Source of the DNA: an uncultured Sutterella sp.
GTDB lineage: Bacteria > Pseudomonadota > Gammaproteobacteria > Burkholderiales > Burkholderiaceae_F
Assembly: GCA_949282745.1 (NCBI GenBank)
Contig: CASDQM010000042.1
Coordinates: 322 to 64,321 of the forward strand
Length of the DNA: 64,000 bases
Reading direction: 5' to 3'
This document shows positions 1 to 64,000 of the stretch, in pieces. The position numbers and the translations under genes are program-made. The notes under the pieces were generated by a model that was given only the letters and a program-made list of their open reading frames with translations, was not told where the DNA came from and ran no database searches. Numbering within the stretch: the stretch's first letter is position 1; each line of letters opens with the position of its first letter.

Positions 1-585
1 CGATTCGATGGCGAGGTCCTTGAGACCGAGGTCAATGCCCGTCACTTGGTCTTCATAGACGTCGACGATAGGCTTGACCTCTTCGAGACCGTCGTCGTAA
101 AGCACCGCCGCGTAGTACGCACCGGTCGTGTCGGCCGAGAGCGTGATGCTCTTCACTTTGCCTTCCACCTTGCGGTGAACCACGGCCTTGATGCGTCCGA
201 TCTTCGGGACCTTGATCCAGTCTTCGCCGACGGACACGCTTACACAGTGATAGCTCGACAGCTCTCCGCGGCGACTCTTCCATTTAGGAAAGCCCGCCTC
301 ATGCTTGAAGAAGCGCTGATAGGCGCCGTCCAGGTGACGCAGCGACTCCTGCAGAGCCATGCTGTCGTACTGCTTCAGCCATGCGTACTTCTTGCATTTC
401 TTCGCCACAGCGAGAAGCGGCTTCAGATCCATGATGACGGACAGACTCTCGCCTTTCTGTTTCCAGAACCGCCGCTTGAGCCACAACGCCTTGTTCCACA
501 CAAAGCGCACGGCACCCCACTGACCCCACAGGAACTTCTCCTGCTCGGGCGTGGGATAGAGGCGAAATTTGGCGGCTCTTAGCAT
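1..585 (-). CDS. tnpB: TnpB RNA-guided endonuclease, N-terminal 195 aa (partial, absent from the ORF track)
   Basis: Manual translation of the minus strand from ATG at 585 gives MLRAAKFRLYPTPEQEKFLWGQWGAVRFVWNKAL...GFPKWKSRR...VTGIDLGLKDLAIES. This shows the HTH_OrfB_IS605 N-terminus and the RuvC-I GIDLG motif. Confidence 0.93.
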   Translation of the reverse strand, partial: MLRAAKFRLYPTPEQEKFLWGQWGAVRFVWNKALWLKRRFWKQKGESLSVIMDLKPLLAVAKKCKKYAWLKQYDSMALQESLRHLDGAYQRFFKHEAGFPKWKSRRGELSSYHCVSVSVGEDWIKVPKIGRIKAVVHRKVEGKVKSITLSADTTGAYYAAVLYDDGLEEVKPIVDVYEDQVTGIDLGLKDLAIES

Positions 586-608
586 TGGCGGTCTTTATAA
601 ATTACTCT

Positions 609-628
609 GCTATAATTTCGATTATAGC
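609..628. promoter_or_regulatory. Palindrome GCTATAAT-TTCG-ATTATAGC carrying overlapping divergent -10 boxes for tnpA (+) and tnpB (-)
   Basis: Perfect 8-bp inverted repeat with TATAAT on each strand, in the AT-rich gap between the two start codons. Confidence 0.55.
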
Positions 629-654
629 ATTATTTATATTGAGAGGGTCATATT

Positions 655-1116
655 ATGGAAGACTATGATCGACGCCGCCACAGTGTCACAAAATTACGGC
701 TTCACCTCGTCTTCACGACCAAGTACCGCCGGAAGGTCATGACCCCGGAAATCCTTGCGGAAGTGATTGGGTCCATGCGTGAGACAGCTACAAAAATCGG
801 CTGCACGATCATCGAGATCAACGGTGAAGCGGATCACGTTCATGTTTTGTTGGCTTTCCCGACGGACATCACCGTTGCGTCCATCGTCAACTCGTTGAAG
901 GCCGTGTCTTCTCGGATGATCCGTCAAAAGCATCCGAACATTCTCGAAGGCGGGAAAACGGGGCTCTTCTGGACGCGGTCCTATTTCGCCGCCACTACGG
1001 GAGGCGTCACGATTGACATTCTCAAGCGTTACGTCGAAAGTCAGGGGCATGAAAGGCGAGGGCGCCCTTCCTCCCCGCCTCATAAAGGCGAGGGTTCCGG
1101 GCGTAGCTCTTGCTGA
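655..1116 (+). CDS. tnpA: IS200/IS605 Y1 (HUH) transposase TnpA
   Basis: HLVFTTKYRR, HUH motif DHVHVL, FWTRSYF and catalytic Tyr in KRYVESQ. Confidence 0.95.
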   Translation: MEDYDRRRHSVTKLRLHLVFTTKYRRKVMTPEILAEVIGSMRETATKIGCTIIEINGEADHVHVLLAFPTDITVASIVNSLKAVSSRMIRQKHPNILEGGKTGLFWTRSYFAATTGGVTIDILKRYVESQGHERRGRPSSPPHKGEGSGRSSC

Positions 1117-1143
1117 GACTGAAATTCGGGAAAAGAGTGTGAG

Positions 1144-1182
1144 CGGCCGCTTCGGAAAAAGGCGGAGCGGCCGTTTTTCTTT
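1144..1182. terminator. GC-rich hairpin with flanking T-run, probable intrinsic terminator
   Basis: cggccgcttcg/cggagcggccg stem directly after the stop codon of the 1183..2337 gene. Confidence 0.5.
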
Positions 1183-2337
1183 TTACCAACCGCGAATGTG
1201 CGGGAGTTCTTCGACGACCTTTCCGTCGCGAACGAGCAGAAGCTTCTCGTAGGGCGCCGCTGTGGGACAGGCGTGGTTCGGGAGAATCCGAAGGCGCGTC
1301 CCGACGGGGAAGTCTTCAGGGCGAAGGGCGGGCCCCTCGGCCGCCTCGATGATGCCGTGCTCCTGATTCGCGCCCTTCATGAGGACGGTGCCGCCGCGAA
1401 GAGGCGTCCCCGCCACGTCGCAGACGAGCCCGTAGCCGTAGTCGCGCTTCTGGCGCGCCGTGCCGCGGTCGCGCGACATCGCCATCCAGCCCGCGTCGAC
1501 GATCACCTGCCCCTTGGCGGGCTGATGTCCGATCACGGTCGCAAGGACCGATCCCGCGATGTCGTCGATCGTCGCGACGCCCACGTTCGTCATGAAGAGG
1601 TCAAAGAGCGAATAGACGCCGCAGCGCACTTCGGTGACGCCCGTTTCGTTCTCGGCCATGAGAACCGTCGGCGTGGAGCCGACCGAGACGATCTCCATCT
1701 TGTGACCCGCTTCGCGAAGTCTGCGGGCGGCAAGCACGATGCCGTCGCGCTCGCGTTCGGCCGCAAGACGGACGTGCTCGAGATCGGGTTCGTCGTAGCT
1801 GGCGCCAGCATGAGTCAAAACCCCCGCGAGCCGTGCGCCGTCCCGAAGGTGTTCGGCGACGGCGAGGAGTTCCGGCGATTCGGGCGCGAGTCCCGAACGG
1901 TGGCCGTCGACGTCCACTTCAAGGAGCACGGGAATGGAAACGCCGTGCTCCCGGCAGAAGTCGGAGACGGCGTCCGCCGCCGCGGCGTTGTCGAGAATGA
2001 TCTTGAGGTCGCACCCGCGTTCACGGAGGTTGGCGATTCTCTCGAGCTTCTGCGGAGCGATTCCGACGGCGTAGAGAAGGTCCGTGACGCCGTGGGAGAA
2101 GAAGTATTCGGCTTCGAGAAGCGTCGAGACGCAGGCGGGGCCTTGAAGCGTCTCCATCTGGCGAAGCGCAATCCCGATCGACTTGTGGGTCTTGAGGTGC
2201 GGGCGAAGCCGTACGCCGAGGCGGCGTGCCTGGTCGAGCGCGCGGCGAAGATTCTTTTCAAGACGGGCCTCCTCAATAACGAAGGAGGGCGTCGGAACGT
2301 TCGGATCGGTGAGCGCGAGGCCGAGAAGCGAGGTCAT
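1183..2337 (-). CDS. DSD1-family PLP-dependent enzyme (D-serine dehydratase / D-threonine aldolase-like, alanine-racemase fold)
   Basis: RPHLKTHKS PLP-lysine motif, EVDVDGHRSG, GVLTHAG, SVGSTPT, VIVDAGWMAMSRD, NQEHG and PNHAC. Confidence 0.88.
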   Translation of the reverse strand: MTSLLGLALTDPNVPTPSFVIEEARLEKNLRRALDQARRLGVRLRPHLKTHKSIGIALRQMETLQGPACVSTLLEAEYFFSHGVTDLLYAVGIAPQKLERIANLRERGCDLKIILDNAAAADAVSDFCREHGVSIPVLLEVDVDGHRSGLAPESPELLAVAEHLRDGARLAGVLTHAGASYDEPDLEHVRLAAERERDGIVLAARRLREAGHKMEIVSVGSTPTVLMAENETGVTEVRCGVYSLFDLFMTNVGVATIDDIAGSVLATVIGHQPAKGQVIVDAGWMAMSRDRGTARQKRDYGYGLVCDVAGTPLRGGTVLMKGANQEHGIIEAAEGPALRPEDFPVGTRLRILPNHACPTAAPYEKLLLVRDGKVVEELPHIRGW

Positions 2338-2432
2338 GCAAGGTCTCCCTAGAGGAAAATGCGTTGCCGTTCATTCTCGCACGGGGAGAGCCCCGTCTCA
2401 ATGTCCGAAGGAAACTGCGAACGCCCGAAACG

Positions 2433-2470
2433 AAAGAACCGCGCCCCTCCGAAGAGAGAACGCGGTTCTT
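2433..2470 (-). terminator. Intrinsic terminator downstream of the flavocytochrome gene
   Basis: aagaaccgcg/cgcggttctt stem followed by a T-rich run on the minus strand. Confidence 0.5.
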
Positions 2471-2493
2471 GGTGGTTACCGAAAGTCAGAGGA

Positions 2494-4292
2494 TCACTTG
2501 ATCGACTTTACGGCGCTTTCCGCTGAGACGACGCCCGAGACGATGGCCCAGGAGTTCATCATGGCGGTAAGACTGTCGGCACCGTTCGCGCCGCCCACGA
2601 CGCAGCCCGCACCGTAGAGACCCGGGATGGGCTTGCCGGCCTTGTCGAGAATGCGCAGGTCGGCGTCGGCCTTGAGGCCGCCCAGGGTCGTCTGATAACG
2701 GACCTTCTGTTCGACGATGTAGTAGGGGCCTTCACCCAAACCGCCCGTGATCTTGCGGTTGAAGTCCGTGTCTTTGCCGGCCTTGACCATGTCGTTCCAG
2801 TGGGCGACGGTCTTGGCAAGACCTTCGGGATCCACGCCCATGGTCTTCGCGGCGTCGGCGAGATTGTCGGAGACGGCCATCACGGGACGGCCGTTGTTGA
2901 CGATCTTCGTCCACGTCATGAGCGTTTCTTCGTTAGGAACGAGCTTGTCTTCAAGCGACTTCCGGACGTATTCCTTCCAGGCCTTCGCGTCCATCACGAT
3001 GTAGGCGATGTGGTCGGGCTGAGCGACCGTCTTGTCGGTCAAGACGCCGAGCGCGGCGTTTTCGTCGACGTAGCGCTGACCGAGCTTGTTGACGTAGATG
3101 GCGCCCGACTTCTTCATCGTGTCGGTCGAGGAGGCCGTGGCGGCGAGGCCATGGCCCGGAACCGTTTCGACGCCCTGCGGATACATTTTGACGAGGTCGA
3201 GGTTGATCGTGCCCGCGCCGATCGCGGTGGCCATCTTGTAGCCGTCGCCCGTTTCGCTGTCGAGACCGTAGAAGACGTAGTTGCTCATTTCCTTCGGGAG
3301 CATCGACTTCACGGCGCCGTAGCCGCCCGAGGCGAGAATGACGGCCTTCGAGGTGAGTTCGACCGTGTTGCCGTCCTTGTCCGTCGCGCGAACGCCCACA
3401 ACCTTGCCGGCGTCGTCACGGATGAGTTCCTGCGCGCGGGTCTGCAGCATCAACTTCCCGCCCATGCCGAGGAACTTCTCGCGCATGAGGTTGAGGTAGT
3501 TGACGGAACGCCCCGTCACGCCGAGCTGACGGTTGGCGGAGTGGTCCGGATACTGCGTGGCGGCAGGACCATAAGAATCTTCATGTCGTAGATGAGCCAG
3601 TCGACGACGCCACCCACGCGTTCCGTCACCATCTTGACGAGGGTCGGATCGTTGCGGTTCTTGCCGACCGTGAAGATGTCCTTGTAGGCGAGTTCGGGCG
3701 AGTCCTTCGTTTCCTTCATGACTTCGCGCTGATACTTGGAGCCCGTGGCGATGAGCGTGCCGGCGTTCAGAGCCGTCGCACCGCCGATCACCGGCATCTT
3801 TTCGATCAGAATCACGTTGGCGCCGAGGGTTTCGGCCTTGACGGCGGCGGAAATGCCCGAGCCGCCCGCACCGACCACGACGATGTCGGCGTTTTCCTTG
3901 ACGAGCTTCTTGGCAGCCTTCTTCTTCACGACCGCGGTGGCGAACTGGGCGGGATCGCCACCCGCCTTCTGGATCGCCTGGGCGACGGCGGCGCGGATAC
4001 CTTCGGACGTCATCGTGGCGCCCGCCACGGCGTCGACCGCGGTGCTCTGCGCCGCGACGATCGCCTTCGGGAAGTCGGCGACGGCGGCGTCCGAGATGCC
4101 GACCGTTTCGGTGTGCTTCACCACCTTGACGGCGTCGAGCTTGCCGGCCTTGACGGTGACTTCGACCGTGATCGTGCCGTTGCGGCCCTTGCCTTCACCC
4201 GTGTAGGTGCCGTCGGTCATGGCGGCGAAGGCGCTGCCGCAGAGGGCGGCGGATACCGCCAGAGCGGCGAGTCGTTTGGTTCCCATGCGCAT
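2494..4292 (-). pseudogene. Exported FMN-binding + FAD-dependent oxidoreductase (flavocytochrome c / UrdA-like family) split by a 1-nt frameshift near 3574
   Basis: ORF 3516..4292 has a signal peptide, an FMN_bind domain (DAVAGATMTS) and the FAD motif VVGAGGSG. ORF 2494..3519 has the C-terminal FAD domain (VILASGGY, YQTTLGGL, GLYGAG). Adding one base at ATT-CT-TAT restores KIPYGPAATQYPDHSANRQLGVTGRSVNY. May be a sequencing error. Confidence 0.8.
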
Positions 4293-4588
4293 GTTCTTTC
4301 TCCTTTGATGGATGGTGCAGGGTGTCCTTGTGCAGAAGAAATTCTAGAAAACACCTTCTTCAAGCGCTTCGGAACTTATCCCTAAAAGAAAACGCATAGG
4401 GTGTGGGGAGTAGGAGAGGGGAAGGATTCGCAAGGGAAAGCGCCGAATGTAAAAGAATTCATGTCCTGGTTTTGCGGCAAATCGGGACAAACCCGCGAGT
4501 GTAGTCGCGGCTACAGACAGGGATGTCGTCGGGATCGATACTCCTTTGCGAACCAAACCGCTCTTCTCAATGCTGAAAGGAGTCAACC

Positions 4589-6085
4589 ATGAGCAAAATG
4601 CATCTCACGCTGACCGCCGCGGCCGTGGCGCTCGCCATGTCGCCCGTTTGGGCCGCCGATCAGGAATACAAGACCGACATCGTCGTGATCGGTGCCGGCG
4701 CTTCGGGTACGGCCGCCGCCTGGGCCGCCGCCGAAAAGGACTTCAACGTCATCACGCTCGAAAAGGCCGCCATGCCGGGCGGCACGGGCCAGTTCTCCGA
4801 AGGCATCTTCGCCGTCGAAAGCAAGATGCAGCGCGACTGGAACTACGGCCTCACGAAGGACGAGGCGTTCCAGAAAATCATGAACTACGGTCACTGGCGC
4901 GGCAACGCCAAGATGGTGCGCGCCTTCGTCAACAAGTCGGCCGATACGATCGACTGGATGATGAAGAACGGCGTGAAGTTCGAAAAGCTCTTCTCGAACT
5001 ACCCGAACGGTCTCTACACCTGGCACATTTACGAAGGCCGCGGTGCGGGCTGGATCAACCTCTTCCAGAAGAAGTACGCGGAAAAGGGCCAGAAGCTTCT
5101 TTTGAACACCTGGGGCGAAAAGCTTCTGACGGAAAACGGCCGCGTCGTGGGCGTGGAAGCCACGAACAAGGCGGGCGACAAGATCACGATTCACGCCAAG
5201 GCCACGATCATCGCCACGGGCGGGTTCTTCGCCAACAAGGAAATGGCCAAGGAATACCTCCGCTTCCCGAACGCCGACGGTCTCGCCCAGACGGGTAAGA
5301 CGGGCGACGGCATCCGCATGGCCTGGGCCGTGGGCGCCGGCAAGGAAGGCACCGAAGTGCAGGCTTCCTATCGTCCGGGTCCGCGCGGCGTGGGCACGAC
5401 CAACCACGTGAGCGCCACCGCCAAGCAGCCGCATCTCTGGCTCACGCCCAAGGGCGAACGCTTCTGCGACGAAAAGATCATGCTCGAATGGCCGTTTGCG
5501 GGCAACGCTCTCGAACGCATCGGCGGCACGATGTTCGTCGTCTATGACCAGGCGACGCTCGACCACATGGTGAAGGACGCGGGCATCGACCTCGGCGTCG
5601 GCGTCATGGTGCCGGTCGGCACGAAGCTTACGAACTTCGACAAGGAATGGGACGCCGCCGTCAAGGCCGGCTGGGCCTTCAAGGCCGACACGCTCGACGG
5701 TCTCGCCAAGGCGACCGGCATGAACGCCGACAAGCTCAAGAAGACGGTCGAAGCCTACAACGGCTTCTGCGCCATCCGTCACGACGAAGAATTCGCGAAG
5801 GATCCGCAGTATCTGCGCGAAGTCAAGACGGGTCCCTTCTACGCGATCAAGTCCGTGGCGAGCACGCTCGGCACGCTCGGCGGCATCAAGGCGAACGAAC
5901 GCTTTGAAGTCGTGACGCCCGACGAAGAACCGATTCCGGGTCTCTTTGCTGCCGGTAACGACGTGGGCGGCATGTACGGCGACAGCTACGACCTCCTGAT
6001 GGCTGGTTCAACCGTGGGCTTCGCGGTGAACTCGGGCCGCATCGCGGTTGATTCGGCGGAAGAGTACATCAAGACGCTGAAGTAA
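4589..6085 (+). CDS. Exported FAD-dependent oxidoreductase, flavocytochrome c flavoprotein family, substrate unknown
   Basis: Sec signal peptide, VVIGAGASG, IIATGGF, GDGIRMA, TLGGIKAN and GLFAAGN. RBS aggag upstream. Confidence 0.88.
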   Translation: MSKMHLTLTAAAVALAMSPVWAADQEYKTDIVVIGAGASGTAAAWAAAEKDFNVITLEKAAMPGGTGQFSEGIFAVESKMQRDWNYGLTKDEAFQKIMNYGHWRGNAKMVRAFVNKSADTIDWMMKNGVKFEKLFSNYPNGLYTWHIYEGRGAGWINLFQKKYAEKGQKLLLNTWGEKLLTENGRVVGVEATNKAGDKITIHAKATIIATGGFFANKEMAKEYLRFPNADGLAQTGKTGDGIRMAWAVGAGKEGTEVQASYRPGPRGVGTTNHVSATAKQPHLWLTPKGERFCDEKIMLEWPFAGNALERIGGTMFVVYDQATLDHMVKDAGIDLGVGVMVPVGTKLTNFDKEWDAAVKAGWAFKADTLDGLAKATGMNADKLKKTVEAYNGFCAIRHDEEFAKDPQYLREVKTGPFYAIKSVASTLGTLGGIKANERFEVVTPDEEPIPGLFAAGNDVGGMYGDSYDLLMAGSTVGFAVNSGRIAVDSAEEYIKTLK

Positions 6086-6128
6086 TGGACGCTCGGTCGA
6101 CCGGATTTCCGTCCGGTCGACATTGTCG

Positions 6129-6167
6129 AAAGGGTCGGTTTTCACTTCTTGTGAGCCGACCCTTTTT
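6129..6167. terminator. Bidirectional terminator between convergent genes
   Basis: aaagggtcggtt...agccgacccttttt stem with A-run and T-run flanks. Confidence 0.6.
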
Positions 6168-6174
6168 CGTGCCG

Positions 6175-6918
6175 TCAGTCGTCGTTTCGCGGAGGCTGCG
6201 GCCAGACGGGCTTGGCGGCGCGTTCGTTTCTCGCGAGCCAGTCGTATACGTCGTCAAAAAGGGCGGGGCGCACGAAGAGATCGGCTCCCTCGCGCTTGGC
6301 AAGGTCCTCGCGGAACCAGGTGCTCAGAATCTTCGCGACGCTCACGCGGTTGAGGTTCACGATTTCGCCCAAGAGTTCCGCGGAGAGCCGATAGGGGATC
6401 CGCCACCAGGTCTCGCCCTTGACGCAGCCGCCTTCGTTCGTGAGCGCCGACTGAAAGAATACCTTGAGACGTTGCTCGGGCGGGAGCGTGAAGTTCGCGA
6501 CCATGCCTTCGATATGGCACTCCTCCTTGGCGATCACGCTTCGGACGAGCACTTCCGCAAAGCCCCCTTCGCTTCGCATGGCCTCCGTCAGAATCGAGGC
6601 GGGAAGAACGAGCACCTTCCCGTCGGTGATCATCTTCGTGTGCACGTTGCAACGGTTCTCGATCGCGGCCGTGAGGTCGCCCGCCGCACGTCCGGGCGGA
6701 AGGAGCCCCAGCACCTTGGGACGCCCCGTGAGTTCTTCGGCGATGAAGTAGGCGGCAAGCCCCTCGGTCAGGAAAAAGAGTTTCGCGTCTTCTCCGCCGC
6801 GCTTCAGGGTCTCGCCCTTTTTGACGGACCGCTCCGTCCCCCGCGAGCGATAGAGCGCTGCGATTTCAGGCGGATCGGCGGGCAGAACATAAGGAAGCGA
6901 CGTGAAGATCTGACGCAT
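6175..6918 (-). CDS. Crp/Fnr-family transcriptional regulator (start re-called at MRQIFT)
   Basis: cNMP-binding-like region (VKKGETL...LFFLTEG) and C-terminal HTH (LSAELLGEIVNLNRVSVAKILSTW). The longer 404-aa ORF extends into the upstream gene and its terminator. Confidence 0.85.
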   Translation of the reverse strand: MRQIFTSLPYVLPADPPEIAALYRSRGTERSVKKGETLKRGGEDAKLFFLTEGLAAYFIAEELTGRPKVLGLLPPGRAAGDLTAAIENRCNVHTKMITDGKVLVLPASILTEAMRSEGGFAEVLVRSVIAKEECHIEGMVANFTLPPEQRLKVFFQSALTNEGGCVKGETWWRIPYRLSAELLGEIVNLNRVSVAKILSTWFREDLAKREGADLFVRPALFDDVYDWLARNERAAKPVWPQPPRNDD

Positions 6919-7024
6919 GGCGGCGGACGGAAAGAAAAGGAGGAAATCTTTCGCAAGTATAGGGAAGCCTTGCGGGCGGCTCCATCCGTTCGGTCCCGAA
7001 TGTCGAAAGCTCCCTGATGATGGC

Positions 7025-7060
7025 AAAAAGAAGCCCGCGGCCTTTCGACCGCGGGACTTC
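7025..7060 (-). terminator. Intrinsic terminator after the TonB-dependent receptor
   Basis: cccgcgg/ccgcggg stem followed by a T-run on the minus strand. Confidence 0.5.
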
Positions 7061-7091
7061 CTTGATTTCAAACCGCAGATTCTCAGGAATC

Positions 7092-9158
7092 TCAAAATTT
7101 GCTGTTCCACTTGACCGTGAAGTAGCGGCCGGCTTCGTAGATCGCGTCGCTCGTCTGATAGAGTTTGTCCGTGATGTTGTAGAGGCCGACGTCGATCGAG
7201 TGAGTGCTGTCCTTGCCGAAACTCACGCCCGCCGTCAGGTTGAAGGTCGTGGCGCCGCCGAGGTGGAAGGATTTCTTCTCGCTCGTGGCATTGGTCGGGT
7301 CGTAATCGAAGTTGTGCTGCACCGACTCGGAACGCGAAATCGCGAACGCGTCCGCACGGAGGTTCAGACCTTCCACAACACCGTTCCAACGGACGCCGTA
7401 GCGGGCCGTCATTTCCGGCGTACCCGAATCATAGGTCGAAACGCCGTTCTGTTCGAACTTGCGGCGCATCAGCGTGAAGGTGGTGTAGGGCTCGAAGTTT
7501 TCAAACACATTGAACGAAAGACTTGTTTCGAGACCGTAGGTCGTCGCTTCGCTCACGTTCGTGTACCGATAGGTCTTGCCCATCGGGGTTTGGGCAGTCA
7601 ACAGCGAGTCGATGTAATCGTCCGCCTTGGAGTAGAAGACCGCGGAATCAACGCTGAAGGCTGCATTCGACCAACGAAGACCGATTTCAAAGTTGTCCGA
7701 GGTTTCCGGCTTCAAGTCGGGATTGCTCAGCGTCGTGGCACCGCCCATCGTGGAGTCGACGAAGAGCTCCTGAATGATCGGGAAACGATAGCCCTGCGCC
7801 CAGCTGGCACGCAACGAAACGTCTTCGGCGGCGCGCCAAACGGCTCCAAGGTTAAAGACGGCGTGACCGTCCGAAGAGTCGCGAGACCAAGATTCCGGTG
7901 TGCTCGGCCCCATGCTCGTAGTGCCCGTTTTTTCATAGTCCGATTCGCTTCGAACCCAGGTGTATCGCACGCCGTAAGTTAGAGAGACATCCGATAGAAC
8001 GGGCGACTCCATACTGGCATACACCGAGTGTTGTTGTTGGGTGGCATCCCAAACGCGAGTGTTTCTGACGGTCATGATGGGAAGGGGCGACGTGACCGAG
8101 TAAGTTTCCGCATCAAGACTGTCGTAGGAAAATTCATAGCCGGCAATCAGGTAATGATCCCCGAGGTGCCAATCGGACTGCACCGAAAAACCGGTTTGAT
8201 CCAGTGTGTTGTCGGCAAAGCTGTCAACTTTGGTTGAGCCTTGAATCACGTGGTTTTGCATGTCCTTGTTGGACCGCTGATGGAAGACGTCCAAACGAAG
8301 ACGGGCGAGGTAGTCGTTGACGTTGTTCATCTCGAAGAAGAGCGCACCCTTCGTACGGTCCCACTTGGGAACGTCCACGAAAAATTCGTCGTAGCTTCCG
8401 TCCTGGGTCCCCGACATGAAGTCGAGGTTGTAGTAATCGATCGTGCCGCCCACCTTCATGTTTTCGTTGATGTTGTAGGCGAGATAGAGCGAAGCGGAGC
8501 GCGAGTCGAATTCGGTGTAGGGAACTTCACCGATCGGCGTTTCGAGGTTGTCGTAGCTTTCCGTCGCGGCGTTCAAGCGGTATTCCCAACCGTTGACGGT
8601 GCCGTAGATGCCGGCGGAAACGTTCTTGCCGGAAGCGGACGTATCCATGCCGGCCGAGATTTCACCCTGGACGGGACGCGTGCCGCCCTTCTTCGTGATG
8701 ATGTTGATGGCGCCGCCGATCGCGTCGGAGCCGTAGAGGACGGAGGCCGGCCCCTTGATGACTTCGATGCGTTCGATCATGGAGGGATCGATCAGAATGG
8801 GCGCGCCCGACATCGATTTGTGTTCGGCCACCTTCTGGCCGTCGATCATGACGAGCGTGCGGAAGGCGTCTTCGCCGCGGATCTTCACGCGGTCGATGCC
8901 CTGGCCGCCGTCGTTCTTGATTTCAACGCCCGGAATGTCGGAGAGGAGGTCGCCGACGGTCTTGGCGCCGGACTTTTCAATGTCCTTGCTCGTGATCACC
9001 GAGACCGACATCGGAACTTCCATGAGTTCCTGTTCGACGCGAGAGGCGGTCACGTGAACGGTTTCGGTCTGGAGGACGTCTTCGGCCGAGACGGTGCCGG
9101 CGGAAAGAGCGAGGGCGACGGCTGCGGAGAGGCCGCTGATGGCGTGCGTAGTCTTCAT
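7092..9158 (-). CDS. TonB-dependent outer-membrane receptor, probably for iron/heme (start re-called at MKTTHAIS)
   Basis: Signal peptide, TonB-box-like ETVHVTASR, plug motif IERIEVIKGPASVLYGSDAIGGAINIITKK, NPDLKPETS and C-terminal F. Confidence 0.92.
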   Translation of the reverse strand: MKTTHAISGLSAAVALALSAGTVSAEDVLQTETVHVTASRVEQELMEVPMSVSVITSKDIEKSGAKTVGDLLSDIPGVEIKNDGGQGIDRVKIRGEDAFRTLVMIDGQKVAEHKSMSGAPILIDPSMIERIEVIKGPASVLYGSDAIGGAINIITKKGGTRPVQGEISAGMDTSASGKNVSAGIYGTVNGWEYRLNAATESYDNLETPIGEVPYTEFDSRSASLYLAYNINENMKVGGTIDYYNLDFMSGTQDGSYDEFFVDVPKWDRTKGALFFEMNNVNDYLARLRLDVFHQRSNKDMQNHVIQGSTKVDSFADNTLDQTGFSVQSDWHLGDHYLIAGYEFSYDSLDAETYSVTSPLPIMTVRNTRVWDATQQQHSVYASMESPVLSDVSLTYGVRYTWVRSESDYEKTGTTSMGPSTPESWSRDSSDGHAVFNLGAVWRAAEDVSLRASWAQGYRFPIIQELFVDSTMGGATTLSNPDLKPETSDNFEIGLRWSNAAFSVDSAVFYSKADDYIDSLLTAQTPMGKTYRYTNVSEATTYGLETSLSFNVFENFEPYTTFTLMRRKFEQNGVSTYDSGTPEMTARYGVRWNGVVEGLNLRADAFAISRSESVQHNFDYDPTNATSEKKSFHLGGATTFNLTAGVSFGKDSTHSIDVGLYNITDKLYQTSDAIYEAGRYFTVKWNSKF

Positions 9159-9188
9159 GATTGTTCTTGACGGTTGAGTGTTTGTTTT

Positions 9189-9207
9189 AAGAACGAGAAT
9201 CGTTCTC
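9189..9207. promoter_or_regulatory. Fur-box-like operator (proximal)
   Basis: AAGAACGAGAATCGTTCTC, 13/19 match to GATAATGATAATCATTATC, about 30 bp upstream of the receptor start. Confidence 0.5.
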
Positions 9208-9378
9208 AAGCAAAGATTCGCCAAATCTATCAGATGGATAGGATGTGCGTCAAGAGTCTCGATGAAGACTTTTTTCAAAATGATCTCTTTTTGCAGGGTT
9301 TCTGAAGGATTCTCCAAGTTTCGACAGCTGCGGGTGAGAGGGAAGAATAAAGCGAAAATACGCCAGAAAACCATTTGT

Positions 9379-9397
9379 GAGAATGAAATTCGTTCTC
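9379..9397. promoter_or_regulatory. Fur-box-like operator (distal)
   Basis: GAGAATGAAATTCGTTCTC, 14/19 match to the Fur consensus and near-palindromic. Confidence 0.6.
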
Positions 9398-9501
9398 TTA
9401 TCTAAAGAGATCAGCAGGACCCTTGTGTTCGATTTCCGCTGTCCGATGTACGGTCGCTATGGTGACGAAGAATCGGCGGAAGCCGAGGGCGTTCGGAGCG
9501 C

Positions 9502-9534
9502 AAAAAAGCGGAGAGGGCGTGTACCCCCTCCGCT
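9502..9534 (-). terminator. Intrinsic terminator after pepT
   Basis: agcggag...ctccgct stem followed by a T-run on the minus strand. Confidence 0.5.
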
Positions 9535-9566
9535 CTTCAGAGATTCAGACGCTTGTCGTCAATGAC

Positions 9567-10841
9567 TCAAGCCTTGGCCGGCACCTCGGCCGAGAGCTTC
9601 GCGATTTCCACCGCCACGTCACGGGCCTTGCAGAGCGACGGAATCGGCAGGCACTCGTAGATGCCGTGGTAGTTGAGTCCGCCCGTAAAGAGATTGGGCG
9701 TGGGGAGTCCCCGCGCCGAGAGACGGGCGCCGTCCGTGCCGCCGCGAACAGGAGGTTCTTCAATCGTGAGTCCCGCGCGGCGATACGCTTCTCGCGCCAC
9801 CTCGAGGACTTCGGGGAAGGCTTCGAGGTAGGGACGCATGTTTTCGTAGGCGCCGCGGATTTCGATCGTGACCTTGGCCTTCGGAACCTCGCGGTTGAAG
9901 GTTTCGACGAGGTCGCGAAGGAGCGTCTTCTTCTCTTCGTACTTCGTCTTGTCGTGGTCGCGGATAAGGATGTTGACCGAAGCGCCCGTGACGGTTCCCG
10001 ACGCGCGGTTGGGGTGCAGGAAGCCTTCATAGCCTTCCGTGCATTCGGGACTCATCTCGGCGGGAAGTTCTTCGATGAACTTCGCGAGGTGACGCAGGGC
10101 GTTCACCATCTTGCCCTTCGATGAACCCGGGTGCACGCCCACGCCTTCAAAGCGCACGACGGCCGTGCCGGCGTTGAAGTTTTCACTCTCCAACAACCCC
10201 ACGTCTCCGCCGTCAAAGGTGTAGGCGTAGTCCGCGCCAAAGGCGGGAATGTCGAAGTTTTCCGTCCCGCGCGAGACCTCTTCGTCGGGCGTGAAGGCGA
10301 CGGCGATTTTGGCGTGCGGAATTTCAGGGTGCGCATGGAGGTGTTCGAGCATGCCCATGATCGCGGCGATGCCCGCCTTGTCGTCGGCCCCGAGAAGGGT
10401 CGTGCCGTCCGTGAAGATCACGTCCTCGCCCGTGTGGCGAAGAATGTCGGGGAAGCGCTCGACCGGGTAGACGATGCCGCGCTCGGCATTGAGAACGACG
10501 TCCTTGCCTTCAAAGCGCAGGATCTGCGGACGGATGTTTTCGCCCGGAGCGTCGGGCGAAGTGTCCATGTGCGCGACGAACCCGACGGCGGGTTTGTCTT
10601 CCGCACCCTGGGTTGCGGGCAGTTCGCCGTAGACGACGCCGCCCCGGCGCACGCGGGCGTTTTGGGCGCCGAGCATCTGCAGTTCCTTGCAAAGCGCTTC
10701 AGCGAGGACGAGCTGTCCTGGGGTGGACGGAGCCGTTTGGCTTTCGCGCGAAGAAGTGGTGGGGAAGGAAACGTAGCGGAGGAATCGCTCGACGAGCGAA
10801 CGGTCGGCGGGGCTGAGGGCCGCGAGATGGTTTTCGGTCAT
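9567..10841 (-). CDS. pepT: Peptidase T (tripeptide aminopeptidase, M20B); start re-called at MTENHL
   Basis: LVERFLRYV, PSTPGQ, GFVAHMDTSPD, LLGADDKAG, FTPDEE, GGTDGA and PNLFTGG. Confidence 0.95.
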   Translation of the reverse strand: MTENHLAALSPADRSLVERFLRYVSFPTTSSRESQTAPSTPGQLVLAEALCKELQMLGAQNARVRRGGVVYGELPATQGAEDKPAVGFVAHMDTSPDAPGENIRPQILRFEGKDVVLNAERGIVYPVERFPDILRHTGEDVIFTDGTTLLGADDKAGIAAIMGMLEHLHAHPEIPHAKIAVAFTPDEEVSRGTENFDIPAFGADYAYTFDGGDVGLLESENFNAGTAVVRFEGVGVHPGSSKGKMVNALRHLAKFIEELPAEMSPECTEGYEGFLHPNRASGTVTGASVNILIRDHDKTKYEEKKTLLRDLVETFNREVPKAKVTIEIRGAYENMRPYLEAFPEVLEVAREAYRRAGLTIEEPPVRGGTDGARLSARGLPTPNLFTGGLNYHGIYECLPIPSLCKARDVAVEIAKLSAEVPAKA

Positions 10842-10922
10842 GACGGTCTCAAGAAGAAGGGAAAAAGAGCTTGCAAAAAGGGCTCCGCCCGAGCGGAGCC
10901 CCGATAAATGTCCGAGTCGCAA

Positions 10923-11753
10923 TCAGAAGTGATCAGGTTTTTTCCAACCCTTCACGAAGGCGGGCGGTTCGCGCGTGCCGGCGCTCACCGTGAGGACGTC
11001 GTAACCCGTTTCGGTGACGACGACCATGTGTTCCCACTGAGCGGAGAGCGACCGGTCCTTCGTCACGACGGTCCAGCCGTCGCCCAGCATCGTCACGCCG
11101 TAGCGTCCGGCGTTCACCATGGGTTCGACCGTGAAGACCATGCCCGGAAGGAGTTCGGGACCGGGTTTGTGCGTGTCGTAGTGGTAGACGAAGGGCTCTT
11201 CGTGGAATTTCTTGCCGATCCCGTGTCCGCCGTAGTCGTGCACGACGGAGACGCCGTTCTTGCGCACGAACTCTTCGCAGGCGACGCCGATGTCGTTGAA
11301 GTGTCCGCCCGGACGCACGGCGTCGATCCCGGCCCACATCGTTTCAAAGGCGAGGTCGACGAGGCGCTTGCCGGCGATCGTGGGCTTGCCGACCACGAAC
11401 ATGCGGGAGGTGTCGCCGTGGTAGCCGTTCTTGATGCTCGTGACGTCGATGTTGACGATGTCGCCCTGCTTCAGTTTCTTCGTCTTCGAAGGAATGCCGT
11501 GGCAGACGACGTGGTTGATCGAAATGCAGCTCGTCGCGGGGTAGGGCGTCATGCCGGGCGGCTGATAGCCCAGGCACGCCGGAATGCACTGCTGTACGTT
11601 CACGGTGTAGTCGTGAAGGAGTTCGTCGAGTTCGCCCGTCGTGACGCCGGGCTTCACAAAGGGCGTGATGTAGTCGAGAAGCTCCGAAGCGAGGCGTCCG
11701 GCAATACGCAGACCCTCGATGTCTTCGGGCGTTTTGATGGTGATTTTGGCCAT
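10923..11753 (-). CDS. map: Methionine aminopeptidase type I
   Basis: CISINHVVCHGIP, GDIVNIDVT, HGDTSRMF, GHGIG, FTVEPMVN and SAQWEH. Confidence 0.97.
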   Translation of the reverse strand: MAKITIKTPEDIEGLRIAGRLASELLDYITPFVKPGVTTGELDELLHDYTVNVQQCIPACLGYQPPGMTPYPATSCISINHVVCHGIPSKTKKLKQGDIVNIDVTSIKNGYHGDTSRMFVVGKPTIAGKRLVDLAFETMWAGIDAVRPGGHFNDIGVACEEFVRKNGVSVVHDYGGHGIGKKFHEEPFVYHYDTHKPGPELLPGMVFTVEPMVNAGRYGVTMLGDGWTVVTKDRSLSAQWEHMVVVTETGYDVLTVSAGTREPPAFVKGWKKPDHF

Positions 11754-11885
11754 TGATGGGTGCCTATATAAGAAAGTGTCTCAATGATAGCCCATCGGGG
11801 CGATGAGGCAGGCCGCCGACCCTGGAAAGCGAAACGGGACGGCGCCCGAAGAAGCCGTCCCGTCGGGGAGTGGTTTCGCCTGTGG

Positions 11886-13412
11886 TCAGACGGGGAGGAT
11901 GCCGTTTCCGAGGAAGTAGGAGCAGCCCACGCCGATGAAGATGGCGAAGATGTTGAGGATGAAGCCCGCCTTGATCATGTCCCCGATCTTGAGGCGACCC
12001 GTCCCGAAGACAATCGCGTTCGGGGGCGTGCCGACCGGCATCATGAAGGCGGCCGAGGCGCCGATCACGGTCGCAAAGAGCGGACCCTCCGCGCTGATCT
12101 TGAGCGTGTCGCACACCGCCGCGATGAGCGGCATGATGGTCGCGGCAAGCGCCGTGTTCGACGTGACTTCGGAAGCGAAGGTCGTCAAGGCCGAGACGCC
12201 GAGCATCATCGAGAAGCGGCTCGCACCCGCGAAGACCGAAGCCTGCGCGCCGATGAGGTCGGCCAGGCCCGTCGCCTGAATCGCCGCAGCCATCGTGAGG
12301 CCGCCTCCGAAAAGAAGGAGCACGTCCCAGGCGACGACGTCCTTCGTCGAATCCCAGTCGAGGGCGTGGACGCCGCGCTTGATGTCGATCGGGATCATGA
12401 AGAGAAGGAGACCCGCGCCCATGGCAATCGCTTCGTCGGAGAGGGCCTTGAAGGGACGCACGCCGTCGATTTCAAAGCCGCGCACGAGCGGACCGCACAT
12501 CCAGAGAAGGGCCGCGAGGGCAAAGACCGTGAGGACGACCTTTTCACCCGCCGACATGGGGCCGAGCTTGGCGATTTCGCCCTTCACCCATTCCTTGCCG
12601 CCCGGAATGCCCGTGAGCTTCGTGCGGAAAAGGAGCTTCGTAAGAACGAAGTAGGTGGCCGGGAGCAGGAGGAGCGTCACCGGAAGCGACACGCGCATCC
12701 ACGCGAGGAACGACACCGGTTGGCCGTAGCGGTCTTCGACGAAGCGCGCGAAGATGCCGTTCGGGGGCGAACCCACGAGGGTCGCAAGACCGCCTATCGA
12801 GGCCGCGTAGGCGATCGCGAGGAGCACCGCGATCGCGAAGTTGTTTTCGTCCTTCGAGGGCGTTTCGGAATTCTGCGTCGAGCGCACGACGCCGATCACG
12901 GCGATCGCGATCGGAACCATCATGGCGGCCGTGGCGGTGTTCGACACCCAGGCCGAGATGAAGGCGGTCGAGAGCATCAGACCGAGAACCATCTGATTGG
13001 GCTTCGTGCCGAAGAGCGAGATCGTGTAGAGCGCGATCCGTCGGTCGAGGCGCCAGCGGTGAATGGCCGCGGCAAGGAGGAAGCCCCCAAGGAAGAGGAA
13101 GATCGTTCCCGAGGCGTAGTGCTTCATCGTTGCGCCCGCCGTCGCGATTTCCAAAATCGGATAGAGCACGAGCGGCAGCATGGCCGTCACGGCGATCGGG
13201 AGGGCTTCGGTAAACCACCAGACGGCCATGAGGACCGTCACGGCGGCGCAGGCCTTGCCGGCGTGCGCGAAGGCGACCGTCTCGCCCGAGGCGTTGACGA
13301 ACTGGTCGGGCATGAGCCAATACGTAAGAAAGGCCAACACGGGACCCGCGATCAAGGCCCATGCTTTCTTGCTGTTCGGCATGACTTCGATGTCGAGTTG
13401 CGAACGTGGCAT
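11886..13412 (-). CDS. SLC13/DASS-family Na+/dicarboxylate (or sulfate) symporter
   Basis: Many TM segments, the two SNT motifs (WVSNTATAAMMVP, VTSNTALAA) and MMPVGTPPNAIVFG. Confidence 0.9.
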   Translation of the reverse strand: MPRSQLDIEVMPNSKKAWALIAGPVLAFLTYWLMPDQFVNASGETVAFAHAGKACAAVTVLMAVWWFTEALPIAVTAMLPLVLYPILEIATAGATMKHYASGTIFLFLGGFLLAAAIHRWRLDRRIALYTISLFGTKPNQMVLGLMLSTAFISAWVSNTATAAMMVPIAIAVIGVVRSTQNSETPSKDENNFAIAVLLAIAYAASIGGLATLVGSPPNGIFARFVEDRYGQPVSFLAWMRVSLPVTLLLLPATYFVLTKLLFRTKLTGIPGGKEWVKGEIAKLGPMSAGEKVVLTVFALAALLWMCGPLVRGFEIDGVRPFKALSDEAIAMGAGLLLFMIPIDIKRGVHALDWDSTKDVVAWDVLLLFGGGLTMAAAIQATGLADLIGAQASVFAGASRFSMMLGVSALTTFASEVTSNTALAATIMPLIAAVCDTLKISAEGPLFATVIGASAAFMMPVGTPPNAIVFGTGRLKIGDMIKAGFILNIFAIFIGVGCSYFLGNGILPV

Positions 13413-13655
13413 GAGTCGTTCTCCTAGTCAGTAAGTTTTTCCAACCGTATGCGTGCGGTTCCTCTTTGTAAAGACGCATGCAAACCGTAACCTATGTCAA
13501 ACATAATGCCAAAAAATTGGAAAAACCCGTGGGCAAACCCGCGACTTTTTGCGTTTTTTCGGCCGTCTAGGTCGTTTGGCGGAGGAGAGCGGAAGGGGTC
13601 TAGGGGACTGCGGCAGAGGCCCGCGCGAAAGTTCGAAAAAATCAAGGGGTTCGAC

Positions 13656-13684
13656 TTGCGTGCGGCCTTCGCCCCTGATATGAT
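13656..13684 (+). promoter_or_regulatory. Sigma70 promoter of rpsB-tsf
   Basis: TTGCGT-N17-TATGAT with an extended -10 TG and a GC-rich discriminator (tgcgcc). Confidence 0.6.
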
Positions 13685-13774
13685 TGCGCCGTCCCGCGGA
13701 GTCCTCTCTTTCGCGAGACTTTTTTTCTTTTCAATCATCACTGCGGTACGCCGGACACAGCGTTCGACGGCCGC

Positions 13775-13860
13775 GAATCGCACGCGTCCCGCACCCGAGG
13801 TGGCGCCTCTTCTAAGAAGAACGGCGTTAGCCAGCGGACGCGTAAGACACAACCTTGGAG
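13775..13860 (+). ncRNA. Probable rpsB 5' leader (S2 autoregulatory / t44-like element)
   Basis: Located 5' of rpsB with a paired cgcacgcgtcc...ggacgcgt stem enclosing further hairpins. Assigned by position and general resemblance; not verified with a covariance model. Confidence 0.4.
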
Positions 13861-13869
13861 AAATTTCAA

Positions 13870-14622
13870 ATGATCAGCATGCGCGATATGCTCGAAGCCG
13901 GTTGCCACTTCGGCCACCAGACCCGTTTCTGGAACCCCAAGATGGCCCAGTACATCTTCGGCGCCCGCAACAAGATTCACATCATCAACCTCGAAAAGAC
14001 GGTCGTCAAGTTTGAAGAAGCCTGCAAGTTCGCCCGCGAACTTTCGGCCCGCGGCGGCAAGATCCTTTTCGTGGACGCCAAGCGCGGTGGTCGTGAAATC
14101 ATCGCCGAAGAAGCGCAGCGCGCCGGTTGCGCCTGGGTTGACCAGCGCTGGCTCGGCGGCACGCTCACGAACTTCAAGACGGTCAAGGGCACGATCAAGC
14201 GTCTGAAGGACATGGAACAGCAGTTGGCTGACGGCACGGCCGCCACGCTCACGAAGAAGGAAGCTCTGGACTTCTCCCGCAACGTCGAAAAGCTCAACAA
14301 GTCGATCGGCGGCATCAAGGAAATGACGGGTCTTCCCGACGCTCTCTTCGTCGTGGACGTCGGCTACCACAAGATCGCCATTCAGGAAGCCAACAAGCTC
14401 GGCATCCCCGTCATCGGCGTGGTCGACACGAACCACTCGCCCGACGGCATCGACTACGTGATCCCGGGCAATGACGACGCCAGCAAGGCCGTCGCCATCT
14501 ACGCCAAGGGCATCGCCGACGCTGTCATCGCCGGCCGCAACGACAGCCTCGAAGAAGTCGTTGAAGCCGCCAAGGACGAAGAATTCGTCGAAGTGGCCGC
14601 CGAAGAAACGCCCGCCGCCTAA
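13870..14622 (+). CDS. rpsB: 30S ribosomal protein S2 (start re-called at ATG 13870 after GGAG)
   Basis: [29 protein letters not shown] and IPGNDDA. Confidence 0.99.
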
Positions 14623-14729
14623 TGTCCCCTGTCCCTGCGCCCTTCTCGGGACGCAGGGCTTCGAACTTTATTCGTCGCCCGTTGACTTTTTCTGACGGGC
14701 GCGTTTTTCACCTACTCTAGGAGTAAAGA

Positions 14730-15617
14730 ATGGCTGCTATTTCCGCCGCGATGGTCAAGGAATTGCGTCTGAAGACCGACGCGCCGATGATGGAATGCAA
14801 GAAGGCCCTTACGGAAGCCGACGGCGACATGGCCAAGGCTGAAGAAATCCTTCGCGTCAAGCTCGGCAACAAGGCCACGAAGGCCGCTTCGCGCATCACC
14901 GCCGAAGGCGTCGTCGCCGTCTACATCTCGGAAGACCGCAAGGTCGGTGCCATCCTCGAAGTGAACTCCGAAACGGACTTCGTCGCGAAGAACCCCGAAT
15001 TCATTCAGATGGCCAAGGATGCCGTCCGCCTCGTCGCCGAACAGAACCCGGCCGACGTCGCCGCCCTCGGCGAACTCGCCCTCGGCGACAAGACGCTCGA
15101 AGCCGTCCGTACGGCTCTCGTCGGCAAGATCGGCGAAAACATGACCTTCCGCCGCTTCACGCGCGTTGAAGCCAAGGGTCTGCTCTCCTCCTACGTCCAC
15201 GGCAGCAAGATCGGCGTCATCGTCGACGTCACGGGCGGTGCCGACGAAGTCGCTCACGACATCGCCATGCACATCGCCGCTTCCAAGCCGAAGGCTCTGA
15301 ACGAAGAAGGCATCGCCGCCGAAGCCATCGAAACGGAACGCCGCGTCGCCATCGAAAAGGCCCGCGAAGCCGGCAAGCCCGAAGCCATGCTCGAACGCAT
15401 CGCCGAAGGTTCGGTCAAGAAGTTCCTGAAGGAAGTCACCCTCTTGAACCAGCCCTTCGTCAAGGACGACAAGAAGACGGTCGGCGAACTCTTGAAGCAG
15501 AACGACGCCGTCGTCAACGCCTACACGCTCTACGTCGTGGGCGAAGGCCTTGAAAAGCGCAACGACGACTTCGCCGCCGAAGTGGCCGCGCAGGTCGCCG
15601 CCGCCAAGCAGGCGTAA
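14730..15617 (+). CDS. tsf: Elongation factor Ts
   Basis: MVKELR...[26 protein letters not shown] and position after rpsB. Confidence 0.99.
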
Positions 15618-15662
15618 TTCGGATTCGTCCGACGGGCGTTCTTCGGGACGCCCTGCACCAAC

Positions 15663-15700
15663 AAAAAACTCCGACGGGTTTCGGCCCTTCGGAGTTTTTT
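15663..15700. terminator. Bidirectional intrinsic terminator between tsf and the AKR gene
   Basis: aaaaaactccga...tcggagtttttt. Confidence 0.75.
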
Positions 15701-15723
15701 GTTGCCTGTGAAAATCTTTGTCG

Positions 15724-16578
15724 TCAGAAACTCACCGTGTCGGGGTGCAGACCCGAGAAGCCCGTGACGGGAAGGTTCGAGAGCGTGCGGATTTCCTCTT
15801 CGTCGAGCGTGAACTGAAAGACGTTGAGGTTTTCCTTGAAGTGAAGCGTCTGGTGCGAGCGCGGAATCGTGGGGATTCCCTGATCGAGGCACCAGCGGAT
15901 CAGGACCTGCGCCGGCGTTGCGCTGTGGCGTCCGGCGATTTCGCGCACGACGGGATTGTCGAGGAGCTGTCCGCGCCCGAAGGGCCCCCAGGACTGCACG
16001 ACGATCCCCGCGCGGCGGCAGAAGTTGACGGCGTGCGCCTGCGGGTAACCCGCGTGAATCTCGAGCTGATTGATCATGGGCGCCACGCGGGCGCGGGAGA
16101 GAAGCGGCACGAGGTGATGCGGGAGGAAGTTCGAGACACCGATCGCGTGCACGACGCCCGCTTCGTAGAGGTCTTCGAAGGCGCGCCAGGTCCCAGCGTT
16201 GCGGCTCTGCCAAAGCAGGGCGTCGCCGTGGGCCGAGGGCCAGTGAATGAGGAGCGCGTCGAGGTAGCTCGTGCGGAATTCCGTAAGGAGCGTCTTCACC
16301 GCCTCGATCGTGTCTTCGTACGAGTGGTGCGTCACCCAGATTTTGGAGGTGAGGAAAAAGGCTTCGCGAGGAATGCCGCAGTGAGCGATCGCTTCGCCGA
16401 GAAACGCTGCGTTGTTGTAGATCTGTGCCGAGTCAAAAGACCGGTACCCCGCTTCGATCGCGGTCGTGAGAATGCGGTTCGCCTCTTCGGGATTCGTGAG
16501 GTGCCAGGTGCCGAAACTCAGTCCCGGCAGCCCCGTCCCGTTCTTGAGCGCAATGCCGCTGTGGGGATGATTGAGCAC
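15724..16578 (-). CDS. Aldo/keto reductase (AKR5 / 2,5-DKG reductase-like)
   Basis: Catalytic tetrad in DSAQIY, TSKIW and LIHWP, plus IGVSNF, NQLE and QVLIRW. Confidence 0.93.
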   Translation of the reverse strand: MLNHPHSGIALKNGTGLPGLSFGTWHLTNPEEANRILTTAIEAGYRSFDSAQIYNNAAFLGEAIAHCGIPREAFFLTSKIWVTHHSYEDTIEAVKTLLTEFRTSYLDALLIHWPSAHGDALLWQSRNAGTWRAFEDLYEAGVVHAIGVSNFLPHHLVPLLSRARVAPMINQLEIHAGYPQAHAVNFCRRAGIVVQSWGPFGRGQLLDNPVVREIAGRHSATPAQVLIRWCLDQGIPTIPRSHQTLHFKENLNVFQFTLDEEEIRTLSNLPVTGFSGLHPDTVSF

Positions 16579-16668
16579 GATGAAGTTCCGTTTGTTTTTC
16601 TATTTGCGCAATGTTAGCAAAGCCCAAAACTTTGCGTTAGCGCAAGGTCGGAAAAGTTTTTCCGAACG

Positions 16669-16697
16669 TTCTGTCACCGTAAGGCTACGCGTATAAT
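16669..16697 (+). promoter_or_regulatory. Possible sigma70 promoter for the 16898 gene
   Basis: Perfect TATAAT at 16692-16697 with only a weak -35. Confidence 0.35.
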
Positions 16698-16897
16698 GTC
16701 GACTTCCCCGGAATTTTTCGCTTTCCTTTCGGGGCGAACCCCATCCGATCGGTCTCGAAGGGGCCGTAGCCGCCCGGAAAAATCTTTTCTTTCCGGCGTC
16801 GGGCGTCACCCGTGAAAAGGAAAGCGAAAGGACAAACCCTGAAGCGCGCAGGCGCGATGAAGAAAGAGGCCGTAAGGCCCGATGCGGAGTTAGACAA

Positions 16898-18238
16898 ATG
16901 GAGAATGACATTCTCACGTGGGCCCTCCTCGGTATGGGGGTGCTCGGTTTCGGCGCGGGCGCCGTCTGGCAGACGATTCGCAGAAAGCCCGCGAAGGCTC
17001 CGCGCCGCGTCGAGCGCGTGGCGGCCCGTGCGGCGGCCCCCGAAAAGCGCCCCGCGGCTCCCGAACCCGTGCGCGAACCCGAAGCGGGCGTCCTTCGTCC
17101 GACGATGCTCGCCGTCACGCCCGTGGCGGGCGACGTCACGGCGGCGGAACTCTTCCTGCAGCGCGCCCACGAGGGCGACCTTCCCTTCTACCGCGAACTC
17201 GAGGTCGACTTCCACGACCTCAAGGGCGTCTCGGCGCTCTTTTCGCGCTGTCCGGCGCTCGAGTGGACGCCCGAGGACGACTGGGCCCACGACGTCTACA
17301 CGGTGAGCTTCTCTCCCGTCGTCACGACCGCCTGGGCGGCGGGCCACATGCCGCGCGTCAACGCCACGGCCATGGACCTGCAGATCATCGCCTTGGGCGA
17401 CGCGGGCGTGCAGCTCGGCACCCCCATGGGCGTGGCCGATCACGAGTGGGGCGATGCGGGCCGAATTCAGACGCTTTGGGAACTCATGAATCCCGCCGAG
17501 AGCGAACACGTGCTCGCGGGGGAACTCAAGGCCGAAATCGAAGAGATCGACCGTCGCCTCCCGAAGGTGAAGCTCATGACGAGCGCGTTGGGCGGACACG
17601 AATGGACGGAACGCCGCGACGAACTCTTTGACTGCGCCCGCGACGCCAACCGCCTCGGCGCCGAAGAGGGCCGGGCCGTCGACCGCGTGGCGCGCATCGA
17701 GGCGCTCGCGAAATTCATGCGCGCGAAAAACGACGAAATCGACAAAACGCTCGACGAACTCGCCGACGGCATGAAGACGGCCAAGGACGCCGACGAAGCG
17801 CTCACGAAGGCGATTCCGCTCGCCTACGAGCGCGAACTCTCGGTACTCTTCCTGCGCGCCATCGCGCTCCTTCGCGTGATCGTGGGCGATGACTACTGCC
17901 ACGGCATGCGCTGCTCGAACCACATCGCGCTCAACGTCAAAAACTTCCCCGACATGCACCGGCTTCTCGATCGGGCGCGCCACCTCGCGCTTGACGCCCT
18001 CACGAACGAAAGCCGGGGCCTCAACGACGCGGAATTGAAGGCGCTCGGCGACGTCAAGAAGGACGCCGACCTCCTCGCCGCCGCGCACGACGAAGTCGTC
18101 GCGCGCCTCGAGAAGGACGTCGAGCGTCTGCAGACGGCGATCGACCGCCACCTCATCCTCCAGGGGCAGCCCCGGCGCTTCGCCGTTCGCCTCAACGAGC
18201 GGGGAAACCTCGAGGCCCTTCTCGTTTTGGAACATTGA
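16898..18238 (+). CDS. Hypothetical membrane-anchored protein with a helical/coiled-coil C-terminus
   Basis: One N-terminal TM (ILTWALLGMGVLGFGAGAVW), an Ala/Pro linker and host-like codon usage. No family recognised. Confidence 0.75.
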   Translation: MENDILTWALLGMGVLGFGAGAVWQTIRRKPAKAPRRVERVAARAAAPEKRPAAPEPVREPEAGVLRPTMLAVTPVAGDVTAAELFLQRAHEGDLPFYRELEVDFHDLKGVSALFSRCPALEWTPEDDWAHDVYTVSFSPVVTTAWAAGHMPRVNATAMDLQIIALGDAGVQLGTPMGVADHEWGDAGRIQTLWELMNPAESEHVLAGELKAEIEEIDRRLPKVKLMTSALGGHEWTERRDELFDCARDANRLGAEEGRAVDRVARIEALAKFMRAKNDEIDKTLDELADGMKTAKDADEALTKAIPLAYERELSVLFLRAIALLRVIVGDDYCHGMRCSNHIALNVKNFPDMHRLLDRARHLALDALTNESRGLNDAELKALGDVKKDADLLAAAHDEVVARLEKDVERLQTAIDRHLILQGQPRRFAVRLNERGNLEALLVLEH

Positions 18239-18437
18239 GGCTTCGCCGCCAGCCTGCTACACTTTTGCCACGAACCTTGACGTCGCGGCGCCCGAGGGGA
18301 TTTGTCGCGCGCGGGAAAACGCTGAGTTTTGCGCGCCCGAAAGTTTCCCGTAAGCGAAGCGCCGTACGCTTTTATAGACAAAACGCCGCGGAGGTTTCCC
18401 CGCCGGAAGCCTGCGCAGCCCCAACCGAAAGACACTC

Positions 18438-19244
18438 ATGGTCAACATTCATCCGACTGCCCGCATTCATCCCACTGCGCTTGTCGACGAACGCGCGACG
18501 ATCGGCCAAGACGTCGTCGTCGGGCCCTTTTGCTTCGTCGGCCCCGACGTGAAGATCGGAGACCGCACGGTTTTGCGCAGTCACGTGACGGTCGAAGGCC
18601 GCACGACGATCGGCACCGACAACGTCGTCTATCCCGGCGCCTGCATCGGCTGCGAACCGCAGGACAAGAAGTACGCCGGCGAAGACACGATCCTCATCGT
18701 GGGCGACCGCAACGTCATCCGCGAAAACTGCACGCTCTCGATCGGGACGGTGCAGGACGAGGGCGTCACCCGCGTGGGGAGCGACAACCTCTTCATGGCC
18801 AACGCCCACGTCGCGCACGACTGCCGCGTCGGAAACGGCACGATTCTCGCCAACAACGTGGCGCTGGCCGGGCACGTGACGCTCGAAGACTACGCCATCG
18901 TGGGCGGTCAGACGGGCGTGCATCAGTTCTGCCGCGTGGGCGCCCACGCGATGGTCGGGGGCGTCGCCGCGGTGACGCGCGACGTGCCGCCCTACGTCAT
19001 CTGCGCGGGAAACCCCTGCGTGCCGCACGGGCTCAATCTCGTGGGTCTTCGCCGTTCGGGCTTCAACGACGATCAGATGCGCGCGCTTCGCCGCGCCTAC
19101 GGGGCGCTCTACCGTGAAAACCTCACGGTGAAGGAGGCGCTCGAGAAAATCGAGGCGCTCAAGATCGAATACCCCGATGCGGCCGAAGTCCTCACGCACT
19201 TCGGCGAATTCGTCGCCGCGAGCACCCGCGGGCTGATCCGCTAA
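18438..19244 (+). CDS. lpxA: UDP-N-acetylglucosamine acyltransferase
   Basis: Hexapeptide repeats, PQDKKY, NVIRE, AHVAHDC and VHQFCRVG. Confidence 0.97.
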   Translation: MVNIHPTARIHPTALVDERATIGQDVVVGPFCFVGPDVKIGDRTVLRSHVTVEGRTTIGTDNVVYPGACIGCEPQDKKYAGEDTILIVGDRNVIRENCTLSIGTVQDEGVTRVGSDNLFMANAHVAHDCRVGNGTILANNVALAGHVTLEDYAIVGGQTGVHQFCRVGAHAMVGGVAAVTRDVPPYVICAGNPCVPHGLNLVGLRRSGFNDDQMRALRRAYGALYRENLTVKEALEKIEALKIEYPDAAEVLTHFGEFVAASTRGLIR

Positions 19245-19280
19245 GAACATTTCACCAACCCCTTTTCCAAGGACCGATTT

Positions 19281-20459
19281 ATGGGAACCCATCATCCGAC
19301 CCCGACACCCGAGCGAGACGGCGCCGTATGGCTTGCCGGCGAGGCAAGCGGCGACTTCATCGCGAGTCTGGTTCTTCCCGAGACGATTCGCCGCATGGAC
19401 GGCGCCCCGCAGTACGGCGTGGGCGGCGACAAGATGCGCGCCGCGGGCTTTCACGCCTGGCACGACATTCGCGAGCTCTCGGTTCGCGGCTACGTCGAGG
19501 TTCTTGCGCACCTGCCGCGCCTTCTGCGCCTGCGCACGGAACTAGTCGAACGCTTCGTCGCGTCGGACGCGCGCGTCTTCGTCGGGGTGGACGCGCCCGA
19601 CTTCAACCTTGGAATCGAGGCGCGTCTGCGCCGCAAGGGCATTCCCACGGTCCACTTCGTGAGCCCCTCCATCTGGGCCTGGCGTCCCGAACGCATCACG
19701 AAGATCCGCGAGGCGGTCGACCGCATGCTCCTTGTCTTCCCGTTTGAAGAGACGGTCTACAAGAATTCGGGCGTGCGCACGACCTTCGTCGGCCATCCGC
19801 TCGCGGGCATCATTCCGATGAAGCCCGACACCGCGGGCGCCCGCAAGGCCCTCGGAATCGACGATGGCCTGCCCGTCGTCACGGTGATGCCGGGGTCGCG
19901 CCCCGACGAAATCGACGGGTGCTCGGACGCCTTCTTCGGTGCGGTCGAAAAGATCATGCACCGCGTGGGCGACATGCACGTGCTCGTCCCCGCCGCGAAC
20001 GATCAGGCGCGCGCGAAGATCATCTTCAATTCGGGTCTCTTCCCGCGCGTGGCGTCCCGCATCAAGATCGTCGTGGGCGAAAGCCACCGCATGATCGAGG
20101 CGGCCGACGCGGTTCTCTGCGCTTCGGGCACGGCCGCGCTCGAGTGTGCGCTCTTCAAGAAGCCCCTGGTTGTGGGCTACAAGATGCCCGCGCTCACGGG
20201 CATGATCATGCAGAAGAAGGCCTTGATCCGCCACGTGTCGCTTCCGAACATCCTTTTGGGCGACAACGTCGTGCCGGAGTTCCTGCAGTACTTCTGCGAG
20301 GCCGACTGGATTTCTTACGCCCTCGAAGACGCGCTCACGAACGACGCCAAGCGCCGTGAACTCGAGGAGCGCTTCACGAAGATGCACGAAAGCCTCCTGG
20401 CCGACACGCCGTCGCTCGTGGCCGAAGCGGTCTGCGAAGCCGCGAAGCGCCGCCGCTGA
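19281..20459 (+). CDS. lpxB: Lipid-A-disaccharide synthase
   Basis: [34 protein letters not shown] and SGTAALE. Confidence 0.97.
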
Positions 20460-20536
20460 GCCTCCTTTTCCCGCATGAATCTTCGCTCGCTCCCGAAAGA
20501 CCTCTTTCGGCGGGCGGGCGTTTTCGTTTTTTCCCG

Positions 20537-21229
20537 ATGAAAAAATCCTCCGCCACTTCCGAACCCTCGCTTTTCGACGAAGACTACGAGGCGCTCCGCT
20601 TTGAGGGGCTCCTCGCGGGCGTCGACGAAGCCGGACGCGGGCCGCTCGCGGGCCCCGTCTGCGCGGCCGCGGTGATTCTGGATCCCGAGCGTCCGATCGA
20701 GGGCCTCGCCGACTCGAAGAAGCTCTCCGCCAAAAAGCGCGAGGCGCTCGCCCCGGTCATCCGCGAGCGCGCGCTCGCCTGGGCCGTCGCCTGGGCCGAG
20801 CCCGAGGAAATCGACCGCGTCAACATTCTTCGCGCCACGATGAACGCGATGCGGCGCGCGGTGGAGGGGCTTCAGGTCAAGCCCGAGTGCGTGTGGGTGG
20901 ACGGCAACCGTCTGCCCGACCTGCCGTATCCCGCCGAAGCGATCGTGAAGGGGGACGCCAAGGTCCCCGCGATCTCGGCCGCGTCGATTCTCGCGAAGAC
21001 CGCCCGAGACGCGAAGATGCGCGAGTATGCGGCGCAGTACCCCGAATACGGATTTGAGCGTCACGCGGGCTACGGCACGAAGGAGCACGTGGCGGCGCTC
21101 GAGAAGTACGGGCCCACGCCCATTCACCGCAAAACCTTCGAGCCCGTGAAGTCGCTTCTGCGCGAAACGGCGCAAAAGTCCGCCGAGGCGTCCGAAAAGA
21201 CCTCCGGCCGGGCCTCCGACAAGCAGTGA
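20537..21229 (+). CDS. rnhB: Ribonuclease HII
   Basis: [28 protein letters not shown] and ISAASILAK. Confidence 0.97.
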
Positions 21230-21244
21230 TCCGAGAAAAAAATC

Positions 21245-22060
21245 ATGACGAATCATCCCAACGACCGAATCGAAGTCCTCGAGAGCGACGCGAACCCCAA
21301 CGTGAAGCGCTGGCGCCGTCTCGCGACGGATCCGCGCTTCGTGAAGAAGGCGGGAGCGACGCTTCTTGAAGGCGCGCACCTGGCCGAGTGCTACTTCCAT
21401 ACGGGGCTCCCCGTCACGAATCTGCTCGTCGCGCAAAGCGCCAATGCCGAAGCGCTTCACTGGGTCGACACCTTTGTTCGCGAGCGCGGGCTTCGTCCCC
21501 GCGTCGTCGCCGACCGCTTGTGGCAGACCCTGTCGCCCGTCGAGCACGGCGTCGGCGTCATGCTCGAAGTTCCCGTCCCGAAGACCGGGGCGGTCGATTT
21601 CGCCCGCGAAGACGTTCTGTATCTCGACGGCGTGCAGGACGCGGGCAACGTCGGCACCCTCATCCGCACGGCCGTGGCGGCGGGCTTTCGCACGATCGCG
21701 GGCTCGCCAAAGACCGCGGGCTTTTACGCGCCCAAAGTGATGCGCGCGGGGATGGGAGCGCACTTCGGAGCGAAGCTCATCGAAAACTGTCCGATCGACG
21801 TCTTTGCCGAGCGCTACGAGGGAACGATTCTCGCCGCGGACGCCCGCGGCGGCGAAGACCTCTTTGCGGCGGACGATTACGCGAAGGGGCCGGTCTGCTG
21901 GATTCTCGGCGCGGAAGGCCCGGGCGTGTCGTCGGAAGCCCTCGCCAAAACGCATCGCCGCTTTTATATTCCGATCGAAGAAGCCTGCGAAAGCCTCAAC
22001 GTCGGGGCGGCCGCGGCCGTGTGTCTCTTTGACGTGCGCCGCAGACGCCTTGCCAGCTGA
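21245..22060 (+). CDS. TrmH/SpoU-family RNA methyltransferase
   Basis: LDGVQDAGNVGTLIRTA, ILGAEGPG and ESLNVGAAAAV. Usual position after rnhB. Confidence 0.93.
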   Translation: MTNHPNDRIEVLESDANPNVKRWRRLATDPRFVKKAGATLLEGAHLAECYFHTGLPVTNLLVAQSANAEALHWVDTFVRERGLRPRVVADRLWQTLSPVEHGVGVMLEVPVPKTGAVDFAREDVLYLDGVQDAGNVGTLIRTAVAAGFRTIAGSPKTAGFYAPKVMRAGMGAHFGAKLIENCPIDVFAERYEGTILAADARGGEDLFAADDYAKGPVCWILGAEGPGVSSEALAKTHRRFYIPIEEACESLNVGAAAAVCLFDVRRRRLAS

Positions 22061-22104
22061 CCGCGCGCAACGGCAAGAACACTGTCATTTCAAAGGAGAG
22101 AACC

Positions 22105-23274
22105 ATGCTGGGATTTCAATACGCGAACGCCACGCGCCTCTTTTTCGGCCGTGAAGCGGAAAAGGGCCTCGTCGAACGTCTCGCCGATGACCTCGGGCAC
22201 GAGGGCGACGTTCTCGTCGTCTACGGCGGGGGCTCGGTCGTCCGCTCGGGGCTTCTCCCCCGCGTGACGGCGGCCCTCCGGGCGGCGGGCCTTGCGGTTC
22301 ATGAAGAGGGCGGGGTCGTTCCGAACCCGCAGATCGGGCTCGTTCGCACGTGGATTCAAAAGTACGCCGAAAAGAAGCCCCGCGCGATCCTCGCCGTGGG
22401 CGGGGGCTCGGTGATCGACAGCGCCAAGGCCGCCGCGGTCGGGTTCGAAGCTGACTGCGACGTCTGGGACTTCTTTGCCGGAAAGGCGATCGTGCAGTCG
22501 GCGCTTCCCGTCTACACGATCCTGACGCTCCCCGCCGCGGGGTCGGAGCAGTCGATCCGCGCGGTGCTCTCGAACGACGAGGGGATCAAGACGGGGATCG
22601 GCGTCGAAGCGATCCGTCCGAAGGCCTCGGCCGTGAATCCCGAGCTCTTCTTCACGCTCCCCGTCTGGCAGATCGGCGCGGGCGTCACCGACATGATTTC
22701 CCACATCATGGAGCGCTACTTCACGAATACGGAGCACTGCGAGTACGTCGACGCGCAGGCCGAAGCCGCCATGCGCACGGCGGTCGACTTCGGACCAAAG
22801 GTCGTGGCGAACCCCTCCGACTGGGACGCCTGGTGCCAGATCGCGATGGTGGGAACCTATGCGCACAACGGCTACTTCGGACTCGGCCGTGAAGAGGACT
22901 GGGCCTGCCACGGGATCGAACACGAACTCTCGGGCTGGAACGGCGAAGTGACCCACGGCGCGGGCCTCGCCGTCATCATTCCCTCCTGGATGGCGTTCGT
23001 CGCGAAGAGCCGTCCCGCCCGCGTCGAAGACTTTGCGCTTCGCGTGATGCGCGTCGAAAAGGGCGCGACACAGGCTGAAACCGTCGCGCGCGGGATCGAA
23101 GCCCTCAAGGCCTTCTACCGCACGCTCGGCATGCCCGTGACGCTCACGGAACTCAAGGTGCCCGACGCGCCGATCGAAAAGCTCGCCAAGGGCGCCGTCA
23201 GAAAGGGGCTCCTCGGGAAGTACGTGCCGTTGGACGAAGCGGCCGTGAAGACGATTCTCGAGAACGCCCGCTGA
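22105..23274 (+). CDS. Iron-containing alcohol dehydrogenase (butanol dehydrogenase BdhA/YqhD-like)
   Basis: VYGGGS, AVGGGSVIDSAKA, TLPAAGSE, DMISH, HGIEHELS and HGAGLA. Confidence 0.93.
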   Translation: MLGFQYANATRLFFGREAEKGLVERLADDLGHEGDVLVVYGGGSVVRSGLLPRVTAALRAAGLAVHEEGGVVPNPQIGLVRTWIQKYAEKKPRAILAVGGGSVIDSAKAAAVGFEADCDVWDFFAGKAIVQSALPVYTILTLPAAGSEQSIRAVLSNDEGIKTGIGVEAIRPKASAVNPELFFTLPVWQIGAGVTDMISHIMERYFTNTEHCEYVDAQAEAAMRTAVDFGPKVVANPSDWDAWCQIAMVGTYAHNGYFGLGREEDWACHGIEHELSGWNGEVTHGAGLAVIIPSWMAFVAKSRPARVEDFALRVMRVEKGATQAETVARGIEALKAFYRTLGMPVTLTELKVPDAPIEKLAKGAVRKGLLGKYVPLDEAAVKTILENAR

Positions 23275-23316
23275 AAAAGCGCAGGATCCTCGAGTCGTCG
23301 TCGGGGGGCGCCATGG

Positions 23317-23362
23317 AAAAAGAGGACCGGCTCCGGGGACGGAGCGTCGGTCCTCTTTTTTT
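23317..23362. terminator. Bidirectional intrinsic terminator
   Basis: aaaaagaggaccg...cggtcctcttttttt between convergent genes. Confidence 0.7.
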
Positions 23363-23404
23363 CTCGGACGGTTCTCCTGCGAAGGCCCGCCCGAAGAAAA
23401 CAAC

Positions 23405-24316
23405 TCAACGCGAGGCGAAGCGGTGAATCGCTCCGGATTCGTACAGCCGCGCTTCACGATCCTCCGACTCGGTCTTGCGCGGCGCGGCATAAAGCCACGA
23501 GGGCGCGGGCATTCGGCGGCTGACTTCCGCCATTGCCTCGTCCGATCGAAGGAGCGCTTCCGCCTCGTCCGAGAGATGCCAAAGCACGATCGTGCGGTGC
23601 ACGTCGTAGAAGGCGGTTCCCTGCGCGCCCCGAACGAGCCAGTCGGGTTCCTTCGACGCGGCCCGGTCCGTGAGAGCGGCGCGCAAAAGAATGCGGCAGG
23701 TCGACTTCTCCGGAGAGGAGGGCTTCGGGCAGCCGAGGGAGTCGTTCGCAAGCGCGACCGCGGCGCGCTCAAGGGTTTCGTCCTGCTGCGAGGTTTCTCG
23801 CTCTTCCCGAAGCACCGCGGCTTCGAATCCCGCGCGGCGGGCCGTGTCGGCGAAGGCTTCGGTCGTCAGGATCAGAGACTGTTCGACGGCTTCCGAGGCG
23901 TTCGCGGCGTCCGAATTCGCTACGAGGGCGAACCAGTGGTCGAACGCTTCAAAAGCGGTGGTGTCGGGCTTCCACCCCAAGTTCATGAAGTCGAGCCCGA
24001 GGCTCGTCGAGAAGGGGCCTTTGGAGGCTTCGGCCAGGCTCTTCCCCTGAAGCGGACTGTTGGCGAGAATCGTGGTGCCGATGTTTCGCATCCAGTGCGT
24101 TTCCGCGGCGGCGGCCTTGCGTTGTTCGGCCGCCGTCATGTCGTCGGAGAACCGCAGAATGCCGAAGCGCGCGCCGACGTTTGCGGCGTAGGAGCGCTCC
24201 GGGAGATAGCGGGAGACGTCCTGCGGAGAGGAGGAGGGAAGGTCGGTCGACGTGGCGCAACCGGCAAGAAAGGCCGCGCAGAGCGACGCAGGCAAAAGAA
24301 GGTACGGGCGCATCAT
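23405..24316 (-). CDS. Hypothetical lipoprotein
   Basis: Signal peptide with lipobox LAG|C. No family recognised. Confidence 0.7.
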   Translation of the reverse strand: MMRPYLLLPASLCAAFLAGCATSTDLPSSSPQDVSRYLPERSYAANVGARFGILRFSDDMTAAEQRKAAAAETHWMRNIGTTILANSPLQGKSLAEASKGPFSTSLGLDFMNLGWKPDTTAFEAFDHWFALVANSDAANASEAVEQSLILTTEAFADTARRAGFEAAVLREERETSQQDETLERAAVALANDSLGCPKPSSPEKSTCRILLRAALTDRAASKEPDWLVRGAQGTAFYDVHRTIVLWHLSDEAEALLRSDEAMAEVSRRMPAPSWLYAAPRKTESEDREARLYESGAIHRFASR

Positions 24317-24535
24317 TTCTTTTCGTGAAGATATTGAAAACGAGATGAGTCTAGGGTAAGCGAGTACGTGTTTACCCTTTATTCGACCTGGGAAACTGTA
24401 ACGAAACGTATGCGGCCGGCTGGGAGAATTCGGAGGGACGGCGGGAGAGCGGTCAAAACGAAACCCGCCGAAGAGGCGGGCTTTCGGAGGGGGCGGTCGG
24501 CGTCCGGCCGTATGCGGGGCCGGACGCCTGCGCGG

Positions 24536-25147
24536 TCAATGAAGGAACACCGTGCCCGAATCGTCGCCGACGGGACGGGCGTTTTTCGGCGCGTGAATCG
24601 CGAGGGCGGGCTTCGTCTTATCGACAGGAGGAAGCGGCGCCACGGCCTGCGAGCCGTACTTCTTGCGAAGCGCGTCGATCGGTCCGAATTCGATCGCGCG
24701 CTGCGTGCAGGATTCGACGCAGATGGGCTGAAGGCCCTTTTCGAGGCGGTCAAGACACCCGTCGCACTTCAGCATCTTCTTTGCCTTGACGTCCAACTGC
24801 GGCGCGCCGTAGGGGCAGGCCGCCGCGCAGGCGCCGCAGCCGATGCACTTTTCGCGGTCGATCACGACGAGGCCGTCTTCCTTGCGCTTGAAGTGCGCCT
24901 TCGTGGGGCAGACCTTCACGCAGGCGGGATCCTCGCAGTGGTTGCACGCAATCGACAGGTAGTAGGCGAAGACGTCCTGATGCCAGGCGCCCGTCATGCG
25001 GTCCTGGCGCCAGTCGCCGCCCGCGTATTCGATGACCTTGCGCAGGTTCATCCCGACGGGGAGGTCGTGCGCGTCCTTGCAGGCGACGACGCAGGTCTTG
25101 CAGCCCGTGCACTTCGCGGCGTCGATGTAAAAACCGAGTTGCTTCAT
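24536..25147 (-). CDS. dmsB: DMSO-reductase-family Fe-S subunit B
   Basis: CTGCKTCVVAC, CNHCEDPACVKVCP, CIGCGACAAACP and KCDGC...CVESC (four [4Fe-4S] clusters). Confidence 0.93.
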   Translation of the reverse strand: MKQLGFYIDAAKCTGCKTCVVACKDAHDLPVGMNLRKVIEYAGGDWRQDRMTGAWHQDVFAYYLSIACNHCEDPACVKVCPTKAHFKRKEDGLVVIDREKCIGCGACAAACPYGAPQLDVKAKKMLKCDGCLDRLEKGLQPICVESCTQRAIEFGPIDALRKKYGSQAVAPLPPVDKTKPALAIHAPKNARPVGDDSGTVFLH

Positions 25148-25159
25148 CTCATTCCCTCC

Positions 25160-27562
25160 TTACGCTTTTTCGATCTGAACGAGCACGGTGTGCTGCGCAT
25201 TCCCCTTGGCAAGGGGGCTCGGACGGTGGTGCGTGAGCGTATTGATGTTGCCGCCCACGTCGACGCGCTTGCCGTCCTTCATGACGGGCGTGTACCAGGC
25301 GCCCTGCGGGATGGAGGTGACGCCCGGCATGATGCGCGGCGTCACCTTCGCGCGGATTTCCACCGTGCCGCGGTCGTTGAAGACCCGGACGAGGTCGTCC
25401 GTCTCAATGCCGCGCGCCTTGGCGTCGATCGGATTCATGAGGACGTGGTCCGGGAACTGTTCGCGAAGCCACGGAAGGTTGTGGAAGGTCGAGTGAATGC
25501 GCCCGTGCCCGTGGTAGCCGTAGCACTGGAGCGGATACTTTTCCTGAAGCTTGTCGCCCGGCATTTCCCAGGTCGAGAAGAAGCGCGGAATCGGGCTGAT
25601 GAGTTCTCCTTCGGGAAGCTTCCATTCGGCCGCGATCTTGGCGAGGCGTTCCGAATAGATTTCGATCTTGCCAGAGGGCGTCTTCAGAGGCGCCTTTTCG
25701 GGATCCTTGCGGAAGGCGGCGAGGGCCACGGGCGAGCGCGGGAATTCGAGCGCCTGCTTGGGGCCCGTCTTCCAGAATTCGGCAAAGGGCGGGAGTTCCG
25801 GCGCCTTCTTGCGCGTTTCTTCGTAGCACCATTCGATCCATTCGAGCTGCGTGCGGCCTTCGGTGAAGGCCTCTTCCTTGCCGAGGTACTTGGCGATGCC
25901 GCGGCAGATTTCCCAGGTCGGGCGCTGTTCCCATTCGGGCTCGACCGACTTGTGCATCGGAAGGATCGAGGCGGTGTCGCCGTTCGAGCCGCCGGAACTC
26001 GCGATGTCGTCCGTTTCGGGACCGAGCGTGTCGGGAAGCAGAATGTCGGCGTAGCGCGCCGAGGGCGTCATCATGTTGTCGCAAACGACGATGAATTCGC
26101 ACTTCGATTCGTCGCGCAGGATGGCGTCCGTCCAGTTGCTGTCTCCGTGCTGATTGATGAGGGTGTTGCCGCCCGAATTCACGATCATCTTGATGTCGTG
26201 ACCGAGCTTTTTGACGCCCTTCAAGCCGTCGTGAATGTCGTCCATTTCCTTGCCGCGCACGATCGCGTCCGTCCAGAGGAAGCACGGAATCGTGGCCTTG
26301 ACGGGGTTCTTGCCAACGGGGAGATAGACGGCCGGGAAGGAGACGTTCCCTTCGTGCTGACCGGTGTTCGTGCCGGGCAGACCGACGTTTCCGGTGAGGA
26401 TCGGGAGCATCGCGATGGCGCGGGCGGTTTCTTCGCCGTTCGCCTGACGCTGCGGGCCCCAGCCCTGCGCGATGAAGCAGGGCTTCGTCGTGCCGATTTC
26501 ACGCGCGAGACGAACGATGGTTTCGACGGGAACGCCGGTGATCTTCGAAGCCCATTCCGGGGTCTTCGGGGTCTTGTCGTCGCCTTCGCCGAGGATGAAG
26601 CTCTTGTAGTCGCTCTTCTTCGGAGCCGACGCGGGCAGCGTCTTTTCGTCGTAGCCCACGCAGTACTTGTCGAGGAAGGCCTGATCCACCCAGTTGTTGC
26701 GGATGAGCTCGTAGGCGATCGCCTGCACGAGGGCGGCGTCGGTGCCCGGACGGATCGGAATCCATTCGTCGGCCTTGCCGACGGTCGTGTCCGTGTAGAT
26801 CGGGTCGATGATGATCATCTTCGGGCGGTTGCGGCCCGAGAGCGCGCAGGTGAGCTGATAGGACTTCCCGGCGCCCGAGCCGCGCGTCACCGACGGATTG
26901 TTTCCGAAGCCCACGTAGAGCTTGGCGTTGGCGACTTCGCTTTCGTACGAAGCGGGACTTCCGCCGTAGGTCATCGGGAAGGAGGCGGAGATCTGGGCGG
27001 TCGAGTAGGAGCCGTAGTACTTGAGGTAGCCGCCCATGAGGTTCAGAAGACGCCACCAGGCGCGGCGCGAGTTGACGAGCGACTGCTGCGCGGAGCAGTA
27101 CTGCCAATAGAGCGACTCATTGCCGTAGGTCTTCACCGTGTATTCGAGCTTTTCGGCGACGGTCTTGAGCGCTTCGTCCCAGGAGATGCGCTCGAACTTT
27201 CCTTCGCCGCGCGCACCGACGCGCTTCATCGGGTACTTGAGACGGTCGGGCGAATAGATGCGCTGACGCATGCTGCGGCCCTTGAGGCAGGCGCGCAGCT
27301 GGCGCGGCGTGCAGCCGTCCGGAATCGTGTTGTCGGTTTCGATGCGGATCACGCGGCCGTTCTTCGAGAAGCAGCGAAGCGGGCAGCGGTGTCCGCAGTT
27401 GATGACGCAAGCCGTCCAGGACATCGTTTCGATGTCGTCCACGGCCGCCGCTACGGCGCGGCCGACCGGCGTCAGGGCGTAGCCGGCCAGAAAGCCGACC
27501 GCCGAGGCATGGAGAAAACTGCGCCGCGTAACGGGCGTTTCCAAAAGGTTTTGCTTGAACAT
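25160..27562 (-). CDS. dmsA: DmsA/YnfE-family molybdopterin oxidoreductase catalytic subunit, Tat-exported
   Basis: Tat motif TRRSFL, CVINCGHRC...RACLKG Fe-S motif, RLKYPMKR, GSYSTAQI (Ser ligand) and HSTFHN. Substrate not determinable. Confidence 0.9.
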   Translation of the reverse strand: MFKQNLLETPVTRRSFLHASAVGFLAGYALTPVGRAVAAAVDDIETMSWTACVINCGHRCPLRCFSKNGRVIRIETDNTIPDGCTPRQLRACLKGRSMRQRIYSPDRLKYPMKRVGARGEGKFERISWDEALKTVAEKLEYTVKTYGNESLYWQYCSAQQSLVNSRRAWWRLLNLMGGYLKYYGSYSTAQISASFPMTYGGSPASYESEVANAKLYVGFGNNPSVTRGSGAGKSYQLTCALSGRNRPKMIIIDPIYTDTTVGKADEWIPIRPGTDAALVQAIAYELIRNNWVDQAFLDKYCVGYDEKTLPASAPKKSDYKSFILGEGDDKTPKTPEWASKITGVPVETIVRLAREIGTTKPCFIAQGWGPQRQANGEETARAIAMLPILTGNVGLPGTNTGQHEGNVSFPAVYLPVGKNPVKATIPCFLWTDAIVRGKEMDDIHDGLKGVKKLGHDIKMIVNSGGNTLINQHGDSNWTDAILRDESKCEFIVVCDNMMTPSARYADILLPDTLGPETDDIASSGGSNGDTASILPMHKSVEPEWEQRPTWEICRGIAKYLGKEEAFTEGRTQLEWIEWCYEETRKKAPELPPFAEFWKTGPKQALEFPRSPVALAAFRKDPEKAPLKTPSGKIEIYSERLAKIAAEWKLPEGELISPIPRFFSTWEMPGDKLQEKYPLQCYGYHGHGRIHSTFHNLPWLREQFPDHVLMNPIDAKARGIETDDLVRVFNDRGTVEIRAKVTPRIMPGVTSIPQGAWYTPVMKDGKRVDVGGNINTLTHHRPSPLAKGNAQHTVLVQIEKA

Positions 27563-27908
27563 GGATGGAAACCTTTCAGTGGTTGTAGGGGTTCTTAGAA
27601 TGCCTGAATTGTGCGGAAAAGCTTTCCTTTAAGGTATCGGGGCTACCGTTTAGCCCTGCAGGGAATAGCGATCTTCTTAAAAGATGCGGAAGGCTTGCTG
27701 TCTAACGGGTTTGTCAGGTACGTACGGATGGCGTGGAACGCTTCCCAATTCGTGCGGGCGACGTTGCAATCCGTCCATTGAGGGCGAGGTAGGGGAGTGT
27801 CCGACGAAACCGCGTCGAACTGATCCTTTGTACTTTGAGAGCACGGAGGACGAAGGAAAGCTTCCGGGTGCCGAACGGCTAGAATGTCGGAACAAAGGAG
27901 GATTTTCC

Positions 27909-28748
27909 ATGCGACCCATTCAGGCGGTTTCGGGCGTGCTCGCCGCACTCTCTCTGGCGGCGTCGGCTGCGACGCAGGCCGCGCCCCTCAACTACTCGGA
28001 CGAAGAGCGCCTCATCGTGGATCTGCTCGTGCAAAACGACGCGCGCGACTTCGTGGCGGGACAGCCTACGTTTCACTTCGAGCAGGCGGTGAAGGACCGT
28101 TTCGGCGAGACGAAACTCATCGACCTCGACGATCTCGTTCGCGATACGGTCGACAATCCCTTCCGAGCCGACCGGCTCTACGAAGGAAAGACCATGATCT
28201 TTCCGAACGTTCGGATTCGGGAGATTCAAAAGCACGAGACGGGCGCGCCCGTCGTGCGGGCGGACCGCAATTTTCCGGTGGAACTTCATTTCGACGTCGC
28301 GACCGAAGTGATCGACGAAGTGGCGAATTTTCACCGAAACGGTACGGCGTCCTTCGTCTGCAAGGGGCTTCCCTCGTCGACGGATACTGTGAAGCTCGGC
28401 TCCTGCCGGGATTTCGGCGCCTACGTGAAGACGGAGTCGGACGTCATGCGCGGGCGTTTTCTCGAACCCAAGACGGACGCCGACTGGCTTCTCGCCTATA
28501 CGGTGCTGAAGTTCCGCGCGAATCTGCGCGACGGCGAATTCGAACTCTGCCGCGAGAGCGTCGCCAAGGGCGCGGCCTTCACGCAGGAAGACGTCGATCT
28601 GATCCTTTCGCGAAACGGCGGCCTCTTCGACGCGGCGAACGTGGAGGATCGCTTTACCGCGGTGGGCTTTGACGTTTCGCGCATCGAAGCGCTCGTAAAG
28701 AGAAGCCGCGCACTTGCGGACCCCAACAAGGAGGAGACGCGCATCTGA
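27909..28748 (+). CDS. Secreted hypothetical protein with an OB-fold (tRNA_anti-like) motif; start re-called at ATG 27909
   Basis: Strong RBS aaggagg, a signal peptide, and LDDLVRDTVDNPFRADRLYEGKTM resembling the L..y..N...Ad..Y.gK pattern of PF12869. Confidence 0.65.
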   Translation: MRPIQAVSGVLAALSLAASAATQAAPLNYSDEERLIVDLLVQNDARDFVAGQPTFHFEQAVKDRFGETKLIDLDDLVRDTVDNPFRADRLYEGKTMIFPNVRIREIQKHETGAPVVRADRNFPVELHFDVATEVIDEVANFHRNGTASFVCKGLPSSTDTVKLGSCRDFGAYVKTESDVMRGRFLEPKTDADWLLAYTVLKFRANLRDGEFELCRESVAKGAAFTQEDVDLILSRNGGLFDAANVEDRFTAVGFDVSRIEALVKRSRALADPNKEETRI

Positions 28749-28790
28749 CGCGCCGCTTCGAGAGGCTCAAAAATCGGGAGGCGCCCCGCA

Positions 28791-28835
28791 ATGACGCGGC
28801 CCCCAATTCCGGGAGAGAGAATTGGGGGCCGCGTC
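28791..28835. repeat. Perfect 19-bp inverted repeat (7-nt loop) between convergent genes
   Basis: atgacgcggcccccaattc / gaattgggggccgcgtcat. Confidence 0.9.
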
Positions 28836-28881
28836 ATGTCAAAGGGGAACGTTTTTTCCCGGCGAATGCCGCCTACCTTGG

Positions 28882-31425
28882 TCACTTCTTCGGCCGCTGC
28901 ACGAGCTGCGGACGATGGAGCGAGTCGATGATGGTGATCACCAGGCCGCGGATGTTGTTTTCCGTCGTGCGGTAGGGAGCGATGCGCATCGTGTAGAAGC
29001 GCTCGTTGTTCCCGACCACTTCGCGGTCGATCGGCGCGAGGTCCTTCAGAACGCACTTCGCGTCGGCGATGATGTCCTCCTCCGGGAAGGCGTGCGCGAA
29101 GATCTGCAGCGATCGGCCCACGTCCTGCTGCACGAGATCGAACTCGCGTCCCACGTACTCGGTGAACTTGCGGATGTTGAGCTTGCTGTCCACGAAGAGG
29201 ATCCCGATCATGGTCGAGGAGAGGAAGTTCGAGAGGTCGTTGTCCATCATCGTGAGTTCGTCGAGTTTCTGCTGATACTCGGAATTCACGGTGTAGAGCT
29301 CTTCGTTGACGGACTGGAGTTCCTCGTTCGAGCTCTGCAGTTCCTCGTTCGCCGTGAGAAGCTCTTCGTTGGCGGCCTGCAGTTCCTCATTCACGGTTTC
29401 GAGTTCCCCGATCGTCGAGCGCAGTTCGCTCTTGCTTCCCTGGAGCTCCTGTTCGAGGTCCATGATGCGCTGCGCCGCGGTGTGGTCGATGTCGTACTTC
29501 TCGGTCGTTCCGTCGAACTTGATGCTGTCGCGGTGTTCGAGAAAGAGGATCGCGATGAAGTCCTCGTCCTTTTCCGTCATGGAAATCGGCTGCACCGAAA
29601 GATCGATGATGCGGCGTCCCTTGGGAGTGTCGACGGCGATGTCCGTGTAGGTGACGGGGGCGTGCTCGTGCCGGCAGCGGTTGAGCGCCGTCGACGCGAT
29701 GAGGTGCAAATCCTTCGTAATCAGCGCAAAGAGATTGAACGTCGCCTTGCCCGGGGCGATGTTCACGTAGTCCGTGCTGTTGCCGAAGAAGTGAATGATG
29801 TCGTTGTTGCCGTTGACCACGACGGACGCCGGGAGGAAGCGCTCGAGGAAGTGAACGTAGATGTTCTCGAGTTGCTTGGGATCGTCCGAACGGGGAATCC
29901 CCGCGTGCGAGAACGTGACGGGGGGCAGAATGTTGTTGGGCACGTTGAAGACGGGCGGCTGCAGATCGTCGACCTTGCCGTCGGCGCAGTGGAGATAGAT
30001 CTTCTCCATGTTGGCGACGACCTGAAAGACGCTCGAGTATTCGCTCGCCGTCTCGCTTTTGCCGAGGAAGAGATAGCCGCCGTTCTTGAGCGCCGTGTGG
30101 AAGATGGCGAAGACGGCCTTCTGCAGAATCGGCTGGAAGTAAATCAGCACGTTTCGGCAGCTGATGAGGTCGAGCTTTCCGAAGGGAGGATCGGAAAACA
30201 TGTTGTGCGGCGCGAAGATGATCATCTTCCGGATTTCTTTCGAAATGTGGTACTGATCGTTCTTCTCGGTGAAGTACTTCGCGAGCCGCTCGGGCGTGAT
30301 GTCTTCCGAGACGCTTTCGGGGAAGACCCCCTTGCTCGCCTTTTCGATCGCCTGAGGATCGATGTCGGTCGCGAAGATCTTCACGTCGCGCTTCACGCCC
30401 GTCTCCTCCATCAGTTCCTTGAGGAGAATGGCGATCGAGTAGGCTTCTTCGCCCGTGGAGCATCCGGCCGACCAGATGCGGATCGGTTCGGTCGGATTGC
30501 CGTTGTGCAGAATCGACGTGAGAGCCGTTTCCTTGAGTTTTTCAAAGAAGTCGCTGTCGCGGAAAAAGCGCGTGACGCCGATGAGGATGTCCTTCATGAG
30601 GAGTTCGGCCTCGCCGGAGTTCTGCTCGAGCAGGTCGGCGTAGTGCTCCATCGTCGGACTCTTCGTCACGACCATGCGCCGTTCGATGCGGCGAAGCACG
30701 GTGTTGCGCTTGTAGTACGTGAAGTCGATTCCGCTCACGGTGCGCAGCATCGCGTAGATGCGGTCGAGCGTCGTGTTGGCGGAGGATTCGTCCGAAATCG
30801 CGGGAAGCGAGATGTTGTGGTAGTTCGCGAGATTGAGGAGCTCTTCGGCGAGTTCCTTCGGGGGCAGGACGAAGTCGGCGAGTCCCGTGTTGATGACCGA
30901 CCGGGGCATGCCGTCGAACTTTGCGCTCTTGGGGTCCTGCGCCATGACGATGCCGCCGCGCTCCTTGATCGTCTTGATCCCGTTGGTGCCGTCCGAGCCC
31001 GTGCCGGAGAGCACGATGCCGACGGCCCGGTCGCGCGCCTCGTTCGCGAGAGAGTCAAAGAAGATGTCGATCGGGTGATTGATCGCGCGGTGGTCGAAGT
31101 CGCTCAGAAGAAGATGTCCCGCCTTGATGGAGAGGTTCTTTTTGGGCGGAATGAGATACACCGCGTTGGGTTCGGCGGGCATGAGGTGCTCGGCCTGAAT
31201 CACGGGCATCGAGGTGTACTTCGCGAGAATCTCCGCCATGAGACTCTTGTAGTCGGGCGAGAGGTGCTGAATGATCACGAAGGTCATGTTGGCGTTGGCG
31301 GGCAGATTCGCAAAAAGGGTCTGCAGAGCCTCGAGTCCTCCCGCAGATGCGCCGATGCCGACGATGAATCGGGCCTCAGTCCGATACGGCGCGCCGGAAT
31401 GGTTCAATGCATTTTCGTTGGTCAT
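28882..31425 (-). CDS. CheB methylesterase - CheR methyltransferase - coiled coil - PAS fusion protein
   Basis: CheB triad S/H/D in GIGASAGG, IQHLSP and LSGTGSDG. CheR motifs IGVTRFFRD, IWSAGCSTGEEAYS, ATDID and CRNVLIYF. (xxNEEL)5 coiled coil and a C-terminal PAS-like domain. No kinase domain. Confidence 0.93.
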   Translation of the reverse strand: MTNENALNHSGAPYRTEARFIVGIGASAGGLEALQTLFANLPANANMTFVIIQHLSPDYKSLMAEILAKYTSMPVIQAEHLMPAEPNAVYLIPPKKNLSIKAGHLLLSDFDHRAINHPIDIFFDSLANEARDRAVGIVLSGTGSDGTNGIKTIKERGGIVMAQDPKSAKFDGMPRSVINTGLADFVLPPKELAEELLNLANYHNISLPAISDESSANTTLDRIYAMLRTVSGIDFTYYKRNTVLRRIERRMVVTKSPTMEHYADLLEQNSGEAELLMKDILIGVTRFFRDSDFFEKLKETALTSILHNGNPTEPIRIWSAGCSTGEEAYSIAILLKELMEETGVKRDVKIFATDIDPQAIEKASKGVFPESVSEDITPERLAKYFTEKNDQYHISKEIRKMIIFAPHNMFSDPPFGKLDLISCRNVLIYFQPILQKAVFAIFHTALKNGGYLFLGKSETASEYSSVFQVVANMEKIYLHCADGKVDDLQPPVFNVPNNILPPVTFSHAGIPRSDDPKQLENIYVHFLERFLPASVVVNGNNDIIHFFGNSTDYVNIAPGKATFNLFALITKDLHLIASTALNRCRHEHAPVTYTDIAVDTPKGRRIIDLSVQPISMTEKDEDFIAILFLEHRDSIKFDGTTEKYDIDHTAAQRIMDLEQELQGSKSELRSTIGELETVNEELQAANEELLTANEELQSSNEELQSVNEELYTVNSEYQQKLDELTMMDNDLSNFLSSTMIGILFVDSKLNIRKFTEYVGREFDLVQQDVGRSLQIFAHAFPEEDIIADAKCVLKDLAPIDREVVGNNERFYTMRIAPYRTTENNIRGLVITIIDSLHRPQLVQRPKK
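29297..29406 (-). repeat. Imperfect 21-bp tandem repeat encoding five NEEL heptads
   Basis: ETVNEELQAANEELLTANEELQSSNEELQSVNEEL. Confidence 0.85.
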
Positions 31426-31437
31426 GTTTCTCTCGCC

Positions 31438-34400
31438 TTATTCGCCGAAAGTGGATTGTGCATTGATTGTACCGTTTTGTAGGTATTTGGCCGCAAAATC
31501 TTCGGAGGGCAGGGGACGTTCGTAAAAGTTTCCCTGCGCCACAAAGCATTTTTTACTCAGCAGAACTTTCGCCTGCGCCTCGGTTTCGACGCCTTCGGCC
31601 ACGACGACGGCGTTTTGCCCGCGGCAGATGCCGACGATGCTTTCGACGAGCGAACGGCTCACGGGATTGCCGACGACGTCGAGAATGAGCGAGCGGTCGA
31701 GTTTGACGGTGTCGAAGCGCACCTTCGAGAACATCGAAAGGTTTGAGTAGCCCGTGCCGAAGTCGTCGAGCGCGAATCGGAAGCCCAGATCCCGATAGGG
31801 ACGCAGGGCGTGCTCGAGCGTGTCCTTTTCGACGGAGCAGGCGGTTTCGGTGATTTCGATTTCGATGAGGCTCGGGTCGATCCGGTCATAGTGGCTCAGC
31901 ACGGCGAGCACCGCGCCCGCGGCCGAGTGGTCGAACACGGTGAAGCGGGAGAAGTTTACGGCGACGGGAACGAGCGGCAGCCCCTGCGACTTCCAGACGT
32001 TCATCTGCCAGAGCACGCGCGAGAGGACGAAGAGGTCGAGTTCGCGCAGGGCCCCGCTCTTTTCCATCTGCGGGATGAAGTGCGCGGGCGAAACCGGGCT
32101 GCCCCTTTCGTCAAGTCCCCGCACGAGCGCTTCGGCGCCGCAGATGCGGCCGGTGCGAAGATCGAACTTGGGCTGGTAGTACACCGTGAAGTCGGCGATC
32201 GTCTTCGTGGAAAAGCGCGGAGCGCCCTTGGGCGTCGATGAGACGGCGGCGGCGAACGGACGGTCGGCCTGCGAGAGCATGATGGTGCGGGCCTCCTTCA
32301 GGAGGTTTTCGCCCGAGAAGATGCCCCTCGACCAGCTTGCACCCGTGGCGATCTGCCCGGGGAAGGTTCTTGCGGCAAAGCACTTCAGGTCGTCCGCGCG
32401 CTCAAAAAACGCCTCCTTCGTGACGTTCGGCGCAAGAAGGGCAAGCTCCATGTCGAAGAGGTGCACGAGCACGGCGTTCGCGAAACTGCGCCGCAGTTCT
32501 CCAGCGAGCGCCTGCATGATGGCGGCGAAGTGTTCCGTTCCGTTTTCGTTGGCGATCTTCAGGGCCTGCGGAACGGCGGCCACGAACGCCCCCATCGTCA
32601 CGCAGTGTTCCGAATTGAGGGAGGCGAGCGCGTCGTGACAGGCGGCGGGGCTCGTGAGGACGTTCGCCTCCGGGGCGAGCGGCAGAAGTTCGTCGCGGCT
32701 CGCCTTGAGCATGCGCTCGTTCAGGAGCGCAAGATAGGGGGCGAGGGCAACGGGAAGCGAGCGGTCGTCGTGCCGGACTTCAGGAGCTTCGATGACGAGG
32801 AGCACGGCCGGGGTGTTTGCAGACGTTCCGCAGGGAACGATCGCATAGGTCCAGGGCGCGCGGTCCGACGGGTCCGCGGCGTCGCCGCTTCGCTTGGCGC
32901 TTCGCACGAAGGCGGGCTTGCCCGAGGCGAGGGCGCGCGTGAGAAGCGGGAACTTCAGCATGGACCGCCCAAGGAGTGCGGGACGGATGGCGGGCTTTCC
33001 TTCGTTCGACCACTCGGTCGCCTCTTCGATCGTCCGGGCGTCTTCCGAGAGCCGCAGCGTGTAGACGCGGGCGGCGCCGTAGTGCCGTCCGAGGACCGCG
33101 AGGATCGCCTCGAGCGCCGCCAAGGGACGGGGCGTGCGGATCAAGAGGTCTAGACACGTGAGCAGGACCGCGTTTTCGTCGGGCGTAAGCGCCGAGGGGA
33201 TCGGCGAATCCGGGACGCGTTCCGCATCGGCTGTTCCGAGACGGCGAAGCGCGTCGGCGCGGGCCGCACATTCGTCGGGGCGAAGCTGCTCGACGGCGTC
33301 GTCGGGTTCCGGTGAAAGGTGTTCAAGGGCGTCGGCCGCGTCGCGCCAGAAGGCGTCGAGCCCAACGGGATCGAGTTCGCCGTGCGTGAAGACGGCCGTG
33401 AAGCGGACGTCCCGACCGGGAAAGAGTTCGAGCGCGCGGCGCACGAAGGCGAAGGCGTCTTCCAGGGCCTTCCGCGCCCGGGCGGACGTCGCGCAGTCGG
33501 GGAGAAAGACCTTGATCGAATCGGCCGATGCGCGGCTTACGATGCCGAGGGACTCGAAAAAGAGTCCGAAGGCCGAAGCGATGAAGGAAAGGGATTCCTC
33601 TTCTCTGCCGCAGGGCGCGAGCGCAGTGCGCACGAGCGCAAACGCCGAGGCGGTCGTCGCGTGGGCGAGGTGCGTTTCGGCGACGTGACGGTCTTCGCCG
33701 GGTTTGCAAAGTTCCTCTTCGTCGCGAAGAATCTTGGGGAGCCGCAGAAGGCGCGCCTCCGACCCGGCCTTTTCGGACCGGACAAGGTAGAAGTGCGCCG
33801 CAAGATGTCCGTTCTCGCCGGACGCAAGCAGTACGTAGAGCGTCGCCGCGCACAGACGGCTGTCGTTTTCGATGCGGACGAAGGGTTCGCACAGCCACCG
33901 CGGCGTGCCGTGAAACTCAGACGCCAAGCGTTCGGGCGCAAGGTTCTCCCGAAGAGCTCGCCGCGTCTCGTCGCCGAAGACGTTCCCGAGGCACTTTTCG
34001 AGGAGATCCGTGTAGCGAAGCGTCCGCACCGAAAGGTCGAAGGAATGCCCTTCGAGCCGGCAGGATTCGACGCGGTTCTCCGTGAGATCCGCGAGAGCGT
34101 AACCGTGAAGAGCCGGAAAGAGCGGCGGACACAGAGCCTGCGCCGTCAAATCCTGCGGGAGAGGCTGCTGCAGACCCAAGCCCGAGATCGTGCCGAAGAC
34201 GAGCCCCGACTCGGGATCGCTCTCGAAGTCGACGCGGCAGCGGTGATGGTTTCCGTCCGGCCGAAGCCGCAGGACGAAAAAGTCCGCGCCCCGCTTTTCG
34301 CCGCAGAGCACGCGGCGCGCAAAGGAACGAAAGCCTTCGGCGCTCTGCGGGTGCACGATTCCGCGTTCGATCAGAACGTCGGGGAAGGGACCGTCCGTGA

Positions 34401-34935
34401 CGACCGTCTCGAAGCCGTCGCCATCGGACCGCGCCAGCGAGAGAATCTGCCGCTTGCCGTCGAAAACCCAGGCGCGCAAAGCGCCGTATTCGAGCTCGAG
34501 TCGGCCGAGGGGAGACGAAAGGGAAGCAGCGTCGCGCGAGGTTTCCAGAAGGACGGCCGGCCCGTCGGAGCCCTGACGGAGGGGTTCGACCTTCACGAAG
34601 CGAAGGGATCGGACGCCCCCGTCCGCCGCGGCTGCGGTCTCTTGCAGAAGCGTGAAGCCCCGGCCGCTTTTCGCGGCCGAGAGAAGCTTCTGTGCGTACG
34701 GAACTCCGACGGCCTCGGGGAGACCGAGTCCCGTCACCGGACAGGGGGGCGGCAGATCTTCGGACACGCGGAGCATTCGGCGTGCCGCGTCGTTCAGGTA
34801 CTGCGCGTGGACTTCGTCCGAAGGCGAGACTTCGTAGAGGACGATGCCCGTTTGGGCCTCGGTCGGTCCGGCGGACCGGTTTCGGCCTTCGTCGTCGAAA
34901 GCCGCGTTGCGGGAAAGAACGAAGCTGGAAGTCAT
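31438..34935 (-). CDS. Large cytoplasmic c-di-GMP phosphodiesterase: PAS-like domains, degenerate GGDEF, GAF, degenerate GGDEF and EAL
   Basis: Intact EAL motifs YYQPK, AEALVR, AVNFS, IEITET, LDDFGTGYS, VKLD, AEGVET and AQG. GGDEF positions read ASADS and FDMEL. No TM segment seen. Upstream domain calls are tentative. Confidence 0.88.
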   Translation of the reverse strand: MTSSFVLSRNAAFDDEGRNRSAGPTEAQTGIVLYEVSPSDEVHAQYLNDAARRMLRVSEDLPPPCPVTGLGLPEAVGVPYAQKLLSAAKSGRGFTLLQETAAAADGGVRSLRFVKVEPLRQGSDGPAVLLETSRDAASLSSPLGRLELEYGALRAWVFDGKRQILSLARSDGDGFETVVTDGPFPDVLIERGIVHPQSAEGFRSFARRVLCGEKRGADFFVLRLRPDGNHHRCRVDFESDPESGLVFGTISGLGLQQPLPQDLTAQALCPPLFPALHGYALADLTENRVESCRLEGHSFDLSVRTLRYTDLLEKCLGNVFGDETRRALRENLAPERLASEFHGTPRWLCEPFVRIENDSRLCAATLYVLLASGENGHLAAHFYLVRSEKAGSEARLLRLPKILRDEEELCKPGEDRHVAETHLAHATTASAFALVRTALAPCGREEESLSFIASAFGLFFESLGIVSRASADSIKVFLPDCATSARARKALEDAFAFVRRALELFPGRDVRFTAVFTHGELDPVGLDAFWRDAADALEHLSPEPDDAVEQLRPDECAARADALRRLGTADAERVPDSPIPSALTPDENAVLLTCLDLLIRTPRPLAALEAILAVLGRHYGAARVYTLRLSEDARTIEEATEWSNEGKPAIRPALLGRSMLKFPLLTRALASGKPAFVRSAKRSGDAADPSDRAPWTYAIVPCGTSANTPAVLLVIEAPEVRHDDRSLPVALAPYLALLNERMLKASRDELLPLAPEANVLTSPAACHDALASLNSEHCVTMGAFVAAVPQALKIANENGTEHFAAIMQALAGELRRSFANAVLVHLFDMELALLAPNVTKEAFFERADDLKCFAARTFPGQIATGASWSRGIFSGENLLKEARTIMLSQADRPFAAAVSSTPKGAPRFSTKTIADFTVYYQPKFDLRTGRICGAEALVRGLDERGSPVSPAHFIPQMEKSGALRELDLFVLSRVLWQMNVWKSQGLPLVPVAVNFSRFTVFDHSAAGAVLAVLSHYDRIDPSLIEIEITETACSVEKDTLEHALRPYRDLGFRFALDDFGTGYSNLSMFSKVRFDTVKLDRSLILDVVGNPVSRSLVESIVGICRGQNAVVVAEGVETEAQAKVLLSKKCFVAQGNFYERPLPSEDFAAKYLQNGTINAQSTFGE

Positions 34936-34980
34936 AACGGTAGTCGAAAAGAATTCCGATGGATTGGCGCGGTTCGGCCG

Positions 34981-36654
34981 TCATTCCGGATACTTGACCC
35001 ACTTGCCGGTGTTGAGCCGCACCCAGTGGGCGCCCGCAAAGCGCACGACGCTCGCGTTGGCGTTCTGCGATACGGGCCAGGTCTGAGGCAGATCCTTGAG
35101 GATCGCGTTGACCTCGGCCGAGACGTCCTCGCCGTGCGTACGGTAGACGCCGCTCACGGCCGTGCGGGCCATGAGTTCCGCGATCGCCAGATAGCTCGTC
35201 GGTTCTTCGACCGTGCGGGGAGCGCCGTCGAGCTTGAGTCCGAAGAATTTCACGAAGACGGGAACGTTTGTGATCTTCGGGCTCGGAATTTCGCGAAGCC
35301 GCGCCATCTGGATCTTGTCGCCGCGTACCGCCGCCCCGTGTTCGGGTACGACGATGAAGAGCACCGGCCGACCGCTCTTTTCGATGCGGTCCATGATGCG
35401 CTCGAGCTCGTCCAGGAGGGTCTTCGCAAGCGGTGCGTAGTCGAGCGGCTTCAAGGTTCCCGGAGCGCGGTTTCCGTCGTGGAGCGCCACGAGATTGAAG
35501 AACGAAACGGTTCTCGACGCGGGCTTCTCCGAGAGGTCCGAGAACCACTGATTGAAGACGTCGCCGTCGTCGTAGACGGGCGAGCCGTCGAAGGCTTCGT
35601 AGCGGCCGCGAAGCTTCGTGAGGTCGTTGAGGGCGGGGGTGAGTCCTGCGAGCTCACGAAGCGATTCAAGATAGTTGTCGAACCGTCCGTTGTGGTCGAG
35701 ATAGAGGCGGTTTTCCCATCCCGCCGCCGCAAAGCGGTTGAGGAGTTCGCACTGCGGACGGCGCTGGTCGTAGAGGGCCGAATGCGAGGGCTGTCCGCAG
35801 GCGGCGGTCAGCAGGCGCAGGGTCGCGGGTCCCGAGTACGACGTGGCCGAGGAAAAGTCCGTGAAGCGCACGTCGAACTTCGACCAGACGTCGTGGTCTT
35901 CGAGTCCCGTCGCGGCAAGGTCGTCGCGCGAGAGCGAGCAGATGTTGACGAGCGCGATGTCGAAGGCGCCCGAAACCGATTCGGGAACGGGATCGGACGG
36001 AAGACTCGCGACGCGGTTTTCCTCCTCCGTCAGGAAAGCGGTCAGCCAGCGGTCGATGTCGTCGCCCGTGCCGTTTGCGGGTTGCGGAGGCTGAAGCGGA
36101 CCGGCCGCCGTTTCGTTCTCGGGGGCGGCCGCTTTTTCGGCTGCGACGGCGACCGCCGCCTCGGGCGCCTTCGGCTCTTCCGGCAGCGCCCAAGTGACGA
36201 GCTGCGGGAAGGCCGTGACGACGAGACCGATCACGGTGAGGGTCGAAAAGCGGATCCAGCGGCGCAGAAAGAGCCACGCGACGATCCCGGCCGCGAGCCA
36301 CGCGACGATGACGGGATTCACGGCGTTGACGACGAAGTCGATCAGAAACGACGCGGAAAAGTCCGCGAGGTTGTGCGCGTTCGCGCGGATCGCCTCGGGT
36401 CCGGGCAGCCAGCTCTCGTGCCAGAGAAGCGCAACGGCCGCAAGGGCGCCGGCAAGGTTGCGCAAAAGGTCGAGCGCGCGCGTGCCGATCGGAAGGACGA
36501 CCGCGGCGAAGAGGAGCGCGTTGTAGGCGGGCTCGAGATTCAGGTAGCCGAAGTAGGCGAGTGCGAACTTCGCCAGAAAGTACACGTTGAACCAGCCCGC
36601 GCCCTTCCAGACCGTTTCAAGCGGGGCGTCCTGGGAAATCTTGGGGCTCGTCAT
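34981..36654 (-). CDS. bcsG: Cellulose phosphoethanolamine transferase BcsG
   Basis: N-terminal TM block (WFNVYFLAKFALAYFGYLN), NICSLS, SATSYSGPA (catalytic Ser), HDGNR, VPEHGA and LREIPSPKIT. Confidence 0.95.
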   Translation of the reverse strand: MTSPKISQDAPLETVWKGAGWFNVYFLAKFALAYFGYLNLEPAYNALLFAAVVLPIGTRALDLLRNLAGALAAVALLWHESWLPGPEAIRANAHNLADFSASFLIDFVVNAVNPVIVAWLAAGIVAWLFLRRWIRFSTLTVIGLVVTAFPQLVTWALPEEPKAPEAAVAVAAEKAAAPENETAAGPLQPPQPANGTGDDIDRWLTAFLTEEENRVASLPSDPVPESVSGAFDIALVNICSLSRDDLAATGLEDHDVWSKFDVRFTDFSSATSYSGPATLRLLTAACGQPSHSALYDQRRPQCELLNRFAAAGWENRLYLDHNGRFDNYLESLRELAGLTPALNDLTKLRGRYEAFDGSPVYDDGDVFNQWFSDLSEKPASRTVSFFNLVALHDGNRAPGTLKPLDYAPLAKTLLDELERIMDRIEKSGRPVLFIVVPEHGAAVRGDKIQMARLREIPSPKITNVPVFVKFFGLKLDGAPRTVEEPTSYLAIAELMARTAVSGVYRTHGEDVSAEVNAILKDLPQTWPVSQNANASVVRFAGAHWVRLNTGKWVKYPE

Positions 36655-36866
36655 TTGTCGTCGGATGCTTTCGTCGCAATGGAGTCGGGACCAAGGTCAA
36701 GCAAGTCGCTCAATTTATACTCTCTCGAGACGGCGCGGCGGCCGACAAAGAGCCAGCGAAGCCGCGCGGCAAGGCGGGAGAGCCGCGGCGCGAAAAACCA
36801 CCCCGCGGCGAAGGCGAGGATAACCGCAATCGCAAGGACGTGGGGCTCAAAGAGAATCGGGGGCAT
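36651..36866 (-). CDS. bcsF: Small single-TM cellulose biosynthesis protein BcsF
   Basis: 71 aa with one TM followed by a basic stretch. Lies between bcsE and bcsG with a 4-nt overlap. Confidence 0.75.
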   Translation of the reverse strand: MPPILFEPHVLAIAVILAFAAGWFFAPRLSRLAARLRWLFVGRRAVSREYKLSDLLDLGPDSIATKASDDK

Positions 36867-36869
36867 GGG

Positions 36870-38465
36870 TCACTTCTTCCAGGGAAAAACGATCGGCGTC
36901 GGCACGATCGGGTTGGGACGCGGCGTTGCGTCGTCGGCCTTTGAGGCGTCTGCGCACTGGGCGAAGGTTCGCCGCGCGGATTCGTCCGTCGGACTTTCGC
37001 GAAAGGTTTCGATCGCCCGCAGCTCCGACAGAATGTCGGCCGTTTCGAAGACGAGGGAGTAGTGCGCGAAGAGTTCCGCGGGCTCCACGGCAAAGCAGCG
37101 CTCGAGCGCCAACTCTACGTTGGAGGGGTGGGAGCCGTTCAGAAACACCGCGCAGCGCCGTCCCACCGCGCAGGCGATGTCGCCCGCGCGCTTGGGCTGG
37201 AAATGCGCGAGACAGTCTTCGGGGTTGAGCATCTCGTCGGGCTCGAGCGTGACGAGCGTCCCTCGGTTGAGGGGAACGAAATTCGTCTCGCTGAAGGTGA
37301 CGAGCCGCCGCACGAGGTCGGTGAAGTCGTTCCGGTCGAGCACGCCCCTCGCGTGCGCCGCGAGAACGAAGGCGAGCGACGCCTCGAAGTCCGCGGGCAG
37401 CTCCCGCGAAAAGACGGCGTGCCGCAGATCGACCAGGGTCATGCCGATGTATTCGATCCCGGCCGAGGCCTCGAAGACGACGTTCGCGCCGCAGCCGAGC
37501 AAAAAGGCGAGCGACGCGGCGCGCACGGGCACCTTGTCGGGAACGACCGCGAGCTTCAGGTGCCGTCCCCGCGTTTTTCTGAGCGTGTAGAGCGCCCGCG
37601 CGACGGGGGCGAGGTCCTGCGTGCCTTCGAGAGAAAAGACGAGGGTCGCAGCGCTCGCGCGGCTTCCGATGCGCGCAAGCGCCTCGTTGTCGGGAACCGT
37701 CCTGAGGTTGAGGAGTCCGCTCGTGCGTTCGTTGAGTTTTGCCGAGGCGCTGTAGACGATGTCCGCGTCCTCGAGCACGGCGGTGTCCTCTTCGAACCCT
37801 TCGGGCGCGGCAAAGCCCGCGCCGTCGCGGCGCAGCGTGACTTCGAACTGTCCCGTGAAGCGGTGCAGACCGTACCAGAAGCGCGCCTGCCAGAGACATT
37901 CGTCCTTCTTCTTGGTGAGCTGTGCGAGGCCTCCGAGGCGGTGCCGGAAGGAGAGGAGCCGATAGAGGAACTCTTCGTCCCCGGGGCCGCTTCCGTAGAA
38001 GACGAGGAGAACGATGTGGCCCTGTTGCTCCGCGGCCGCGGCGATGCGCGCGAGCCGGTCCGTGAGGGCGCGCTCGTCGCCGAGCGCGACGGACGCGGCC
38101 CGACAGAGGAGAAGGATCGTCTGCGGTTCGTCAAAGAGGTTCGCGAGCGCCTGCGCCAGACCTTCGAGCGGCCAGACGTAGTAGGGAAAGCGAAGCCTTT
38201 TGATGCGGCGAACGCTCCAGGAGAGAGGCTCCCGGAGTTCGTCCGCATGCTCTCGGAAGAATTCCCGAACCTTTTTTCTTTCATCGTCGTCGCGAAGCAC
38301 GAAAAGAATCGGAGGGCGTTCGCCCTCACGGAGGCGACACCCGAAGAGAAGCGGCATGGCCTCTTCGATCGACGTCGCGCACACGACGCCCACCGAACCA
38401 GGGTTGAGCGTGCGGCGGCTGTCCGCGAGTCCCCGCAGGGGAAGTTCCAGACTGCGATCAGACAT
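36870..38465 (-). CDS. bcsE: c-di-GMP-binding protein BcsE (GIL domain); start re-called at MSDRSL
   Basis: VARALYTLRKTRGRHLKL, LLGCGANVV, and the RxGD motif RAGD followed by AVFLNG. Adjacent to bcsF/G. Confidence 0.88.
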   Translation of the reverse strand: MSDRSLELPLRGLADSRRTLNPGSVGVVCATSIEEAMPLLFGCRLREGERPPILFVLRDDDERKKVREFFREHADELREPLSWSVRRIKRLRFPYYVWPLEGLAQALANLFDEPQTILLLCRAASVALGDERALTDRLARIAAAAEQQGHIVLLVFYGSGPGDEEFLYRLLSFRHRLGGLAQLTKKKDECLWQARFWYGLHRFTGQFEVTLRRDGAGFAAPEGFEEDTAVLEDADIVYSASAKLNERTSGLLNLRTVPDNEALARIGSRASAATLVFSLEGTQDLAPVARALYTLRKTRGRHLKLAVVPDKVPVRAASLAFLLGCGANVVFEASAGIEYIGMTLVDLRHAVFSRELPADFEASLAFVLAAHARGVLDRNDFTDLVRRLVTFSETNFVPLNRGTLVTLEPDEMLNPEDCLAHFQPKRAGDIACAVGRRCAVFLNGSHPSNVELALERCFAVEPAELFAHYSLVFETADILSELRAIETFRESPTDESARRTFAQCADASKADDATPRPNPIVPTPIVFPWKK

Positions 38466-40140
38466 GTTTCGACTCCATCGTGTCGGCAAAGGGCGAGACG
38501 GTCTTGGCGTGCTCTTCTTCGTAGCGTACGGTGAGATTGCGTCCCAGGCACTTAGCGCGGTAGAGGGCGAGGTCGGCCTCGCGCACGAGCGTGAGGATGT
38601 CCTTTTCGGCCCAGTGCTTCGTCGAGGAGGAAATGCCGATCGAAACGGAGAGCGGTTGGGGCGCTTCGCCCTTTTCGCTCACGGACGCGTCCGCGAGCGA
38701 AATTCTGCGCATGCGGTGACGGATGCGTTCGGCGACGTTGTAGGCGGTCCTGGCCGTGACGCCCGTGAGCACCATGCAGAATTCCTCGCCCCCGTAGCGG
38801 TAGACGACGTCGTTTTGCGCAATGCACGTGCGGATTTGCTCGCCGAAGCGCTTGAGGATTTGGTCGCCGAAGAGGTGGCCGCGCGTATCGTTCACCCGCT
38901 TGAAGTGATCAAGGTCGATCATGATCACGGCGGAATTCCCCGGCACGCCCCTCGTTTTCTCCACGATCGCCTCGAAGGCCCGACGGTTGGCGAGTCCCGT
39001 CAAAGGATCCTTGTGGGATTCGTTGAGGAGCTCGTCGTATTGCGTGGCGAGAAGGTTGAGCGACGCGCGTTTCTGATGGAGCATCTTGCAGAAATGCATG
39101 AGCCACTCGATGACGTCGTTGATTTCCGCGATGTACGAGCCCGCAGGCATCTTCGGGAGCTTGTTGGTGTCAAGGAATCGGCGCATTTCTTCGCGCAGTT
39201 CGCCCAAGGGGCGAAGCACCAGATAGGACGTGATCGCGATCGCGGCCGCCGTCGCCAGGGTGATGAAGAGGGCCAGGGAGAAGGAGCGGAAGAGCCGATC
39301 GTTGAACTGCGTGATCTGACCGATGAGTCCCATGCGGTCCGACGTTTCCAACTTTGCATAGACGTGACTGAGGTTGCGTGCGTCCTCGTTCATCGCGTCG
39401 GCCTGGGCCAGAAACGCCGTACGCGAGGCGGCGAGCGCGTCGAGCTTGGCGGAGAGCGACTGCGGAAGTTCGCCCAGATTCGCGCAGTACTCGAGAAACG
39501 CCGTGCGTTCTTGGCTCTGAAGCGGTGCATGCGCGGACGTGCAGAGTTCGCGCGCGGCCCTGCCGAGCAGTTCGAGATGCCGACGGTGCGGCGCCTCGTC
39601 GTCGAGATGCTGCACGATCGGGAGTCTGAAGTCGTTCAGGATCCGCGCCGACGAGCCCGGAAGACCCGCGGCTACGCCCGCCGCAGCGAGGAGGTCCCGG
39701 TGGAACGCGTTGAACCCGGCGTTCACCCCGTCGCGGCCGCTCTCGTAGTCCTGACGAAGCGTCCAGGTCCGTTGCAGGCTTTCGATCAGCCGCTCCGTCA
39801 GAATCTTGGCCTCGTCGTGCTGCTCGAAGACCGTTTCCGTGAGAAGACCCCAGGTGTAGATGTAGGCGGTGCGGGCGCGCTGCGTGACGCTCGCGTATAC
39901 GAAGTCCTGCAAAGACTTGCTCAGATAGTGCAGATTGGTGGAGTTGCGCTGCGCGAGCATGATGTCCTTGAGGGTCTGCTCCTCCAATTCATACGCAAAC
40001 GCCTGAATCCGTCCGCTCATGTTGACGCCCAGGGCGAGGCTGCCGAACATCACGAGGAGAATCGCCGCCATCACCGGAAGCAGCATCCGCCGGATGGGAA
40101 CGGCCTTTTTGCCCGTGGACGTTATGCTGAAGCTTTCCAT
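38458..40140 (-). CDS. Membrane diguanylate cyclase (TM - periplasmic helical sensor - TM - HAMP-like - GGDEF)
   Basis: DPLTGLANRR, IDLDHFKRVNDTRGHLFGD, RYGGEEF, SIGIS and ADLALYRAK. The I-site position reads AQND rather than RxxD. Confidence 0.93.
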   Translation of the reverse strand: MESFSITSTGKKAVPIRRMLLPVMAAILLVMFGSLALGVNMSGRIQAFAYELEEQTLKDIMLAQRNSTNLHYLSKSLQDFVYASVTQRARTAYIYTWGLLTETVFEQHDEAKILTERLIESLQRTWTLRQDYESGRDGVNAGFNAFHRDLLAAAGVAAGLPGSSARILNDFRLPIVQHLDDEAPHRRHLELLGRAARELCTSAHAPLQSQERTAFLEYCANLGELPQSLSAKLDALAASRTAFLAQADAMNEDARNLSHVYAKLETSDRMGLIGQITQFNDRLFRSFSLALFITLATAAAIAITSYLVLRPLGELREEMRRFLDTNKLPKMPAGSYIAEINDVIEWLMHFCKMLHQKRASLNLLATQYDELLNESHKDPLTGLANRRAFEAIVEKTRGVPGNSAVIMIDLDHFKRVNDTRGHLFGDQILKRFGEQIRTCIAQNDVVYRYGGEEFCMVLTGVTARTAYNVAERIRHRMRRISLADASVSEKGEAPQPLSVSIGISSSTKHWAEKDILTLVREADLALYRAKCLGRNLTVRYEEEHAKTVSPFADTMESKHV

Positions 40141-40152
40141 CGTTTTGAGACC

Positions 40153-40947
40153 TTAAAAACTGAAGAAAGGGAAGAAGCGGATGATGAGATCCTGAAATTC
40201 CCCGTTCGACTGTAGCGTGTGGAGCGTCCGGTTGACGCCGTCGATCAGGGCATGGTCTTGAAGCTTGGCCGCGACGCGGCACTCGGTGAGCCGGTCGTCC
40301 ACGTCCGCGGCGCGGCCTCCGATGAAAAGCGCTGCGCCCTGCGGGCCGGTCAGAAGGTTGTAGCCCGGCACGCCGTCGAGAAAAATCATGTTGACTTCGC
40401 CCGCCGTCAGCGCGTCGACGAGCGCTTCGAAGGACGGATACGCCCGCCTGCGCGCGCCCTGCGGCACATATCGATCTTCAATGTAGGCGTTCTGAAGCTT
40501 TCCCTCCTGCACGCCGATCACGAGTTCCGGAATCCGGTCGTCCGTGAAGTGCTCGAAGCGCTTCTGCGTGGTGATGAAGAGACTTCCCGAACGGTAGTAG
40601 GGCTCCGAAAAGAGAAACCGGCGGCCGCGCTCTTTCGTTTCGGCGAGTCCCGCGACCACGAGGTCGAGCCGTCCCGCCTGAAGAGCGGGGAGAAGCGACG
40701 GGAAGGGGAGCGCCCGAATGCGGCAGTCGCGGCGAAGCATGCGGCAGACCTCACGCGCGAATTCCACGTCAAAGCCCGTGAGTTCACCCCGGACGTCCAC
40801 GTAGGAGAACGGCTCCACGTTGGCCTCCACGCCGATATCGAGCGGTTCGATCATGACCGGGGCCGTCGGTTGAGCGTCCCGCTCGACGAGGAACCACCCC
40901 GCGAGCAGAAGAATTGCGGCCGAACCCGTGAGAAGAATCTTTTTCAT
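40153..40947 (-). CDS. Polar amino-acid periplasmic substrate-binding protein (family 3), with no cognate permease or ATPase nearby
   Basis: EPFSY...GELTGFDVEFAR, LLPALQAGRLDLV, ETKER and FSEPYY. Confidence 0.9.
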   Translation of the reverse strand: MKKILLTGSAAILLLAGWFLVERDAQPTAPVMIEPLDIGVEANVEPFSYVDVRGELTGFDVEFAREVCRMLRRDCRIRALPFPSLLPALQAGRLDLVVAGLAETKERGRRFLFSEPYYRSGSLFITTQKRFEHFTDDRIPELVIGVQEGKLQNAYIEDRYVPQGARRRAYPSFEALVDALTAGEVNMIFLDGVPGYNLLTGPQGAALFIGGRAADVDDRLTECRVAAKLQDHALIDGVNRTLHTLQSNGEFQDLIIRFFPFFSF

Positions 40948-40963
40948 GAAGAAACTCCTTTCT

Positions 40964-42565
40964 TCAAGCCGCAGTCTCGTTTTGAACGTCGACGGCCGCG
41001 GTCAGCAAGAGAGCGCGCATTTCCTCGGCGGTCGAGGGCTTCGCAAAGCAGTAGCCCTGCAGCTGATCGGGGGAAAGTCCCTCGAGCCGCGCGTACATTT
41101 CCTCGTCCTGAATCCCCTCGAGACAGACGACGAGACCGAGTTCCTTGAAGGCCTTGATGAGACGGGCGAGGAAGAGCCGGCGCTTCTCGTCGTAGAGACA
41201 GCCGAGCGCGACTTCCCGCGAGAGCTTCACCATGTCGCAGGGGATGCTCAGAAGGAAGGCGAGCGAGTTGTAGCACGTCCCGAAGTCGTCGATCGCGGTC
41301 TGCATGCCGACGGCTCTGCACTTTTCGACGAGCTCCTGAAGGTCCTGCTGCGGAATGTTTTCGCCGGTTTCCACTAATTCGATGACGATGCGCCCGAACG
41401 GAATGCCGTTGCGCTCGGCGGCCGTGCGGAGAAAAAGAAAGAGGCTCCGGTCGACCGTGTGCGAGGGATTGAGGTTCAGGTTGAAGGTGAAGCCGTCGGG
41501 AACGACGTCGAGAACTTTCGACGCCAACTCGAGCGAGCGCCCGAAGACCCAGTGCGTCAGGGGGACGGCGAGCGTCGACTTCTCGAGCAGCCGCACGAAG
41601 CGGTCCGGTCCGAAGCCGCGGTCGGTTTTGAAGCGGAGGAGAAACTCCGCCCCGGTGTAGCGGCGCGTGAAACGGTCGACGAGGGGCTGCATGAGAAGCT
41701 TGAAGCCGTCGAAGTCGTTGAGACAGGCATGGGTCGTGAGAAGAATTTCCCGCAGCAGGAATTTCTCGTGTCCGTGCTGTGCCGGGTAGAGATCGGCGAA
41801 GGCCAGCCAGAAGGCCCGGCGCTTTTCCAATGCTTCGGCACTCGATTCGGCCCCCTCCGCAAAGATGAGCTGCGACTTCACGCTGTCGACGGCGCGGTGC
41901 TCGCGCAAAACGGCGTCGAGAAGCCGGTTGGCGCGCGTCTCGACGTCAAAGCACGTCTCCGGCGTCGAGCAGATGATCGTGTCGGAGTCGAGCTGTTCGA
42001 TCATGACGCCGGGGCTTGCCTTTTCGCGCAGCGACTCGATGATCCCGGCGGTGAAGAGCCCGAGGGAGTCGGTCGCGCGGAAGTTCGAGGTGAGCCGCAG
42101 CGCAACGATCGTGTGCGAAGCGGGCGCCGCCGCAAGACGCGCGAGTTTTTCGACTTCGTCTTTGGAGAAATCCGAAAACCCGAGGAGTTCGGAAAAGATC
42201 CGCGCGAACGCATAGAACTCGACCGTGCCCGAAAAAAGCGTGCTGTCGCCCGCGTCGCTTCGGTAGGATTTGGCGCGGATTCGGCACCAGACGACCTGCT
42301 TGTTGATGCAAAGCCGCACAAAAAGGTCGCGGCTCGCGCATTCGCGCCGGAATTCCTCGAAATGGGCGCGAAGCACTTCACGGTCGCACTCGTCCGCAAG
42401 CAGTGCGTCGAACACTTCTTCGAGGCGGCAGGGATGTGCGGGATCCGTGCCGAGTGCCCGTGCGAGGTCCGACGAGAGATGAAAAAGCCCGCTCTTGAGT
42501 TCGCCGAAGAAAAGGTAGGGCGATTCAAAATCGGTTTTGGAGCCGGCGGCGTGTGAAAGGAGCAT
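40964..42565 (-). CDS. EAL-domain protein with N-terminal PAS-like and degenerate GGDEF regions (start re-called at MLLSHA)
   Basis: MQPLV, AEFLLR, NLNLNP, IELVET, IDDFGTCYNS, VKL, LEGIQ and LQGY. Several positions deviate from consensus. Confidence 0.85.
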   Translation of the reverse strand: MLLSHAAGSKTDFESPYLFFGELKSGLFHLSSDLARALGTDPAHPCRLEEVFDALLADECDREVLRAHFEEFRRECASRDLFVRLCINKQVVWCRIRAKSYRSDAGDSTLFSGTVEFYAFARIFSELLGFSDFSKDEVEKLARLAAAPASHTIVALRLTSNFRATDSLGLFTAGIIESLREKASPGVMIEQLDSDTIICSTPETCFDVETRANRLLDAVLREHRAVDSVKSQLIFAEGAESSAEALEKRRAFWLAFADLYPAQHGHEKFLLREILLTTHACLNDFDGFKLLMQPLVDRFTRRYTGAEFLLRFKTDRGFGPDRFVRLLEKSTLAVPLTHWVFGRSLELASKVLDVVPDGFTFNLNLNPSHTVDRSLFLFLRTAAERNGIPFGRIVIELVETGENIPQQDLQELVEKCRAVGMQTAIDDFGTCYNSLAFLLSIPCDMVKLSREVALGCLYDEKRRLFLARLIKAFKELGLVVCLEGIQDEEMYARLEGLSPDQLQGYCFAKPSTAEEMRALLLTAAVDVQNETAA

Positions 42566-42615
42566 GTAGCAGTTCCTTGGTGGAGCTGTGAGTCTGACGG
42601 TGAGGCGCGATGCGC

Positions 42616-45600
42616 TCACCACTTTGCGTAAGGCGTCATGGGCGTGGGCGGTTGCGGAAGGTCTCCCTCCCAGCCGTCCCAGTGCCAACGAAGCCAGAGT
42701 CCGGCATAAAACGGCGCGTAGCGGTCCGTGTCATGCTGGTAGGTGACGGACGCGCCGAGAACGGCGTGCTTCGTGAGCCGCCGCTCGGCCGCCGCGAAGA
42801 CCGAAACGCCGAGGCCGACGGACGAATCCGCCTCCTCCCGCGCGTCGATGTCGGAAAGCCCGAGTCCCGCAAGTTTCGACTTGAAGGGATAACGGTCGCG
42901 CGCTTCGGAGCGGGAGGCCGCAAGCGAGAGGCGCGCCCGCGCCGTCCAGGACCAATGCCCCGTGCGGCGCGATTCTTCGACAAAGCCTCCCACGGACCCT
43001 GCGTCGTTGGGGGAGTAATAGCCTCCCTGCCCGAAGTAGTAGTCGGAGAGATCCTTGTCGTAATGCCAATAGAGCGCCGAAACGCCCGCGGTGCGCTTGT
43101 GATGCGCAAGATCGACGAGGCGGCGGTACCACCCCGCCATGAATTTGAAGGCGGTGTTGTCGGCGACGTCGTGACCGCGGATCCGCTCGAGCATCGCGAC
43201 CGACCAGAAGCCGTCGCGTCCGCCCAGATCGTGCGAGAGCGAAAACCGAAGGCCCGTGCGCCGCACGCCGCCCCATTCGCGGCCCGTGGCGGAATCGCGC
43301 TGACCGCCGAGCGCAAGAAGCGATCCGAATTCCGGACGGTAATAGACGCCCGCCGAAAGACCGAAGTTCCCGGCGTCCCAGGACCAGTTGACGGCGCCCG
43401 AGGGATCGCTGTAGAGCATCCCCATGGGCGTAGTGCCGATGTCGAAGTCGAGCTGTCGTCCCTCCCAACGGAAGGCGACGGACTGCCCGAAGTCGCGGTT
43501 GACGGGGTCGGCCGCGCGAAAGCCCGCCGCCGCGTTCGAGGAAGTCCCGAAGCCGTGCGGGTCGCTTCCCAAGTGCCCCATGTCGTAGCCCACGCTGTCG
43601 GTGCGAAGGGTCGCACGACCGCCGAGGGCCGGAAACGACGCTTCGCTCATCCAGGTGACGGCCGTGAGGTCGGAATAGCCGCCCGTTCCCGGGTCGACGT
43701 CGACGTTGACCCCGAAATTCAGGCGCACTTCCTCTTCGGCATAACGCTCGGCCGCGCGGCTTCGAAGCGACTGCGCGAGCCATCCGTCGGGACCGAGTAC
43801 GGGCGCTCCTTCCACGGGTTGTGCGTTCGCCCCTTCGGGCATGCGCATGGCGCGCGTGAAGGAGACGGCATTCCCCTTTTCATTTTGGAGAAAGCCCGCG
43901 CGCGCAAAAGCCCGGCGGTAGGCGTCAAGCGCCTCCGCGTGCCTACCTTCGTCATCGCGCGCCGCGGCGACCCGCCGCCAGAGCATGACGGCGTCTTCGG
44001 TCTCGTCGTCGGCGGGCACGTCAAGGAGCGCGATGCGGCGCTCAACGAGCGCCAGCGCTTCGTCTTCGGCTCCCGCGTCGTCGAGGACGCCCGTCATGCG
44101 AGCGAGACTCTTGGCGGTAAGCGCGCCGCGCGCGGCATTTTCCGTTTCGAGTGCAAGCACCAGACGGACGACTTCCTTTCGAACGTCGTCGGAATGTTCG
44201 GCGCCGCGGGCCAGAAGCGCTTCGATTTCGCCGTAGACGGCCTCCTCCCGCCAGGCGGGATCCGACCCTGCAGCGCGCCAGAGAGACCGCGCCCTGTCGT
44301 GGTCGGCCGCTTTCTGCGCCCAGTCCGCGGCCTTCGCAAGCAGCCAGGATTCAAGAACCGATTCGTCGGGAAGCGCACGAAGGGCTTCGGCAAAACGTCC
44401 TTCTTCGGCGAGGCGTTCGGCCTTCGCGAGGGCGATGTTCGTTCGCAGCGTGTTCGCCAGTTCCCGCATCGCCCGGATTCGTTCGGCATCCGCCGCACGG
44501 GGACGGGCGGGAAGGTCGGCGAGAAACTCTTCGGCGAGGCGCAAAGCCTTTCCCGGCTGATCGACGCTTCGGCGAAAGAGCGCCTCGGCGTAGCGCCATT
44601 CGCCGCGGGTCCCGGGCGCGGACCTGCGCGCCGTCGTCTCCCACAGACGGTCGGCTTCAGTCGTCTCGCCGCGTGCCCAGAGCGCCCGCGCAAGTCGTCC
44701 CGTCGTCCACGGATCGGGTTCGCCCGCTTCGAGCGCGCGGCGCAGGGCGGCGACGTATTCGGACGAGGGCGTCTCCAGGAAATTCCCTTCGGCGTCGACC
44801 GCGGGGGCGAGGCGCTCGGCCTTCGCTTCCAGGCCGTCGCGGTGAATCCCGGCGATGCGGCGCTCCAGTACCGCACGATAGGAGGCCTTCGCGTCGTCCG
44901 TGAGCGCCGCGGCCTTTTCGAGCCAACGAAGGGCCGCGGCCCGATTTCCCCGTCGCAGCGCAACGTCCGCAAGGCCCGCATAGGCGAAAGGGCGTTCCGG
45001 GTCGACGGCGAGCGCTTCGCGGTAGGCGGCTTCGGCCTTTGCGAGCGCGCCGCGCTTTAGAAGTTCGTCGCCGCGGTCGCTTGCGAGCCAGTAGCGCCCT
45101 TCGGCGATGGCGTTTCGCCAACGCTCGGCGCGCGGATCGTCCGGACGTTCGGCATAAAGACGTTCTAGCGTCGCGACGCTTTCGGCCCGCGTGGCGCTCC
45201 GGTAGACGGTCTCGAGCGCCCGGTCGAGCGCCTTTTCGAAGGCCTCGTCGGCGAGGCGCCGCTTGGCGCGCTGTGAGATGAAGAGCGACGGCGAGCTAAG
45301 CAGATTTTCGAGCAGCGCCTTGCCTTCGGCGCGGCGCGTGTCCGTCCGAAGCAGCATGTCGGCGTATTCGAGCTGCAGCGAGGGCTCGGACGGCACGCCG
45401 TGAAAGAGTTTTTCCACCTCTCGGGCGGCCTCGCCGTGACGGCTCGCGACGGCGAGAAGACGCAGGGCGGCGTAGGCCTGCGCAAGATCGCCCCTCGCCA
45501 CCCGCGCGAGCGTGCCGGCGTCGCGGCAGGTCTTCGACTCGGGCGAGGCGCACAGTTTTTTCAGAAGCTCCTCGACTTCCTTCTCGTCCTCCTTTTCGGG

Positions 45601-45846
45601 AGTGCCGTAGCGAAAGAGATGGCGCAGATAGTCGAGCTGCAGTTCCGCGTCGTCGGGCGACATGCTGAGAAGCCGCCGGAACGCATCGCGTTCCACGGCC
45701 GCGTTGTCGGTGCTTCGGGCCGATTCGATCTGCCCCGCGAGCCACCGGGTCTGAATGCCCGTGCGGTCGGGGGCGGAGAATGCGTCGGGAGCATGGATCG
45801 CCGCAAGTGCCGCGAGCGCCGCGGCGAGGGTGCGGATGGTCGTCAT
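42616..45846 (-). CDS. bcsC: Cellulose export TPR/outer-membrane pore protein BcsC
   Basis: Signal peptide, TPR-like helical repeats and a C-terminal barrel (GYSDLTA, DIGTTPMG, SLLALGG, YYFGQGGYYSP, PMTPYAKW). Confidence 0.93.
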   Translation of the reverse strand: MTTIRTLAAALAALAAIHAPDAFSAPDRTGIQTRWLAGQIESARSTDNAAVERDAFRRLLSMSPDDAELQLDYLRHLFRYGTPEKEDEKEVEELLKKLCASPESKTCRDAGTLARVARGDLAQAYAALRLLAVASRHGEAAREVEKLFHGVPSEPSLQLEYADMLLRTDTRRAEGKALLENLLSSPSLFISQRAKRRLADEAFEKALDRALETVYRSATRAESVATLERLYAERPDDPRAERWRNAIAEGRYWLASDRGDELLKRGALAKAEAAYREALAVDPERPFAYAGLADVALRRGNRAAALRWLEKAAALTDDAKASYRAVLERRIAGIHRDGLEAKAERLAPAVDAEGNFLETPSSEYVAALRRALEAGEPDPWTTGRLARALWARGETTEADRLWETTARRSAPGTRGEWRYAEALFRRSVDQPGKALRLAEEFLADLPARPRAADAERIRAMRELANTLRTNIALAKAERLAEEGRFAEALRALPDESVLESWLLAKAADWAQKAADHDRARSLWRAAGSDPAWREEAVYGEIEALLARGAEHSDDVRKEVVRLVLALETENAARGALTAKSLARMTGVLDDAGAEDEALALVERRIALLDVPADDETEDAVMLWRRVAAARDDEGRHAEALDAYRRAFARAGFLQNEKGNAVSFTRAMRMPEGANAQPVEGAPVLGPDGWLAQSLRSRAAERYAEEEVRLNFGVNVDVDPGTGGYSDLTAVTWMSEASFPALGGRATLRTDSVGYDMGHLGSDPHGFGTSSNAAAGFRAADPVNRDFGQSVAFRWEGRQLDFDIGTTPMGMLYSDPSGAVNWSWDAGNFGLSAGVYYRPEFGSLLALGGQRDSATGREWGGVRRTGLRFSLSHDLGGRDGFWSVAMLERIRGHDVADNTAFKFMAGWYRRLVDLAHHKRTAGVSALYWHYDKDLSDYYFGQGGYYSPNDAGSVGGFVEESRRTGHWSWTARARLSLAASRSEARDRYPFKSKLAGLGLSDIDAREEADSSVGLGVSVFAAAERRLTKHAVLGASVTYQHDTDRYAPFYAGLWLRWHWDGWEGDLPQPPTPMTPYAKW

Positions 45847-47042
45847 GACCGGACCTCCGAGCGGATCGGGCGCAGAAGCCGTCCGTCCCGGTCAAATGCG
45901 AAGCGCGCGTCGTCAAAGCCGAGTCCGAAGAGCGTCAGCATGCTCTTGTAATAGCTCTCGGCCGCGATCGGCAGCTTTTCGAGCCGGGCGCGAAGAAGAT
46001 CGCCCTCCGGCGAATTCGGGCGCCAGGCCAGGAAGGCCGAGCCGAAGGCGTCGGGCCCCGGCGCGGACACCGAGAGCGTGCGGATGTCGATTCTCTCCGG
46101 AACGCTTCCCCGCGCCCGGACCAGTCGGAAGACCGGCGCGAAGTGCCGCAGAAGAACGTCGCGTTCCGGAGCGTCCTTGGAGAGCATCCCCGCCCAGAGA
46201 TAGACGCGCACGGCGTCCCAGCTTCCGAAGGGACGCCCCGCGTCGACGAGCGTGCCCGTCCGGTCGAAGACGGCCCAGTCTGGTGCGGCGCCCGCGGGCG
46301 AAGCGCGCAGGGTCGTGCGAAGCGCCGCCTGATGGGCGGCCTCCCATCGGGGATCTTCGAGGGCGAAGCGCCGGAAGAGCTGCAGCGGCGTATAGCTCGG
46401 ATTGAAGGTGACGCGTCCCGCGTCGTCGACAAAGCCCGTGCGTCCGGGAAGGCACACGGGACCCAACGCGTCGGTTTCATGAAGACACGTGCGGCGAACG
46501 AGATCGAGGAGGGCGAGCCCCTCTTCGCGGTAGTAGTCCTTCTTCCAGAGTCGTCCGGCTTCGAGAAGCGCATAGGCGATCCAGAGATCGGCGTCGGTCG
46601 CGTTGTTTTCGTCGATCACGCCCCAGCGTTCGACGGGAACGGAGACGGGGGCCTTCGCGCCGCGGGGAGGCTTTTCCGTCTTGGGTACGGGCGTTTCCGT
46701 TTTGCCCCAGAGCCAGGCGGGAAGGTTATTCCCGATGTCCCCCGCGCAGAGGTTGTCGACCGTCCAGCAGCGAAGCTTTTCGAAGCGTTCCTGGTCGTCG
46801 TCGACGAGCGCGAAGAAGAGTCCGTAGGACTGGCCTTCGCTCGTCGTAATGAGGCGCGCGTCGCTCGGATCGATGAGACGGCCTTCGTCGCTCACGGCTT
46901 CGTCCGCATAGCGGCGCCAGTCGTTCCAGACGAGCGTCCGCCGGGCGACGTCATGCGCCGGGAGGGCGGCTGCGCGAGCAAGGGGCGAAGCGAGAATCGG
47001 GGTCGCGCCGAGGGCGAGGAGGAAACTGCGTTTGGCAATCAT
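45843..47042 (-). CDS. bcsZ: GH8 endo-1,4-beta-glucanase BcsZ
   Basis: TTSEGQSYGLFFAL, LPAWLWG, NNATDADLWIAYALLEAG, FNPSY, WDAVRVYLW and YYKSMLTLFG. Confidence 0.95.
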   Translation of the reverse strand: MIAKRSFLLALGATPILASPLARAAALPAHDVARRTLVWNDWRRYADEAVSDEGRLIDPSDARLITTSEGQSYGLFFALVDDDQERFEKLRCWTVDNLCAGDIGNNLPAWLWGKTETPVPKTEKPPRGAKAPVSVPVERWGVIDENNATDADLWIAYALLEAGRLWKKDYYREEGLALLDLVRRTCLHETDALGPVCLPGRTGFVDDAGRVTFNPSYTPLQLFRRFALEDPRWEAAHQAALRTTLRASPAGAAPDWAVFDRTGTLVDAGRPFGSWDAVRVYLWAGMLSKDAPERDVLLRHFAPVFRLVRARGSVPERIDIRTLSVSAPGPDAFGSAFLAWRPNSPEGDLLRARLEKLPIAAESYYKSMLTLFGLGFDDARFAFDRDGRLLRPIRSEVRS

Positions 47043-47054
47043 CTTCGACCTCTC

Positions 47055-49361
47055 TCAGGACTTGCGGTTGGACGGAATGCGAAGCTTCTCGCGGGCGCTC
47101 AAAAGCCGTCCCGAGACGACGCGCGTCATGAGGAGATAGATGAGAAGCGCCGCGCACGCGAGGAAGACGAGCGTGATCCCGAAGAGCACGAAGGGCTTGT
47201 CGAGAAGCTGATTCCAGATGCGCTGATGCCAGGGCAGGTCGCCCACGACGTAGGTTTCGGCCGGCCGGAAGTTGACGCTTCCCTTGCGGGAGAGGAAGCT
47301 CACCGCTCCCTCGACGTCGTAGAAGCTTCCCGCGGCGCCGAGCTTGTCCTGAAGGAGCGCCGTGCCGGCGCCCGGCTGCGAGAGGAGCGCCACGACCGTG
47401 CGGCCCCGGGTCACGGGGGACTCGAAACTCACGAGCGCCGCCTGACGGTCGCTCTCGATAAGGTCGGCCCGCACGCGGATCGCCCGTTCTTTGCGAAGCG
47501 CCGGACCGTCCTCGGGCGCGAGCCCGCGGCGGATTTCCTCGGCAAAGGGCGTCCCTTCGGGCAGATCTCCGCCCGAAGTGAGGTTTCCGACCACGAGGAC
47601 GTCGCGGTCGGCAAGCGCCTCGGGCGCGGGATCGGTCGACACCGTCACGAGCACGCCCGCGGTTCCCGTCTGCGAGCCGATGCGCGCGACGGCGGAAAGC
47701 ATCGTGCCCACATCCTCGGCGTCGGGATTCTTCGGGAGCACCACCGTCGTTTGCGCGAGGTCCGCGAAGCGTGAATACGGGTAGCCTGCATGCGTGAAGA
47801 GCCGCAGATTCGGAAGTTCCGCGTAGTGGTAGAACCCGCGGAAGTCGAGCGTGCTCGAAGGATCGATTTCCACCTGGTTTTCCGTGAGCGACACCGAGGG
47901 GCATTTCCCGGGAAGCGAACTGTCCGTCACCGTAACGTCGTACTGAAAGTCGAATTCGAGCGTGTTGTTCGAATCGAGGTAGACGCTCGGCAGATTGAGG
48001 GCGCGCAGCCAGCTCGCCATCGCGTCGAGCGCCGCAACGCGGCGCACAACGGGGGCACTGACCGATTCGTCGGACTCCAGCACTTCGTAGCCCATGAGCG
48101 CTTCGTTGATGCGCACGCGCACGCTCGCTGTCGCGTTTTCGCCCGGGGGCGTGTAGCGGTAGCTGAGCTCCATCGGAATGCCGGTTCTCGGCAGAACGAA
48201 GAGGTCGGGCGCAAGACGGAAGTGAACCGTGATCGGGGCGGGGAAGGCGCCGCGCGAACGAAGCTGCGACTTGTGATCGACGAGTTCGTCAAAGCGCACC
48301 TTGCGGTCCGTCGGCAGCCACTTGCGGGCGTCGTAGGCGGGGCGCGGCGTGAGGCGCGGGGATTCCGTCACGAGAACGCGCGGGCCCGCGAAGCGGTCGC
48401 CTTCGAGCGCGAGCGCCTGCGCGGCCGCAACGAGCTCTTCATCGTTGCGCCCGGCGATGACGAGAACCTTGGCCCAGTCCGAGTGGGGCGCGTTGGCGAT
48501 GCGCACCTCCGGTCCGGTGATTTCGGGCGTGCCCCGCAGAAAGTCGGGGAGCGTTTCCGGCGTCGCAAAGACGACGAAGTGTCCCTCGGCGGGCGCCTCT
48601 CCGAAGTACGCCGGCAGGGAGAGATCACGCCAGTCGGCCGTTTTGCCGGCCCACGAGGCGATGACCGCGGCCGCCTGCAGTTCCTTGTCGGAGGGGTGCG
48701 CGGAGAGGAGCACGGGGAGCGTGATGCGGCTTCGCGCGCCCGGATCGATGAAGGGGGAGGGAAGAAGCTGCAGCTCGTTGGCGACGCGGATCTTCTGCTT
48801 GTGGAGCGTAAGGGAACTCTCCCGATCGATTTCGAGCCAGAGCGACGCGTCGGCGGGGGACTCGCAGTTGTGCTCGTAGGAGCCGACGAACTCAAATTCG
48901 AGTTCGTTCATGTCCTTGAGGCGCTTGGGATTGAGTTCGACGGTCGTCACCACGGTCTTCCCGATCTCTTCGGTCGTGATCGGGAGACTCCGCTCGAGTT
49001 CGCCGTTGAGCCGCAGATTGAGCTGTGACTTCACCGGAAGGAGCACGGGCGAAGACGTCCACTTGAAGGTGACGGAAGCCTTCGTCGCGAGTTCGTCGCG
49101 GGCGATGACGAAGGGAAGACGCCACTTGGCGTTGAGTCCGGTCATGCGGATCGCGGTGTTCTCGGGCACGGGCTTCAGGGCGGCAAAGCGCTCCGTCTCG
49201 ATGCGCGTCTCGAGTGCTCCGTCGTCTGCGTGCGAGACAAGGAGCGCCTCGGCAAACGGGCGCAGATCCTCCGCGGACGTCTCCTGAGCGGAGGCGTCCG
49301 GGAGGGTCAGAACGAAACTCAGGCCCAGAAGACTGAGGGCGAAGAGGTGTCTGGTCGTCAT
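47055..49361 (-). CDS. bcsB: Cellulose synthase co-catalytic subunit BcsB (start re-called at MTTRHL)
   Basis: WTSSPVLLPVKSQL, ANELQLLPSPF, LPNLRLFTHAGYPYSRFADLAQT, YVVGDLPW and a C-terminal TM. Confidence 0.95.
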   Translation of the reverse strand: MTTRHLFALSLLGLSFVLTLPDASAQETSAEDLRPFAEALLVSHADDGALETRIETERFAALKPVPENTAIRMTGLNAKWRLPFVIARDELATKASVTFKWTSSPVLLPVKSQLNLRLNGELERSLPITTEEIGKTVVTTVELNPKRLKDMNELEFEFVGSYEHNCESPADASLWLEIDRESSLTLHKQKIRVANELQLLPSPFIDPGARSRITLPVLLSAHPSDKELQAAAVIASWAGKTADWRDLSLPAYFGEAPAEGHFVVFATPETLPDFLRGTPEITGPEVRIANAPHSDWAKVLVIAGRNDEELVAAAQALALEGDRFAGPRVLVTESPRLTPRPAYDARKWLPTDRKVRFDELVDHKSQLRSRGAFPAPITVHFRLAPDLFVLPRTGIPMELSYRYTPPGENATASVRVRINEALMGYEVLESDESVSAPVVRRVAALDAMASWLRALNLPSVYLDSNNTLEFDFQYDVTVTDSSLPGKCPSVSLTENQVEIDPSSTLDFRGFYHYAELPNLRLFTHAGYPYSRFADLAQTTVVLPKNPDAEDVGTMLSAVARIGSQTGTAGVLVTVSTDPAPEALADRDVLVVGNLTSGGDLPEGTPFAEEIRRGLAPEDGPALRKERAIRVRADLIESDRQAALVSFESPVTRGRTVVALLSQPGAGTALLQDKLGAAGSFYDVEGAVSFLSRKGSVNFRPAETYVVGDLPWHQRIWNQLLDKPFVLFGITLVFLACAALLIYLLMTRVVSGRLLSAREKLRIPSNRKS

Positions 49362-49421
49362 TTTCAACACAATCAAAGTTTTCTTGTCGTTTTCGTTGCC
49401 GGCCTTCAGGCCGTTCGCAAA

Positions 49422-51992
49422 TCAGAATTCACGTCGTCGGGGGCGTCTCGGGATAAAGTCCGAAACCCAGCGCAGGAAGCGCTGAACGTCCACCAGTCCG
49501 ATGGCGGCCCAGGAGGGCGCGAGGCTGACGATCGATCGGATGCCGAGTCCCGCAAAGGCGAGGATCGCCCGCAGGGCTTCTCCAATTCCAACGCCCGGCT
49601 TGTGCAGTGCGTCGTCCCACAGGTGGTCCCGGCAGAAGGTCGCGGCGATGAAGCGCTTCTCTTCGGCAAGGCTTCGGAAGGTGAGTTCGATCCCGACCCC
49701 GCGTGCGTTGGCTCGGCGGACGATGCCCCGGAATTCGCACGGGACGCCTTCGTCCTCCAGAACGAGCGAAACGGCTTCGGAGGCGCGTAGAAGTCCCGCC
49801 GCTTCGGCGGGCATTTCGAGATTCACGCCCGTCTGCGAAAAGTCCCGCAGGGTCGCGTGCCAGACGGTTCCGTCGTCGCGGCGAAGCGACGCGCGGCGGC
49901 GCGTCGTCACGCGGTGAAAGCGCCGTTCCTGCACGGTCTCGACAGCCACGGCGACGGCCGCGGAGAGGATCACCATGTTGTAGAGGAGCCATACGGCGTT
50001 GACGAGAATCGTCGCGCCGTCGAGGCCGCTCGAAATGAACGCGCGTCCGAGGAGCCACAGGAGTCCCGCGACGTTGAGGGCGAGAAGCACCAGATAGGGG
50101 CGCGCGATGTGCCAGTCGAGGTGGTCGGAGTCGACCTGACCGCCCTTGGTCGTCACGTTGAACTTGCCTACGTGGGGCGCAAAAAGTGCGACCGTTGTCG
50201 GAATCGCGATGTACCAGGAGAGCACCGTGTCGTAGATTTCACCCATCAGAGGGAAGCGAAGTCCCCGTTGCGCGAACTCGTTCGAGAGATTGAGATGCAC
50301 GAGGTGCGGCACGACGAAGGCGAGAATCGCCAGTCCCGGCGCCTGAATGACGTTCGCGTCGAAGAAGACGAAGGGAAGCGGCGCGATGAGGAAGATGATC
50401 CTCGGAATGCCGAGGAGGAAGTAGAACATCCCGCTGAAGAAGCACAGCCGCTGTCCGAGCGAAAGGCCGCGCCCGAAAAGCGGATTGTCGAGACGGAAGA
50501 TCTGAATCATCCCGCGCGCCCAACGGATGCGCTGCCCGATGTGCGAGGCGAGCGTCTCGGTCGAAAGGCCCGCGGCAAGCGGCGTTGAAATGAAGGCCGA
50601 ACGCCATCCCCGTCGGTAGAGCCGAAGCGACGTATGGGCGTCTTCGGTGACGGTTTCGGTGGCGATTCCCCCGATTTCGTCGAGCGCCTCGCGGCGGATG
50701 ACGGTGCAGGAGCCGCAAAAGAGCGTCGCGTTCCAGGTGTCGTTGCCGCGCTGAATGAAGACGTGAAAGAGGGCGTCCTCCTGCGGTACGGCGTCCGTGA
50801 GACGGAGGTTGCGCTGATAGGGCGCGGGCGAATAGAAGTGATGCGGCGTCTGCACGAGCGCGATCTTTCGGTCGTGGAGCATCCAGCCCATGGTGTTGGT
50901 GAGGAAGGACCGCACCGGAATGTGGTCGCAGTCGAAGATCACGACGAATTCGCCGTGAATCTTGCCGAGCGCGTGATTGATGTTCCCCGCCTTGGCGCCC
51001 TTGTGTTCTTCTCGACGGATGTAGCCCACGCCCGCCTCTCGGGCGAAGGCCTGAAAGTCGTCGCGGTCGCCGTCGTCGAGAATCCAGACGTGCAGCTTTT
51101 CTTTGGGCCAGTCCATCGACAGCACCCCGAGGATCGTGGTGCGCACGAGTTCGAGAGGCTCGTTGTAGCTCGGAATGCAGACGTCGACGTGCGGCCACAG
51201 GGAGCGGTCTTCGGGAAGGGGGTAGGGCTTGCGGTCGAGCACCCAGAAGGTCTGGAAGTAACTGAGCGCCATCAGGACGAAGGTGTAGATCTCCGCCGTC
51301 ATGAGAAGCGCCGAAAAGACGTGTCCCTGAATCGAATCGAAATTGACCGTCTCGGTGAGGCGCCACCAGAGGTAGCGCGACGAGACGACGAGCGAGAGAA
51401 GGACGAGAAGCAGTACCGTGAGCCGAATGCGCACGAGCCGAAGCACGAGCGCAAGAGCGAAGGTGCAGGCGGAGAAGAGTACCTGGAAACGGGGGTCAAG
51501 ATGCTGCGTCACGCAGAGCGCGAAAAGGACGACCACGACGGCCCCGAGCAGCGCGAGAAGGATCGCGCGCATCGGACCGACGGGCTGCGGCTCGAGCTCG
51601 GCGAAGCGTTTGGCCTCGCGACGGTCCCAGGCCTTGAGCGAGACCGTCGCCCGGTACAGGAACCGAGCGGGCAGTGAGCGTTTTTTCTCCCGAACGGGCG
51701 TCGCGCGGGATGAAGAAGCGCCGCTGAAAAAGAGGAGAAAGAAGCTTTGGATCAGAATCCGCAGGCCGTCGAGCGGGCGGGTGCGGGCGGGATCGACGTT
51801 CGAGTAGAAGTCCGAAAAGCGGGCGCGCAGGGTTCGCCAGTTCGCGTTTTCCAAAGGCAAAAAGAGCCACGCCGCCGCCAGGAGGGCGCCGTTCACGATG
51901 GAGGAAACAAGCGACGTGGACTTTTCGAGGAGCTGCGCGCCTTCCCAATCCACGCCGCGGAAGAACCGCAGCAGGACGGTTTTGATCAGCAT
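49422..51992 (-). CDS. bcsA: Cellulose synthase catalytic subunit BcsA (GT2 + PilZ) with an enterobacterial-type N-terminal domain
   Basis: LDDG, KAGNIN, FDCDH, QTPH, TEDAH, QRIRWARG, gating loop FNVTTKG, PilZ RRFHR and DFSQTG. N-terminus FLPLENANW...RPLDGLR. Confidence 0.98.
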   Translation of the reverse strand: MLIKTVLLRFFRGVDWEGAQLLEKSTSLVSSIVNGALLAAAWLFLPLENANWRTLRARFSDFYSNVDPARTRPLDGLRILIQSFFLLFFSGASSSRATPVREKKRSLPARFLYRATVSLKAWDRREAKRFAELEPQPVGPMRAILLALLGAVVVVLFALCVTQHLDPRFQVLFSACTFALALVLRLVRIRLTVLLLVLLSLVVSSRYLWWRLTETVNFDSIQGHVFSALLMTAEIYTFVLMALSYFQTFWVLDRKPYPLPEDRSLWPHVDVCIPSYNEPLELVRTTILGVLSMDWPKEKLHVWILDDGDRDDFQAFAREAGVGYIRREEHKGAKAGNINHALGKIHGEFVVIFDCDHIPVRSFLTNTMGWMLHDRKIALVQTPHHFYSPAPYQRNLRLTDAVPQEDALFHVFIQRGNDTWNATLFCGSCTVIRREALDEIGGIATETVTEDAHTSLRLYRRGWRSAFISTPLAAGLSTETLASHIGQRIRWARGMIQIFRLDNPLFGRGLSLGQRLCFFSGMFYFLLGIPRIIFLIAPLPFVFFDANVIQAPGLAILAFVVPHLVHLNLSNEFAQRGLRFPLMGEIYDTVLSWYIAIPTTVALFAPHVGKFNVTTKGGQVDSDHLDWHIARPYLVLLALNVAGLLWLLGRAFISSGLDGATILVNAVWLLYNMVILSAAVAVAVETVQERRFHRVTTRRRASLRRDDGTVWHATLRDFSQTGVNLEMPAEAAGLLRASEAVSLVLEDEGVPCEFRGIVRRANARGVGIELTFRSLAEEKRFIAATFCRDHLWDDALHKPGVGIGEALRAILAFAGLGIRSIVSLAPSWAAIGLVDVQRFLRWVSDFIPRRPRRREF

Positions 51993-52936
51993 CGGGCTTC
52001 CTCACGAAGTCGGGCGGCGCGAAGGATCAGCCAGGTGGAAAGCGCGGCGATCGCCTGGGCGCTTTCGGAAAAGCGGGCGAGCTGCGTCACGGGTCCGCGC
52101 TGCAGGGCGGACCGGGCGGCGAACTCGTCGAGAGGAATGTTCTGCGGCGCAATGCGGGCGGCAAGTCCCGGCGTCGCGCGCAGGAACTGCATCACGTCAG
52201 TGTGACTTTGCAGGGAGCTCAGCGCCTTGTTGAAGAGAACCACCTCGTTGTGGGCGATGGAGTCTTCAGACAACTTCATCGCCGTGTGGGTGTCGGGTTC
52301 CGCCACGGTGACGACGATGTCCGCCGCGTTGCGCCAACGGCGCGCCGCGTCTCCGTCGGCATGACCGAGGTCGACGACGACGTGCGTGAAGCCCGAGCCG
52401 CAGAGAGCGGCAGGGTCGAACTTGGAGGGAGGGTGCTCGGAATTTCCGTTCCCGTTTTCGTGGATGTCGAGCGCAAGAAAGAGCGGATCCGAATAACGCC
52501 AGAACGTGTCGCGAAACGCATCTTCGGAGGTGGGCGGCGCCGGCAGATTGAAGAGGGCGCAAAAGCCCGAACAATTGCATTGCGGCGCAACGGCGAGCAC
52601 GCGGCTGTCGCGGCGGGAACTTAATTGCCAGGCGGCTGCCGAGGCGACGGTCGAGCTTCCCGCGCCTTCGCGAAGGCTCTGGAAAACAAGTACGATCGGG
52701 CGTTTTTCAACGGAGAGAGGCTTTGCGGAGTGTCCGGCAGTAACGGCGTTTTCGGACGCAGGAGCGCCTCTCCCGCTCAGAAAGGCGAGAAGACCGTATT
52801 GCCGGACAAGCGTCTCCCGCCGGGCTGCATCCCGTGCCGGAATCGAAGACGGGGAAATTGTTGCGGGCGTGCAGGAACGAAGTCGCGAGGCGACAGAATC
52901 ATTCGACGTCATGCTCTCAGGTTCAGCGTTCGACAA
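51986..52936 (-). CDS. bcsQ: BcsQ (MinD/ParA-like) with a ~70-aa N-terminal extension resembling BcsR (putative BcsR-BcsQ fusion); start may be TTG 52936 or ATG 52912
   Basis: VFQSLREGAGSSTVASAAAWQL (deviant Walker A), VVVDL, LFNK, IPLDE and SESAQAIAALSTWL. Overlaps the bcsA start. Confidence 0.85.
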   Translation of the reverse strand: MSNAEPESMTSNDSVASRLRSCTPATISPSSIPARDAARRETLVRQYGLLAFLSGRGAPASENAVTAGHSAKPLSVEKRPIVLVFQSLREGAGSSTVASAAAWQLSSRRDSRVLAVAPQCNCSGFCALFNLPAPPTSEDAFRDTFWRYSDPLFLALDIHENGNGNSEHPPSKFDPAALCGSGFTHVVVDLGHADGDAARRWRNAADIVVTVAEPDTHTAMKLSEDSIAHNEVVLFNKALSSLQSHTDVMQFLRATPGLAARIAPQNIPLDEFAARSALQRGPVTQLARFSESAQAIAALSTWLILRAARLREEARC

Positions 52937-53608
52937 TCAAAGGAAAGGGTGGGTGTGGGGATGCAGTATCGGGAATTATTATTCCATTTTCTTGGAGAAA
53001 AAAGGAATGCGGATAAGCAAAAAGATCCTTACTTGCTGAATGCGTAAGGTGTATTAAGGGTAAACCCGAAGGACAGCATTGATAACACAGAAGCAAGAGT
53101 TGGCGCAAGCGGGCAAGAGGAAAAAGTTTGCCCTCGATTTTCAGGGTTATTGCATCCCTTCTTAAGAGCCGCAGAGAAAAACGAAGAAAAAGAGGGAGAC
53201 GGGACATTGTGAATCCGAGATCCGGTCTTGATCGAATTTCGCCGTTGCGGGTACAGGACCGTTCTGTCCGGGGAACGATGACCAACAGACGAGAACGGCG
53301 GAACAGGAAAAGCCGAGTCCCCGTGAATGTTCATGATTTCAAGATCGGACCGGGAAATGAGAAGTACGACACTTCGTATCGACTGCGCAACTGGGGGAGT
53401 ACGTGCTGTTGGAAACTCTTCTCTTCTCTGTCAGTGTTTCTGAAACCGATACTGAATTCACTCTTCGCGGCTCTTTTCGCCGTCCGTAAGGAGGGGCTGT
53501 CGTTTCACATACTTATGGTTAACCCTTACGTGTTTTGCGGCCTTCGCGAACGCGCCGCCGCCTTCAGCCCGGTGCCACCCCCTCCTCTCTTTCGGAGACC
53601 ACTACGCA

Positions 53609-53977
53609 ATGATGAATCAACCGTTGGAACACACTTTTCACCGTCGCCTGCCCTCCCGCATTCTTTCCCGTGAAATTCGCGAGCAGGCTCTCGAACTCTT
53701 CGAGCAGGGACTCGGTCACAAGACAGTGGCAAAGCGTCTGGCGATTTCACCGCACACGACGCGCGACTGGGGCCGAGCCTTCCGCGAAAACCGCTTTTAC
53801 CCGGCCGTCTCGACGCATCTCTACTGTTATGACGACGATGCCAAATCGACCGTCTGGAGCCTGGCGCTCCAAGGTTTCACCATCAGTGAAATCTCAAAAA
53901 AGACGAACATCAGCCGCAGCACCTGCTACGCCTGGATTCGGGCCCGCCGCGCCAAGACCGCCGGCCGCGCGAGTTGA
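53609..53977 (+). CDS. Small tandem helix-turn-helix protein (IS3 OrfA-like fold), possible regulator
   Basis: Two HTH units, ALELFEQGLGHKTVAKRLAISPHTTRDW and LALQGFTISEISKKTNISRSTCYAW. No integrase ORF follows. Confidence 0.75.
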   Translation: MMNQPLEHTFHRRLPSRILSREIREQALELFEQGLGHKTVAKRLAISPHTTRDWGRAFRENRFYPAVSTHLYCYDDDAKSTVWSLALQGFTISEISKKTNISRSTCYAWIRARRAKTAGRAS

Positions 53978-54293
53978 ACCGTTCGTCCATCCGGATCTTC
54001 TGCTGAAAGTCCAATGCTCACAACTGCTTTCAGACAATCATTCCTGATCTGAAAGTTGGAGTGGGCTCCGGTCAATTCTACGGACAATCGACATTTCTTA
54101 GGCAGTCGAGGGTTGTCTTATTGCGAGAAAACCCTTGTCTTGCTCAGACCTTTTGCGATTGTTTTTTTTTATTGATCGTATATGATTGATCGGCTTCTAC
54201 TAATGAACGTAAACGTCCCGACTTCGTCGGTTATAGAGGCCAATCGGCCTACTGCCGACGGCGTTTCTTCAAATTTATCCATTAGGAATTTTC

Positions 54294-55814
54294 ATGAAAG
54301 TGATCGTACAGGCCGGCGGCCTTGGAACGCGGATGCAAAACATGACCGCGACCAAGCCCAAGGCACTCATTGACGTGCGCAACAAGCCGATTCTCTTCCA
54401 CCTTTTCGACGCGTTCCCTGAAGCGGATTTCGTTGTTGTCGGTGACTATCGATACGAAGTTCTCGACCGTTATTTGACGACCTTCGCTCAGGATCGGCGA
54501 TGCATTCTCGTGAAAGCCGAAGGGAAGGGCAACGCTGCGGGACTCTCTGAAGCGGTCTCCTATGTCGGGGCCGACGAACCCTTCATCATCGTCTGGTCCG
54601 ACCTCATTCTCCCTGAAGGTTTCCGTCTGCCGGAAGCTTTTGAAGGATGTCTGGTGGGCACGGTTCCCTTCCGTTGCTCCTGGAGTTTTTCCGACGGCGC
54701 GTTGCGCAAGGAAGCTTCGGATCAACACGGCGTGGCAGGCTTTTACGCTTTTTCCGACAAGTCGTTCTGTGAAACCCTCCCTTCTGAGGGTTCTTTCACC
54801 ACTTGGCTTTCGATGCAGAACTTTCCCATGGCCGAACTGCCGCTCGTCGGATGTCAGGACGTCGGCACGCTCGAAGCGTACCTGCACCTGGAAAACTCGA
54901 AGTACCGTTGCCGGCCGTACAACCGCATCGAAGTTCTCGAGGAGTCGGTTGTAAAAACCGGTCTGACGAAGGAAGCGCAGGGCTACATTGCCCGCGAAGT
55001 GGATTGGTACAAAGCCGTGCGGGGTTACGGATTTGGTGATGTTCCGCAACTGTTGGAAGAGAACCCGCTGCGTCTGGAGCGCATTCGGGGACAAAATCTG
55101 TTCCTTTGTTCCCTCAACCCCGAGGGAAAGCAGGCGGCTCTTCACCGCATGACTGATGCGCTCGCCCGCCTGCATTCCTACGAAAAGCGTCCGTCCGACA
55201 GCGGGGATCTTTATCGGGAGTATTTCGAAAAGACGCTGACTCGTCTTCGCATGGTGGCCGACGTGGTTCCGTTCGGACATGACCGGACCATTCGCATCAA
55301 CGGCAAAGAATGCCTCAATGTGCTCGCAAACGTGGAGGTCTTCCGACGTGCCGTGCTCGACACCCTGATGCAGACGCATTGCACGCTTTTCCACGGAGAC
55401 TGTCAGCTCACGAACACCCTTGTCAACGAGGAGGGGCGGGTCTTTTTCATCGATCCCCGCGGTTACTTCGGCAAAAGCAAGGTGTTCGGCGATCCCCGCT
55501 ACGACTGGGCCAAAGTGTTTTATGCCGTTAGCGGCAACTTTGACCAGTTCAACGTCAAGAACTTCCGTTTTCACCAGAGCGAAGACGGCGTGGAGTTTCA
55601 GATTGCTTCGGGCGGTTGGGAATTCCTCGCCGACGAACTCTTTCAACGTATTCCGGCGGGAGAAGGCACGCGAAAGGAAATCGAGCTCATTCACGCGATC
55701 GTTTGGATGTCCATGGCGTCCCATGTTTGGGAGGACTACGACTCCATGTGCGTCGCCTTTATGAACGGAATCGCTCTTTTCAACCGCTGGTTGGAGGATT
55801 GGCATGCCGCGTGA
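54294..55814 (+). CDS. Nucleotidyltransferase fused to an APH/choline-kinase-like phosphotransferase
   Basis: N-terminal QAGGLGTRM...KPKAL and WSDL. C-terminal FHGDCQLTN, IDPRG and GDPRYDWAK. Confidence 0.88.
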   Translation: MKVIVQAGGLGTRMQNMTATKPKALIDVRNKPILFHLFDAFPEADFVVVGDYRYEVLDRYLTTFAQDRRCILVKAEGKGNAAGLSEAVSYVGADEPFIIVWSDLILPEGFRLPEAFEGCLVGTVPFRCSWSFSDGALRKEASDQHGVAGFYAFSDKSFCETLPSEGSFTTWLSMQNFPMAELPLVGCQDVGTLEAYLHLENSKYRCRPYNRIEVLEESVVKTGLTKEAQGYIAREVDWYKAVRGYGFGDVPQLLEENPLRLERIRGQNLFLCSLNPEGKQAALHRMTDALARLHSYEKRPSDSGDLYREYFEKTLTRLRMVADVVPFGHDRTIRINGKECLNVLANVEVFRRAVLDTLMQTHCTLFHGDCQLTNTLVNEEGRVFFIDPRGYFGKSKVFGDPRYDWAKVFYAVSGNFDQFNVKNFRFHQSEDGVEFQIASGGWEFLADELFQRIPAGEGTRKEIELIHAIVWMSMASHVWEDYDSMCVAFMNGIALFNRWLEDWHAA

Positions 55815-56181
55815 TCTGCGTCTCTCGCCCCTGAAGCACTCCTGGGTGCTTGATTTTGACGGAACGCTCGTCAAACACAACGGTTACAAGACGGGAGAAG
55901 ACGAATGGCTGCCCGGGGCCGTTGAGTTTCTCCGTTCCATTCCGGAAGGCGATCTCGTCATTCTGCTTACGGCCCGTGAAGAGGGTGCACGCGAGCGCAC
56001 TCTCGAATTTATCAGGGACGCAGGCGTCCGTATTGATCACGTGTTCTTCGAAGTCCCCATGGGAGAACGAATTCTGATCAACGACACCAAGCCGTCCGGC
56101 TTGGTCTGTGCACACGCCGTCACTCCTTCACGCAATCAAGGGCTCGAAAACCTAAACATCGTCATCGACGAAAACCTTTAA
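55804..56181 (+). CDS. Minimal (capless) HAD-superfamily phosphatase
   Basis: Motif I DFDGT, motif II LLTAR and INDT. Overlaps the upstream gene. Confidence 0.8.
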   Translation: MPRDLRLSPLKHSWVLDFDGTLVKHNGYKTGEDEWLPGAVEFLRSIPEGDLVILLTAREEGARERTLEFIRDAGVRIDHVFFEVPMGERILINDTKPSGLVCAHAVTPSRNQGLENLNIVIDENL

Positions 56182-56193
56182 GAAAAAAAAATC

Positions 56194-57096
56194 ATGCAGA
56201 TTCTCCAACCCATCGTTCACGAAACCGTTTGGGGCGGCGCCAAGCTCGCCGCGTTTGTCGAAACGGACTGCCGGAAAATCGGCCACCTTTACGGCGTCAT
56301 CGATACTCCGAAAATGCGCTCGAAGTTTCTCACGGGTCCCTACCTGGGAAGAACCATTCACGATTGGTTCATTGAAAACCGAGATCGTTACGGACTCGGA
56401 AATTTTGAGGAACTTCCCATTCTCACGGCGCTCGTCGAAGCGGCCGACAACCTGTCCATCCAGGTGCATCCGGACGATGAAGCCGCACGCGCGCTGGAAG
56501 GGAAACCGTTCGGCAAGAACGAATCCTTCTATTTGCTCGAGCCTCCGACGACCGGCCGAATGTTCAATGGCGTCAACGTTCAGACGGCCGATGAATTCCG
56601 CAGGCTGATCGAAGACGACCGGGCTCTCGAAGGTGTCGGCACCGTCGAGATCCATGCCGGCGACTACGTCTACGTCACGGGGGGCACGCTTCACGCCGCG
56701 GCCGCCGGTTCCCTTTCGTTTGAAATCGAAGAGAACTGCGACTCGACCTACCGTTTTTACGATTTCGATCGAGTCGACCAGAACGGAAACAAGCGTCCGC
56801 TTCAGGTCGAAAAGGCTCTTGCGTCGCTCAAGCCGGATCTCAAGTCCGCTGTTACTTCTTTTGAACCCAACACTCCACGGCGCGAACGCATGTACGAGCT
56901 CACGCTCGTCAAGTACAAGGACGCGTATGCATGCGAAGGGGACATGTTCGCCTTCATCGTTCTTTTGAGCGGTGAAACCGAGATTGACGGAATGCGCATC
57001 AAACCCGGCACGTCCGTTCTGATGGAACCCGGCGACGTGGTCGCCGTGAAAAATTGCACGGCGATGGTGACCAAACCCATTCCGTACGCATTCTGA
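56194..57096 (+). CDS. Class I phosphomannose-isomerase-like cupin (aldose/ketose phosphate isomerase)
   Basis: VWGG, LSIQVHPDD, KNESFY, GTLHA, EIEEN and TYRFYDFDR. Confidence 0.9.
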   Translation: MQILQPIVHETVWGGAKLAAFVETDCRKIGHLYGVIDTPKMRSKFLTGPYLGRTIHDWFIENRDRYGLGNFEELPILTALVEAADNLSIQVHPDDEAARALEGKPFGKNESFYLLEPPTTGRMFNGVNVQTADEFRRLIEDDRALEGVGTVEIHAGDYVYVTGGTLHAAAAGSLSFEIEENCDSTYRFYDFDRVDQNGNKRPLQVEKALASLKPDLKSAVTSFEPNTPRRERMYELTLVKYKDAYACEGDMFAFIVLLSGETEIDGMRIKPGTSVLMEPGDVVAVKNCTAMVTKPIPYAF

Positions 57097-57108
57097 GGTG
57101 TGTGAATC

Positions 57109-57750
57109 ATGAATCTTTCACCTTCGCTGATGTGCGCGGATCCCGGTCATTTTGCGGAAGAAATTGCTTTTCTCGAAGCCGCCGGCGCCGACAGTTTTCA
57201 CATTGACATCATGGACGGGGAGTTTGTTTCGAACTTTGCTCTTTCCTGGGCGGAGGTCTCGAAATTCTCCTCCATGACCACGCTCCCGTTGGAAGCGCAT
57301 CTGATGGTTCGGAATCTTTCCGTACACATCGGGTTTGCCGCTTCCAGCGGCGTAAAGCTCGTTTATCTGCACGCAGAACACCCTGACGTACTTCGCGGCC
57401 TGCAGCGCGCCCGCGTGCTGGGGTTGAAGGCGGGGCTTGCGGTCAATCCGGAAACGGACGTCGACACCCTTCGGCCTTTCGTCGACATGGTGGACGCCAT
57501 TCTCATGATGCGCGTTCGTCCGGGTTTCGCCGGACAGAGCGCCGTGTCGGACGTTGACGAACGGTTGCCTCTTCTGTGCTCTCTCTTCTCGAACACGCCG
57601 ATCATCGTCGACGGCGCCGTAACGCCTGACACCGTCGCGTCGATGAAGCGAAAGGGGGCCTCCGGATTCGTCCTCGGTACGTCGTCCCTGTTCGGGAAAA
57701 ACGAACCCTACCGCAAGATCATTCACAATCTCCGCACGCTAGCCTCGTAA
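57109..57750 (+). CDS. Ribulose-phosphate 3-epimerase family protein (AlsE/Rpe-like)
   Basis: SPSLMCAD, HIDIMDG, EAHLMV, PGFAGQ, VDG and VLGTSSLF. Confidence 0.9.
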   Translation: MNLSPSLMCADPGHFAEEIAFLEAAGADSFHIDIMDGEFVSNFALSWAEVSKFSSMTTLPLEAHLMVRNLSVHIGFAASSGVKLVYLHAEHPDVLRGLQRARVLGLKAGLAVNPETDVDTLRPFVDMVDAILMMRVRPGFAGQSAVSDVDERLPLLCSLFSNTPIIVDGAVTPDTVASMKRKGASGFVLGTSSLFGKNEPYRKIIHNLRTLAS

Positions 57751-57755
57751 CGACA

Positions 57756-60122
57756 ATGGCCGCTCCGATTTGGACCCGTTTTACGGAAAATTATTTCCGT
57801 TATCCCGTCAATTGCTCTCTCATGGATCAATTCAACCTGACGGCCGATGTTGTCCGTCAGGTCGAAGCTCTTTGCCGAGAAGACGCTTACAACATCGTCG
57901 CATACAAACATTTGGGCGATGTTTTCTATTTCTTAGGCGCAAAGGATGCGCTCGAAAAAACGTTCGGCGGGAAGGTGCACTACATCCTGTTGCCGCAACA
58001 CGAGTTTCTCGCGAAGCTTTGGGGCATCACTGACTACTCGACTTTTCCGCTCGATAAACTCGTCAAAAAAAACAAGGCTTTTGTCAGAGCATTCTTTGAC
58101 AACCGGGCACCGGATCCTTCCGTCTTGGATGCGGAACTTGACAATCTTTATCTTTTGCAGACATTCGGGAACATCCCGCGAAAGAAGAAGCCTTTCGTAT
58201 TGGAAAATCTTGTAAACAAGTTTTCTGAATACCCTTATTACTGGTGTTTTCGTTGGGCGCAGAGCGCCGGCGTGGAAGAGGAATTTCGTTTCACAGCTCC
58301 AAAAGGCGATGTTCCTCTTTCCTCTCACGCCGAAGAGGTTGTTGAAGAACTGGGAGGACTTGATCGCATCATCCTCCTCGCCCCCGAAGCGGCGACCGCG
58401 ACCGAGCTTCCGCCCGAATGGTGGGCTGTCCTCGCTCAAGCCCTCCAAAGCAAGGGCTACCAGCTGCTCGTGAACTCCAAACGCATTCGCATCCCGGGCT
58501 GTCAGTCTGCCTTCGACTTGGATTTGTCGCTCGAAGAAGTTGTTGCAATCGGACTTCGTTGCCGTGCCGTTTTCTCACTAAGAAGTGGTCTGGCGGACGT
58601 GTTGTTGCCCGCAGGACCTCGACTCTTTGTTTTCAATCCCGCGATGCTTCGACGGGAAAGGGGGAGTCTCGACTACCCTTTCGAAGAGCCGACCGGAGTG
58701 AACGAACTGCAGATCTACGGCTGGAACATTTCCGACTGTCGTTTTGAAGACATTGAGATCGGCGATCTACTTCGTCCGTATGTCAAGGCCTGCCGATGGA
58801 AGTTCTACAAGGAACTCTGCTTGAGTCTCTTTCATCATCGTAAAGGTCATCGATTCTGGTACAACGTTTTTCGCGACATTGCCGGTTGGCCCAAGCGGTT
58901 TCCCGACAACAACATCATGAATCCTCCCCCCAAGGAAAAGGAAATGGCACTGGGTCCTCTGTCCGTCTACCACAAGCGCCTGTACAGAAGGAACAACGAC
59001 TTTGTCCTGGAACGCAGTTTTCTCAACGGATTCCTCAAGACGCAACGGCGCGAGGCGGGGAGAAAACTCAAGTTGCTGGGCATTCCGGTCCTCAGCATCA
59101 AGGACAGGGAAAGCAGAACCGTAAGATTTCTCGGGGTACCCGTTTACCGCAAAAGTCGTGCGGAAGAGTTTCGCCGATATTTGTCGAAGCAGATCGCAAT
59201 CGCTTCGGAAGAAGCGTACGGAAAAGGCGAGGTTGCGGATCACGTATTCATCGTCCGCCACAACCTCGGCGAGACGACGCTGTACCTGGCGGAATTTGAG
59301 CGCTGGGCCGAGCAAGTAGGAGCCAAACGTCCGCTCCTCATCGTGTGGCGCCGTCGAGATCTTTCCTTCGTGAAGCTCTTCCTCAACGGAAAACCCTTTG
59401 TGAAGTTCATTCCGATTGCGCAAAGCGACATCAATTGCTTCCTCAAGGAGGAAGTGCAGGAAATCGACGGCATCACGATCCACGCGCCCACGCCCGAAAT
59501 CGCGGAGGCAATGAAGGAAGCCGCGTCGACACAACCTGACGTCAACTTTGCTGACTGGATTCTGCGGAGCATGTCGCTGAAGGAATGGGGGAATCCCAAT
59601 CGACCCGTTCCGACCACCGTCGCGCATAAACGCGCGGCGTGGTTGCTCAATCATGCGGGAGTGAAGAGACCCTTTGTTTTGCTTTGCCCGGAAGCAATCA
59701 GTCTCAAAACAGTGTCCGACGCGTTTTGGTGCGACTTGGCCGAGCATTTCTCCGAAGCGGGGTATGACGTGCTTGTGAATCGATATGCACCGCAGGGGAG
59801 CAGTTCGCTTTTGGAGAGTTTCCCCTCCTGCTCGCCCGACGTGGAAGTGCTTTTCGCCTCGGCTCAAAAGGCGGAACGAATCGTCTCGATGGCTAGCGGC
59901 CTGGGCGTTTTGCTTTCACTCACGGGCAAGCCGGTGGACCTTCTTTATTCCGACGTTCGAAATCGACACATCGGCTACTCGGGAGACATTTGCCGGCGAA
60001 TGTATTCCGTTCACCACATGCCTTGGCCCGAAGTGCGACAAGTCCGCGAACACACCGCCGACAACCTTCAGGCAGTTTTGATCGACATTCAAAATCGAAA
60101 CATTGCGCATACGTCTCAATGA
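57756..60122 (+). CDS. Putative bifunctional glycosyltransferase with two tandem GT9 (heptosyltransferase)-like GT-B modules
   Basis: Internal duplication: KHLGD...LLAPEA...WWAVLAQAL..KGYQLLVN...VFSLRSGLADVL versus HNLGE...LLCPEA...FWCDLAEHF..AGYDVLVN...IVSMASGLGVLL. Linker has LLGIPV/FLGVPV motifs. Confidence 0.6.
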   Translation: MAAPIWTRFTENYFRYPVNCSLMDQFNLTADVVRQVEALCREDAYNIVAYKHLGDVFYFLGAKDALEKTFGGKVHYILLPQHEFLAKLWGITDYSTFPLDKLVKKNKAFVRAFFDNRAPDPSVLDAELDNLYLLQTFGNIPRKKKPFVLENLVNKFSEYPYYWCFRWAQSAGVEEEFRFTAPKGDVPLSSHAEEVVEELGGLDRIILLAPEAATATELPPEWWAVLAQALQSKGYQLLVNSKRIRIPGCQSAFDLDLSLEEVVAIGLRCRAVFSLRSGLADVLLPAGPRLFVFNPAMLRRERGSLDYPFEEPTGVNELQIYGWNISDCRFEDIEIGDLLRPYVKACRWKFYKELCLSLFHHRKGHRFWYNVFRDIAGWPKRFPDNNIMNPPPKEKEMALGPLSVYHKRLYRRNNDFVLERSFLNGFLKTQRREAGRKLKLLGIPVLSIKDRESRTVRFLGVPVYRKSRAEEFRRYLSKQIAIASEEAYGKGEVADHVFIVRHNLGETTLYLAEFERWAEQVGAKRPLLIVWRRRDLSFVKLFLNGKPFVKFIPIAQSDINCFLKEEVQEIDGITIHAPTPEIAEAMKEAASTQPDVNFADWILRSMSLKEWGNPNRPVPTTVAHKRAAWLLNHAGVKRPFVLLCPEAISLKTVSDAFWCDLAEHFSEAGYDVLVNRYAPQGSSSLLESFPSCSPDVEVLFASAQKAERIVSMASGLGVLLSLTGKPVDLLYSDVRNRHIGYSGDICRRMYSVHHMPWPEVRQVREHTADNLQAVLIDIQNRNIAHTSQ

Positions 60123-61864
60123 TTTCCATTTCCTCTCTTTCTGTGTTTCCGCCCGCGCTCGGGCGCCTCGCGCGATATCTGGTACCGCACAAGAGGAAAC
60201 TCTTCTTGGCGGTTGTCTTCATGCTTCTCGCAGCGGCTGCATCGTCTCTCATCGCCCTGCTTCTTGGGAAACTTACGGATTCGGGTTTCTATGACGCGGA
60301 TCCACGGATGGTTCTAGCTGCGCCTGTCGGCCTCATCGTAATTGCCGGCGTGAACGGACTGAGCATGCTCATGAGCAACTATTGCCTCGGCAAGATCAGT
60401 CAGTCGGTGATGATGACCCTGCGCCGCGAGCTCTTCTCGCGGGTTCTGCGTTGGCCTGCCATGACCTACCAGAACAACCCCACCGGTCTCATTGCGTCGA
60501 AGTTCATCAACGAGGCGAATTTCGCACTCTCGAGCGCGGCAAAGTCGGCCATCATCCTCGTTCGCGACTCCGTCCAAACCGTTGCGCTCTTCGTCATCAT
60601 GATCTGGCACAACTGGTTTCTGGCCGTTGCGGCGATTTGCCTTGGTCCCGTCATCGCCAAACTCCTGCGTTGGATTTCGCAGAAGATCAGGTCGGTGATG
60701 TTCTCTAGTCAGCAGAACGTCGCCACGCTCATCACGCGTGTTAAGGAGACCTACGAAGCCGAACGGCTCATCAAGATTTCCGGCACGTATGACAGCGAGA
60801 AGCGGCGGTTCCGTGAGGTGAACGAGCAGATTGCCGACCTGGCGATCCGCATCAACAAGATCTCTTCAATCGGTACGCCTGCAACGCAACTGATCGGAAT
60901 GACGGGGGTGGCGATCGTGCTCGCCATTGCACTGTGGCAGACGCAGCGGGGCATGATCACGCTCGGCGAGTTCGTGACGTTCCTTGCCGCGATGCTTCTC
61001 GTGCTGCAGCCGCTTAAGCGCCTTGCCGGCGTCAACACGGCAATTGCCGGGATGTCGGTCGCGGCCGAAAGCATCTTTCAGACGCTCGACGAGCCGCTCG
61101 AGGCCGATGAGGGGACGATCGAGCTTGAGAACGTCAGGGGCGTCGTCTCGTTCGAGCACGTTTCGCTTCGCTATCCGAACGCGGATCGCGATGCCGTAAG
61201 CGACTTCAACCTTGACGTAAAACCCGGCGAAAGCATCGCGTTGGTCGGCCTTTCCGGCTCCGGGAAGACCTCCGTCGTGAGCATGCTTGCGCGCTTTTGG
61301 AATCCTACTTCAGGCCGCATCCTCATCGACGGCGTGGATGCGCAGAACGTGACGCTTTCTTCGCTGCGCAGACAGATCGCGAGCGTTTCTCAGGACGTCG
61401 TGCTCTTTGACGGAACCATTCGGGAAAACATCGCGTACGCCATGCCGGACGTTTCTGAGGATGCTCTTGCAGAAGTCGTTGATGCGGCAGCCCTTAAGGA
61501 CTTCATCGCTTCGCTCCCTCAAGGACTCGACACCCCGGTGGGTGAGGCAGGCAGTCGTCTCTCGGGAGGTCAGAAACAGCGCATTTCCATCGCGCGCGCC
61601 CTTCTGCGCAACACCCCGATCCTGATCCTCGACGAGGCTACGAGCGCACTCGACAGCGAATCGGAAGCGGCCGTAAAGTCGGCGCTCGACCGCCTGATGG
61701 CAGGCCGAACGACTTTCATCGTCGCGCACCGCCTCTCCACGATCCGTAACGCGTCCCGCATCGTCGTCATGAGTGACGGCGTCATTCAGGAAATCGGCAC
61801 GCACGAAGCCCTGCTCGAAAAGGGCGGCGCCTACGCCAATCTCTCAAAACTTCAGTCGCTTTGA
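60119..61864 (+). CDS. msbA: MsbA-like ABC exporter (TMD-NBD half transporter), copy 1; start re-called at the ATGA overlap
   Basis: TM domain, GLSGSGKT, LSGGQKQR, ILILDEATSALD and AHRLSTI. Confidence 0.85.
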   Translation: MISISSLSVFPPALGRLARYLVPHKRKLFLAVVFMLLAAAASSLIALLLGKLTDSGFYDADPRMVLAAPVGLIVIAGVNGLSMLMSNYCLGKISQSVMMTLRRELFSRVLRWPAMTYQNNPTGLIASKFINEANFALSSAAKSAIILVRDSVQTVALFVIMIWHNWFLAVAAICLGPVIAKLLRWISQKIRSVMFSSQQNVATLITRVKETYEAERLIKISGTYDSEKRRFREVNEQIADLAIRINKISSIGTPATQLIGMTGVAIVLAIALWQTQRGMITLGEFVTFLAAMLLVLQPLKRLAGVNTAIAGMSVAAESIFQTLDEPLEADEGTIELENVRGVVSFEHVSLRYPNADRDAVSDFNLDVKPGESIALVGLSGSGKTSVVSMLARFWNPTSGRILIDGVDAQNVTLSSLRRQIASVSQDVVLFDGTIRENIAYAMPDVSEDALAEVVDAAALKDFIASLPQGLDTPVGEAGSRLSGGQKQRISIARALLRNTPILILDEATSALDSESEAAVKSALDRLMAGRTTFIVAHRLSTIRNASRIVVMSDGVIQEIGTHEALLEKGGAYANLSKLQSL

Positions 61865-61892
61865 CGGTCGACCGTCAGAAAGGAGTTCTCCG

Positions 61893-63659
61893 TTGAACCG
61901 ACTATTCAATCACTTTGATCCGAACCTGATTCGGATTTACCGCTATCTGTTGCCGCACAAGTGGCGCATCGCTTTCGGCGCCGTCTTCATGGCGGGAGCC
62001 GCGAGCATGTCGTCGCTTACCGCAACGCTTCTGGGAAAGCTCACCGATCTCGGCTTCTATCAGCGGGAGCCGTGGGTGATCGCGGCCGCTCCGGCCGCTT
62101 TGATCGGCGTAACGCTTTTATTTGGCGTTTGCACCGTGGCGTCGTCCTGGATCATGGCGAAAGTGAGCCAGGCCGTGCTTATTACCCTTCGCACGGAACT
62201 TTACGACCGGATCATGACGTGGCCGGCAGAGCGCTATCAAAACAACCCGACGGGCGCCATCTGCTCGAAATTTGTCAATGAAGCAAACGTTGCGCTCTCC
62301 GGAGCGACGAGTTCCTTGATCGTTCTGATTCGTGATTCTCTGCAGATCGTCGCGCTCCTCTGCCTTCTTTTCTGGCAGAACTGGAAGCTTACGCTTGTTG
62401 CATTCGTGGTCGGTCCTCTCATCGTCATTACGCTCAAGATGATCGCCAGGCGCATCCGAGTAATCGTGAAGAAGAGTCAGGAAACGGTCGGTCTCATGCT
62501 CTCGCGCGTCCAGGAAGCTTACGAGGCACAGCGCGTCGTGAAGGTTACGGGAAGTTATGCCTTTGAAGAAGCCCGCTTTGAAGAGGTCAACAAGACCATT
62601 CGCCGTACGGCGCTCGACCGAATCAAGATGGAGAGCCTTGCAACTCCCATCACGCAGATGATCACGATGCTCGGCATCGCGTTTGTCGTCGGGGCGGCCT
62701 TGTACGAAGCGCAGGCAGGTCTGCTCACGATCGGTGAATTCATCACTTTTCTCGCAGCACTGCTGCTTCTCAAGCCTGCGTTGCAGCATCTGACCGGTCT
62801 TAACGGCACCTTCGCAAGCATTTCGACTGCTGCGCGCAGTCTATTTGAGGTGCTCGACGCCGAACGGGAAGTCGACAACGGGACCGTGGAAATCGAAAGA
62901 GCCCGAGGCGAAATCGTTTTTGACAACGTATCTCTTACGTATCCCGGGCAGAACGAACCGAGTCTGCGCGGCATCAATCTGACGATTCATGCGGGCGAAC
63001 ACATCGCTCTCGTCGGTCCGTCCGGGTCGGGAAAGACCTCGTTCGTCAACCTGCTGCCCCGCTTCTGGGAGCCCACGGAAGGGGAGATTCGATTGGACGG
63101 CGTGGCGCTCAACGACATCAAACTTGAAAGTCTCCGCCGGCAGATTGCGGTTGTGTCTCAGGACATCTTCCTCTTCGACGATACGATTCGGGGCAACATC
63201 GCATACGGTCTGCCGCATGCCACGGAAGAAGACGTAGCCCGCGCCGTGAAGGCGGCGGCGCTCGATGAATTCGTGGCGACGCTCCCCGAAGGACTCGATA
63301 CGCGCGTGGGAGAAGGAGGCTCGTTGCTTTCCGGCGGTCAAAAACAACGTGTATCCATTGCACGGGCCTTCCTGAAGGACGCGCCAATTCTGATCCTTGA
63401 CGAAGCGACCAGCGCGCTCGACAGCAAAAACGAAATGCTCATCAGGACCGCACTGGAAGAACTCTCGAACGGGCGCACCTGCATCACGATCGCGCACCGT
63501 TTCTCCAACATCGCCAAGGTCGATCGAATCGTCGTGATGGAAAAGGGAACCGTCGTGGAAGAGGGGATGCAGGATGAACTTTTGGCAAGAGACGGGCTTT
63601 ACGCAAAACTCCATCGACTGCAACAAAACGAACCCTCTGACCGCAAAGGAGACGAGTGA
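61893..63659 (+). CDS. msbA: MsbA-like ABC exporter, copy 2; start re-called at TTG after AGGAG
   Basis: GPSGSGKT, LSGGQKQR, ILILDEATSALD and AHRF. Clearly paralogous to copy 1 (SKFINEAN / SKFVNEAN). Confidence 0.85.
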   Translation: MNRLFNHFDPNLIRIYRYLLPHKWRIAFGAVFMAGAASMSSLTATLLGKLTDLGFYQREPWVIAAAPAALIGVTLLFGVCTVASSWIMAKVSQAVLITLRTELYDRIMTWPAERYQNNPTGAICSKFVNEANVALSGATSSLIVLIRDSLQIVALLCLLFWQNWKLTLVAFVVGPLIVITLKMIARRIRVIVKKSQETVGLMLSRVQEAYEAQRVVKVTGSYAFEEARFEEVNKTIRRTALDRIKMESLATPITQMITMLGIAFVVGAALYEAQAGLLTIGEFITFLAALLLLKPALQHLTGLNGTFASISTAARSLFEVLDAEREVDNGTVEIERARGEIVFDNVSLTYPGQNEPSLRGINLTIHAGEHIALVGPSGSGKTSFVNLLPRFWEPTEGEIRLDGVALNDIKLESLRRQIAVVSQDIFLFDDTIRGNIAYGLPHATEEDVARAVKAAALDEFVATLPEGLDTRVGEGGSLLSGGQKQRVSIARAFLKDAPILILDEATSALDSKNEMLIRTALEELSNGRTCITIAHRFSNIAKVDRIVVMEKGTVVEEGMQDELLARDGLYAKLHRLQQNEPSDRKGDE

Positions 63660-63660
63660 C

Positions 63661-64000
63661 ATGAAACTTATTTTCCCTGTCATGAGGGTCCCGTCATTCC
63701 TCCTCGGCGCCGTCGTTATCGGCTTTATGGGGACGGCTGTCGCTCAGGCGTCCGGCTCGACGACTGCCGAAGAGACGTCCGGCTTCTCACTGCCGCCGCT
63801 CACAGCCGTCGATGCCTCCAAGCGCGGAGAATGGGAGCGACTCGGCGAAGAAGCCGATCGCCTGCTTTCCGATCGCTCCTTTGTGGAGAATTGGCGGGCT
63901 CAAGCGTCGTTTCGCACACCCGCCGGAGCCCGCCGGGCACTGGCCGAGGCGGATGATCGCCTGAAGGAAATCGATCACGCCGTTCAAAAGAAGTCCGGCG
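63661..64000 (+). CDS. Secreted hypothetical protein, partial (runs off the window end)
   Basis: RBS aaggag. Manual translation MKLIFPVMRVPSFLLGAVVIGFMGTAVAQASG... is open to 64000 and looks like a signal peptide. Confidence 0.65.
   Translation, partial: MKLIFPVMRVPSFLLGAVVIGFMGTAVAQASGSTTAEETSGFSLPPLTAVDASKRGEWERLGEEADRLLSDRSFVENWRAQASFRTPAGARRALAEADDRLKEIDHAVQKKSG

What the first reader, a model, noticed from the sequence alone, without database searches (positions are those of the whole stretch)
28882..52936. Self-contained 13-gene pEtN-cellulose operon with c-di-GMP and methylation signalling genes embedded among the bcs genes
Seen: 13 minus-strand genes with overlaps or gaps of 60 nt or less, in the order bcs(R)Q-A-B-Z-C-EAL-SBP-GGDEF-bcsE-F-G-EAL-CheB/CheR. 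All diagnostic motifs for synthesis, export and phosphoethanolamine modification are intact. Known: in E. coli and Salmonella bcsEFG is divergent from bcsRQABZC, and the controlling cyclases and phosphodiesterases are encoded elsewhere. Inference: this is one co-transcribed unit that senses a signal, makes and degrades c-di-GMP locally, and makes pEtN-cellulose. The host is probably a Sutterellaceae-like gut anaerobe, a group for which I know of no described cellulose production.
Basis: partly seen in the sequence, partly recalled or inferred. Interest (0 to 1): 0.88.

Follow-up and report, generated by a model that had tools for sequence, protein, structure and literature searches.

The report
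Sutterella cellulose operon with own c-di-GMP circuit
An uncultured gut Sutterella carries one 24-kb gene string that encodes a complete E. coli-type cellulose machine together with the genome's only detectable enzymes for making, degrading and sensing the signal c-di-GMP, so the whole signalling network appears dedicated to this one product.

Summary
Thirteen tightly packed minus-strand genes (28882-52936) encode BcsQ(with a possible BcsR-like N-end)-A-B-Z-C, an EAL phosphodiesterase, an orphan amino-acid-type binding protein, a two-TM GGEEF cyclase, BcsE, a BcsF-sized protein, BcsG, a 1165-aa EAL protein and a CheB-CheR-PAS fusion. Catalytic motifs of BcsA, BcsG, BcsE, the cyclase and both EAL domains are intact.

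In this 92%-complete genome the operon holds the only GGDEF, EAL, PilZ and CheR domains. There is no HD-GYP domain, and no MCP in 25 genomes of the genus. Canonical PilZ-BcsA and GGDEF genes occur together in six of those genomes, and 16 have neither.

The core order recurs in six or more diverged Sutterella lineages, but not in nine other BcsE-bearing Burkholderiales loci. EAL2 plus CheB-CheR is a separate mobile gene pair (8 of 8 contexts, including Desulfovibrio piger).

A second bcsABZG locus with a degenerate PilZ exists elsewhere in the genome.

Verdict: new variant of a known kind.

The parts
52937..53608 (-). 672-nt upstream intergenic region, the presumed promoter and leader of the operon
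   Evidence: No ORF with coding-like GC3. No Rfam family, including c-di-GMP riboswitches. No sigma-70 consensus above chance. The role is inferred from position only.
51986..52936 (-). bcsQ with an ~81-aa N-terminal extension, a possible BcsR-BcsQ fusion (alternative ATG start at 52912)
   Evidence: Pfam CBP_BcsQ 49 bits against cut-off 21. Residues 82-311 are colinear with E. coli BcsQ residues 3-243, E=8e-4, with a deviant P-loop. The N-terminal extension against E. coli BcsR gives E=0.002 and is colinear, but it has no Pfam or PDB hit.
49422..51992 (-). bcsA, cellulose synthase catalytic subunit with a canonical PilZ domain
   Evidence: TIGR03030 793 bits against cut-off 699. Motifs DDG, DCD, TED, QRIRW, FNVTTK, RRFHR and DFSQTG are present. 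It carries the only PilZ domain in the genome.
47055..49376 (-). bcsB, periplasmic co-catalytic subunit
   Evidence: Pfam BcsB 555 bits. Signal-like N-terminus and a C-terminal TM anchor at 730-748.
45843..47042 (-). bcsZ, GH8 periplasmic endoglucanase
   Evidence: NF008305 358 bits against cut-off 299.
42616..45846 (-). bcsC, TPR plus outer-membrane beta-barrel exporter
   Evidence: Pfam BCSC_C 249 bits plus TPR hits.
40964..42688 (-). EAL1, cytoplasmic phosphodiesterase whose N-terminal ~320 aa match no Pfam family. The likely true start is ATG 42565 (533 aa). It is positionally analogous to E. coli pdeK.
   Evidence: Pfam EAL 139 bits. The residues I recall as essential for EAL catalysis (E, N, E, D, D, K, E) are conserved in this protein and its orthologues. 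The 533-aa product is called in L052. pdeK follows bcsC in E. coli.
40153..40947 (-). Orphan family-3 solute-binding protein, the presumed periplasmic ligand sensor
   Evidence: Pfam SBP_bac_3. Best PDB relatives are HisJ and LAO. The equivalents of HisJ Arg77 and Asp161 are kept. N-terminal signal or anchor at residues 4-22. No transporter genes lie in the operon.
38458..40140 (-). Membrane diguanylate cyclase: TM1, a ~250-aa helical periplasmic domain, TM2, a helical linker and GGDEF
   Evidence: Pfam GGDEF 136 bits. GGEEF450, no I-site. TM segments at 19-37 and 291-309. The AF2 model is all-helical over residues 16-325 with a GGDEF fold. It is the only GGDEF domain in the genome.
36870..38489 (-). 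bcsE, c-di-GMP-binding regulator (likely start ATG 38465)
   Evidence: Pfam CBP_BcsE 235 bits. RAGD aligns to the E. coli RTGD motif.
36651..36866 (-). bcsF-like 71-aa single-pass membrane protein
   Evidence: Assigned by position between bcsE and bcsG. One TM segment at 4-22. A 63-76-aa ORF is conserved at this position in L003, L004, L013, L036 and L052. Only E=0.066 against E. coli BcsF, and no family hit.
34981..36654 (-). bcsG, phosphoethanolamine transferase
   Evidence: TIGR03368 508 bits against cut-off 410. The alignment to E. coli BcsG (9b8v) conserves the Cys, the Ser nucleophile, His, and the Glu-His pair.
31438..34935 (-). EAL2, 1165-aa cytoplasmic multidomain phosphodiesterase. 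By eye its N-terminal 900 aa look like PAS, GAF and degenerate GGDEF regions.
   Evidence: Pfam EAL 194 bits with canonical EAL, DDFGTGYS and EGVE motifs. It is homologous over its full length to the proteins encoded immediately upstream of CheB-CheR in L034, L036, L035, L038 and L039. Precomputed Pfam on those homologues lists PAS, weak GGDEF and EAL.
28882..31425 (-). CheB-CheR fusion with five NEEL heptads and a PAS_10 domain (no receiver, no kinase)
   Evidence: Pfam CheB_methylest, CheR_N, CheR and PAS_10. The alignment to CheR structures covers the IWSAGCSTGEE, ATDID and CRNVLIYF motifs. NEEL array at 679-713. It is the only CheR domain in 25 genus genomes.
28775..28788 (-). Terminator-like hairpin plus T-run, ~95 nt after the CheB-CheR stop codon
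   Evidence: The total count of such sites in the region does not exceed shuffled expectation, so this is only a candidate.
53609..53977 (+). Divergent 122-aa double-HTH protein, a possible regulator or IS-type orfA
   Evidence: Pfam HTH_23 and HTH_Tnp_1. One 84%-identical paralogue lies on contig C38. Any link to the operon is untested.

Best explanation
This is a type II (E. coli-like) cellulose secretion locus of an uncultured gut Sutterella. bcsQABZC and bcsEFG are colinear and joined by a three-gene signalling insert.

Proposed working:
1. The periplasmic amino-acid-type binding protein reports a ligand to the helical periplasmic domain of the two-TM cyclase.
2. The cyclase (GGEEF, no feedback I-site) makes c-di-GMP.
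3. c-di-GMP opens the PilZ-gated BcsA and binds BcsE.
4. BcsA and BcsB polymerise glucan.
5. BcsG adds phosphoethanolamine, BcsZ trims, and BcsC exports.
6. EAL1, at the position pdeK holds in E. coli, and EAL2 remove c-di-GMP.

The operon holds every recognisable c-di-GMP synthase, hydrolase and receptor in the genome. The second messenger therefore acts here as a private on/off line for one product.

The last two genes, EAL2 and CheB-CheR-PAS, are a horizontally mobile pair added in this lineage. They most likely add a second, cytoplasmic input to c-di-GMP hydrolysis that is tuned by methylation.

Shown here: gene content, motifs, the genome-wide census, conservation of order, and the modularity of the EAL2 + CheB-CheR pair.

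Inferred: co-transcription, the ligand, the SBP-cyclase contact, pEtN-cellulose as the product, and any methylation target.
For: - Domain and motif assignments.
- Junctions of 50 nt or less, with no internal terminator signal above chance.
- Census of the own genome: 1 GGDEF, 2 EAL, 1 PilZ, 0 HD-GYP, 1 CheR, 0 MCP. All those found lie in the operon.
- Genus pattern: canonical PilZ-BcsA occurs in G000, G001, G004, G016, G021 and G022, each of which has at least one GGDEF. Sixteen of 24 sister genomes have neither.
- The order C-EAL-SBP-GGDEF-E-F-G is conserved despite deep divergence (cyclase only 30-52% identical) in G001, G022, L013, L003, L004 and L052.
- The SBP keeps the equivalents of the two HisJ residues that, as I recall, bind the amino-acid alpha-carboxylate and alpha-ammonium groups.
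- The cyclase has two TM segments flanking a 250-aa helical loop.
- Precedents: DgcC/PdeK local signalling at BcsB in E. coli (PMC7397504; PMC8892547). From my own knowledge: ArtI plus STM1987, arginine-stimulated cellulose in Salmonella; and NspS-MbaA in Vibrio cholerae.
- An EAL2-type protein lies immediately upstream of CheB-CheR in 8 of 8 contexts: the window, L003, L034, L035, L036, L038, L039 and L052.
Against: - There is no transcript evidence.
- Module boundaries seen in relatives (C|EAL1 and G|EAL2, with 50- and 45-nt gaps) could hide internal promoters.
- The genome is a 55-contig assembly estimated 92.5% complete, so a further GGDEF or EAL gene could lie in the missing part.
- The sensor domains of the cyclase, EAL1 and EAL2 match no Pfam family, so the signals are unknown.
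- The BcsQ P-loop is deviant, and the BcsF and BcsR assignments are weak.
- In Proteus, a bcs cluster with a co-localised sole cyclase gave no detectable cellulose even on overexpression (PMC13609730), so gene content does not guarantee product.
- A second bcsABZG locus means the cell's cellulose output is not governed by this operon alone.
Confidence: 0.7

Rival explanations
1. The cluster is three functional and transcriptional units that only happen to be colinear: bcsQABZC; EAL1-SBP-DGC-bcsEFG; and EAL2-CheBR. Each has its own promoter and its own evolutionary history. It is a mosaic island, not one sense-and-respond operon.
For: - Relatives shuffle exactly at these boundaries. L004, L013, G001 and G022 lack EAL2-CheBR. 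L036 lacks the SBP. G021 has GGDEF-SBP upstream of bcsQ. G004 and G016 have Q-A-B-Z-bigEAL-GGDEF-G. GCA_027494335.1 has EAL-EAL-SBP-GGDEF-EAL2-CheBR with no bcs genes within the 10 kb read upstream.
- In E. coli, bcsEFG is a separate operon.
- The largest gaps, 45-50 nt, fall at these boundaries.
- The operon sits at different chromosomal sites in sister species.
Against: - Gaps of 45-50 nt leave no room for a free-standing promoter plus terminator.
- No promoter or terminator consensus appears at the boundaries.
- The same colinear order persists at 30-55% protein identity, which argues for selection on linkage.
- Even if multi-promoter, the census result still makes the units functionally interdependent.
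Confidence: 0.25
2. The locus is present but phenotypically silent or decaying. A deviant BcsQ P-loop, a divergent BcsF and BcsR, and atypical EAL1 motifs would mean that no pEtN-cellulose is made, as reported for Proteus.
For: - BcsQ P-loop reads REGAGSS instead of RGGVGTT.
- BcsQ, BcsB, BcsC and BcsE score below NCBIfam equivalog cut-offs.
- Proteus precedent (PMC13609730).
- Patchy distribution: 6 of 25 genus genomes carry a canonical PilZ-BcsA locus, with a weak PilZ hit in a seventh, G019.
Against: - All 13 frames are open, with coding-type GC3 of 0.71-0.85.
- Every catalytic residue checked in BcsA, BcsG, BcsE, the cyclase and both EAL domains is conserved.
- Orthologues 30-55% identical keep the same genes and motifs, which indicates purifying selection.
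Confidence: 0.1
3. The arrangement is an assembly or binning artefact of a metagenome-assembled genome, joining pieces from different organisms (for example the Desulfovibrio-like CheB-CheR).
For: - The genome has 55 contigs and 2.4% estimated contamination.
- CheB-CheR is 69% identical to Desulfovibrio piger proteins.
- GC falls to 0.59-0.60 over 28-32 kb.
Against: - Independent assemblies reproduce the same joins: L003 aligns continuously from window position 46654 to 28792 at 86.6% nt identity, and L052 does so as well.
- The core order lies in a complete single-contig chromosome, G022.
- GC3 of CheB-CheR (0.85) matches its neighbours.
Confidence: 0.02

Closest known systems
E. coli / Salmonella type II (type IIa) Bcs system: bcsRQABZC plus bcsEFG, making pEtN-cellulose
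   Same: The same subunit set is present: Q, A, B, Z, C, E, G, an F-sized ORF and a possible R. BcsA is 44% identical. BcsG is E=5e-131 against E. coli BcsG, with its catalytic residues conserved. The BcsE RxGD site and the BcsA PilZ motifs are conserved. An EAL gene directly follows bcsC, as pdeK does in E. coli.
   Different: All genes run in one direction, whereas E. coli has two divergent operons. An SBP and the activating cyclase sit between the EAL gene and bcsE, whereas in E. coli DgcC (AdrA) is encoded elsewhere. BcsR may be fused to BcsQ. EAL1 is cytoplasmic and lacks the TM-HAMP region of PdeK; only the EAL domains align. Two further genes, EAL2 and CheB-CheR, follow bcsG.
bcs clusters with co-localised c-di-GMP turnover genes (E. 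coli EcType 2-4 clusters; Proteus with a single cyclase next to bcs), from the Romling laboratory, PMC13609730 and its ref. 14
   Same: GGDEF and EAL genes sit adjacent to bcs genes. Proteus has a minimal c-di-GMP network with one competent cyclase next to its presumed target and two bcs clusters per genome.
   Different: Here the turnover genes lie inside a colinear type II operon, between bcsC and bcsE. They include an SBP partner. By domain census they are the whole network, including both phosphodiesterases and the only PilZ. The host is a Sutterella, an obligately host-associated Burkholderiales genus.
Local DgcC-PdeK signalling at the E. coli Bcs complex (Richter et al. 2020, PMC7397504)
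   Same: The concept is one dedicated cyclase and one dedicated phosphodiesterase serving the cellulose synthase.
   Different: In E. coli, specificity must be achieved against 12 cyclases and 13 phosphodiesterases through protein contacts. Here no competing enzymes are detectable, so specificity is trivial. Contacts with BcsB were not tested.
Binding-protein-controlled c-di-GMP enzymes: ArtI + STM1987 (arginine to cellulose, Salmonella) and NspS-MbaA (polyamines, Vibrio cholerae), cited from my own knowledge
   Same: A periplasmic solute-binding protein without its own transporter is paired with a membrane c-di-GMP enzyme that has a periplasmic domain. ArtI and ArtJ are among the best NCBIfam matches of the SBP.
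   Different: The sensor domain of this cyclase matches no Pfam family. Only six sequence clusters share it in a 5.8-billion-protein search. The ligand and the SBP-cyclase contact are untested.
CheB/CheR fusion proteins (KEGG K13924 type: CheB-CheR, NEEL coiled coil, PAS, usually with a histidine kinase)
   Same: The modules are CheB (GASAGG Ser motif seen by eye; CheB structures match), the CheR SAM site, a five-heptad NEEL helix and PAS_10.
   Different: There is no kinase. Instead there is an obligate upstream partner gene encoding a large PAS / degenerate-GGDEF / EAL protein (8 of 8 contexts). The genus has no MCP at all. The pair is appended to a cellulose operon.
Wsp-type chemosensory control of c-di-GMP (WspA-WspC/WspF-WspR, Pseudomonas)
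   Same: CheR- and CheB-type enzymes are linked to c-di-GMP output and matrix polysaccharide.
   Different: No MCP was found. No CheA, CheW or receiver-cyclase gene lies in the window, and these were not searched genome-wide. This is not a member of that family.

Membership tests
Type II (E. coli-like) Bcs cellulose secretion system | BcsA GT2 synthase with D,D,D,QxxRW motifs and a C-terminal PilZ (RxxxR, D/NxSxxG), next to BcsB | tested here: met
   TIGR03030 scores above its cut-off and all motifs are present.
Type II (E. coli-like) Bcs cellulose secretion system | Hallmark genes bcsE and bcsG | tested here: met
   BcsE: Pfam 235 bits with RxGD conserved. BcsG: TIGR03368 above its cut-off with catalytic Cys, Ser, His and Glu-His conserved.
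Type II (E. coli-like) Bcs cellulose secretion system | bcsF, a small single-pass membrane protein between bcsE and bcsG | tested here: inconclusive
   A 71-aa ORF with one TM segment lies at the right place and is conserved in relatives. It has no family or PDB hit. BLASTP against E. coli BcsF gives E=0.066.
Type II (E. coli-like) Bcs cellulose secretion system | BcsR and BcsQ (SIMIBI ATPase) upstream of bcsA | tested here: inconclusive
   BcsQ is met at Pfam level and is colinear with E. coli BcsQ, but its P-loop is deviant. BcsR appears only as a weak colinear match of the N-terminal extension (E=0.002), with no profile hit.
Type II (E. coli-like) Bcs cellulose secretion system | BcsC outer-membrane exporter and BcsZ GH8 glucanase | tested here: met
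Type II (E. coli-like) Bcs cellulose secretion system | The product is phosphoethanolamine-modified cellulose | not testable with these tools
   This needs a polymer preparation with solid-state NMR and cellulase digestion.
Dedicated (local) c-di-GMP module for cellulose | A catalytically competent cyclase and phosphodiesterase | tested here: met
   GGEEF plus the metal and substrate residues. EAL2 is canonical. EAL1 keeps the seven essential residues. Enzyme activity itself was not assayed.
Dedicated (local) c-di-GMP module for cellulose | No other c-di-GMP enzymes or receptors compete in the cell | tested here: met
   Own-genome census with Pfam GGDEF, EAL, PilZ and HD_5 and tblastn. Caveat: the assembly is 92.5% complete.
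Dedicated (local) c-di-GMP module for cellulose | Physical contact of the cyclase or phosphodiesterase with BcsB or BcsA | not testable with these tools
   This needs two-hybrid or pull-down experiments.
SBP-controlled c-di-GMP enzyme (NspS-MbaA / ArtI-STM1987 type) | An orphan periplasmic SBP adjacent to a membrane c-di-GMP enzyme with a periplasmic domain | tested here: met
   The SBP-cyclase adjacency recurs in L003, L004, L013, L034, L052, G001, G022 and G021. It is absent in L036.
SBP-controlled c-di-GMP enzyme (NspS-MbaA / ArtI-STM1987 type) | Ligand-dependent SBP-sensor interaction changes enzyme activity | not testable with these tools
   This needs ITC or DSF ligand screening and reconstitution.
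CheB/CheR fusion sensor family | CheB esterase, CheR methyltransferase, NEEL coiled coil and PAS in one protein | tested here: met
CheB/CheR fusion sensor family | A histidine-kinase output in the same protein | tested here: not met
   The protein ends after PAS_10, with no HisKA or HATPase domain. The conserved neighbour is an EAL protein instead.
Chemosensory (Che/Wsp-like) pathway | A methyl-accepting receptor (MCPsignal) as substrate, with CheA and CheW | tested here: not met
   MCPsignal is found in 0 of 25 genus genomes. No such genes lie in the window. CheA and CheW were not searched genome-wide.

The most novel reading that the evidence does not exclude
EAL2-type phosphodiesterase plus CheB-CheR-NEEL-PAS is a self-contained, horizontally mobile 'adapting' c-di-GMP switch that works without any chemoreceptor. 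The fusion would write and erase methyl groups on its own NEEL Glu-Glu helix, or on its partner, and so set the activity of the neighbouring phosphodiesterase.

Gut bacteria of different phyla (Sutterella, Desulfovibrio piger, Mailhella) exchange this pair. In Sutterella it has been plugged into a one-operon c-di-GMP circuit, giving cellulose production a methylation-based memory.

A corollary concerns the genus's widespread bcsABZG synthase. It has lost the autoinhibitory PilZ arginine and would be a naturally c-di-GMP-independent pEtN-cellulose synthase.
Probability: 0.3. Interest if true: 0.8.

Novelty: new variant of a known kind. Interest (0 to 1): 0.62.

Why it matters
1. It offers a natural minimal c-di-GMP system: one cyclase, two phosphodiesterases and two receptors (BcsA-PilZ and BcsE), all in one operon with their single output. 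Sister species lack the messenger entirely. That makes it a clean model for how second-messenger networks are gained, lost and kept specific, and for reconstituting signal-to-polymer control heterologously.

2. It predicts pEtN-cellulose, a matrix polymer known from Enterobacteriaceae that shapes adhesion and host responses, in Sutterella. Sutterella is a prevalent mucosa-associated gut commensal, and no cellulose production was found described for it in the searched literature.

3. The conserved EAL2 + CheB-CheR pair occurs in genomes with no MCP. This gives a concrete, testable handle on the long-unassigned substrate of the very large CheB/CheR-fusion family.

4. DGC-linked BcsA has a canonical PilZ, while the ABZG-type BcsA has a degenerate PilZ and sits mostly in cyclase-free genomes. 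This contrast is a natural experiment on c-di-GMP gating of cellulose synthase.

Tried and rejected
- Promoter and terminator scans of 27.5-54.4 kb gave nothing above shuffled expectation.
- Rfam on the whole window, and a sensitive search of the 5' region, found no riboswitch or other RNA family.
- Pfam at E<=5 was run on the BcsF-like ORF, the BcsQ N-terminal extension, the cyclase periplasmic domain, the EAL1 N-terminus and three thirds of the EAL2 N-terminus. There were no credible hits.
- PDB sequence searches of the N-terminal extension and the BcsF-like ORF gave no hits.
- AF2 plus Foldseek of the cyclase was dominated by GGDEF-domain matches. The periplasmic domain could only be described as a helical bundle.
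- The full MCP methylation consensus [ASTG]2-x2-[EQ]2-x2-[ASTG]2 occurs in none of the operon proteins or the EAL2 homologues. Only the shorter EExx[AS][AST] motif clusters, in the CheB-CheR NEEL helix.
- A class-level BcsE survey, evenly sampled, gave only one other hit in 400 genomes. It was therefore useless for judging how common the architecture is outside the order.
Whether that bcs-less signalling cassette has a bcs target elsewhere is unknown.
- Romling & Galperin 2015 and Liu et al. 2020 are not held. Their content is cited only through papers that quote them.
- MAG chimerism was considered and rejected (see rivals).

Full report
**1. What is in the sequence**

The region 28882-52936 carries 13 minus-strand ORFs with coding-type codon-position GC (GC3 0.71-0.85).

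Profile searches name 12 of them: BcsQ, BcsA, BcsB, BcsZ, BcsC, an EAL protein (EAL1), a family-3 solute-binding protein (SBP), a GGDEF protein, BcsE, BcsG, a 1165-aa EAL protein (EAL2), and a CheB_methylest-CheR_N-CheR-PAS_10 fusion (CheBR).

The thirteenth ORF is 71 aa and lies between bcsE and bcsG.
- It has one N-terminal TM segment.
- An ORF of 63-76 aa is conserved at the same place in relatives.
- It has no family or PDB match, and only E=0.066 to E. coli BcsF.

Junctions are -7, 45, 12, -4, -73, 16, 12, -32, 3, -4, 45 and 12 nt. The two long overlaps vanish if EAL1 starts at ATG codon 42 and BcsE at ATG codon 9. Those starts give the product lengths called in relative L052 (533 and 531 aa). 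No junction then exceeds 50 nt.

No promoter- or terminator-like site exceeds shuffled expectation inside the cluster. A hairpin plus T-run lies about 95 nt after the last stop codon. A 672-nt gene-free leader precedes bcsQ and contains no Rfam family.

**2. Are the parts functional?**

- BcsA has DDG, DCD, TED, QRIRW, the FNVTTK gating loop, and PilZ RRFHR plus DFSQTG.
- BcsG aligns end to end with E. coli BcsG (E=5e-131). NICSLS, SATSYSGPA, LHDGN and VVPEHG are conserved; as I recall E. coli BcsG, these carry C243, S278, H396 and E442/H443.
- BcsE aligns its KRAGD to E. coli NRTGD, which I take to be the c-di-GMP I-site.
- The cyclase has GGEEF and no RxxD I-site. It has two TM segments (19-37 and 291-309) around a 250-aa loop that AlphaFold models as helices (pLDDT 70-94), then a helical linker and a GGDEF fold.
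- EAL2 is canonical: EAL, DDFGTGYS, EGVE.
- EAL1 reads EFL, DDFGTC and EGIQ. It and all its orthologues keep the E, N, E, DD, K, E and Q positions.
- The SBP is closest to HisJ and LAO. It keeps the equivalents of HisJ Arg77 and Asp161, which bind the amino-acid backbone as I recall, and it has a signal or anchor segment.
- CheBR aligns with CheR and CheB structures, with the SAM-site motifs intact. It carries five consecutive NEEL heptads at 679-713.

Weak points:
- The BcsQ P-loop reads QSLREGAGSST against E. coli QGVRGGVGTTT, although the protein is colinear with E. coli BcsQ over its whole length.
- The 81-aa N-terminal extension resembles E. coli BcsR only weakly (E=0.002, colinear). Fused BcsR-BcsQ is a known arrangement (PMC8892547).

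**3. Who carries it**

The window is contig C42 of a 2.5-Mb, 55-contig assembly estimated 92.5% complete. The nearest loci are labelled 'uncultured Sutterella sp.' (92% and 84% BcsG identity). Their flanks beyond the operon match other contigs of this genome at 90-93% nt identity.

Those same flanks show that the operon sits at different chromosomal sites in sister species, so it behaves like an island.

**4. Genome-wide census (the main new result)**

In this genome the operon holds:
- the only GGDEF domain;
- the only two EAL domains;
- the only PilZ domain;
- the only CheR domain.

There is no HD-GYP domain and no MCP.

Across 25 genomes of the genus:

| Domain or feature | Genomes |
|---|---|
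| No GGDEF at all | 16 of 24 sister genomes |
| EAL | 7 of 25 |
| PilZ | 7 of 25 (six canonical, one weak hit in G019) |
| MCPsignal | 0 of 25 |
| CheR | only this genome |

Canonical PilZ-BcsA occurs in G000, G001, G004, G016, G021 and G022. Each of these has at least one GGDEF gene, and wherever I fetched the locus the GGDEF gene lies inside it. The messenger, its enzymes and its receptor thus come and go together as one physical unit.

**5. Conservation and modularity**

The order (Q-A-B-Z-)C-EAL-SBP-GGDEF-E-F-G recurs in six further loci:
- L003 and L004, 72-98% identical;
- L052;
- L013, cyclase 52% identical;
- G001 and G022, where the proteins are only 27-55% identical.

Order kept at that divergence argues for selection on linkage.

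Variants exist:
- L036 lacks the SBP.
- G021 has GGDEF-SBP in front of bcsQ.
- G004 and G016 have Q-A-B-Z-large EAL-GGDEF-G.

The cyclase's sensor region has only six related clusters in a 5.8-billion-protein search, though that search is limited to relatives sharing short exact words.

In an even sample of 401 genomes of the order, BcsE occurs in only 10 genera. None of the nine other loci has EAL-SBP-GGDEF between bcsC and bcsE. Five have B-Z-C-E-x-A-G. Two have a convergent G-F-E, and one of these (G409) has GGDEF-bcsE-(F)-G.

**6. The last two genes are a different module**

EAL2 and CheBR are present in the window, L003, L036 and L052. They are absent after bcsG in L004, L013, G001 and G022.

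CheBR has 79-81% identical relatives in other assemblies, and 66-69% identical ones in Desulfovibrio piger, 'Candidatus Mailhella' and others. That is far too similar for vertical descent between phyla.

In all eight contexts examined, the gene immediately upstream (with a 4-nt overlap or a gap of no more than 28 nt) encodes an EAL2-type protein. These proteins are homologous to EAL2 over its full length. The Desulfovibrio versions add an N-terminal GGDEF domain that is intact in D. piger and L038.
- In D. piger the pair is bracketed by DDE transposase genes.
- In GCA_027494335.1 the full signalling set EAL-EAL-SBP-GGDEF-EAL2-CheBR stands beside a chaperone-usher fimbrial cluster, with no bcs gene within the 10 kb read upstream.

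EAL2 + CheBR is therefore a mobile two-gene unit tied to c-di-GMP hydrolysis, not to cellulose as such.

The genus has no MCP, so the substrate of the CheR and CheB domains cannot be a chemoreceptor. None of the operon proteins has the full MCP methylation consensus. The only cluster of EExx[AS][AST] sites is CheBR's own NEEL helix.

Earlier unchecked notes of this scan propose self-methylation of that helix. They also report single polypeptides that fuse CheB-CheR-PAS to GGDEF-EAL. I treat those as leads only.

**7. A second cellulose locus**

Contig C15 of the same genome carries bcsA-B-Z-G with no bcsC, bcsE, bcsF, bcsQ or cyclase gene. The same minimal locus is found in at least ten other genomes of the genus.

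Its BcsA keeps every catalytic motif, but the PilZ signature is systematically degenerate:
- the first Arg of RxxxR becomes His or Asp;
- DxSxxG becomes E/QxSQx(E/H/D) in most copies; three (G001, G022, G019) keep the final Gly.

These proteins form a clade nested among the DGC-linked BcsAs, and most of their hosts have no GGDEF gene. From my knowledge of Rhodobacter BcsA, that Arg forms the autoinhibitory salt bridge released by c-di-GMP. These enzymes may therefore be c-di-GMP-independent.

Two consequences follow. The contrast strengthens the reading of the window operon as the c-di-GMP-gated version. It also shows that the window operon is not the cell's only cellulose machinery.

**8. Comparison with what is known**

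The machine is a member of the type II (E. coli-like) Bcs systems, with BcsF and BcsR left inconclusive.

- pdeK lies 82 nt after bcsC on the same strand.
- DgcC and PdeK act locally at BcsB (PMC7397504; PMC8892547).
- GGDEF and EAL genes next to bcs clusters are described for E. coli EcType 2-4 clusters.
- A sole cyclase co-localised with bcs is described for Proteus, where no cellulose could be shown (PMC13609730).

What I did not find described:
- a colinear type II operon with EAL-SBP-GGDEF inserted between bcsC and bcsE;
- an operon that contains the organism's entire recognisable c-di-GMP network;
- bcs genes in Sutterella;
- the EAL2 + CheB-CheR gene pair.

**9. Verdict**

The self-contained circuit is well supported by the census. 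The single transcript, the signal, the product and the methylation target remain inferences.

Novelty: new variant of a known kind. Interest is moderate to high for c-di-GMP and biofilm specialists, and the most novel open lead is the MCP-independent CheB-CheR/EAL pair.

Limits: the assembly is draft, no expression data could be obtained, the context samples are small, and two key reviews were not readable.

Noticed in passing
G000:C15:26835-35203 (same genome, other contig); also L041-L047, L050 and L051: A second, minimal bcsA-B-Z-G locus with no bcsC, bcsE, bcsF, bcsQ or cyclase gene. Its BcsA has intact catalytic motifs but a degenerate PilZ: RxxxR becomes H/DxxxR, and DxSxxG becomes E/QxSQx[EHD] in most copies. 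It is conserved in at least 10 other genus genomes, most of which have no GGDEF gene at all. It is a candidate c-di-GMP-independent pEtN-cellulose synthase lineage.
   Followed up: partly
L035:2769-11969 (Desulfovibrio piger contig): A 1395-aa GGDEF-PAS-EAL protein, homologous to EAL2 over its full length, plus a CheB-CheR-PAS fusion 69% identical to the window's. The pair is bracketed on both sides by DDE_Tnp_1 transposase genes, so it looks like a composite-transposon-borne signalling pair shared across phyla.
   Followed up: partly
L037:8234-20517 (GCA_027494335.1): The signalling genes occur as a stand-alone string, EAL-EAL-SBP-GGDEF-EAL2-CheBR, next to a divergent chaperone-usher fimbrial cluster and followed by HNH and transposase genes. 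No bcs gene lies within 10 kb upstream. The target of c-di-GMP in that genome could not be checked because the record is not held.
   Followed up: partly
window 53609-53977 (+): A 122-aa double helix-turn-helix protein (HTH_23, HTH_Tnp_1) is transcribed divergently from the operon across a 672-nt gap. One 84%-identical paralogue lies on contig C38. It could be a regulator of the operon or an IS remnant.
   Followed up: partly
G409:C37 (L030/L031), locus coordinates ~17444-21256: In another family of the same order, a GGDEF gene sits directly upstream of bcsE-(F)-G on one strand, convergent with bcsA-B-Z-C. This is an independent case of a cyclase joined to bcsEFG.
   Followed up: no
G290, G401, G060, G379 and G134 loci (L016-L021, L024-L025, L028-L029): Five Burkholderiales genomes share an unusual colinear order, bcsB-Z-C-E-(~1.7-2.1 kb gap)-A-G, with bcsA displaced behind bcsE.
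   Followed up: no
G004:C14 and G016:C31 (L009-L012): A variant locus, bcsQ-A-B-Z-[1223- or 1507-aa open frame ending in an EAL domain]-GGDEF-bcsG, with no detectable BcsC, BcsE or SBP. The N-terminal part of the large protein was not analysed.
   Followed up: no
window 24536-27562 (-) and 54294-57750 (+): Flanking genes are a molybdopterin oxidoreductase with a 4Fe-4S subunit on the left, typical of anaerobic respiration. On the right is a lower-GC sugar-nucleotide cassette: an NTP-transferase/APH-kinase fusion, a PMI-like isomerase and ribulose-phosphate 3-epimerase.
   Followed up: no
L013:15331-17223: In the relative whose cyclase is 52% identical, bcsG is followed by a 630-aa protein with no Pfam match instead of EAL2-CheBR.
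   Followed up: no

What the first reader, a model, noticed from the sequence alone, without database searches (positions are those of the whole stretch)
28882..31425. CheB-CheR-PAS fusion with no receptor or kinase, as the last gene of a cellulose operon
Seen: intact CheB triad and CheR SAM motifs, then five NEEL heptads and a PAS domain. There is no histidine kinase, and no MCP, cheA, cheW or flagellar gene in the window. It starts 12 nt after the large EAL gene. Known: CheR and CheB methylate and demethylate Glu pairs in receptor coiled coils; CheB/CheR fusions exist but their substrates are poorly defined. Inference: it may methylate its own NEEL coiled coil or a partner such as the adjacent phosphodiesterase, acting as an adaptation or memory switch for c-di-GMP and cellulose rather than for chemotaxis.
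Basis: partly seen in the sequence, partly recalled or inferred. Interest (0 to 1): 0.68.

Follow-up and report, generated by a model that had tools for sequence, protein, structure and literature searches.

The report
Receptor-less CheB-CheR sensor paired with phosphodiesterase
A gut Sutterella with no chemotaxis receptors, kinase or flagella keeps a fused chemotaxis-type methylating/demethylating enzyme under strong selection, always next to a large c-di-GMP-degrading enzyme, so the pair probably forms a chemotaxis-independent methylation switch on biofilm signalling; its methylation target is unproven.

Summary
The gene lies on the minus strand at 28882-31425 and encodes 847 aa: CheB (S27/H54/D145), CheR, a PAS domain, a 92-residue helix with five NEEL heptads, and PAS_10. 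It starts 12 nt after a 1165-aa PAS3-GAF-GGDEF*-EAL phosphodiesterase. It is the last gene of bcsQABZC-pde-sbp-dgc-bcsE(F)G-pde-cheBR, and a hairpin follows it.

The host is a gut Sutterella. Its genome has no MCP, CheW/CheA or FliG, and neither do 12 sampled congeners.

The conserved unit is the phosphodiesterase + CheBR-PAS pair, not the cellulose operon. The pair is adjacent in all 14 full-length orthologous loci, from Sutterella, Succinivibrionaceae and Desulfovibrio piger/Mailhella. Their surroundings are otherwise unrelated, and only two of them show bcs genes beside the pair.

The enzymes are under strong purifying selection (dN/dS 0.05). The NEEL helix is the most conserved part of the whole family, and it is the only MCP-like Glu-pair array in the genome. 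The partner has none.

Best reading: an MCP-independent methylation module, probably writing on its own helix, that tunes the partner phosphodiesterase. The protein belongs to the large, annotated but unstudied CheB/CheR-fusion family. No methylation, binding or expression data exist.

The parts
28882..31425 (-). cheBR-PAS gene, 847 aa: CheB, CheR, PAS-A, NEEL helix, PAS_10; no REC domain and no kinase
   Evidence: ORF and translation. Pfam. One-stretch alignment over residues 17-835 to 150 family representatives.
30838..31362 (-). CheB methylesterase catalytic domain (res 22-196), triad S27/H54/D145, with no N-terminal receiver domain
   Evidence: Pfam 8e-60. Alignment to 1A2O, 1CHD and 3SFT. 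Foldseek 3SFT TM 0.85. The triad is invariant in 7 orthologues.
30010..30765 (-). CheR_N plus CheR SAM-dependent methyltransferase (res 221-472)
   Evidence: Pfam 3e-60. Alignment to 5FTW and 5Y4R; 1AF7 also matched. R245/R246/R249/R250 and the SAM-motif residues are at least 90% conserved in 144 sequences.
29536..29880 (-). PAS-A, a poorly conserved PAS fold (res 516-630); candidate input domain
   Evidence: AF2 secondary structure. Tandem-PAS Foldseek hits to DosP, PpsR and LOV-PAS. Only 1% of its columns are at least 90% conserved.
29215..29490 (-). Single 92-residue helix (res 646-737) linking PAS-A to PAS_10
   Evidence: AF2 predicts one continuous helix H646-737, with 10-residue block mean pLDDT 56-79. 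dN/dS is 0.01-0.055.
29287..29391 (-). Five NEEL heptads (res 679-713: NEELQAA NEELLTA NEELQSS NEELQSV NEELYTV); candidate methyl-accepting sites
   Evidence: It is the only such array in the six-frame genome. Apart from one acidic stretch on contig C24, it is also the only double [EQ][EQ]xx[AST][ASTV] site. Mean frequency of the commonest residue in 144 sequences: N 0.99, E 0.98, E 0.99, L 0.97, against 0.72-0.87 at the other three heptad positions.
28924..29235 (-). PAS_10 domain (res 731-834); C-terminal, presumed output or interaction domain
   Evidence: Pfam 1e-21. AF2 10-residue block mean pLDDT 70-88 over residues 741-830.
28770..28835 (-). Terminator-like region: a 17-bp perfect hairpin (GACGCGGCCCCCAATTC / GAATTGGGGGCCGCGTC), then CGGGGCGCCTCCCG followed by ATTTTT
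   Evidence: Read directly from the sequence. The consensus scan found the second hairpin, but terminator-like sites are not enriched over shuffles.
31438..34935 (-). Partner phosphodiesterase, 1165 aa: three PAS folds, an alpha/beta domain, GAF, degenerate GGDEF, and an EAL domain with intact EALVR, EITE, DDFGTG, KLD and EGVE motifs
   Evidence: Pfam EAL 3e-57. Motifs. AF2 model. Best structural match is DosP 9CMF, E=8e-30. Orthologues sit directly upstream of cheBR in all 14 full-length loci.
34981..38489 (-). bcsE (36870-38489), a 71-aa bcsF-like ORF (36651-36866) and bcsG (34981-36654)
   Evidence: Pfam CBP_BcsE 2e-69. Pfam CBP_BcsG 8e-156. The bcsF call rests on size, position and a hydrophobic N-terminal stretch (probable membrane helix), with no Pfam hit.
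38458..42688 (-). c-di-GMP trio: EAL protein (40964-42688; EFL variant), periplasmic SBP_3 (40153-40947), and a GGEEF cyclase with a hydrophobic N-terminal segment (38458-40140; AQND in place of the RxxD I-site)
   Evidence: Pfam. Motifs. The same trio precedes the pair in two other genomes.
42616..52936 (-). bcsQ, bcsA (GT2 + PilZ), bcsB, bcsZ (GH8), bcsC
   Evidence: Pfam.

Best explanation
CheBR-PAS is a chemoreceptor-independent protein-glutamate methylation module. It works as one unit with the phosphodiesterase encoded immediately upstream.

Shown:
- Both enzyme domains are intact and under strong purifying selection in hosts that have no MCP, CheA or CheW.
- The two genes are inseparable across horizontally transferred copies in three lineages.
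- The genome's only array of MCP-like Glu-pair sites is the five NEEL heptads of the protein's own 92-residue helix, between two PAS domains.

Inferred:
- The tethered CheR methylates the Glu pairs of that helix and the tethered, receiver-less CheB demethylates them, most likely across a coiled-coil dimer.
- A signal sensed by the variable PAS-A domain shifts the helix between states that favour one enzyme or the other, as ligand occupancy does in chemoreceptors.
- The resulting methylation level is passed through PAS_10 to the DosP-like multi-PAS phosphodiesterase by protein contact. This sets c-di-GMP hydrolysis with a slow, adapting (memory-like) component.
- In this Sutterella the pair sits at the end of a pEtN-cellulose operon that carries its own cyclase, BcsE and PilZ-BcsA. 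Its local output is therefore most likely the c-di-GMP pool that gates cellulose synthesis. That wiring is specific to this lineage.
For: No chemotaxis machinery. The own genome has 0 MCPsignal, 0 CheW and 0 FliG. All 13 sampled genomes of the genus have 0 MCP, as do the other Sutterella-family carriers.

Enzymes retained.
- S27/H54/D145 and the CheR motif residues are invariant in 7 orthologues.
- dN/dS against other carriers is 0.10-0.17 for CheB, 0.05-0.17 for CheR and 0.01-0.055 for the helix.
- Against a second Sutterella, CheBR has dN/dS 0.05, bcsG 0.14 and the partner 0.29.

Pair conservation.
- The partner lies directly upstream in 14 of 14 full-length loci, from a 4-nt overlap to a 58-nt gap.
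- The loci come from Sutterella, Succinivibrionaceae (locus GC 38-56%) and D. piger/Mailhella, with unrelated flanks.
- The partner's sensor region occurs in 2 of 151 family genomes, exactly the 2 with full-length CheBR.
- A 47%-identical relative (P0129) has GGDEF-EAL fused to the same module.

Helix as substrate.
- The NEEL core has 73% of its columns at least 90% conserved, against 27% for CheB and 22% for CheR.
- The N-E-E-L positions are conserved at 0.97-0.99, more than the other three heptad positions.
- The sequence fits EE-x-x-[AST]-[ASV], like MCP sites.
- It is the only such array in the genome and in every fetched locus.
- The basic CheR_N helix residues are conserved.

Precedent. 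RsbM methylates the signalling helix of the kinase RsbK, a non-MCP substrate, in vitro (PMC4574943).
Against: There is no direct evidence of methylation, of binding between the two proteins, or of any effect on c-di-GMP or cellulose.

Extreme conservation of the helix could reflect a structural or docking role rather than substrate recognition.

Glutamine almost never replaces the Glu pairs (at most 2 of 144), unlike many MCP sites.

AF2 confidence for the domain arrangement is low (pTM 0.37), so whether the active sites can reach the helix is untested.

The partner evolves very fast (30-38% identity where CheBR keeps 66-81%), which is unusual for a tight complex.

The Succinivibrionaceae carriers do have 6-8 MCPs, so use of MCPs in those hosts is not excluded.

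The own genome is only 92.5% complete.
Confidence: 0.5

Rival explanations
1. The substrate is the partner phosphodiesterase, or another operon protein such as the cyclase, BcsE or BcsA. CheR/CheB would methylate Glu residues on it directly, and the NEEL helix would serve only as a dimerisation or docking rod.
For: Strict adjacency and frequent translational coupling of the two genes. Perfect co-occurrence of the partner with CheBR.
Against: The 7 partner orthologues have no NEEL-like or QNxEL helix and no conserved [EQ][EQ]xx[AST][ASTV] site. Outside the EAL domain the 12-sequence alignment has no invariant adjacent Glu-Glu pair. The longest partner helix in the model is 25 residues. bcs proteins are not found beside the pair in the loci outside the two closely related Sutterella.
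Confidence: 0.15
2. It is an ordinary adaptation enzyme for chemoreceptors that were missed in an incomplete assembly, or that are used in the donor lineage. In Sutterella it would then be a passenger gene of a transferred island.
For: The Succinivibrionaceae carriers have 6-8 MCPs. The region is accessory: its 90% clusters hold 18-24 members, against 433-473 for neighbouring core genes. Other genomes of the genus lack the gene. A Duodenibacillus copy is truncated.
Against: None of the 13 genomes of the genus has an MCP, nor do three further Sutterella-family carriers. dN/dS is 0.05 between two MCP-less Sutterella. The protein has no REC domain to receive CheA phosphate. The conserved pairing is with a phosphodiesterase rather than with che genes.
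Confidence: 0.07
3. The enzyme domains have no catalytic role. The protein would act only as a PAS sensor or scaffold that binds and regulates the phosphodiesterase.
For: Outputs in this family are usually carried by further PAS domains. Of 41 sampled relatives, 29 have neither a kinase ATPase domain (HATPase_c) nor GGDEF/EAL.
Against: The catalytic triad and the SAM-site residues are invariant or at least 90% conserved in 144 diverse members. dN/dS of the catalytic domains is 0.05-0.17.
Confidence: 0.1

Closest known systems
CheB/CheR fusion proteins ('two-component system, chemotaxis family, CheB/CheR fusion protein'; I recall the KEGG entry as K13924); Pfam architecture CheB_methylest-CheR_N-CheR-PAS_10
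   Same: The whole 17-835 module aligns in one stretch at 40-51% identity to 150 cluster representatives. It has the same NEEL helix and PAS_10. A public source names the D. piger orthologue this way.
   Different: This is a minimal member. It ends after PAS_10, which is true of only 10 of 144 representatives at 900 aa or shorter. Most relatives carry further PAS domains, and 12 of 41 carry a kinase ATPase domain (HATPase_c). Here the output is a separate, strictly linked phosphodiesterase. I found no functional study of the family in the searched library; it gets passing mentions only.
CheR/CheB adaptation of methyl-accepting chemotaxis proteins (E. coli/Salmonella Tar and Tsr; PDB 1AF7, 1A2O)
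   Same: The same two catalytic folds and residues. Glu pairs with heptad spacing on a long helix, resembling the EExxA(S/T) sites (the consensus is quoted from my own knowledge).
   Different: The genome has no MCP, CheA or CheW. CheB lacks its receiver domain. The enzymes are covalently tethered to the candidate substrate helix. The output is c-di-GMP hydrolysis rather than a flagellar motor.
RsbM-RsbK of Bacillus cereus (methylatable signalling helix; PMC4574943)
   Same: A methyltransferase encoded next to a sensor methylates a signalling helix of a non-MCP protein and changes its output; this was shown in vitro with 14C-SAM. That RsbM is CheR-type is from my own knowledge.
   Different: RsbM is a separate protein with no paired esterase. 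Its substrate helix sits in a hybrid histidine kinase, and the output is sigma-B. Here both writer and eraser are fused to the helix, and the output enzyme is a phosphodiesterase in trans.
Wsp chemosensory system of Pseudomonas (WspA-F, WspR)
   Same: It links CheR/CheB-type methylation (WspC/WspF) to c-di-GMP and biofilm matrix (my own knowledge).
   Different: Wsp needs an MCP (WspA), CheW proteins and a CheA (WspE) that phosphorylates a cyclase. None of these exists here, and the output here is a phosphodiesterase.
DosP (PdeO) of E. coli, a PAS-PAS-GGDEF*-EAL phosphodiesterase (PDB 9CMF)
   Same: It is the best structural match of the partner (E=8e-30). It is also matched by the PAS-helix-PAS part of CheBR. 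Both have a degenerate GGDEF before an EAL domain whose catalytic motifs are intact in the partner.
   Different: The partner has three PAS folds, an extra alpha/beta domain and a GAF domain. No haem-binding evidence was sought. It is paired with CheBR-PAS rather than with a DosC-type cyclase (the DosC pairing is from my own knowledge).

Membership tests
CheB/CheR fusion family (CheB_methylest-CheR_N-CheR-NEEL helix-PAS_10) | CheB catalytic domain with a Ser-His-Asp triad at the N-terminus | tested here: met
   Pfam 8e-60. S27/H54/D145 align to S164/H190/D286 of 1A2O.
CheB/CheR fusion family (CheB_methylest-CheR_N-CheR-NEEL helix-PAS_10) | CheR_N plus the CheR SAM-binding domain following CheB in one polypeptide | tested here: met
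   Pfam 2e-13 and 3e-60. Alignment to 5FTW and 5Y4R.
CheB/CheR fusion family (CheB_methylest-CheR_N-CheR-NEEL helix-PAS_10) | Near-invariant NEEL heptad helix followed by PAS_10 | tested here: met
   Five NEEL heptads. PAS_10 at 1e-21. Conservation measured in 144 members.
CheB/CheR fusion family (CheB_methylest-CheR_N-CheR-NEEL helix-PAS_10) | Glutamate methylation and demethylation activity on a defined substrate | not testable with these tools
   I found no biochemical report for any member in the searched library.
Canonical chemotaxis CheB | N-terminal receiver domain phosphorylated by CheA | tested here: not met
   The protein starts directly with the catalytic domain. Pfam finds no Response_reg. 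The NCBIfam CheB models score 129-133 bits against cut-offs of 293-342. The genome has no CheW or CheA.
Canonical chemotaxis CheR | MCP substrates encoded in the genome | tested here: not met
   0 MCPsignal in the own genome and in all 13 genomes of the genus. The NCBIfam CheR equivalog scores 125 bits against a cut-off of 435.
Wsp-like (ACF) chemosensory pathway controlling c-di-GMP | MCP + CheW + CheA core with a phosphorylated output regulator | tested here: not met
   The genome has no MCPsignal and no CheW or CheA.
RsbK/RsbM-type methylatable signalling helix | A CheR-type methyltransferase genetically linked to a non-MCP sensor that bears a Glu-containing signalling helix | tested here: met
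   Here the methyltransferase is fused to the helix. The helix lies between two PAS domains.
RsbK/RsbM-type methylatable signalling helix | Demonstrated methylation of the helix that changes the output | not testable with these tools
   This needs SAM labelling or mass spectrometry.
E. coli-like (pEtN) cellulose secretion operon | bcsQ, A, B, Z, C plus bcsE, F, G | tested here: met
   Pfam hits for BcsQ, A, B, Z (GH8), C, E and G. BcsF is called only by size and position and has no Pfam hit.

The most novel reading that the evidence does not exclude
The phosphodiesterase + CheBR-PAS pair would be a self-contained, horizontally mobile adaptation cassette for c-di-GMP. The enzyme fusion would write and erase methyl groups on its own five-site NEEL helix, with no chemoreceptor, CheA or CheW. 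This would give a second-messenger phosphodiesterase the integral-feedback memory so far known only from chemotaxis arrays. If true for this minimal two-gene form, it would name the long-missing substrate of the whole family: about 14,700 50%-identity clusters match at E<=1e-30 (a count that probably includes single-domain CheB and CheR proteins).
Probability: 0.3. Interest if true: 0.85.

Novelty: new variant of a known kind. Interest (0 to 1): 0.62.

Why it matters
CheB/CheR fusions are among the commonest unstudied signalling proteins, and what they methylate is not known. This case strips the problem to a minimum. There are two genes and no kinase. The hosts have no chemoreceptors at all, so the substrate must be the protein itself or its partner. 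There is also a simple read-out: c-di-GMP level, or Congo-red/calcofluor staining of cellulose.

The result also shows that methylation-based adaptation hardware has been coupled to c-di-GMP turnover, and that the cassette has moved between gut Betaproteobacteria, Gammaproteobacteria and Desulfovibrionaceae. A cultivable carrier, Desulfovibrio piger, is available for genetics.

Tried and rejected
1. I first took the host for a Desulfovibrionaceae, because the nearest named homologues were D. piger and Mailhella. This was wrong. Records with organism titles, and earlier notes on the same genome, show a Sutterella. All 'family' searches therefore refer to Sutterella's family.

2. The '350-aa unknown' ORF at 36847-37899 is a wrong-frame artefact. 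The real gene there is bcsE, at 36870-38489.

3. I looked for a NEEL-tagged partner helix, a lead from earlier notes on other genomes. It is absent from this partner and from its orthologues.

4. I tested cellulose linkage as the conserved feature and rejected it.

5. The single FHIPEP hit in the genome raised the possibility of flagella. Its neighbours look like an injectisome and FliG is absent.

6. The terminator-like hit inside the bcsF region (36801-36819) is probably chance, because terminator-like sites are not enriched over shuffles.

7. Literature searches for the fusion, for PAS_10 and for NEEL strings gave only passing mentions.

9. The AF2 models have low global confidence (pTM 0.37). 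I used them only for domain boundaries.
Full report
**What is there**

The finding's coordinates are exact, but the gene is on the minus strand. It encodes 847 aa.
- Pfam finds CheB_methylest (22-196), CheR_N (221-269), CheR (284-472) and PAS_10 (731-834), and no kinase domain.
- Against solved CheB structures, S27, H54 and D145 align with the S164/H190/D286 triad of 1A2O.
- The CheR SAM-site motifs align with 5FTW and 5Y4R.
- An AlphaFold model (31-sequence alignment, mean pLDDT 65, pTM 0.37) was used only for domain boundaries. It adds a second PAS fold at 516-630 and shows that residues 646-737 form one uninterrupted 92-residue helix.
- Foldseek matches the N-terminus to CheB 3SFT (TM 0.85). 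It matches the PAS-helix-PAS part to tandem-PAS proteins such as DosP, PpsR N-Q-PAS1 and LOV-PAS kinases.
- Five perfect NEEL heptads occupy residues 679-713.

**Operon**

All of these genes lie on the minus strand, in this order:
- bcsQ, bcsA (GT2 + PilZ), bcsB, bcsZ and bcsC
- an EAL protein
- a periplasmic SBP_3
- a GGEEF cyclase with a hydrophobic N-terminal segment
- bcsE (36870-38489; the 350-aa ORF in another frame is an artefact)
- a 71-aa bcsF-like ORF
- bcsG
- the 1165-aa EAL protein
- cheBR

The EAL gene's stop and the cheBR start are 12 nt apart. A 17-bp perfect hairpin and a second GC hairpin with a T-run follow the cheBR stop. Next come a convergent gene of unknown function and, further downstream on the minus strand, a molybdopterin oxidoreductase gene.

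The 1165-aa protein has intact EAL catalytic motifs and no GGDEF motif. Its model shows three PAS folds, an alpha/beta domain, GAF, a degenerate GGDEF and EAL. DosP is its best structural match.

**Host and chemotaxis genes**

The genome (2.5 Mb, 62% GC, 92.5% complete) has no MCP signalling domain, no CheW domain (so no CheA either) and no FliG. Its one FHIPEP gene sits among injectisome-like genes.

Titled records show that the host is a gut Sutterella, as earlier notes on this genome said. All 13 sampled genomes of the genus lack MCPs. So do the other Sutterella-family carriers of the gene.

**What is conserved around it**

Close orthologues of CheBR-PAS (66-98% identity) were found in:
- a second Sutterella
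- 'Sutterella sp. HRGM_2132'
- five Succinivibrionaceae / Ca. Avisuccinivibrio genomes, with locus GC of 38-56%
- Desulfovibrio piger, Mailhella and two further metagenomic lineages at 66-69% identity

In all 14 full-length loci a homologue of the large phosphodiesterase lies immediately upstream. The spacing runs from a 4-nt overlap to a 58-nt gap.

The surroundings are otherwise unrelated. In D. piger the pair is bracketed by transposase genes. Only the window and the second, closely related Sutterella locus show bcs genes beside the pair. Another species of the genus has the bcs operon, with its EAL-SBP-GGDEF trio and bcsE/G, but without the pair. Two genomes have trio + pair without bcs.

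In a 151-genome sample of the host's family:
- The partner's sensor region occurs in exactly the two genomes that have full-length CheBR-PAS.
- A Duodenibacillus has a truncated CheBR and no partner.

Cluster sizes mark the region as accessory: 18-24 members, against 433-473 for nearby core genes. The conserved functional unit is therefore the phosphodiesterase + CheBR-PAS pair, which has moved horizontally among gut anaerobes. Its attachment to a cellulose operon is a local arrangement.

**Selection**

| Comparison | Element | dN/dS |
|---|---|---|
| Two MCP-less Sutterella | CheBR-PAS | 0.05 |
| | bcsG | 0.14 |
| | partner, overall | 0.29 |
| | partner, 100-codon windows over the sensor part | 0.25-0.58 |
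| | partner, 100-codon windows over the GGDEF*-EAL end | 0.05-0.22 |
| More distant carriers | CheB | 0.10-0.17 |
| | CheR | 0.05-0.17 |
| | helix | 0.01-0.055 |

The catalytic residues are invariant in all seven orthologues compared. The enzymes are therefore in use where no chemoreceptor exists.

**The family**

A search of 1.84 billion cluster representatives gave 80,847 matches at E<=1e-3 and 14,717 at E<=1e-30. These totals probably include single-domain CheB and CheR proteins. The best 150 all cover residues 17-835 in one stretch at 40-51% identity.
- Ten of 144 are 900 aa or shorter, like this one; the rest are longer.
- Of 41 sampled, 31 have extra PAS domains, 12 have a kinase ATPase domain (HATPase_c), and one (P0129, 47% identical) has GGDEF-EAL fused directly. 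That fusion independently links the module to c-di-GMP enzymes.
- The share of columns at least 90% conserved is 27% in CheB, 22% in CheR, 1% in PAS-A and 7% in PAS_10, but 73% in the NEEL core.
- Within the heptads, N, E, E and L are conserved at 0.97-0.99 and the other three positions at 0.72-0.87. That pattern fits recognition better than mere packing.

**Substrate question**

A six-frame scan finds the NEEL array once in the genome. A looser scan looked for two MCP-type sites seven residues apart. It finds only this helix and one acidic stretch elsewhere.

The partner and six of its orthologues have no such helix and no conserved site. Its model has no long helix. In every fetched locus the only array lies inside CheBR.

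The sequence EEL(Q/L)(A/T/S)(A/S/V) resembles the chemoreceptor EExxA(S/T) consensus, which I quote from my own knowledge. The basic residues of the CheR_N helix are conserved. A precedent exists for methylation of a non-MCP signalling helix: RsbM methylates RsbK in vitro (PMC4574943). I found no functional report on CheB/CheR fusions or on the NEEL motif in the searched library.

**Most likely mechanism (inferred)**

- PAS-A senses a signal.
- The helix switches between states that the tethered CheR or the receiver-less CheB prefers.
- The net methylation of up to ten Glu residues per chain stores the recent signal history.
- PAS_10 passes this state to the multi-PAS phosphodiesterase by contact and so tunes c-di-GMP hydrolysis.
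- In this Sutterella that would bear on the cyclase/BcsE/PilZ-controlled pEtN-cellulose machine encoded in the same operon.

My confidence by step:

| Step | Confidence |
|---|---|
| Independence from MCPs | about 0.9 |
| Functional coupling to the phosphodiesterase | about 0.8 |
| The protein's own helix as substrate | about 0.5 |
| Control of cellulose in this host | about 0.4 |

**Verdict**

The protein is a member of a known but unstudied family, in a minimal form with a phosphodiesterase as output. It offers a clean test system for the family's missing substrate.

Noticed in passing
window 31438-34935 vs L047:2383-5988: Between two Sutterella strains CheBR is 98% identical, but the partner phosphodiesterase only 77-80% (bcsG 92%). 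The divergence is concentrated in the PAS/GAF sensor part (dN/dS 0.25-0.58), so the sensor is diversifying fast next to a frozen CheBR.
   Followed up: partly
L003:4769-13969 (D. piger contig): In D. piger the pair is bracketed by two DDE_Tnp_1 transposase genes, like a composite transposon. The partner there has a run of about 26 asparagines between its N-terminal GGDEF and the PAS region. In another assembly (L004) the gene is split at about that point into 188-aa and 1164-aa ORFs.
   Followed up: no
L054 / G091:C18:28599-30311: A Duodenibacillus genome carries only residues 271-840 of the CheBR-PAS homologue (81% identical). It has no CheB domain and no partner gene upstream, so it looks like a decaying remnant.
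   Followed up: partly
own genome, contig C40:7601-17050 (outside the window): A single FHIPEP gene has neighbours resembling an injectisome-type secretion system (a small chaperone-like ORF and a 1086-aa ORF). FliG is absent from the genome.
   Followed up: partly
own genome, contig C15:26844-34369 (outside the window): A second cellulose locus (bcsA, bcsB, bcsZ, bcsG; 37-50% identical to the window's copies). Most congeners have only this type, so the window's bcs operon is an extra, accessory copy, shared with one other sampled species of the genus.
   Followed up: partly
window 36847-37899 (-) vs 36870-38489 (-): The Arg-rich 350-aa ORF is a wrong-frame artefact of the high GC content. The real gene is bcsE in another frame. 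A 71-aa ORF with a hydrophobic N-terminal stretch (36651-36866) sits where bcsF would be and is 82% conserved in the second Sutterella, but has no Pfam hit.
   Followed up: yes
window 40964-42688 (-): The 574-aa EAL protein has EFLLR in place of EALxR, and IDDFGTCY, LEGIQ and VKLS variants of the catalytic motifs. Its activity is uncertain and it might be a c-di-GMP receptor. Its listed start overlaps bcsC by 72 nt, so the true start is probably further downstream.
   Followed up: no
window 27684-28748 (+): A convergent 354-aa ORF with an internal signal-peptide-like segment (MRPIQAVSGVLAALSLAASAATQA) has no Pfam or NCBIfam match. It lies between cheBR and a molybdopterin oxidoreductase gene.
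   Followed up: no

What the first reader, a model, noticed from the sequence alone, without database searches (positions are those of the whole stretch)
52690..52936. Apparent natural BcsR-BcsQ fusion
Seen: the BcsQ-like domain starts only about 78 aa into an uninterrupted ORF, and no separate bcsR is visible upstream. The extension (MSNAEPES...SND...RRETLVRQYGLLAFLS) echoes E. coli BcsR as I recall it (MNNNEPD...QND...REQLAAALKRWPLLAEFA). Known: BcsR and BcsQ are normally separate proteins forming a BcsR2Q2 complex that regulates BcsA. Inference: a fused polypeptide fixes the 1:1 stoichiometry. Similarity is weak and judged by eye.
Basis: partly seen in the sequence, partly recalled or inferred. 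Interest (0 to 1): 0.7.

Follow-up and report, generated by a model that had tools for sequence, protein, structure and literature searches.

The report
BcsQ with a BcsR-sized extension
A gut Sutterella cellulose operon starts with a BcsQ ATPase carrying a real, conserved 72-residue N-terminal extension where relatives have a separate small bcsR gene, so it is probably an old bcsR-bcsQ fusion, a kind reviews already mention, but no test shows the extension is BcsR.

Summary
The ORF is real. It runs 51986-52936 on the minus strand, and its likely start is ATG 52912, giving 308 aa. It heads a complete type II cellulose cluster in a Sutterella genome. The BcsQ domain begins at residue 73 (Pfam, and Foldseek to E. 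coli BcsQ). No canonical start codon lies between codon 9 and codon 113, so the P-loop can only be made if the extension is translated.

The extension is kept in at least 8 protein clusters from independent assemblies. Residues 1-47 are under purifying selection, and a roughly 25-residue linker evolves freely. The genome has no separate bcsR. Sister Sutterella operons have a demonstrable 66-79 aa BcsR gene that overlaps the bcsQ start.

The claimed similarity to BcsR is not supported. Pfam, custom HMMs, hhalign, permutation tests and an exhaustive search of 1.84 billion proteins all failed. Part of the "echo" also lies upstream of the likely start.

BcsR-BcsQ fusions are already noted in the literature, and I found a recognisable one in the same order with the same layout.

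Verdict: a probable ancient bcsR-bcsQ fusion diverged beyond recognition (about 0.5), or an unrelated extension that replaced BcsR (about 0.35). Interest is modest.

The parts
51986..52912 (-). Extended bcsQ gene, 308 aa from ATG 52912. It is the first gene of the cellulose operon and overlaps the bcsA start by 7 nt.
   Evidence: ORF list. Pfam PF06564 49.4 bits. Homologues P0001-P0007 and P0010 all start at this position.
52913..52936 (-). Eight in-frame codons from TTG 52936 (LSNAEPES). Most likely untranslated leader, conserved at DNA level.
   Evidence: No Shine-Dalgarno site before the TTG, and a TGA immediately upstream. Gene calls in all homologues start at the ATG. Leader DNA is conserved in L009 and L010.
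52844..52912 (-). Extension residues 1-23 (MTSNDSVASRLRSCTPATISPSS). Ser/Thr/Pro-rich, predicted disordered, but constrained.
   Evidence: AF2 pLDDT about 35. dN/dS 0.12-0.38 among window, L009 and L010.
52772..52843 (-). Extension residues 24-47 (IPARDAARRETLVRQYGLLAFLSG). A single predicted helix with a polar N-terminal half and a hydrophobic C-terminal half. It carries the only motif shared with the distant P0010 lineage (RR..L...Y.[LF]L..L).
   Evidence: AF2 helix 24-47, pLDDT 52-56. dN/dS 0.16-0.34. Invariant R31 R32 L35 Y39 L42 L45.
52697..52771 (-). Linker residues 48-72. Gly/Pro/Ser/Ala-rich, variable in length (21-33 aa), evolving almost neutrally.
   Evidence: dN/dS 0.63-1.3. pLDDT 30-39. 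Indels in the alignment.
51986..52696 (-). BcsQ SIMIBI ATPase domain, residues 73-308, plus stop codon.
   Evidence: AF2 pLDDT 85-95. Foldseek top six hits are E. coli BcsQ chains (6YB5_A and others, TM 0.76, E 1e-12), ahead of ParA/Soj/MinD.
52649..52678 (-). Deviant Walker A, SLREGAGSST (residues 79-88). It has no P-loop lysine, like E. coli BcsQ GVRGGVGTTT.
   Evidence: Sequence. G83, G85 and S87 are invariant in alignment A4. E. coli motif quoted from PMC8892547.
52972..52985 (-). Conserved inverted repeat GGAATAATAATTCC, 60-73 nt upstream of the ATG. Candidate operator or -10 region of the operon.
   Evidence: Conserved in window, L009 and L010. The consensus promoter scan found nothing, so function is inferred only.
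49422..51992 (-). bcsA, the cellulose synthase with a PilZ domain. It is the next gene downstream.
   Evidence: Pfam GT2, Cellulose_synt and PilZ. 54-55% identical to the BcsA that follows bcsR-bcsQ in sister Sutterella genomes.

Best explanation
The gene encodes the BcsQ regulator of a type II cellulose synthase, with a translated 72-residue N-terminal extension that stands where bcsR stands in related operons. The most likely history is that an ancestral bcsR, whose stop codon overlapped the bcsQ start (ATGA) as it still does in sister Sutterella species, was joined in frame to bcsQ. The BcsR part then diverged beyond recognition. What remains is a constrained N-terminal segment and one amphipathic helix, tethered to BcsQ by a freely evolving linker of about 25 residues.

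The inferred mechanism is as follows. The tethered helix does the job of the BcsR C-terminal domain, packing on the BcsQ sandwich-dimer interface and stabilising it. The N-terminal segment may contact BcsA. Covalent linkage fixes the 1:1 ratio and relaxes the need for a high-affinity BcsR-BcsQ interface, which would explain the fast divergence.

Shown: ORF continuity, conservation and selection on the extension, the BcsQ fold, the operon context, the absence of a separate bcsR, and separate bcsR genes in sister lineages. Inferred: BcsR ancestry and any BcsR-like function.
For: (1) The window holds a complete type II cluster on one strand: extended bcsQ, bcsA, B, Z, C, then bcsE, a bcsF-like ORF and bcsG. 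Only bcsR is missing as a separate gene, and the genome has none elsewhere.
(2) Five other genomes of the same genus have a 66-79 aa ORF that abuts or overlaps the bcsQ start (a 4-nt ATGA overlap where coordinates were listed, L004 and L005). These ORFs are real BcsR. They keep the D21/L25/F29/L31/Y36 pattern. Against canonical BcsR they score permutation z 6.5 and hhalign P 0.0018 over 42 collinear columns. The BcsA next to them is the closest relative of the window's BcsA (54-55% identity, against 45-46% in other families).
(3) The extension is 72 aa, the same size as those BcsR proteins.
(4) It must be translated, because there is no canonical start before codon 113. It is kept in at least 8 protein clusters from independent assemblies. 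dN/dS is 0.12-0.38 for residues 1-47 against 0.6-1.3 for the linker.
(5) P0013 is a recognisable BcsR-BcsQ fusion in the same order (Pfam BcsR at 14-52, BcsQ at 74-306). Under AF2 it has the same layout: disordered segment, one low-confidence helix, disordered linker, beta1 at 73-79.
(6) The literature states that BcsR and BcsQ occur 'as separate or fused subunits' (PMC8892547).
Against: No test detects BcsR in the extension.
- PF10945 gives no hit.
- HMMs built from Sutterella BcsR, canonical BcsR, or both do not list the ORF at E<100 among 40,796 six-frame ORFs. The combined HMM does find BcsR next to bcsQ in 8 of 15 other loci of the order, four of them not from genomes used to build it, plus the P0013 fusion.
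- hhalign gives P 0.07-0.18.
- Permutation tests give z -0.1 against the Sutterella BcsR set, 1.8 against canonical BcsR, and p 0.25 for collinear alignment.
- An exhaustive profile search of 1.84e9 proteins finds only the same narrow clade and no free-standing relative.
- The residues that define the BcsR alphaN helix (D21, L25, F29, L31, Y36) are not kept. The candidate Asp is Val in P0005-P0007.
- AF2 gives one low-confidence helix, not a V-shaped hairpin.

These tests have low power. Extension identity within the clade is already only 19% at 46% BcsQ-domain identity, and the BcsQ domains of the two lineages are only 25-30% identical.
Confidence: 0.5

Rival explanations
1. The extension is unrelated to BcsR. 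bcsR was lost from this lineage, for instance during the rearrangements that put mobile or phage genes upstream. BcsQ then acquired a new N-terminal extension from upstream sequence. It now acts as a solubility tail ('entropic bristle') or binds another partner such as BcsE or BcsA.
For: All sequence and profile tests for BcsR are negative. The key BcsR alphaN residues are absent. The upstream neighbours differ and are mobile-element-like: an HTH/transposase-like ORF in the window, and AntA/SSB phage genes in L018. Most of the extension is predicted disordered.
Against: The size matches BcsR, and the layout matches a bona fide fusion. Residues 1-47 are as constrained as the ATPase domain, which a mere solubility tail would not need. 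In E. coli, BcsQ is unstable without BcsR (PMC7439463, PMC7840130), so simple loss of BcsR is unlikely in an otherwise intact cluster.
Confidence: 0.35
2. The extension is not part of the mature functional protein. Translation starts at a rare codon near the domain (ATC at codon 81, CTG at codon 53), or the gene is decaying.
For: The Shine-Dalgarno site before ATG 52912 is weak (GAGAG, 1 nt spacing). A sister lineage (L051-L054) carries a +1 frameshift in the linker and is called as a 246-aa BcsQ from an internal out-of-frame ATG. Several other frameshifted alleles exist in metagenome assemblies (P0011, P0028, P0029).
Against: Residues 1-47 are under purifying selection. The frame stays open in all full-length homologues. 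A strong GGGAGG site precedes the extension start in the P0010 lineage. There is no Shine-Dalgarno site before the rare internal codons.
Confidence: 0.08
3. Assembly or sequencing error joined two separate genes.
For: The genome is a 55-contig draft.
Against: The same continuous frame appears in many independent assemblies and samples: clusters with 13-225 members, and loci L009, L010, L018-L020 and L055-L058.
Confidence: 0.01

Closest known systems
BcsR-BcsQ fused subunits of bacterial cellulose secretion systems (noted in Abidi et al. 2021, FEMS Microbiol Rev, PMC8892547, citing Romling & Galperin 2015). Example found here: P0013, 332 aa, JGI 'YhjQ', from another family of the same order.
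   Same: A single polypeptide with a module of about 72 aa, then a disordered linker of about 20-25 aa, then BcsQ with beta1 at residues 73-79. It sits directly upstream of bcsA.
   Different: P0013's N-terminal part is recognisable as BcsR (DDVAGL...Y...RQHWPLL; Pfam 20.1 bits, my HMM E 3e-4). The window's extension is not. The two BcsQ domains are barely alignable by BLAST (about 21 bits), so the fusions are probably independent events.
E. coli BcsR2Q2 complex (PDB 6YB3, 6YB5, 9FNN; PMC7840130, PMC11470070)
   Same: Same BcsQ fold (Foldseek TM 0.76). Deviant lysine-less Walker A. Same operon position ahead of bcsA in a cluster with bcsE, F and G.
   Different: In E. coli, BcsR is a separate 62-aa protein. 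Its alphaN helix (D21-S30) binds BcsA, and its V-shaped C-terminal hairpin stitches the BcsQ dimer. Here there is no separate BcsR, no alphaN residue pattern, and only one predicted helix.
Separate bcsR-bcsQ pairs of other Sutterella species (L004-L008)
   Same: Same genus. BcsA is orthologous (54-55% identity). The small gene is the same size as the extension and abuts bcsQ.
   Different: There the two genes are in different frames, overlapping by ATGA where the coordinates were listed (L004, L005), and the small protein is demonstrably BcsR. The BcsQ domains are only 25-30% identical to the window's.
BcsP (a BcsR-like domain followed by a long Pro/Ala-rich tail, in bcsPDQ-type clusters; L011, L013)
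   Same: A BcsR-family module followed by a low-complexity region, just upstream of bcsQ.
   Different: BcsP is a separate protein with a clear PF10945 hit (52-70 bits) and follows bcsD. The window has neither.

Membership tests
BcsQ (Pfam PF06564 CBP_BcsQ; SIMIBI ATPase) | Profile match above the Pfam gathering score | tested here: met
   49.4 bits against a cut-off of 21.3, E 5e-13, in two stretches.
BcsQ (NCBIfam TIGR03371 / NF007460 equivalogs) | Score above the curated equivalog cut-off | tested here: not met
   43.8 bits against 157.85, and 27.1 against 399. The domain is a divergent BcsQ, not an equivalog by NCBI thresholds.
BcsQ | alpha-beta-alpha SIMIBI fold closest to solved BcsQ | tested here: met
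   The six best Foldseek hits are E. coli BcsQ chains (E 1e-12 to 5e-11, TM 0.76-0.77), ahead of ParA/Soj/MinD.
BcsQ | Encoded directly upstream of bcsA in a bcs operon | tested here: met
   7-nt overlap with bcsA. bcsB, Z, C, E, F-like and G follow on the same strand.
BcsR (Pfam PF10945 CBP_BcsR) | Profile match to the family model | tested here: not met
   No hit at E<=10 for the extension. No hit in the window in the whole-genome scan. Custom HMMs also fail. hhalign P 0.18.
BcsR | N-proximal helix with the conserved Asp and hydrophobic plug (E. coli D21, L25, F29, L31, Y36; PMC11470070) | tested here: not met
   Under the best by-eye alignment these positions are D/V, S, S, T, S. The Asp is Val in P0005-P0007.
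BcsR | C-terminal helical hairpin with the RWPLL-type motif that binds the BcsQ dimer interface | tested here: inconclusive
   MAFFT places RQYGLL under RWPLL in all three modes, but this is not significant. AF2 monomer gives one helix, 24-47, at pLDDT about 54. The true fusion P0013 looks the same, so AF2 monomer cannot discriminate.
BcsR | Small (about 60-80 aa) module encoded immediately 5' of, or fused to, bcsQ | tested here: met
   72 aa, in frame, directly before the BcsQ domain. Sister genomes have 66-79 aa BcsR at this place.
BcsR | Forms a 2:2 complex with BcsQ and is needed for BcsQ stability and cellulose secretion | not testable with these tools
   Needs multimer modelling or biochemistry.
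BcsP | PF10945 domain plus a long Pro/Ala-rich C-terminal region, as a separate protein after bcsD | tested here: not met
   No PF10945 hit, and no bcsD in the window.

The most novel reading that the evidence does not exclude
The extension is not a BcsR descendant. It is an independently evolved module confined to a narrow Sutterella clade, covalently tethered to BcsQ, that replaces BcsR in an otherwise canonical type II cellulose machine. That would show that the 'essential' BcsR can be substituted by an unrelated peptide once it is linked to BcsQ.
Probability: 0.3. Interest if true: 0.45.

Novelty: new variant of a known kind. Interest (0 to 1): 0.28.

Why it matters
BcsR is essential in E. 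coli. It chaperones BcsQ and activates BcsA through its N-terminal helix. A natural protein in which the BcsR position is covalently joined to BcsQ, but the BcsA-binding residues are gone, gives a ready-made test of which BcsR functions need a free subunit and which need only tethering.

The finding also documents a complete type II (pEtN-cellulose-type) bcs cluster in Sutterella, a common human gut genus. I found no paper combining Sutterella, cellulose and bcsA.

The general phenomenon of BcsR-BcsQ fusion is already in the literature, so the gain is incremental.

Tried and rejected
- Pfam and NCBIfam scans of the extension alone and of the whole protein: only BcsQ was found.
- PF10945 scan of the whole genome: two chance hits elsewhere, none in the window.
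- Three custom HMMs against all six-frame ORFs of the genome: the ORF is not listed at E<100.
- hhalign in the Python box and through protein comparison: P 0.03-0.29. The control, Sutterella BcsR against canonical BcsR, gave P 0.0018.
I replaced it with Smith-Waterman and ungapped collinear permutation tests.
- PDB sequence search with extension and sORF profiles: 0 hits.
- Exhaustive profile search: only the same clade, plus a junk tandem-repeat translation, P0012.
- An alternative by-eye alignment of TLVRQYGLL (ALGKKYSFL in P0010) to the BcsR alphaN motif ALGRVYGFS was hhalign's top local match, but not significant. I kept it only as a rival alignment.
- The 47-codon frame upstream (53461-53601, '...RQPLL...') that my HMM listed at E 13 has no start codon and no other motif, so I rejected it as noise.
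- The 120-aa upstream ORF 52923-53285 is not conserved in L010 and overlaps the conserved leader/promoter DNA, so I rejected it as a gene.
- Rfam and promoter/terminator scans of the leader found nothing.
- The homologue search with the P0013 fusion returned only itself.
- Romling & Galperin 2015 is not held in the library. The 'fused' statement is therefore cited second-hand from PMC8892547.

Full report
**What is there.** On the minus strand, an ORF runs from TTG 52936 to the stop at 51986 (316 aa). Its first ATG is at 52912, giving 308 aa. Pfam finds CBP_BcsQ (49.4 bits, E 5e-13) and nothing else. The NCBIfam BcsQ equivalogs match but score far below their cut-offs, so the domain is a divergent BcsQ. 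An AlphaFold2 model built on a 14-sequence alignment is confident for residues 73-308 (pLDDT 85-95). Its six best Foldseek hits in the PDB are the E. coli BcsQ chains of the BcsRQ crystals (TM 0.76, E about 1e-12), ahead of ParA, Soj and MinD.

**Operon context.** The gene overlaps bcsA by 7 nt. It is followed on the same strand by bcsB, bcsZ and bcsC, then an EAL gene, a solute-binding protein and a GGDEF cyclase, then bcsE, a bcsF-like 71-aa membrane ORF and bcsG, then a large EAL gene and a CheB-CheR-PAS fusion. This is a complete type II, E. coli-like cluster in which only bcsR is missing as a separate gene. Related contigs are titled 'uncultured Sutterella sp.'.

**The extension is real and translated.** There is no in-frame ATG, GTG or TTG between codon 9 and codon 113, and codon 113 lies beyond the Walker A motif. 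A BcsQ with a P-loop can therefore only be made if the extension is translated. The extended form is found in at least 8 protein clusters from many independent assemblies (65-99% identity, plus a distant lineage, P0010, at 41%). All start at the position of ATG 52912. In the P0010 lineage the homologous GTG start is preceded by GGGAGG.

The eight codons between TTG 52936 and the ATG are conserved as DNA, together with the rest of the leader. That leader includes an inverted repeat, GGAATAATAATTCC, 60-73 nt upstream.

Codon analysis among the window, L009 and L010 gives these dN/dS values:

| Segment | dN/dS |
|---|---|
| Residues 1-23 | 0.12-0.38 |
| Predicted helix 24-47 | 0.16-0.34 |
| Linker 48-72 | 0.63-1.3 |
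| BcsQ domain | 0.38-0.46 |

So the extension is a constrained module joined to the ATPase by a freely evolving linker.

**Is it BcsR? Direct tests.** Every direct test is negative.
- PF10945 does not hit the extension at E<=10, nor anything in the window in a whole-genome scan.
- I built HMMs from canonical BcsR/BcsP sequences of the same order, from the small ORFs of sister Sutterella genomes, and from both. None lists this ORF at E<100 among 40,796 six-frame ORFs of the genome. The combined HMM does find a BcsR or BcsP ORF abutting bcsQ in 8 of 15 true BcsQ loci of the order, four of them not from genomes used to build it. It also finds one in-frame fusion, which was not used to build it.
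- hhalign gives P 0.07 against the Sutterella small ORFs and 0.18 against canonical BcsR, with probabilities below 1%.
- Column-permutation tests give z -0.1 (Sutterella ORFs), 1.8 (canonical, p 0.05) and 1.1 (all). An ungapped collinear test gives p 0.25.
- A profile of the extension searched against 1.84 billion representative proteins finds only its own clade and a junk repeat.
- PDB sequence searches find nothing.
- The residues that define the BcsA-binding helix of BcsR (D21, L25, F29, L31, Y36; PMC11470070) are not kept, and the candidate Asp is Val in several members.

That is not beyond chance.

**Is it BcsR? Indirect evidence.** Five other genomes of the same genus have a 66-79 aa ORF directly before bcsQ. 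Where the ORF coordinates were listed (L004, L005), it overlaps the bcsQ start by 4 nt. Pfam misses these ORFs too, but they are demonstrably BcsR. They keep the D...L...[FY].[LF]....Y pattern and the P-L-[FM] motif. Against canonical BcsR they score z 6.5 in the same permutation test, and hhalign aligns them over 42 collinear columns (P 0.0018). The BcsA next to them is the closest relative of the window's BcsA (54-55% identity, against 45-46% for other families), so the operons are orthologous.

The extension (72 aa) has the size of those BcsR proteins and sits in their place. The tests above also have little power. Within the fused clade, the extension is only 19% identical where the BcsQ domain is 46% identical. 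The BcsQ domains of the fused and unfused lineages are only 25-30% identical.

[quoted passage not shown] In a 251-genome sample of the order, I found one single-frame protein, P0013 (332 aa, called 'YhjQ' by JGI), with Pfam BcsR at 14-52 (20.1 bits, below the cut-off) and BcsQ at 74-306.

Folded as a control, P0013 gives the same picture as the window's protein: a disordered N-terminus, one low-confidence helix (31-44), a disordered linker, and beta1 at 73-79. So an AF2 monomer cannot tell a true fused BcsR from an unrelated tail. The layouts, however, coincide. The two BcsQ domains are almost unalignable by BLAST, so if both are fusions they arose independently.

**Verdict.** Its similarity component is not supported. 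My best explanation is an old in-frame bcsR-bcsQ fusion whose BcsR part has diverged beyond recognition (0.5). The main rival is an unrelated extension that took over after loss of bcsR (0.35). Minor rivals are a wrong start or a decaying gene (0.08) and an assembly error (0.01).

The tethered helix most plausibly binds the BcsQ dimer interface as the BcsR C-terminal domain does. This is inferred, not shown. Because fused BcsR-BcsQ is already a recognised arrangement, this is a new variant of a known kind, of modest interest.

**Side observation bearing on the claim.** In a sister species (P0004 group, 67% identical), a common strain lineage carries CCCCCCC where the fused allele has CCCCG in the linker. 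This shifts the frame by +1. Gene callers then report a 246-aa BcsQ starting at an out-of-frame ATG 13 codons before beta1, and the extension frame runs on out of frame. This allele is linked to other substitutions (98% identity), so it is a fixed strain difference, not slippage within a strain. It shows that decoupled versions exist in nature. Whether they still make cellulose is unknown.

Noticed in passing
L051-L054 (1339-1600) versus L055-L058 (301-560): In a sister Sutterella species, a widespread strain lineage (P0031, carried on at least 24 contigs read) has a +1 frameshift in the extension-BcsQ linker (CCCCG to CCCCCCC). This separates the extension from a 246-aa BcsQ that starts at an out-of-frame ATG. 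All five other differences in 260 nt are non-synonymous.
   Followed up: partly
Proteins P0011, P0028, P0029 (relatives of the window ORF): Further frameshifted or truncated alleles of the extended bcsQ occur in metagenome assemblies. This may reflect recurrent inactivation of the gene in some strains, or assembly errors.
   Followed up: no
window 28882-52936, minus strand: About 24 kb of same-strand genes form a complete type II cellulose cluster: extended bcsQ, bcsA, B, Z, C, EAL, solute-binding protein, GGDEF, bcsE, bcsF-like, bcsG, large EAL, and a CheB-CheR-PAS fusion. I found no paper combining Sutterella, cellulose and bcsA.
   Followed up: partly
own genome G000, contig C15:32300-34825 (outside the window): A second bcsA paralogue, 47% identical to the window's, with no BcsQ detected nearby. 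Many genomes of the genus carry this second type as well.
   Followed up: no
window 52972-52985: Inverted repeat GGAATAATAATTCC (read on the minus strand), 60-73 nt upstream of the ATG. It is conserved in L009 and L010 within a conserved leader. It is a candidate operator or -10 region for the operon.
   Followed up: partly
window 52649-52678: The Walker A of this BcsQ reads SLREGAGSST, with Glu where E. coli has Gly (RGGVGTTT) and no lysine. The same REG[AT]GSS form occurs in two sister lineages (L007, L008). ATP binding may be altered.
   Followed up: no
window 53609-53977, plus strand: A 122-aa ORF with two helix-turn-helix motifs of transposase type (HTH_23, HTH_Tnp_1) lies divergently, about 670 nt upstream of the operon. 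In the P0010 lineage the upstream neighbours are phage-like instead (AntA/ANT, SSB).
   Followed up: no
L004-L008 small ORFs upstream of bcsQ: Pfam PF10945 misses the BcsR proteins of Sutterella entirely, although they keep all key BcsR residues. The family model under-detects BcsR in this genus.
   Followed up: yes
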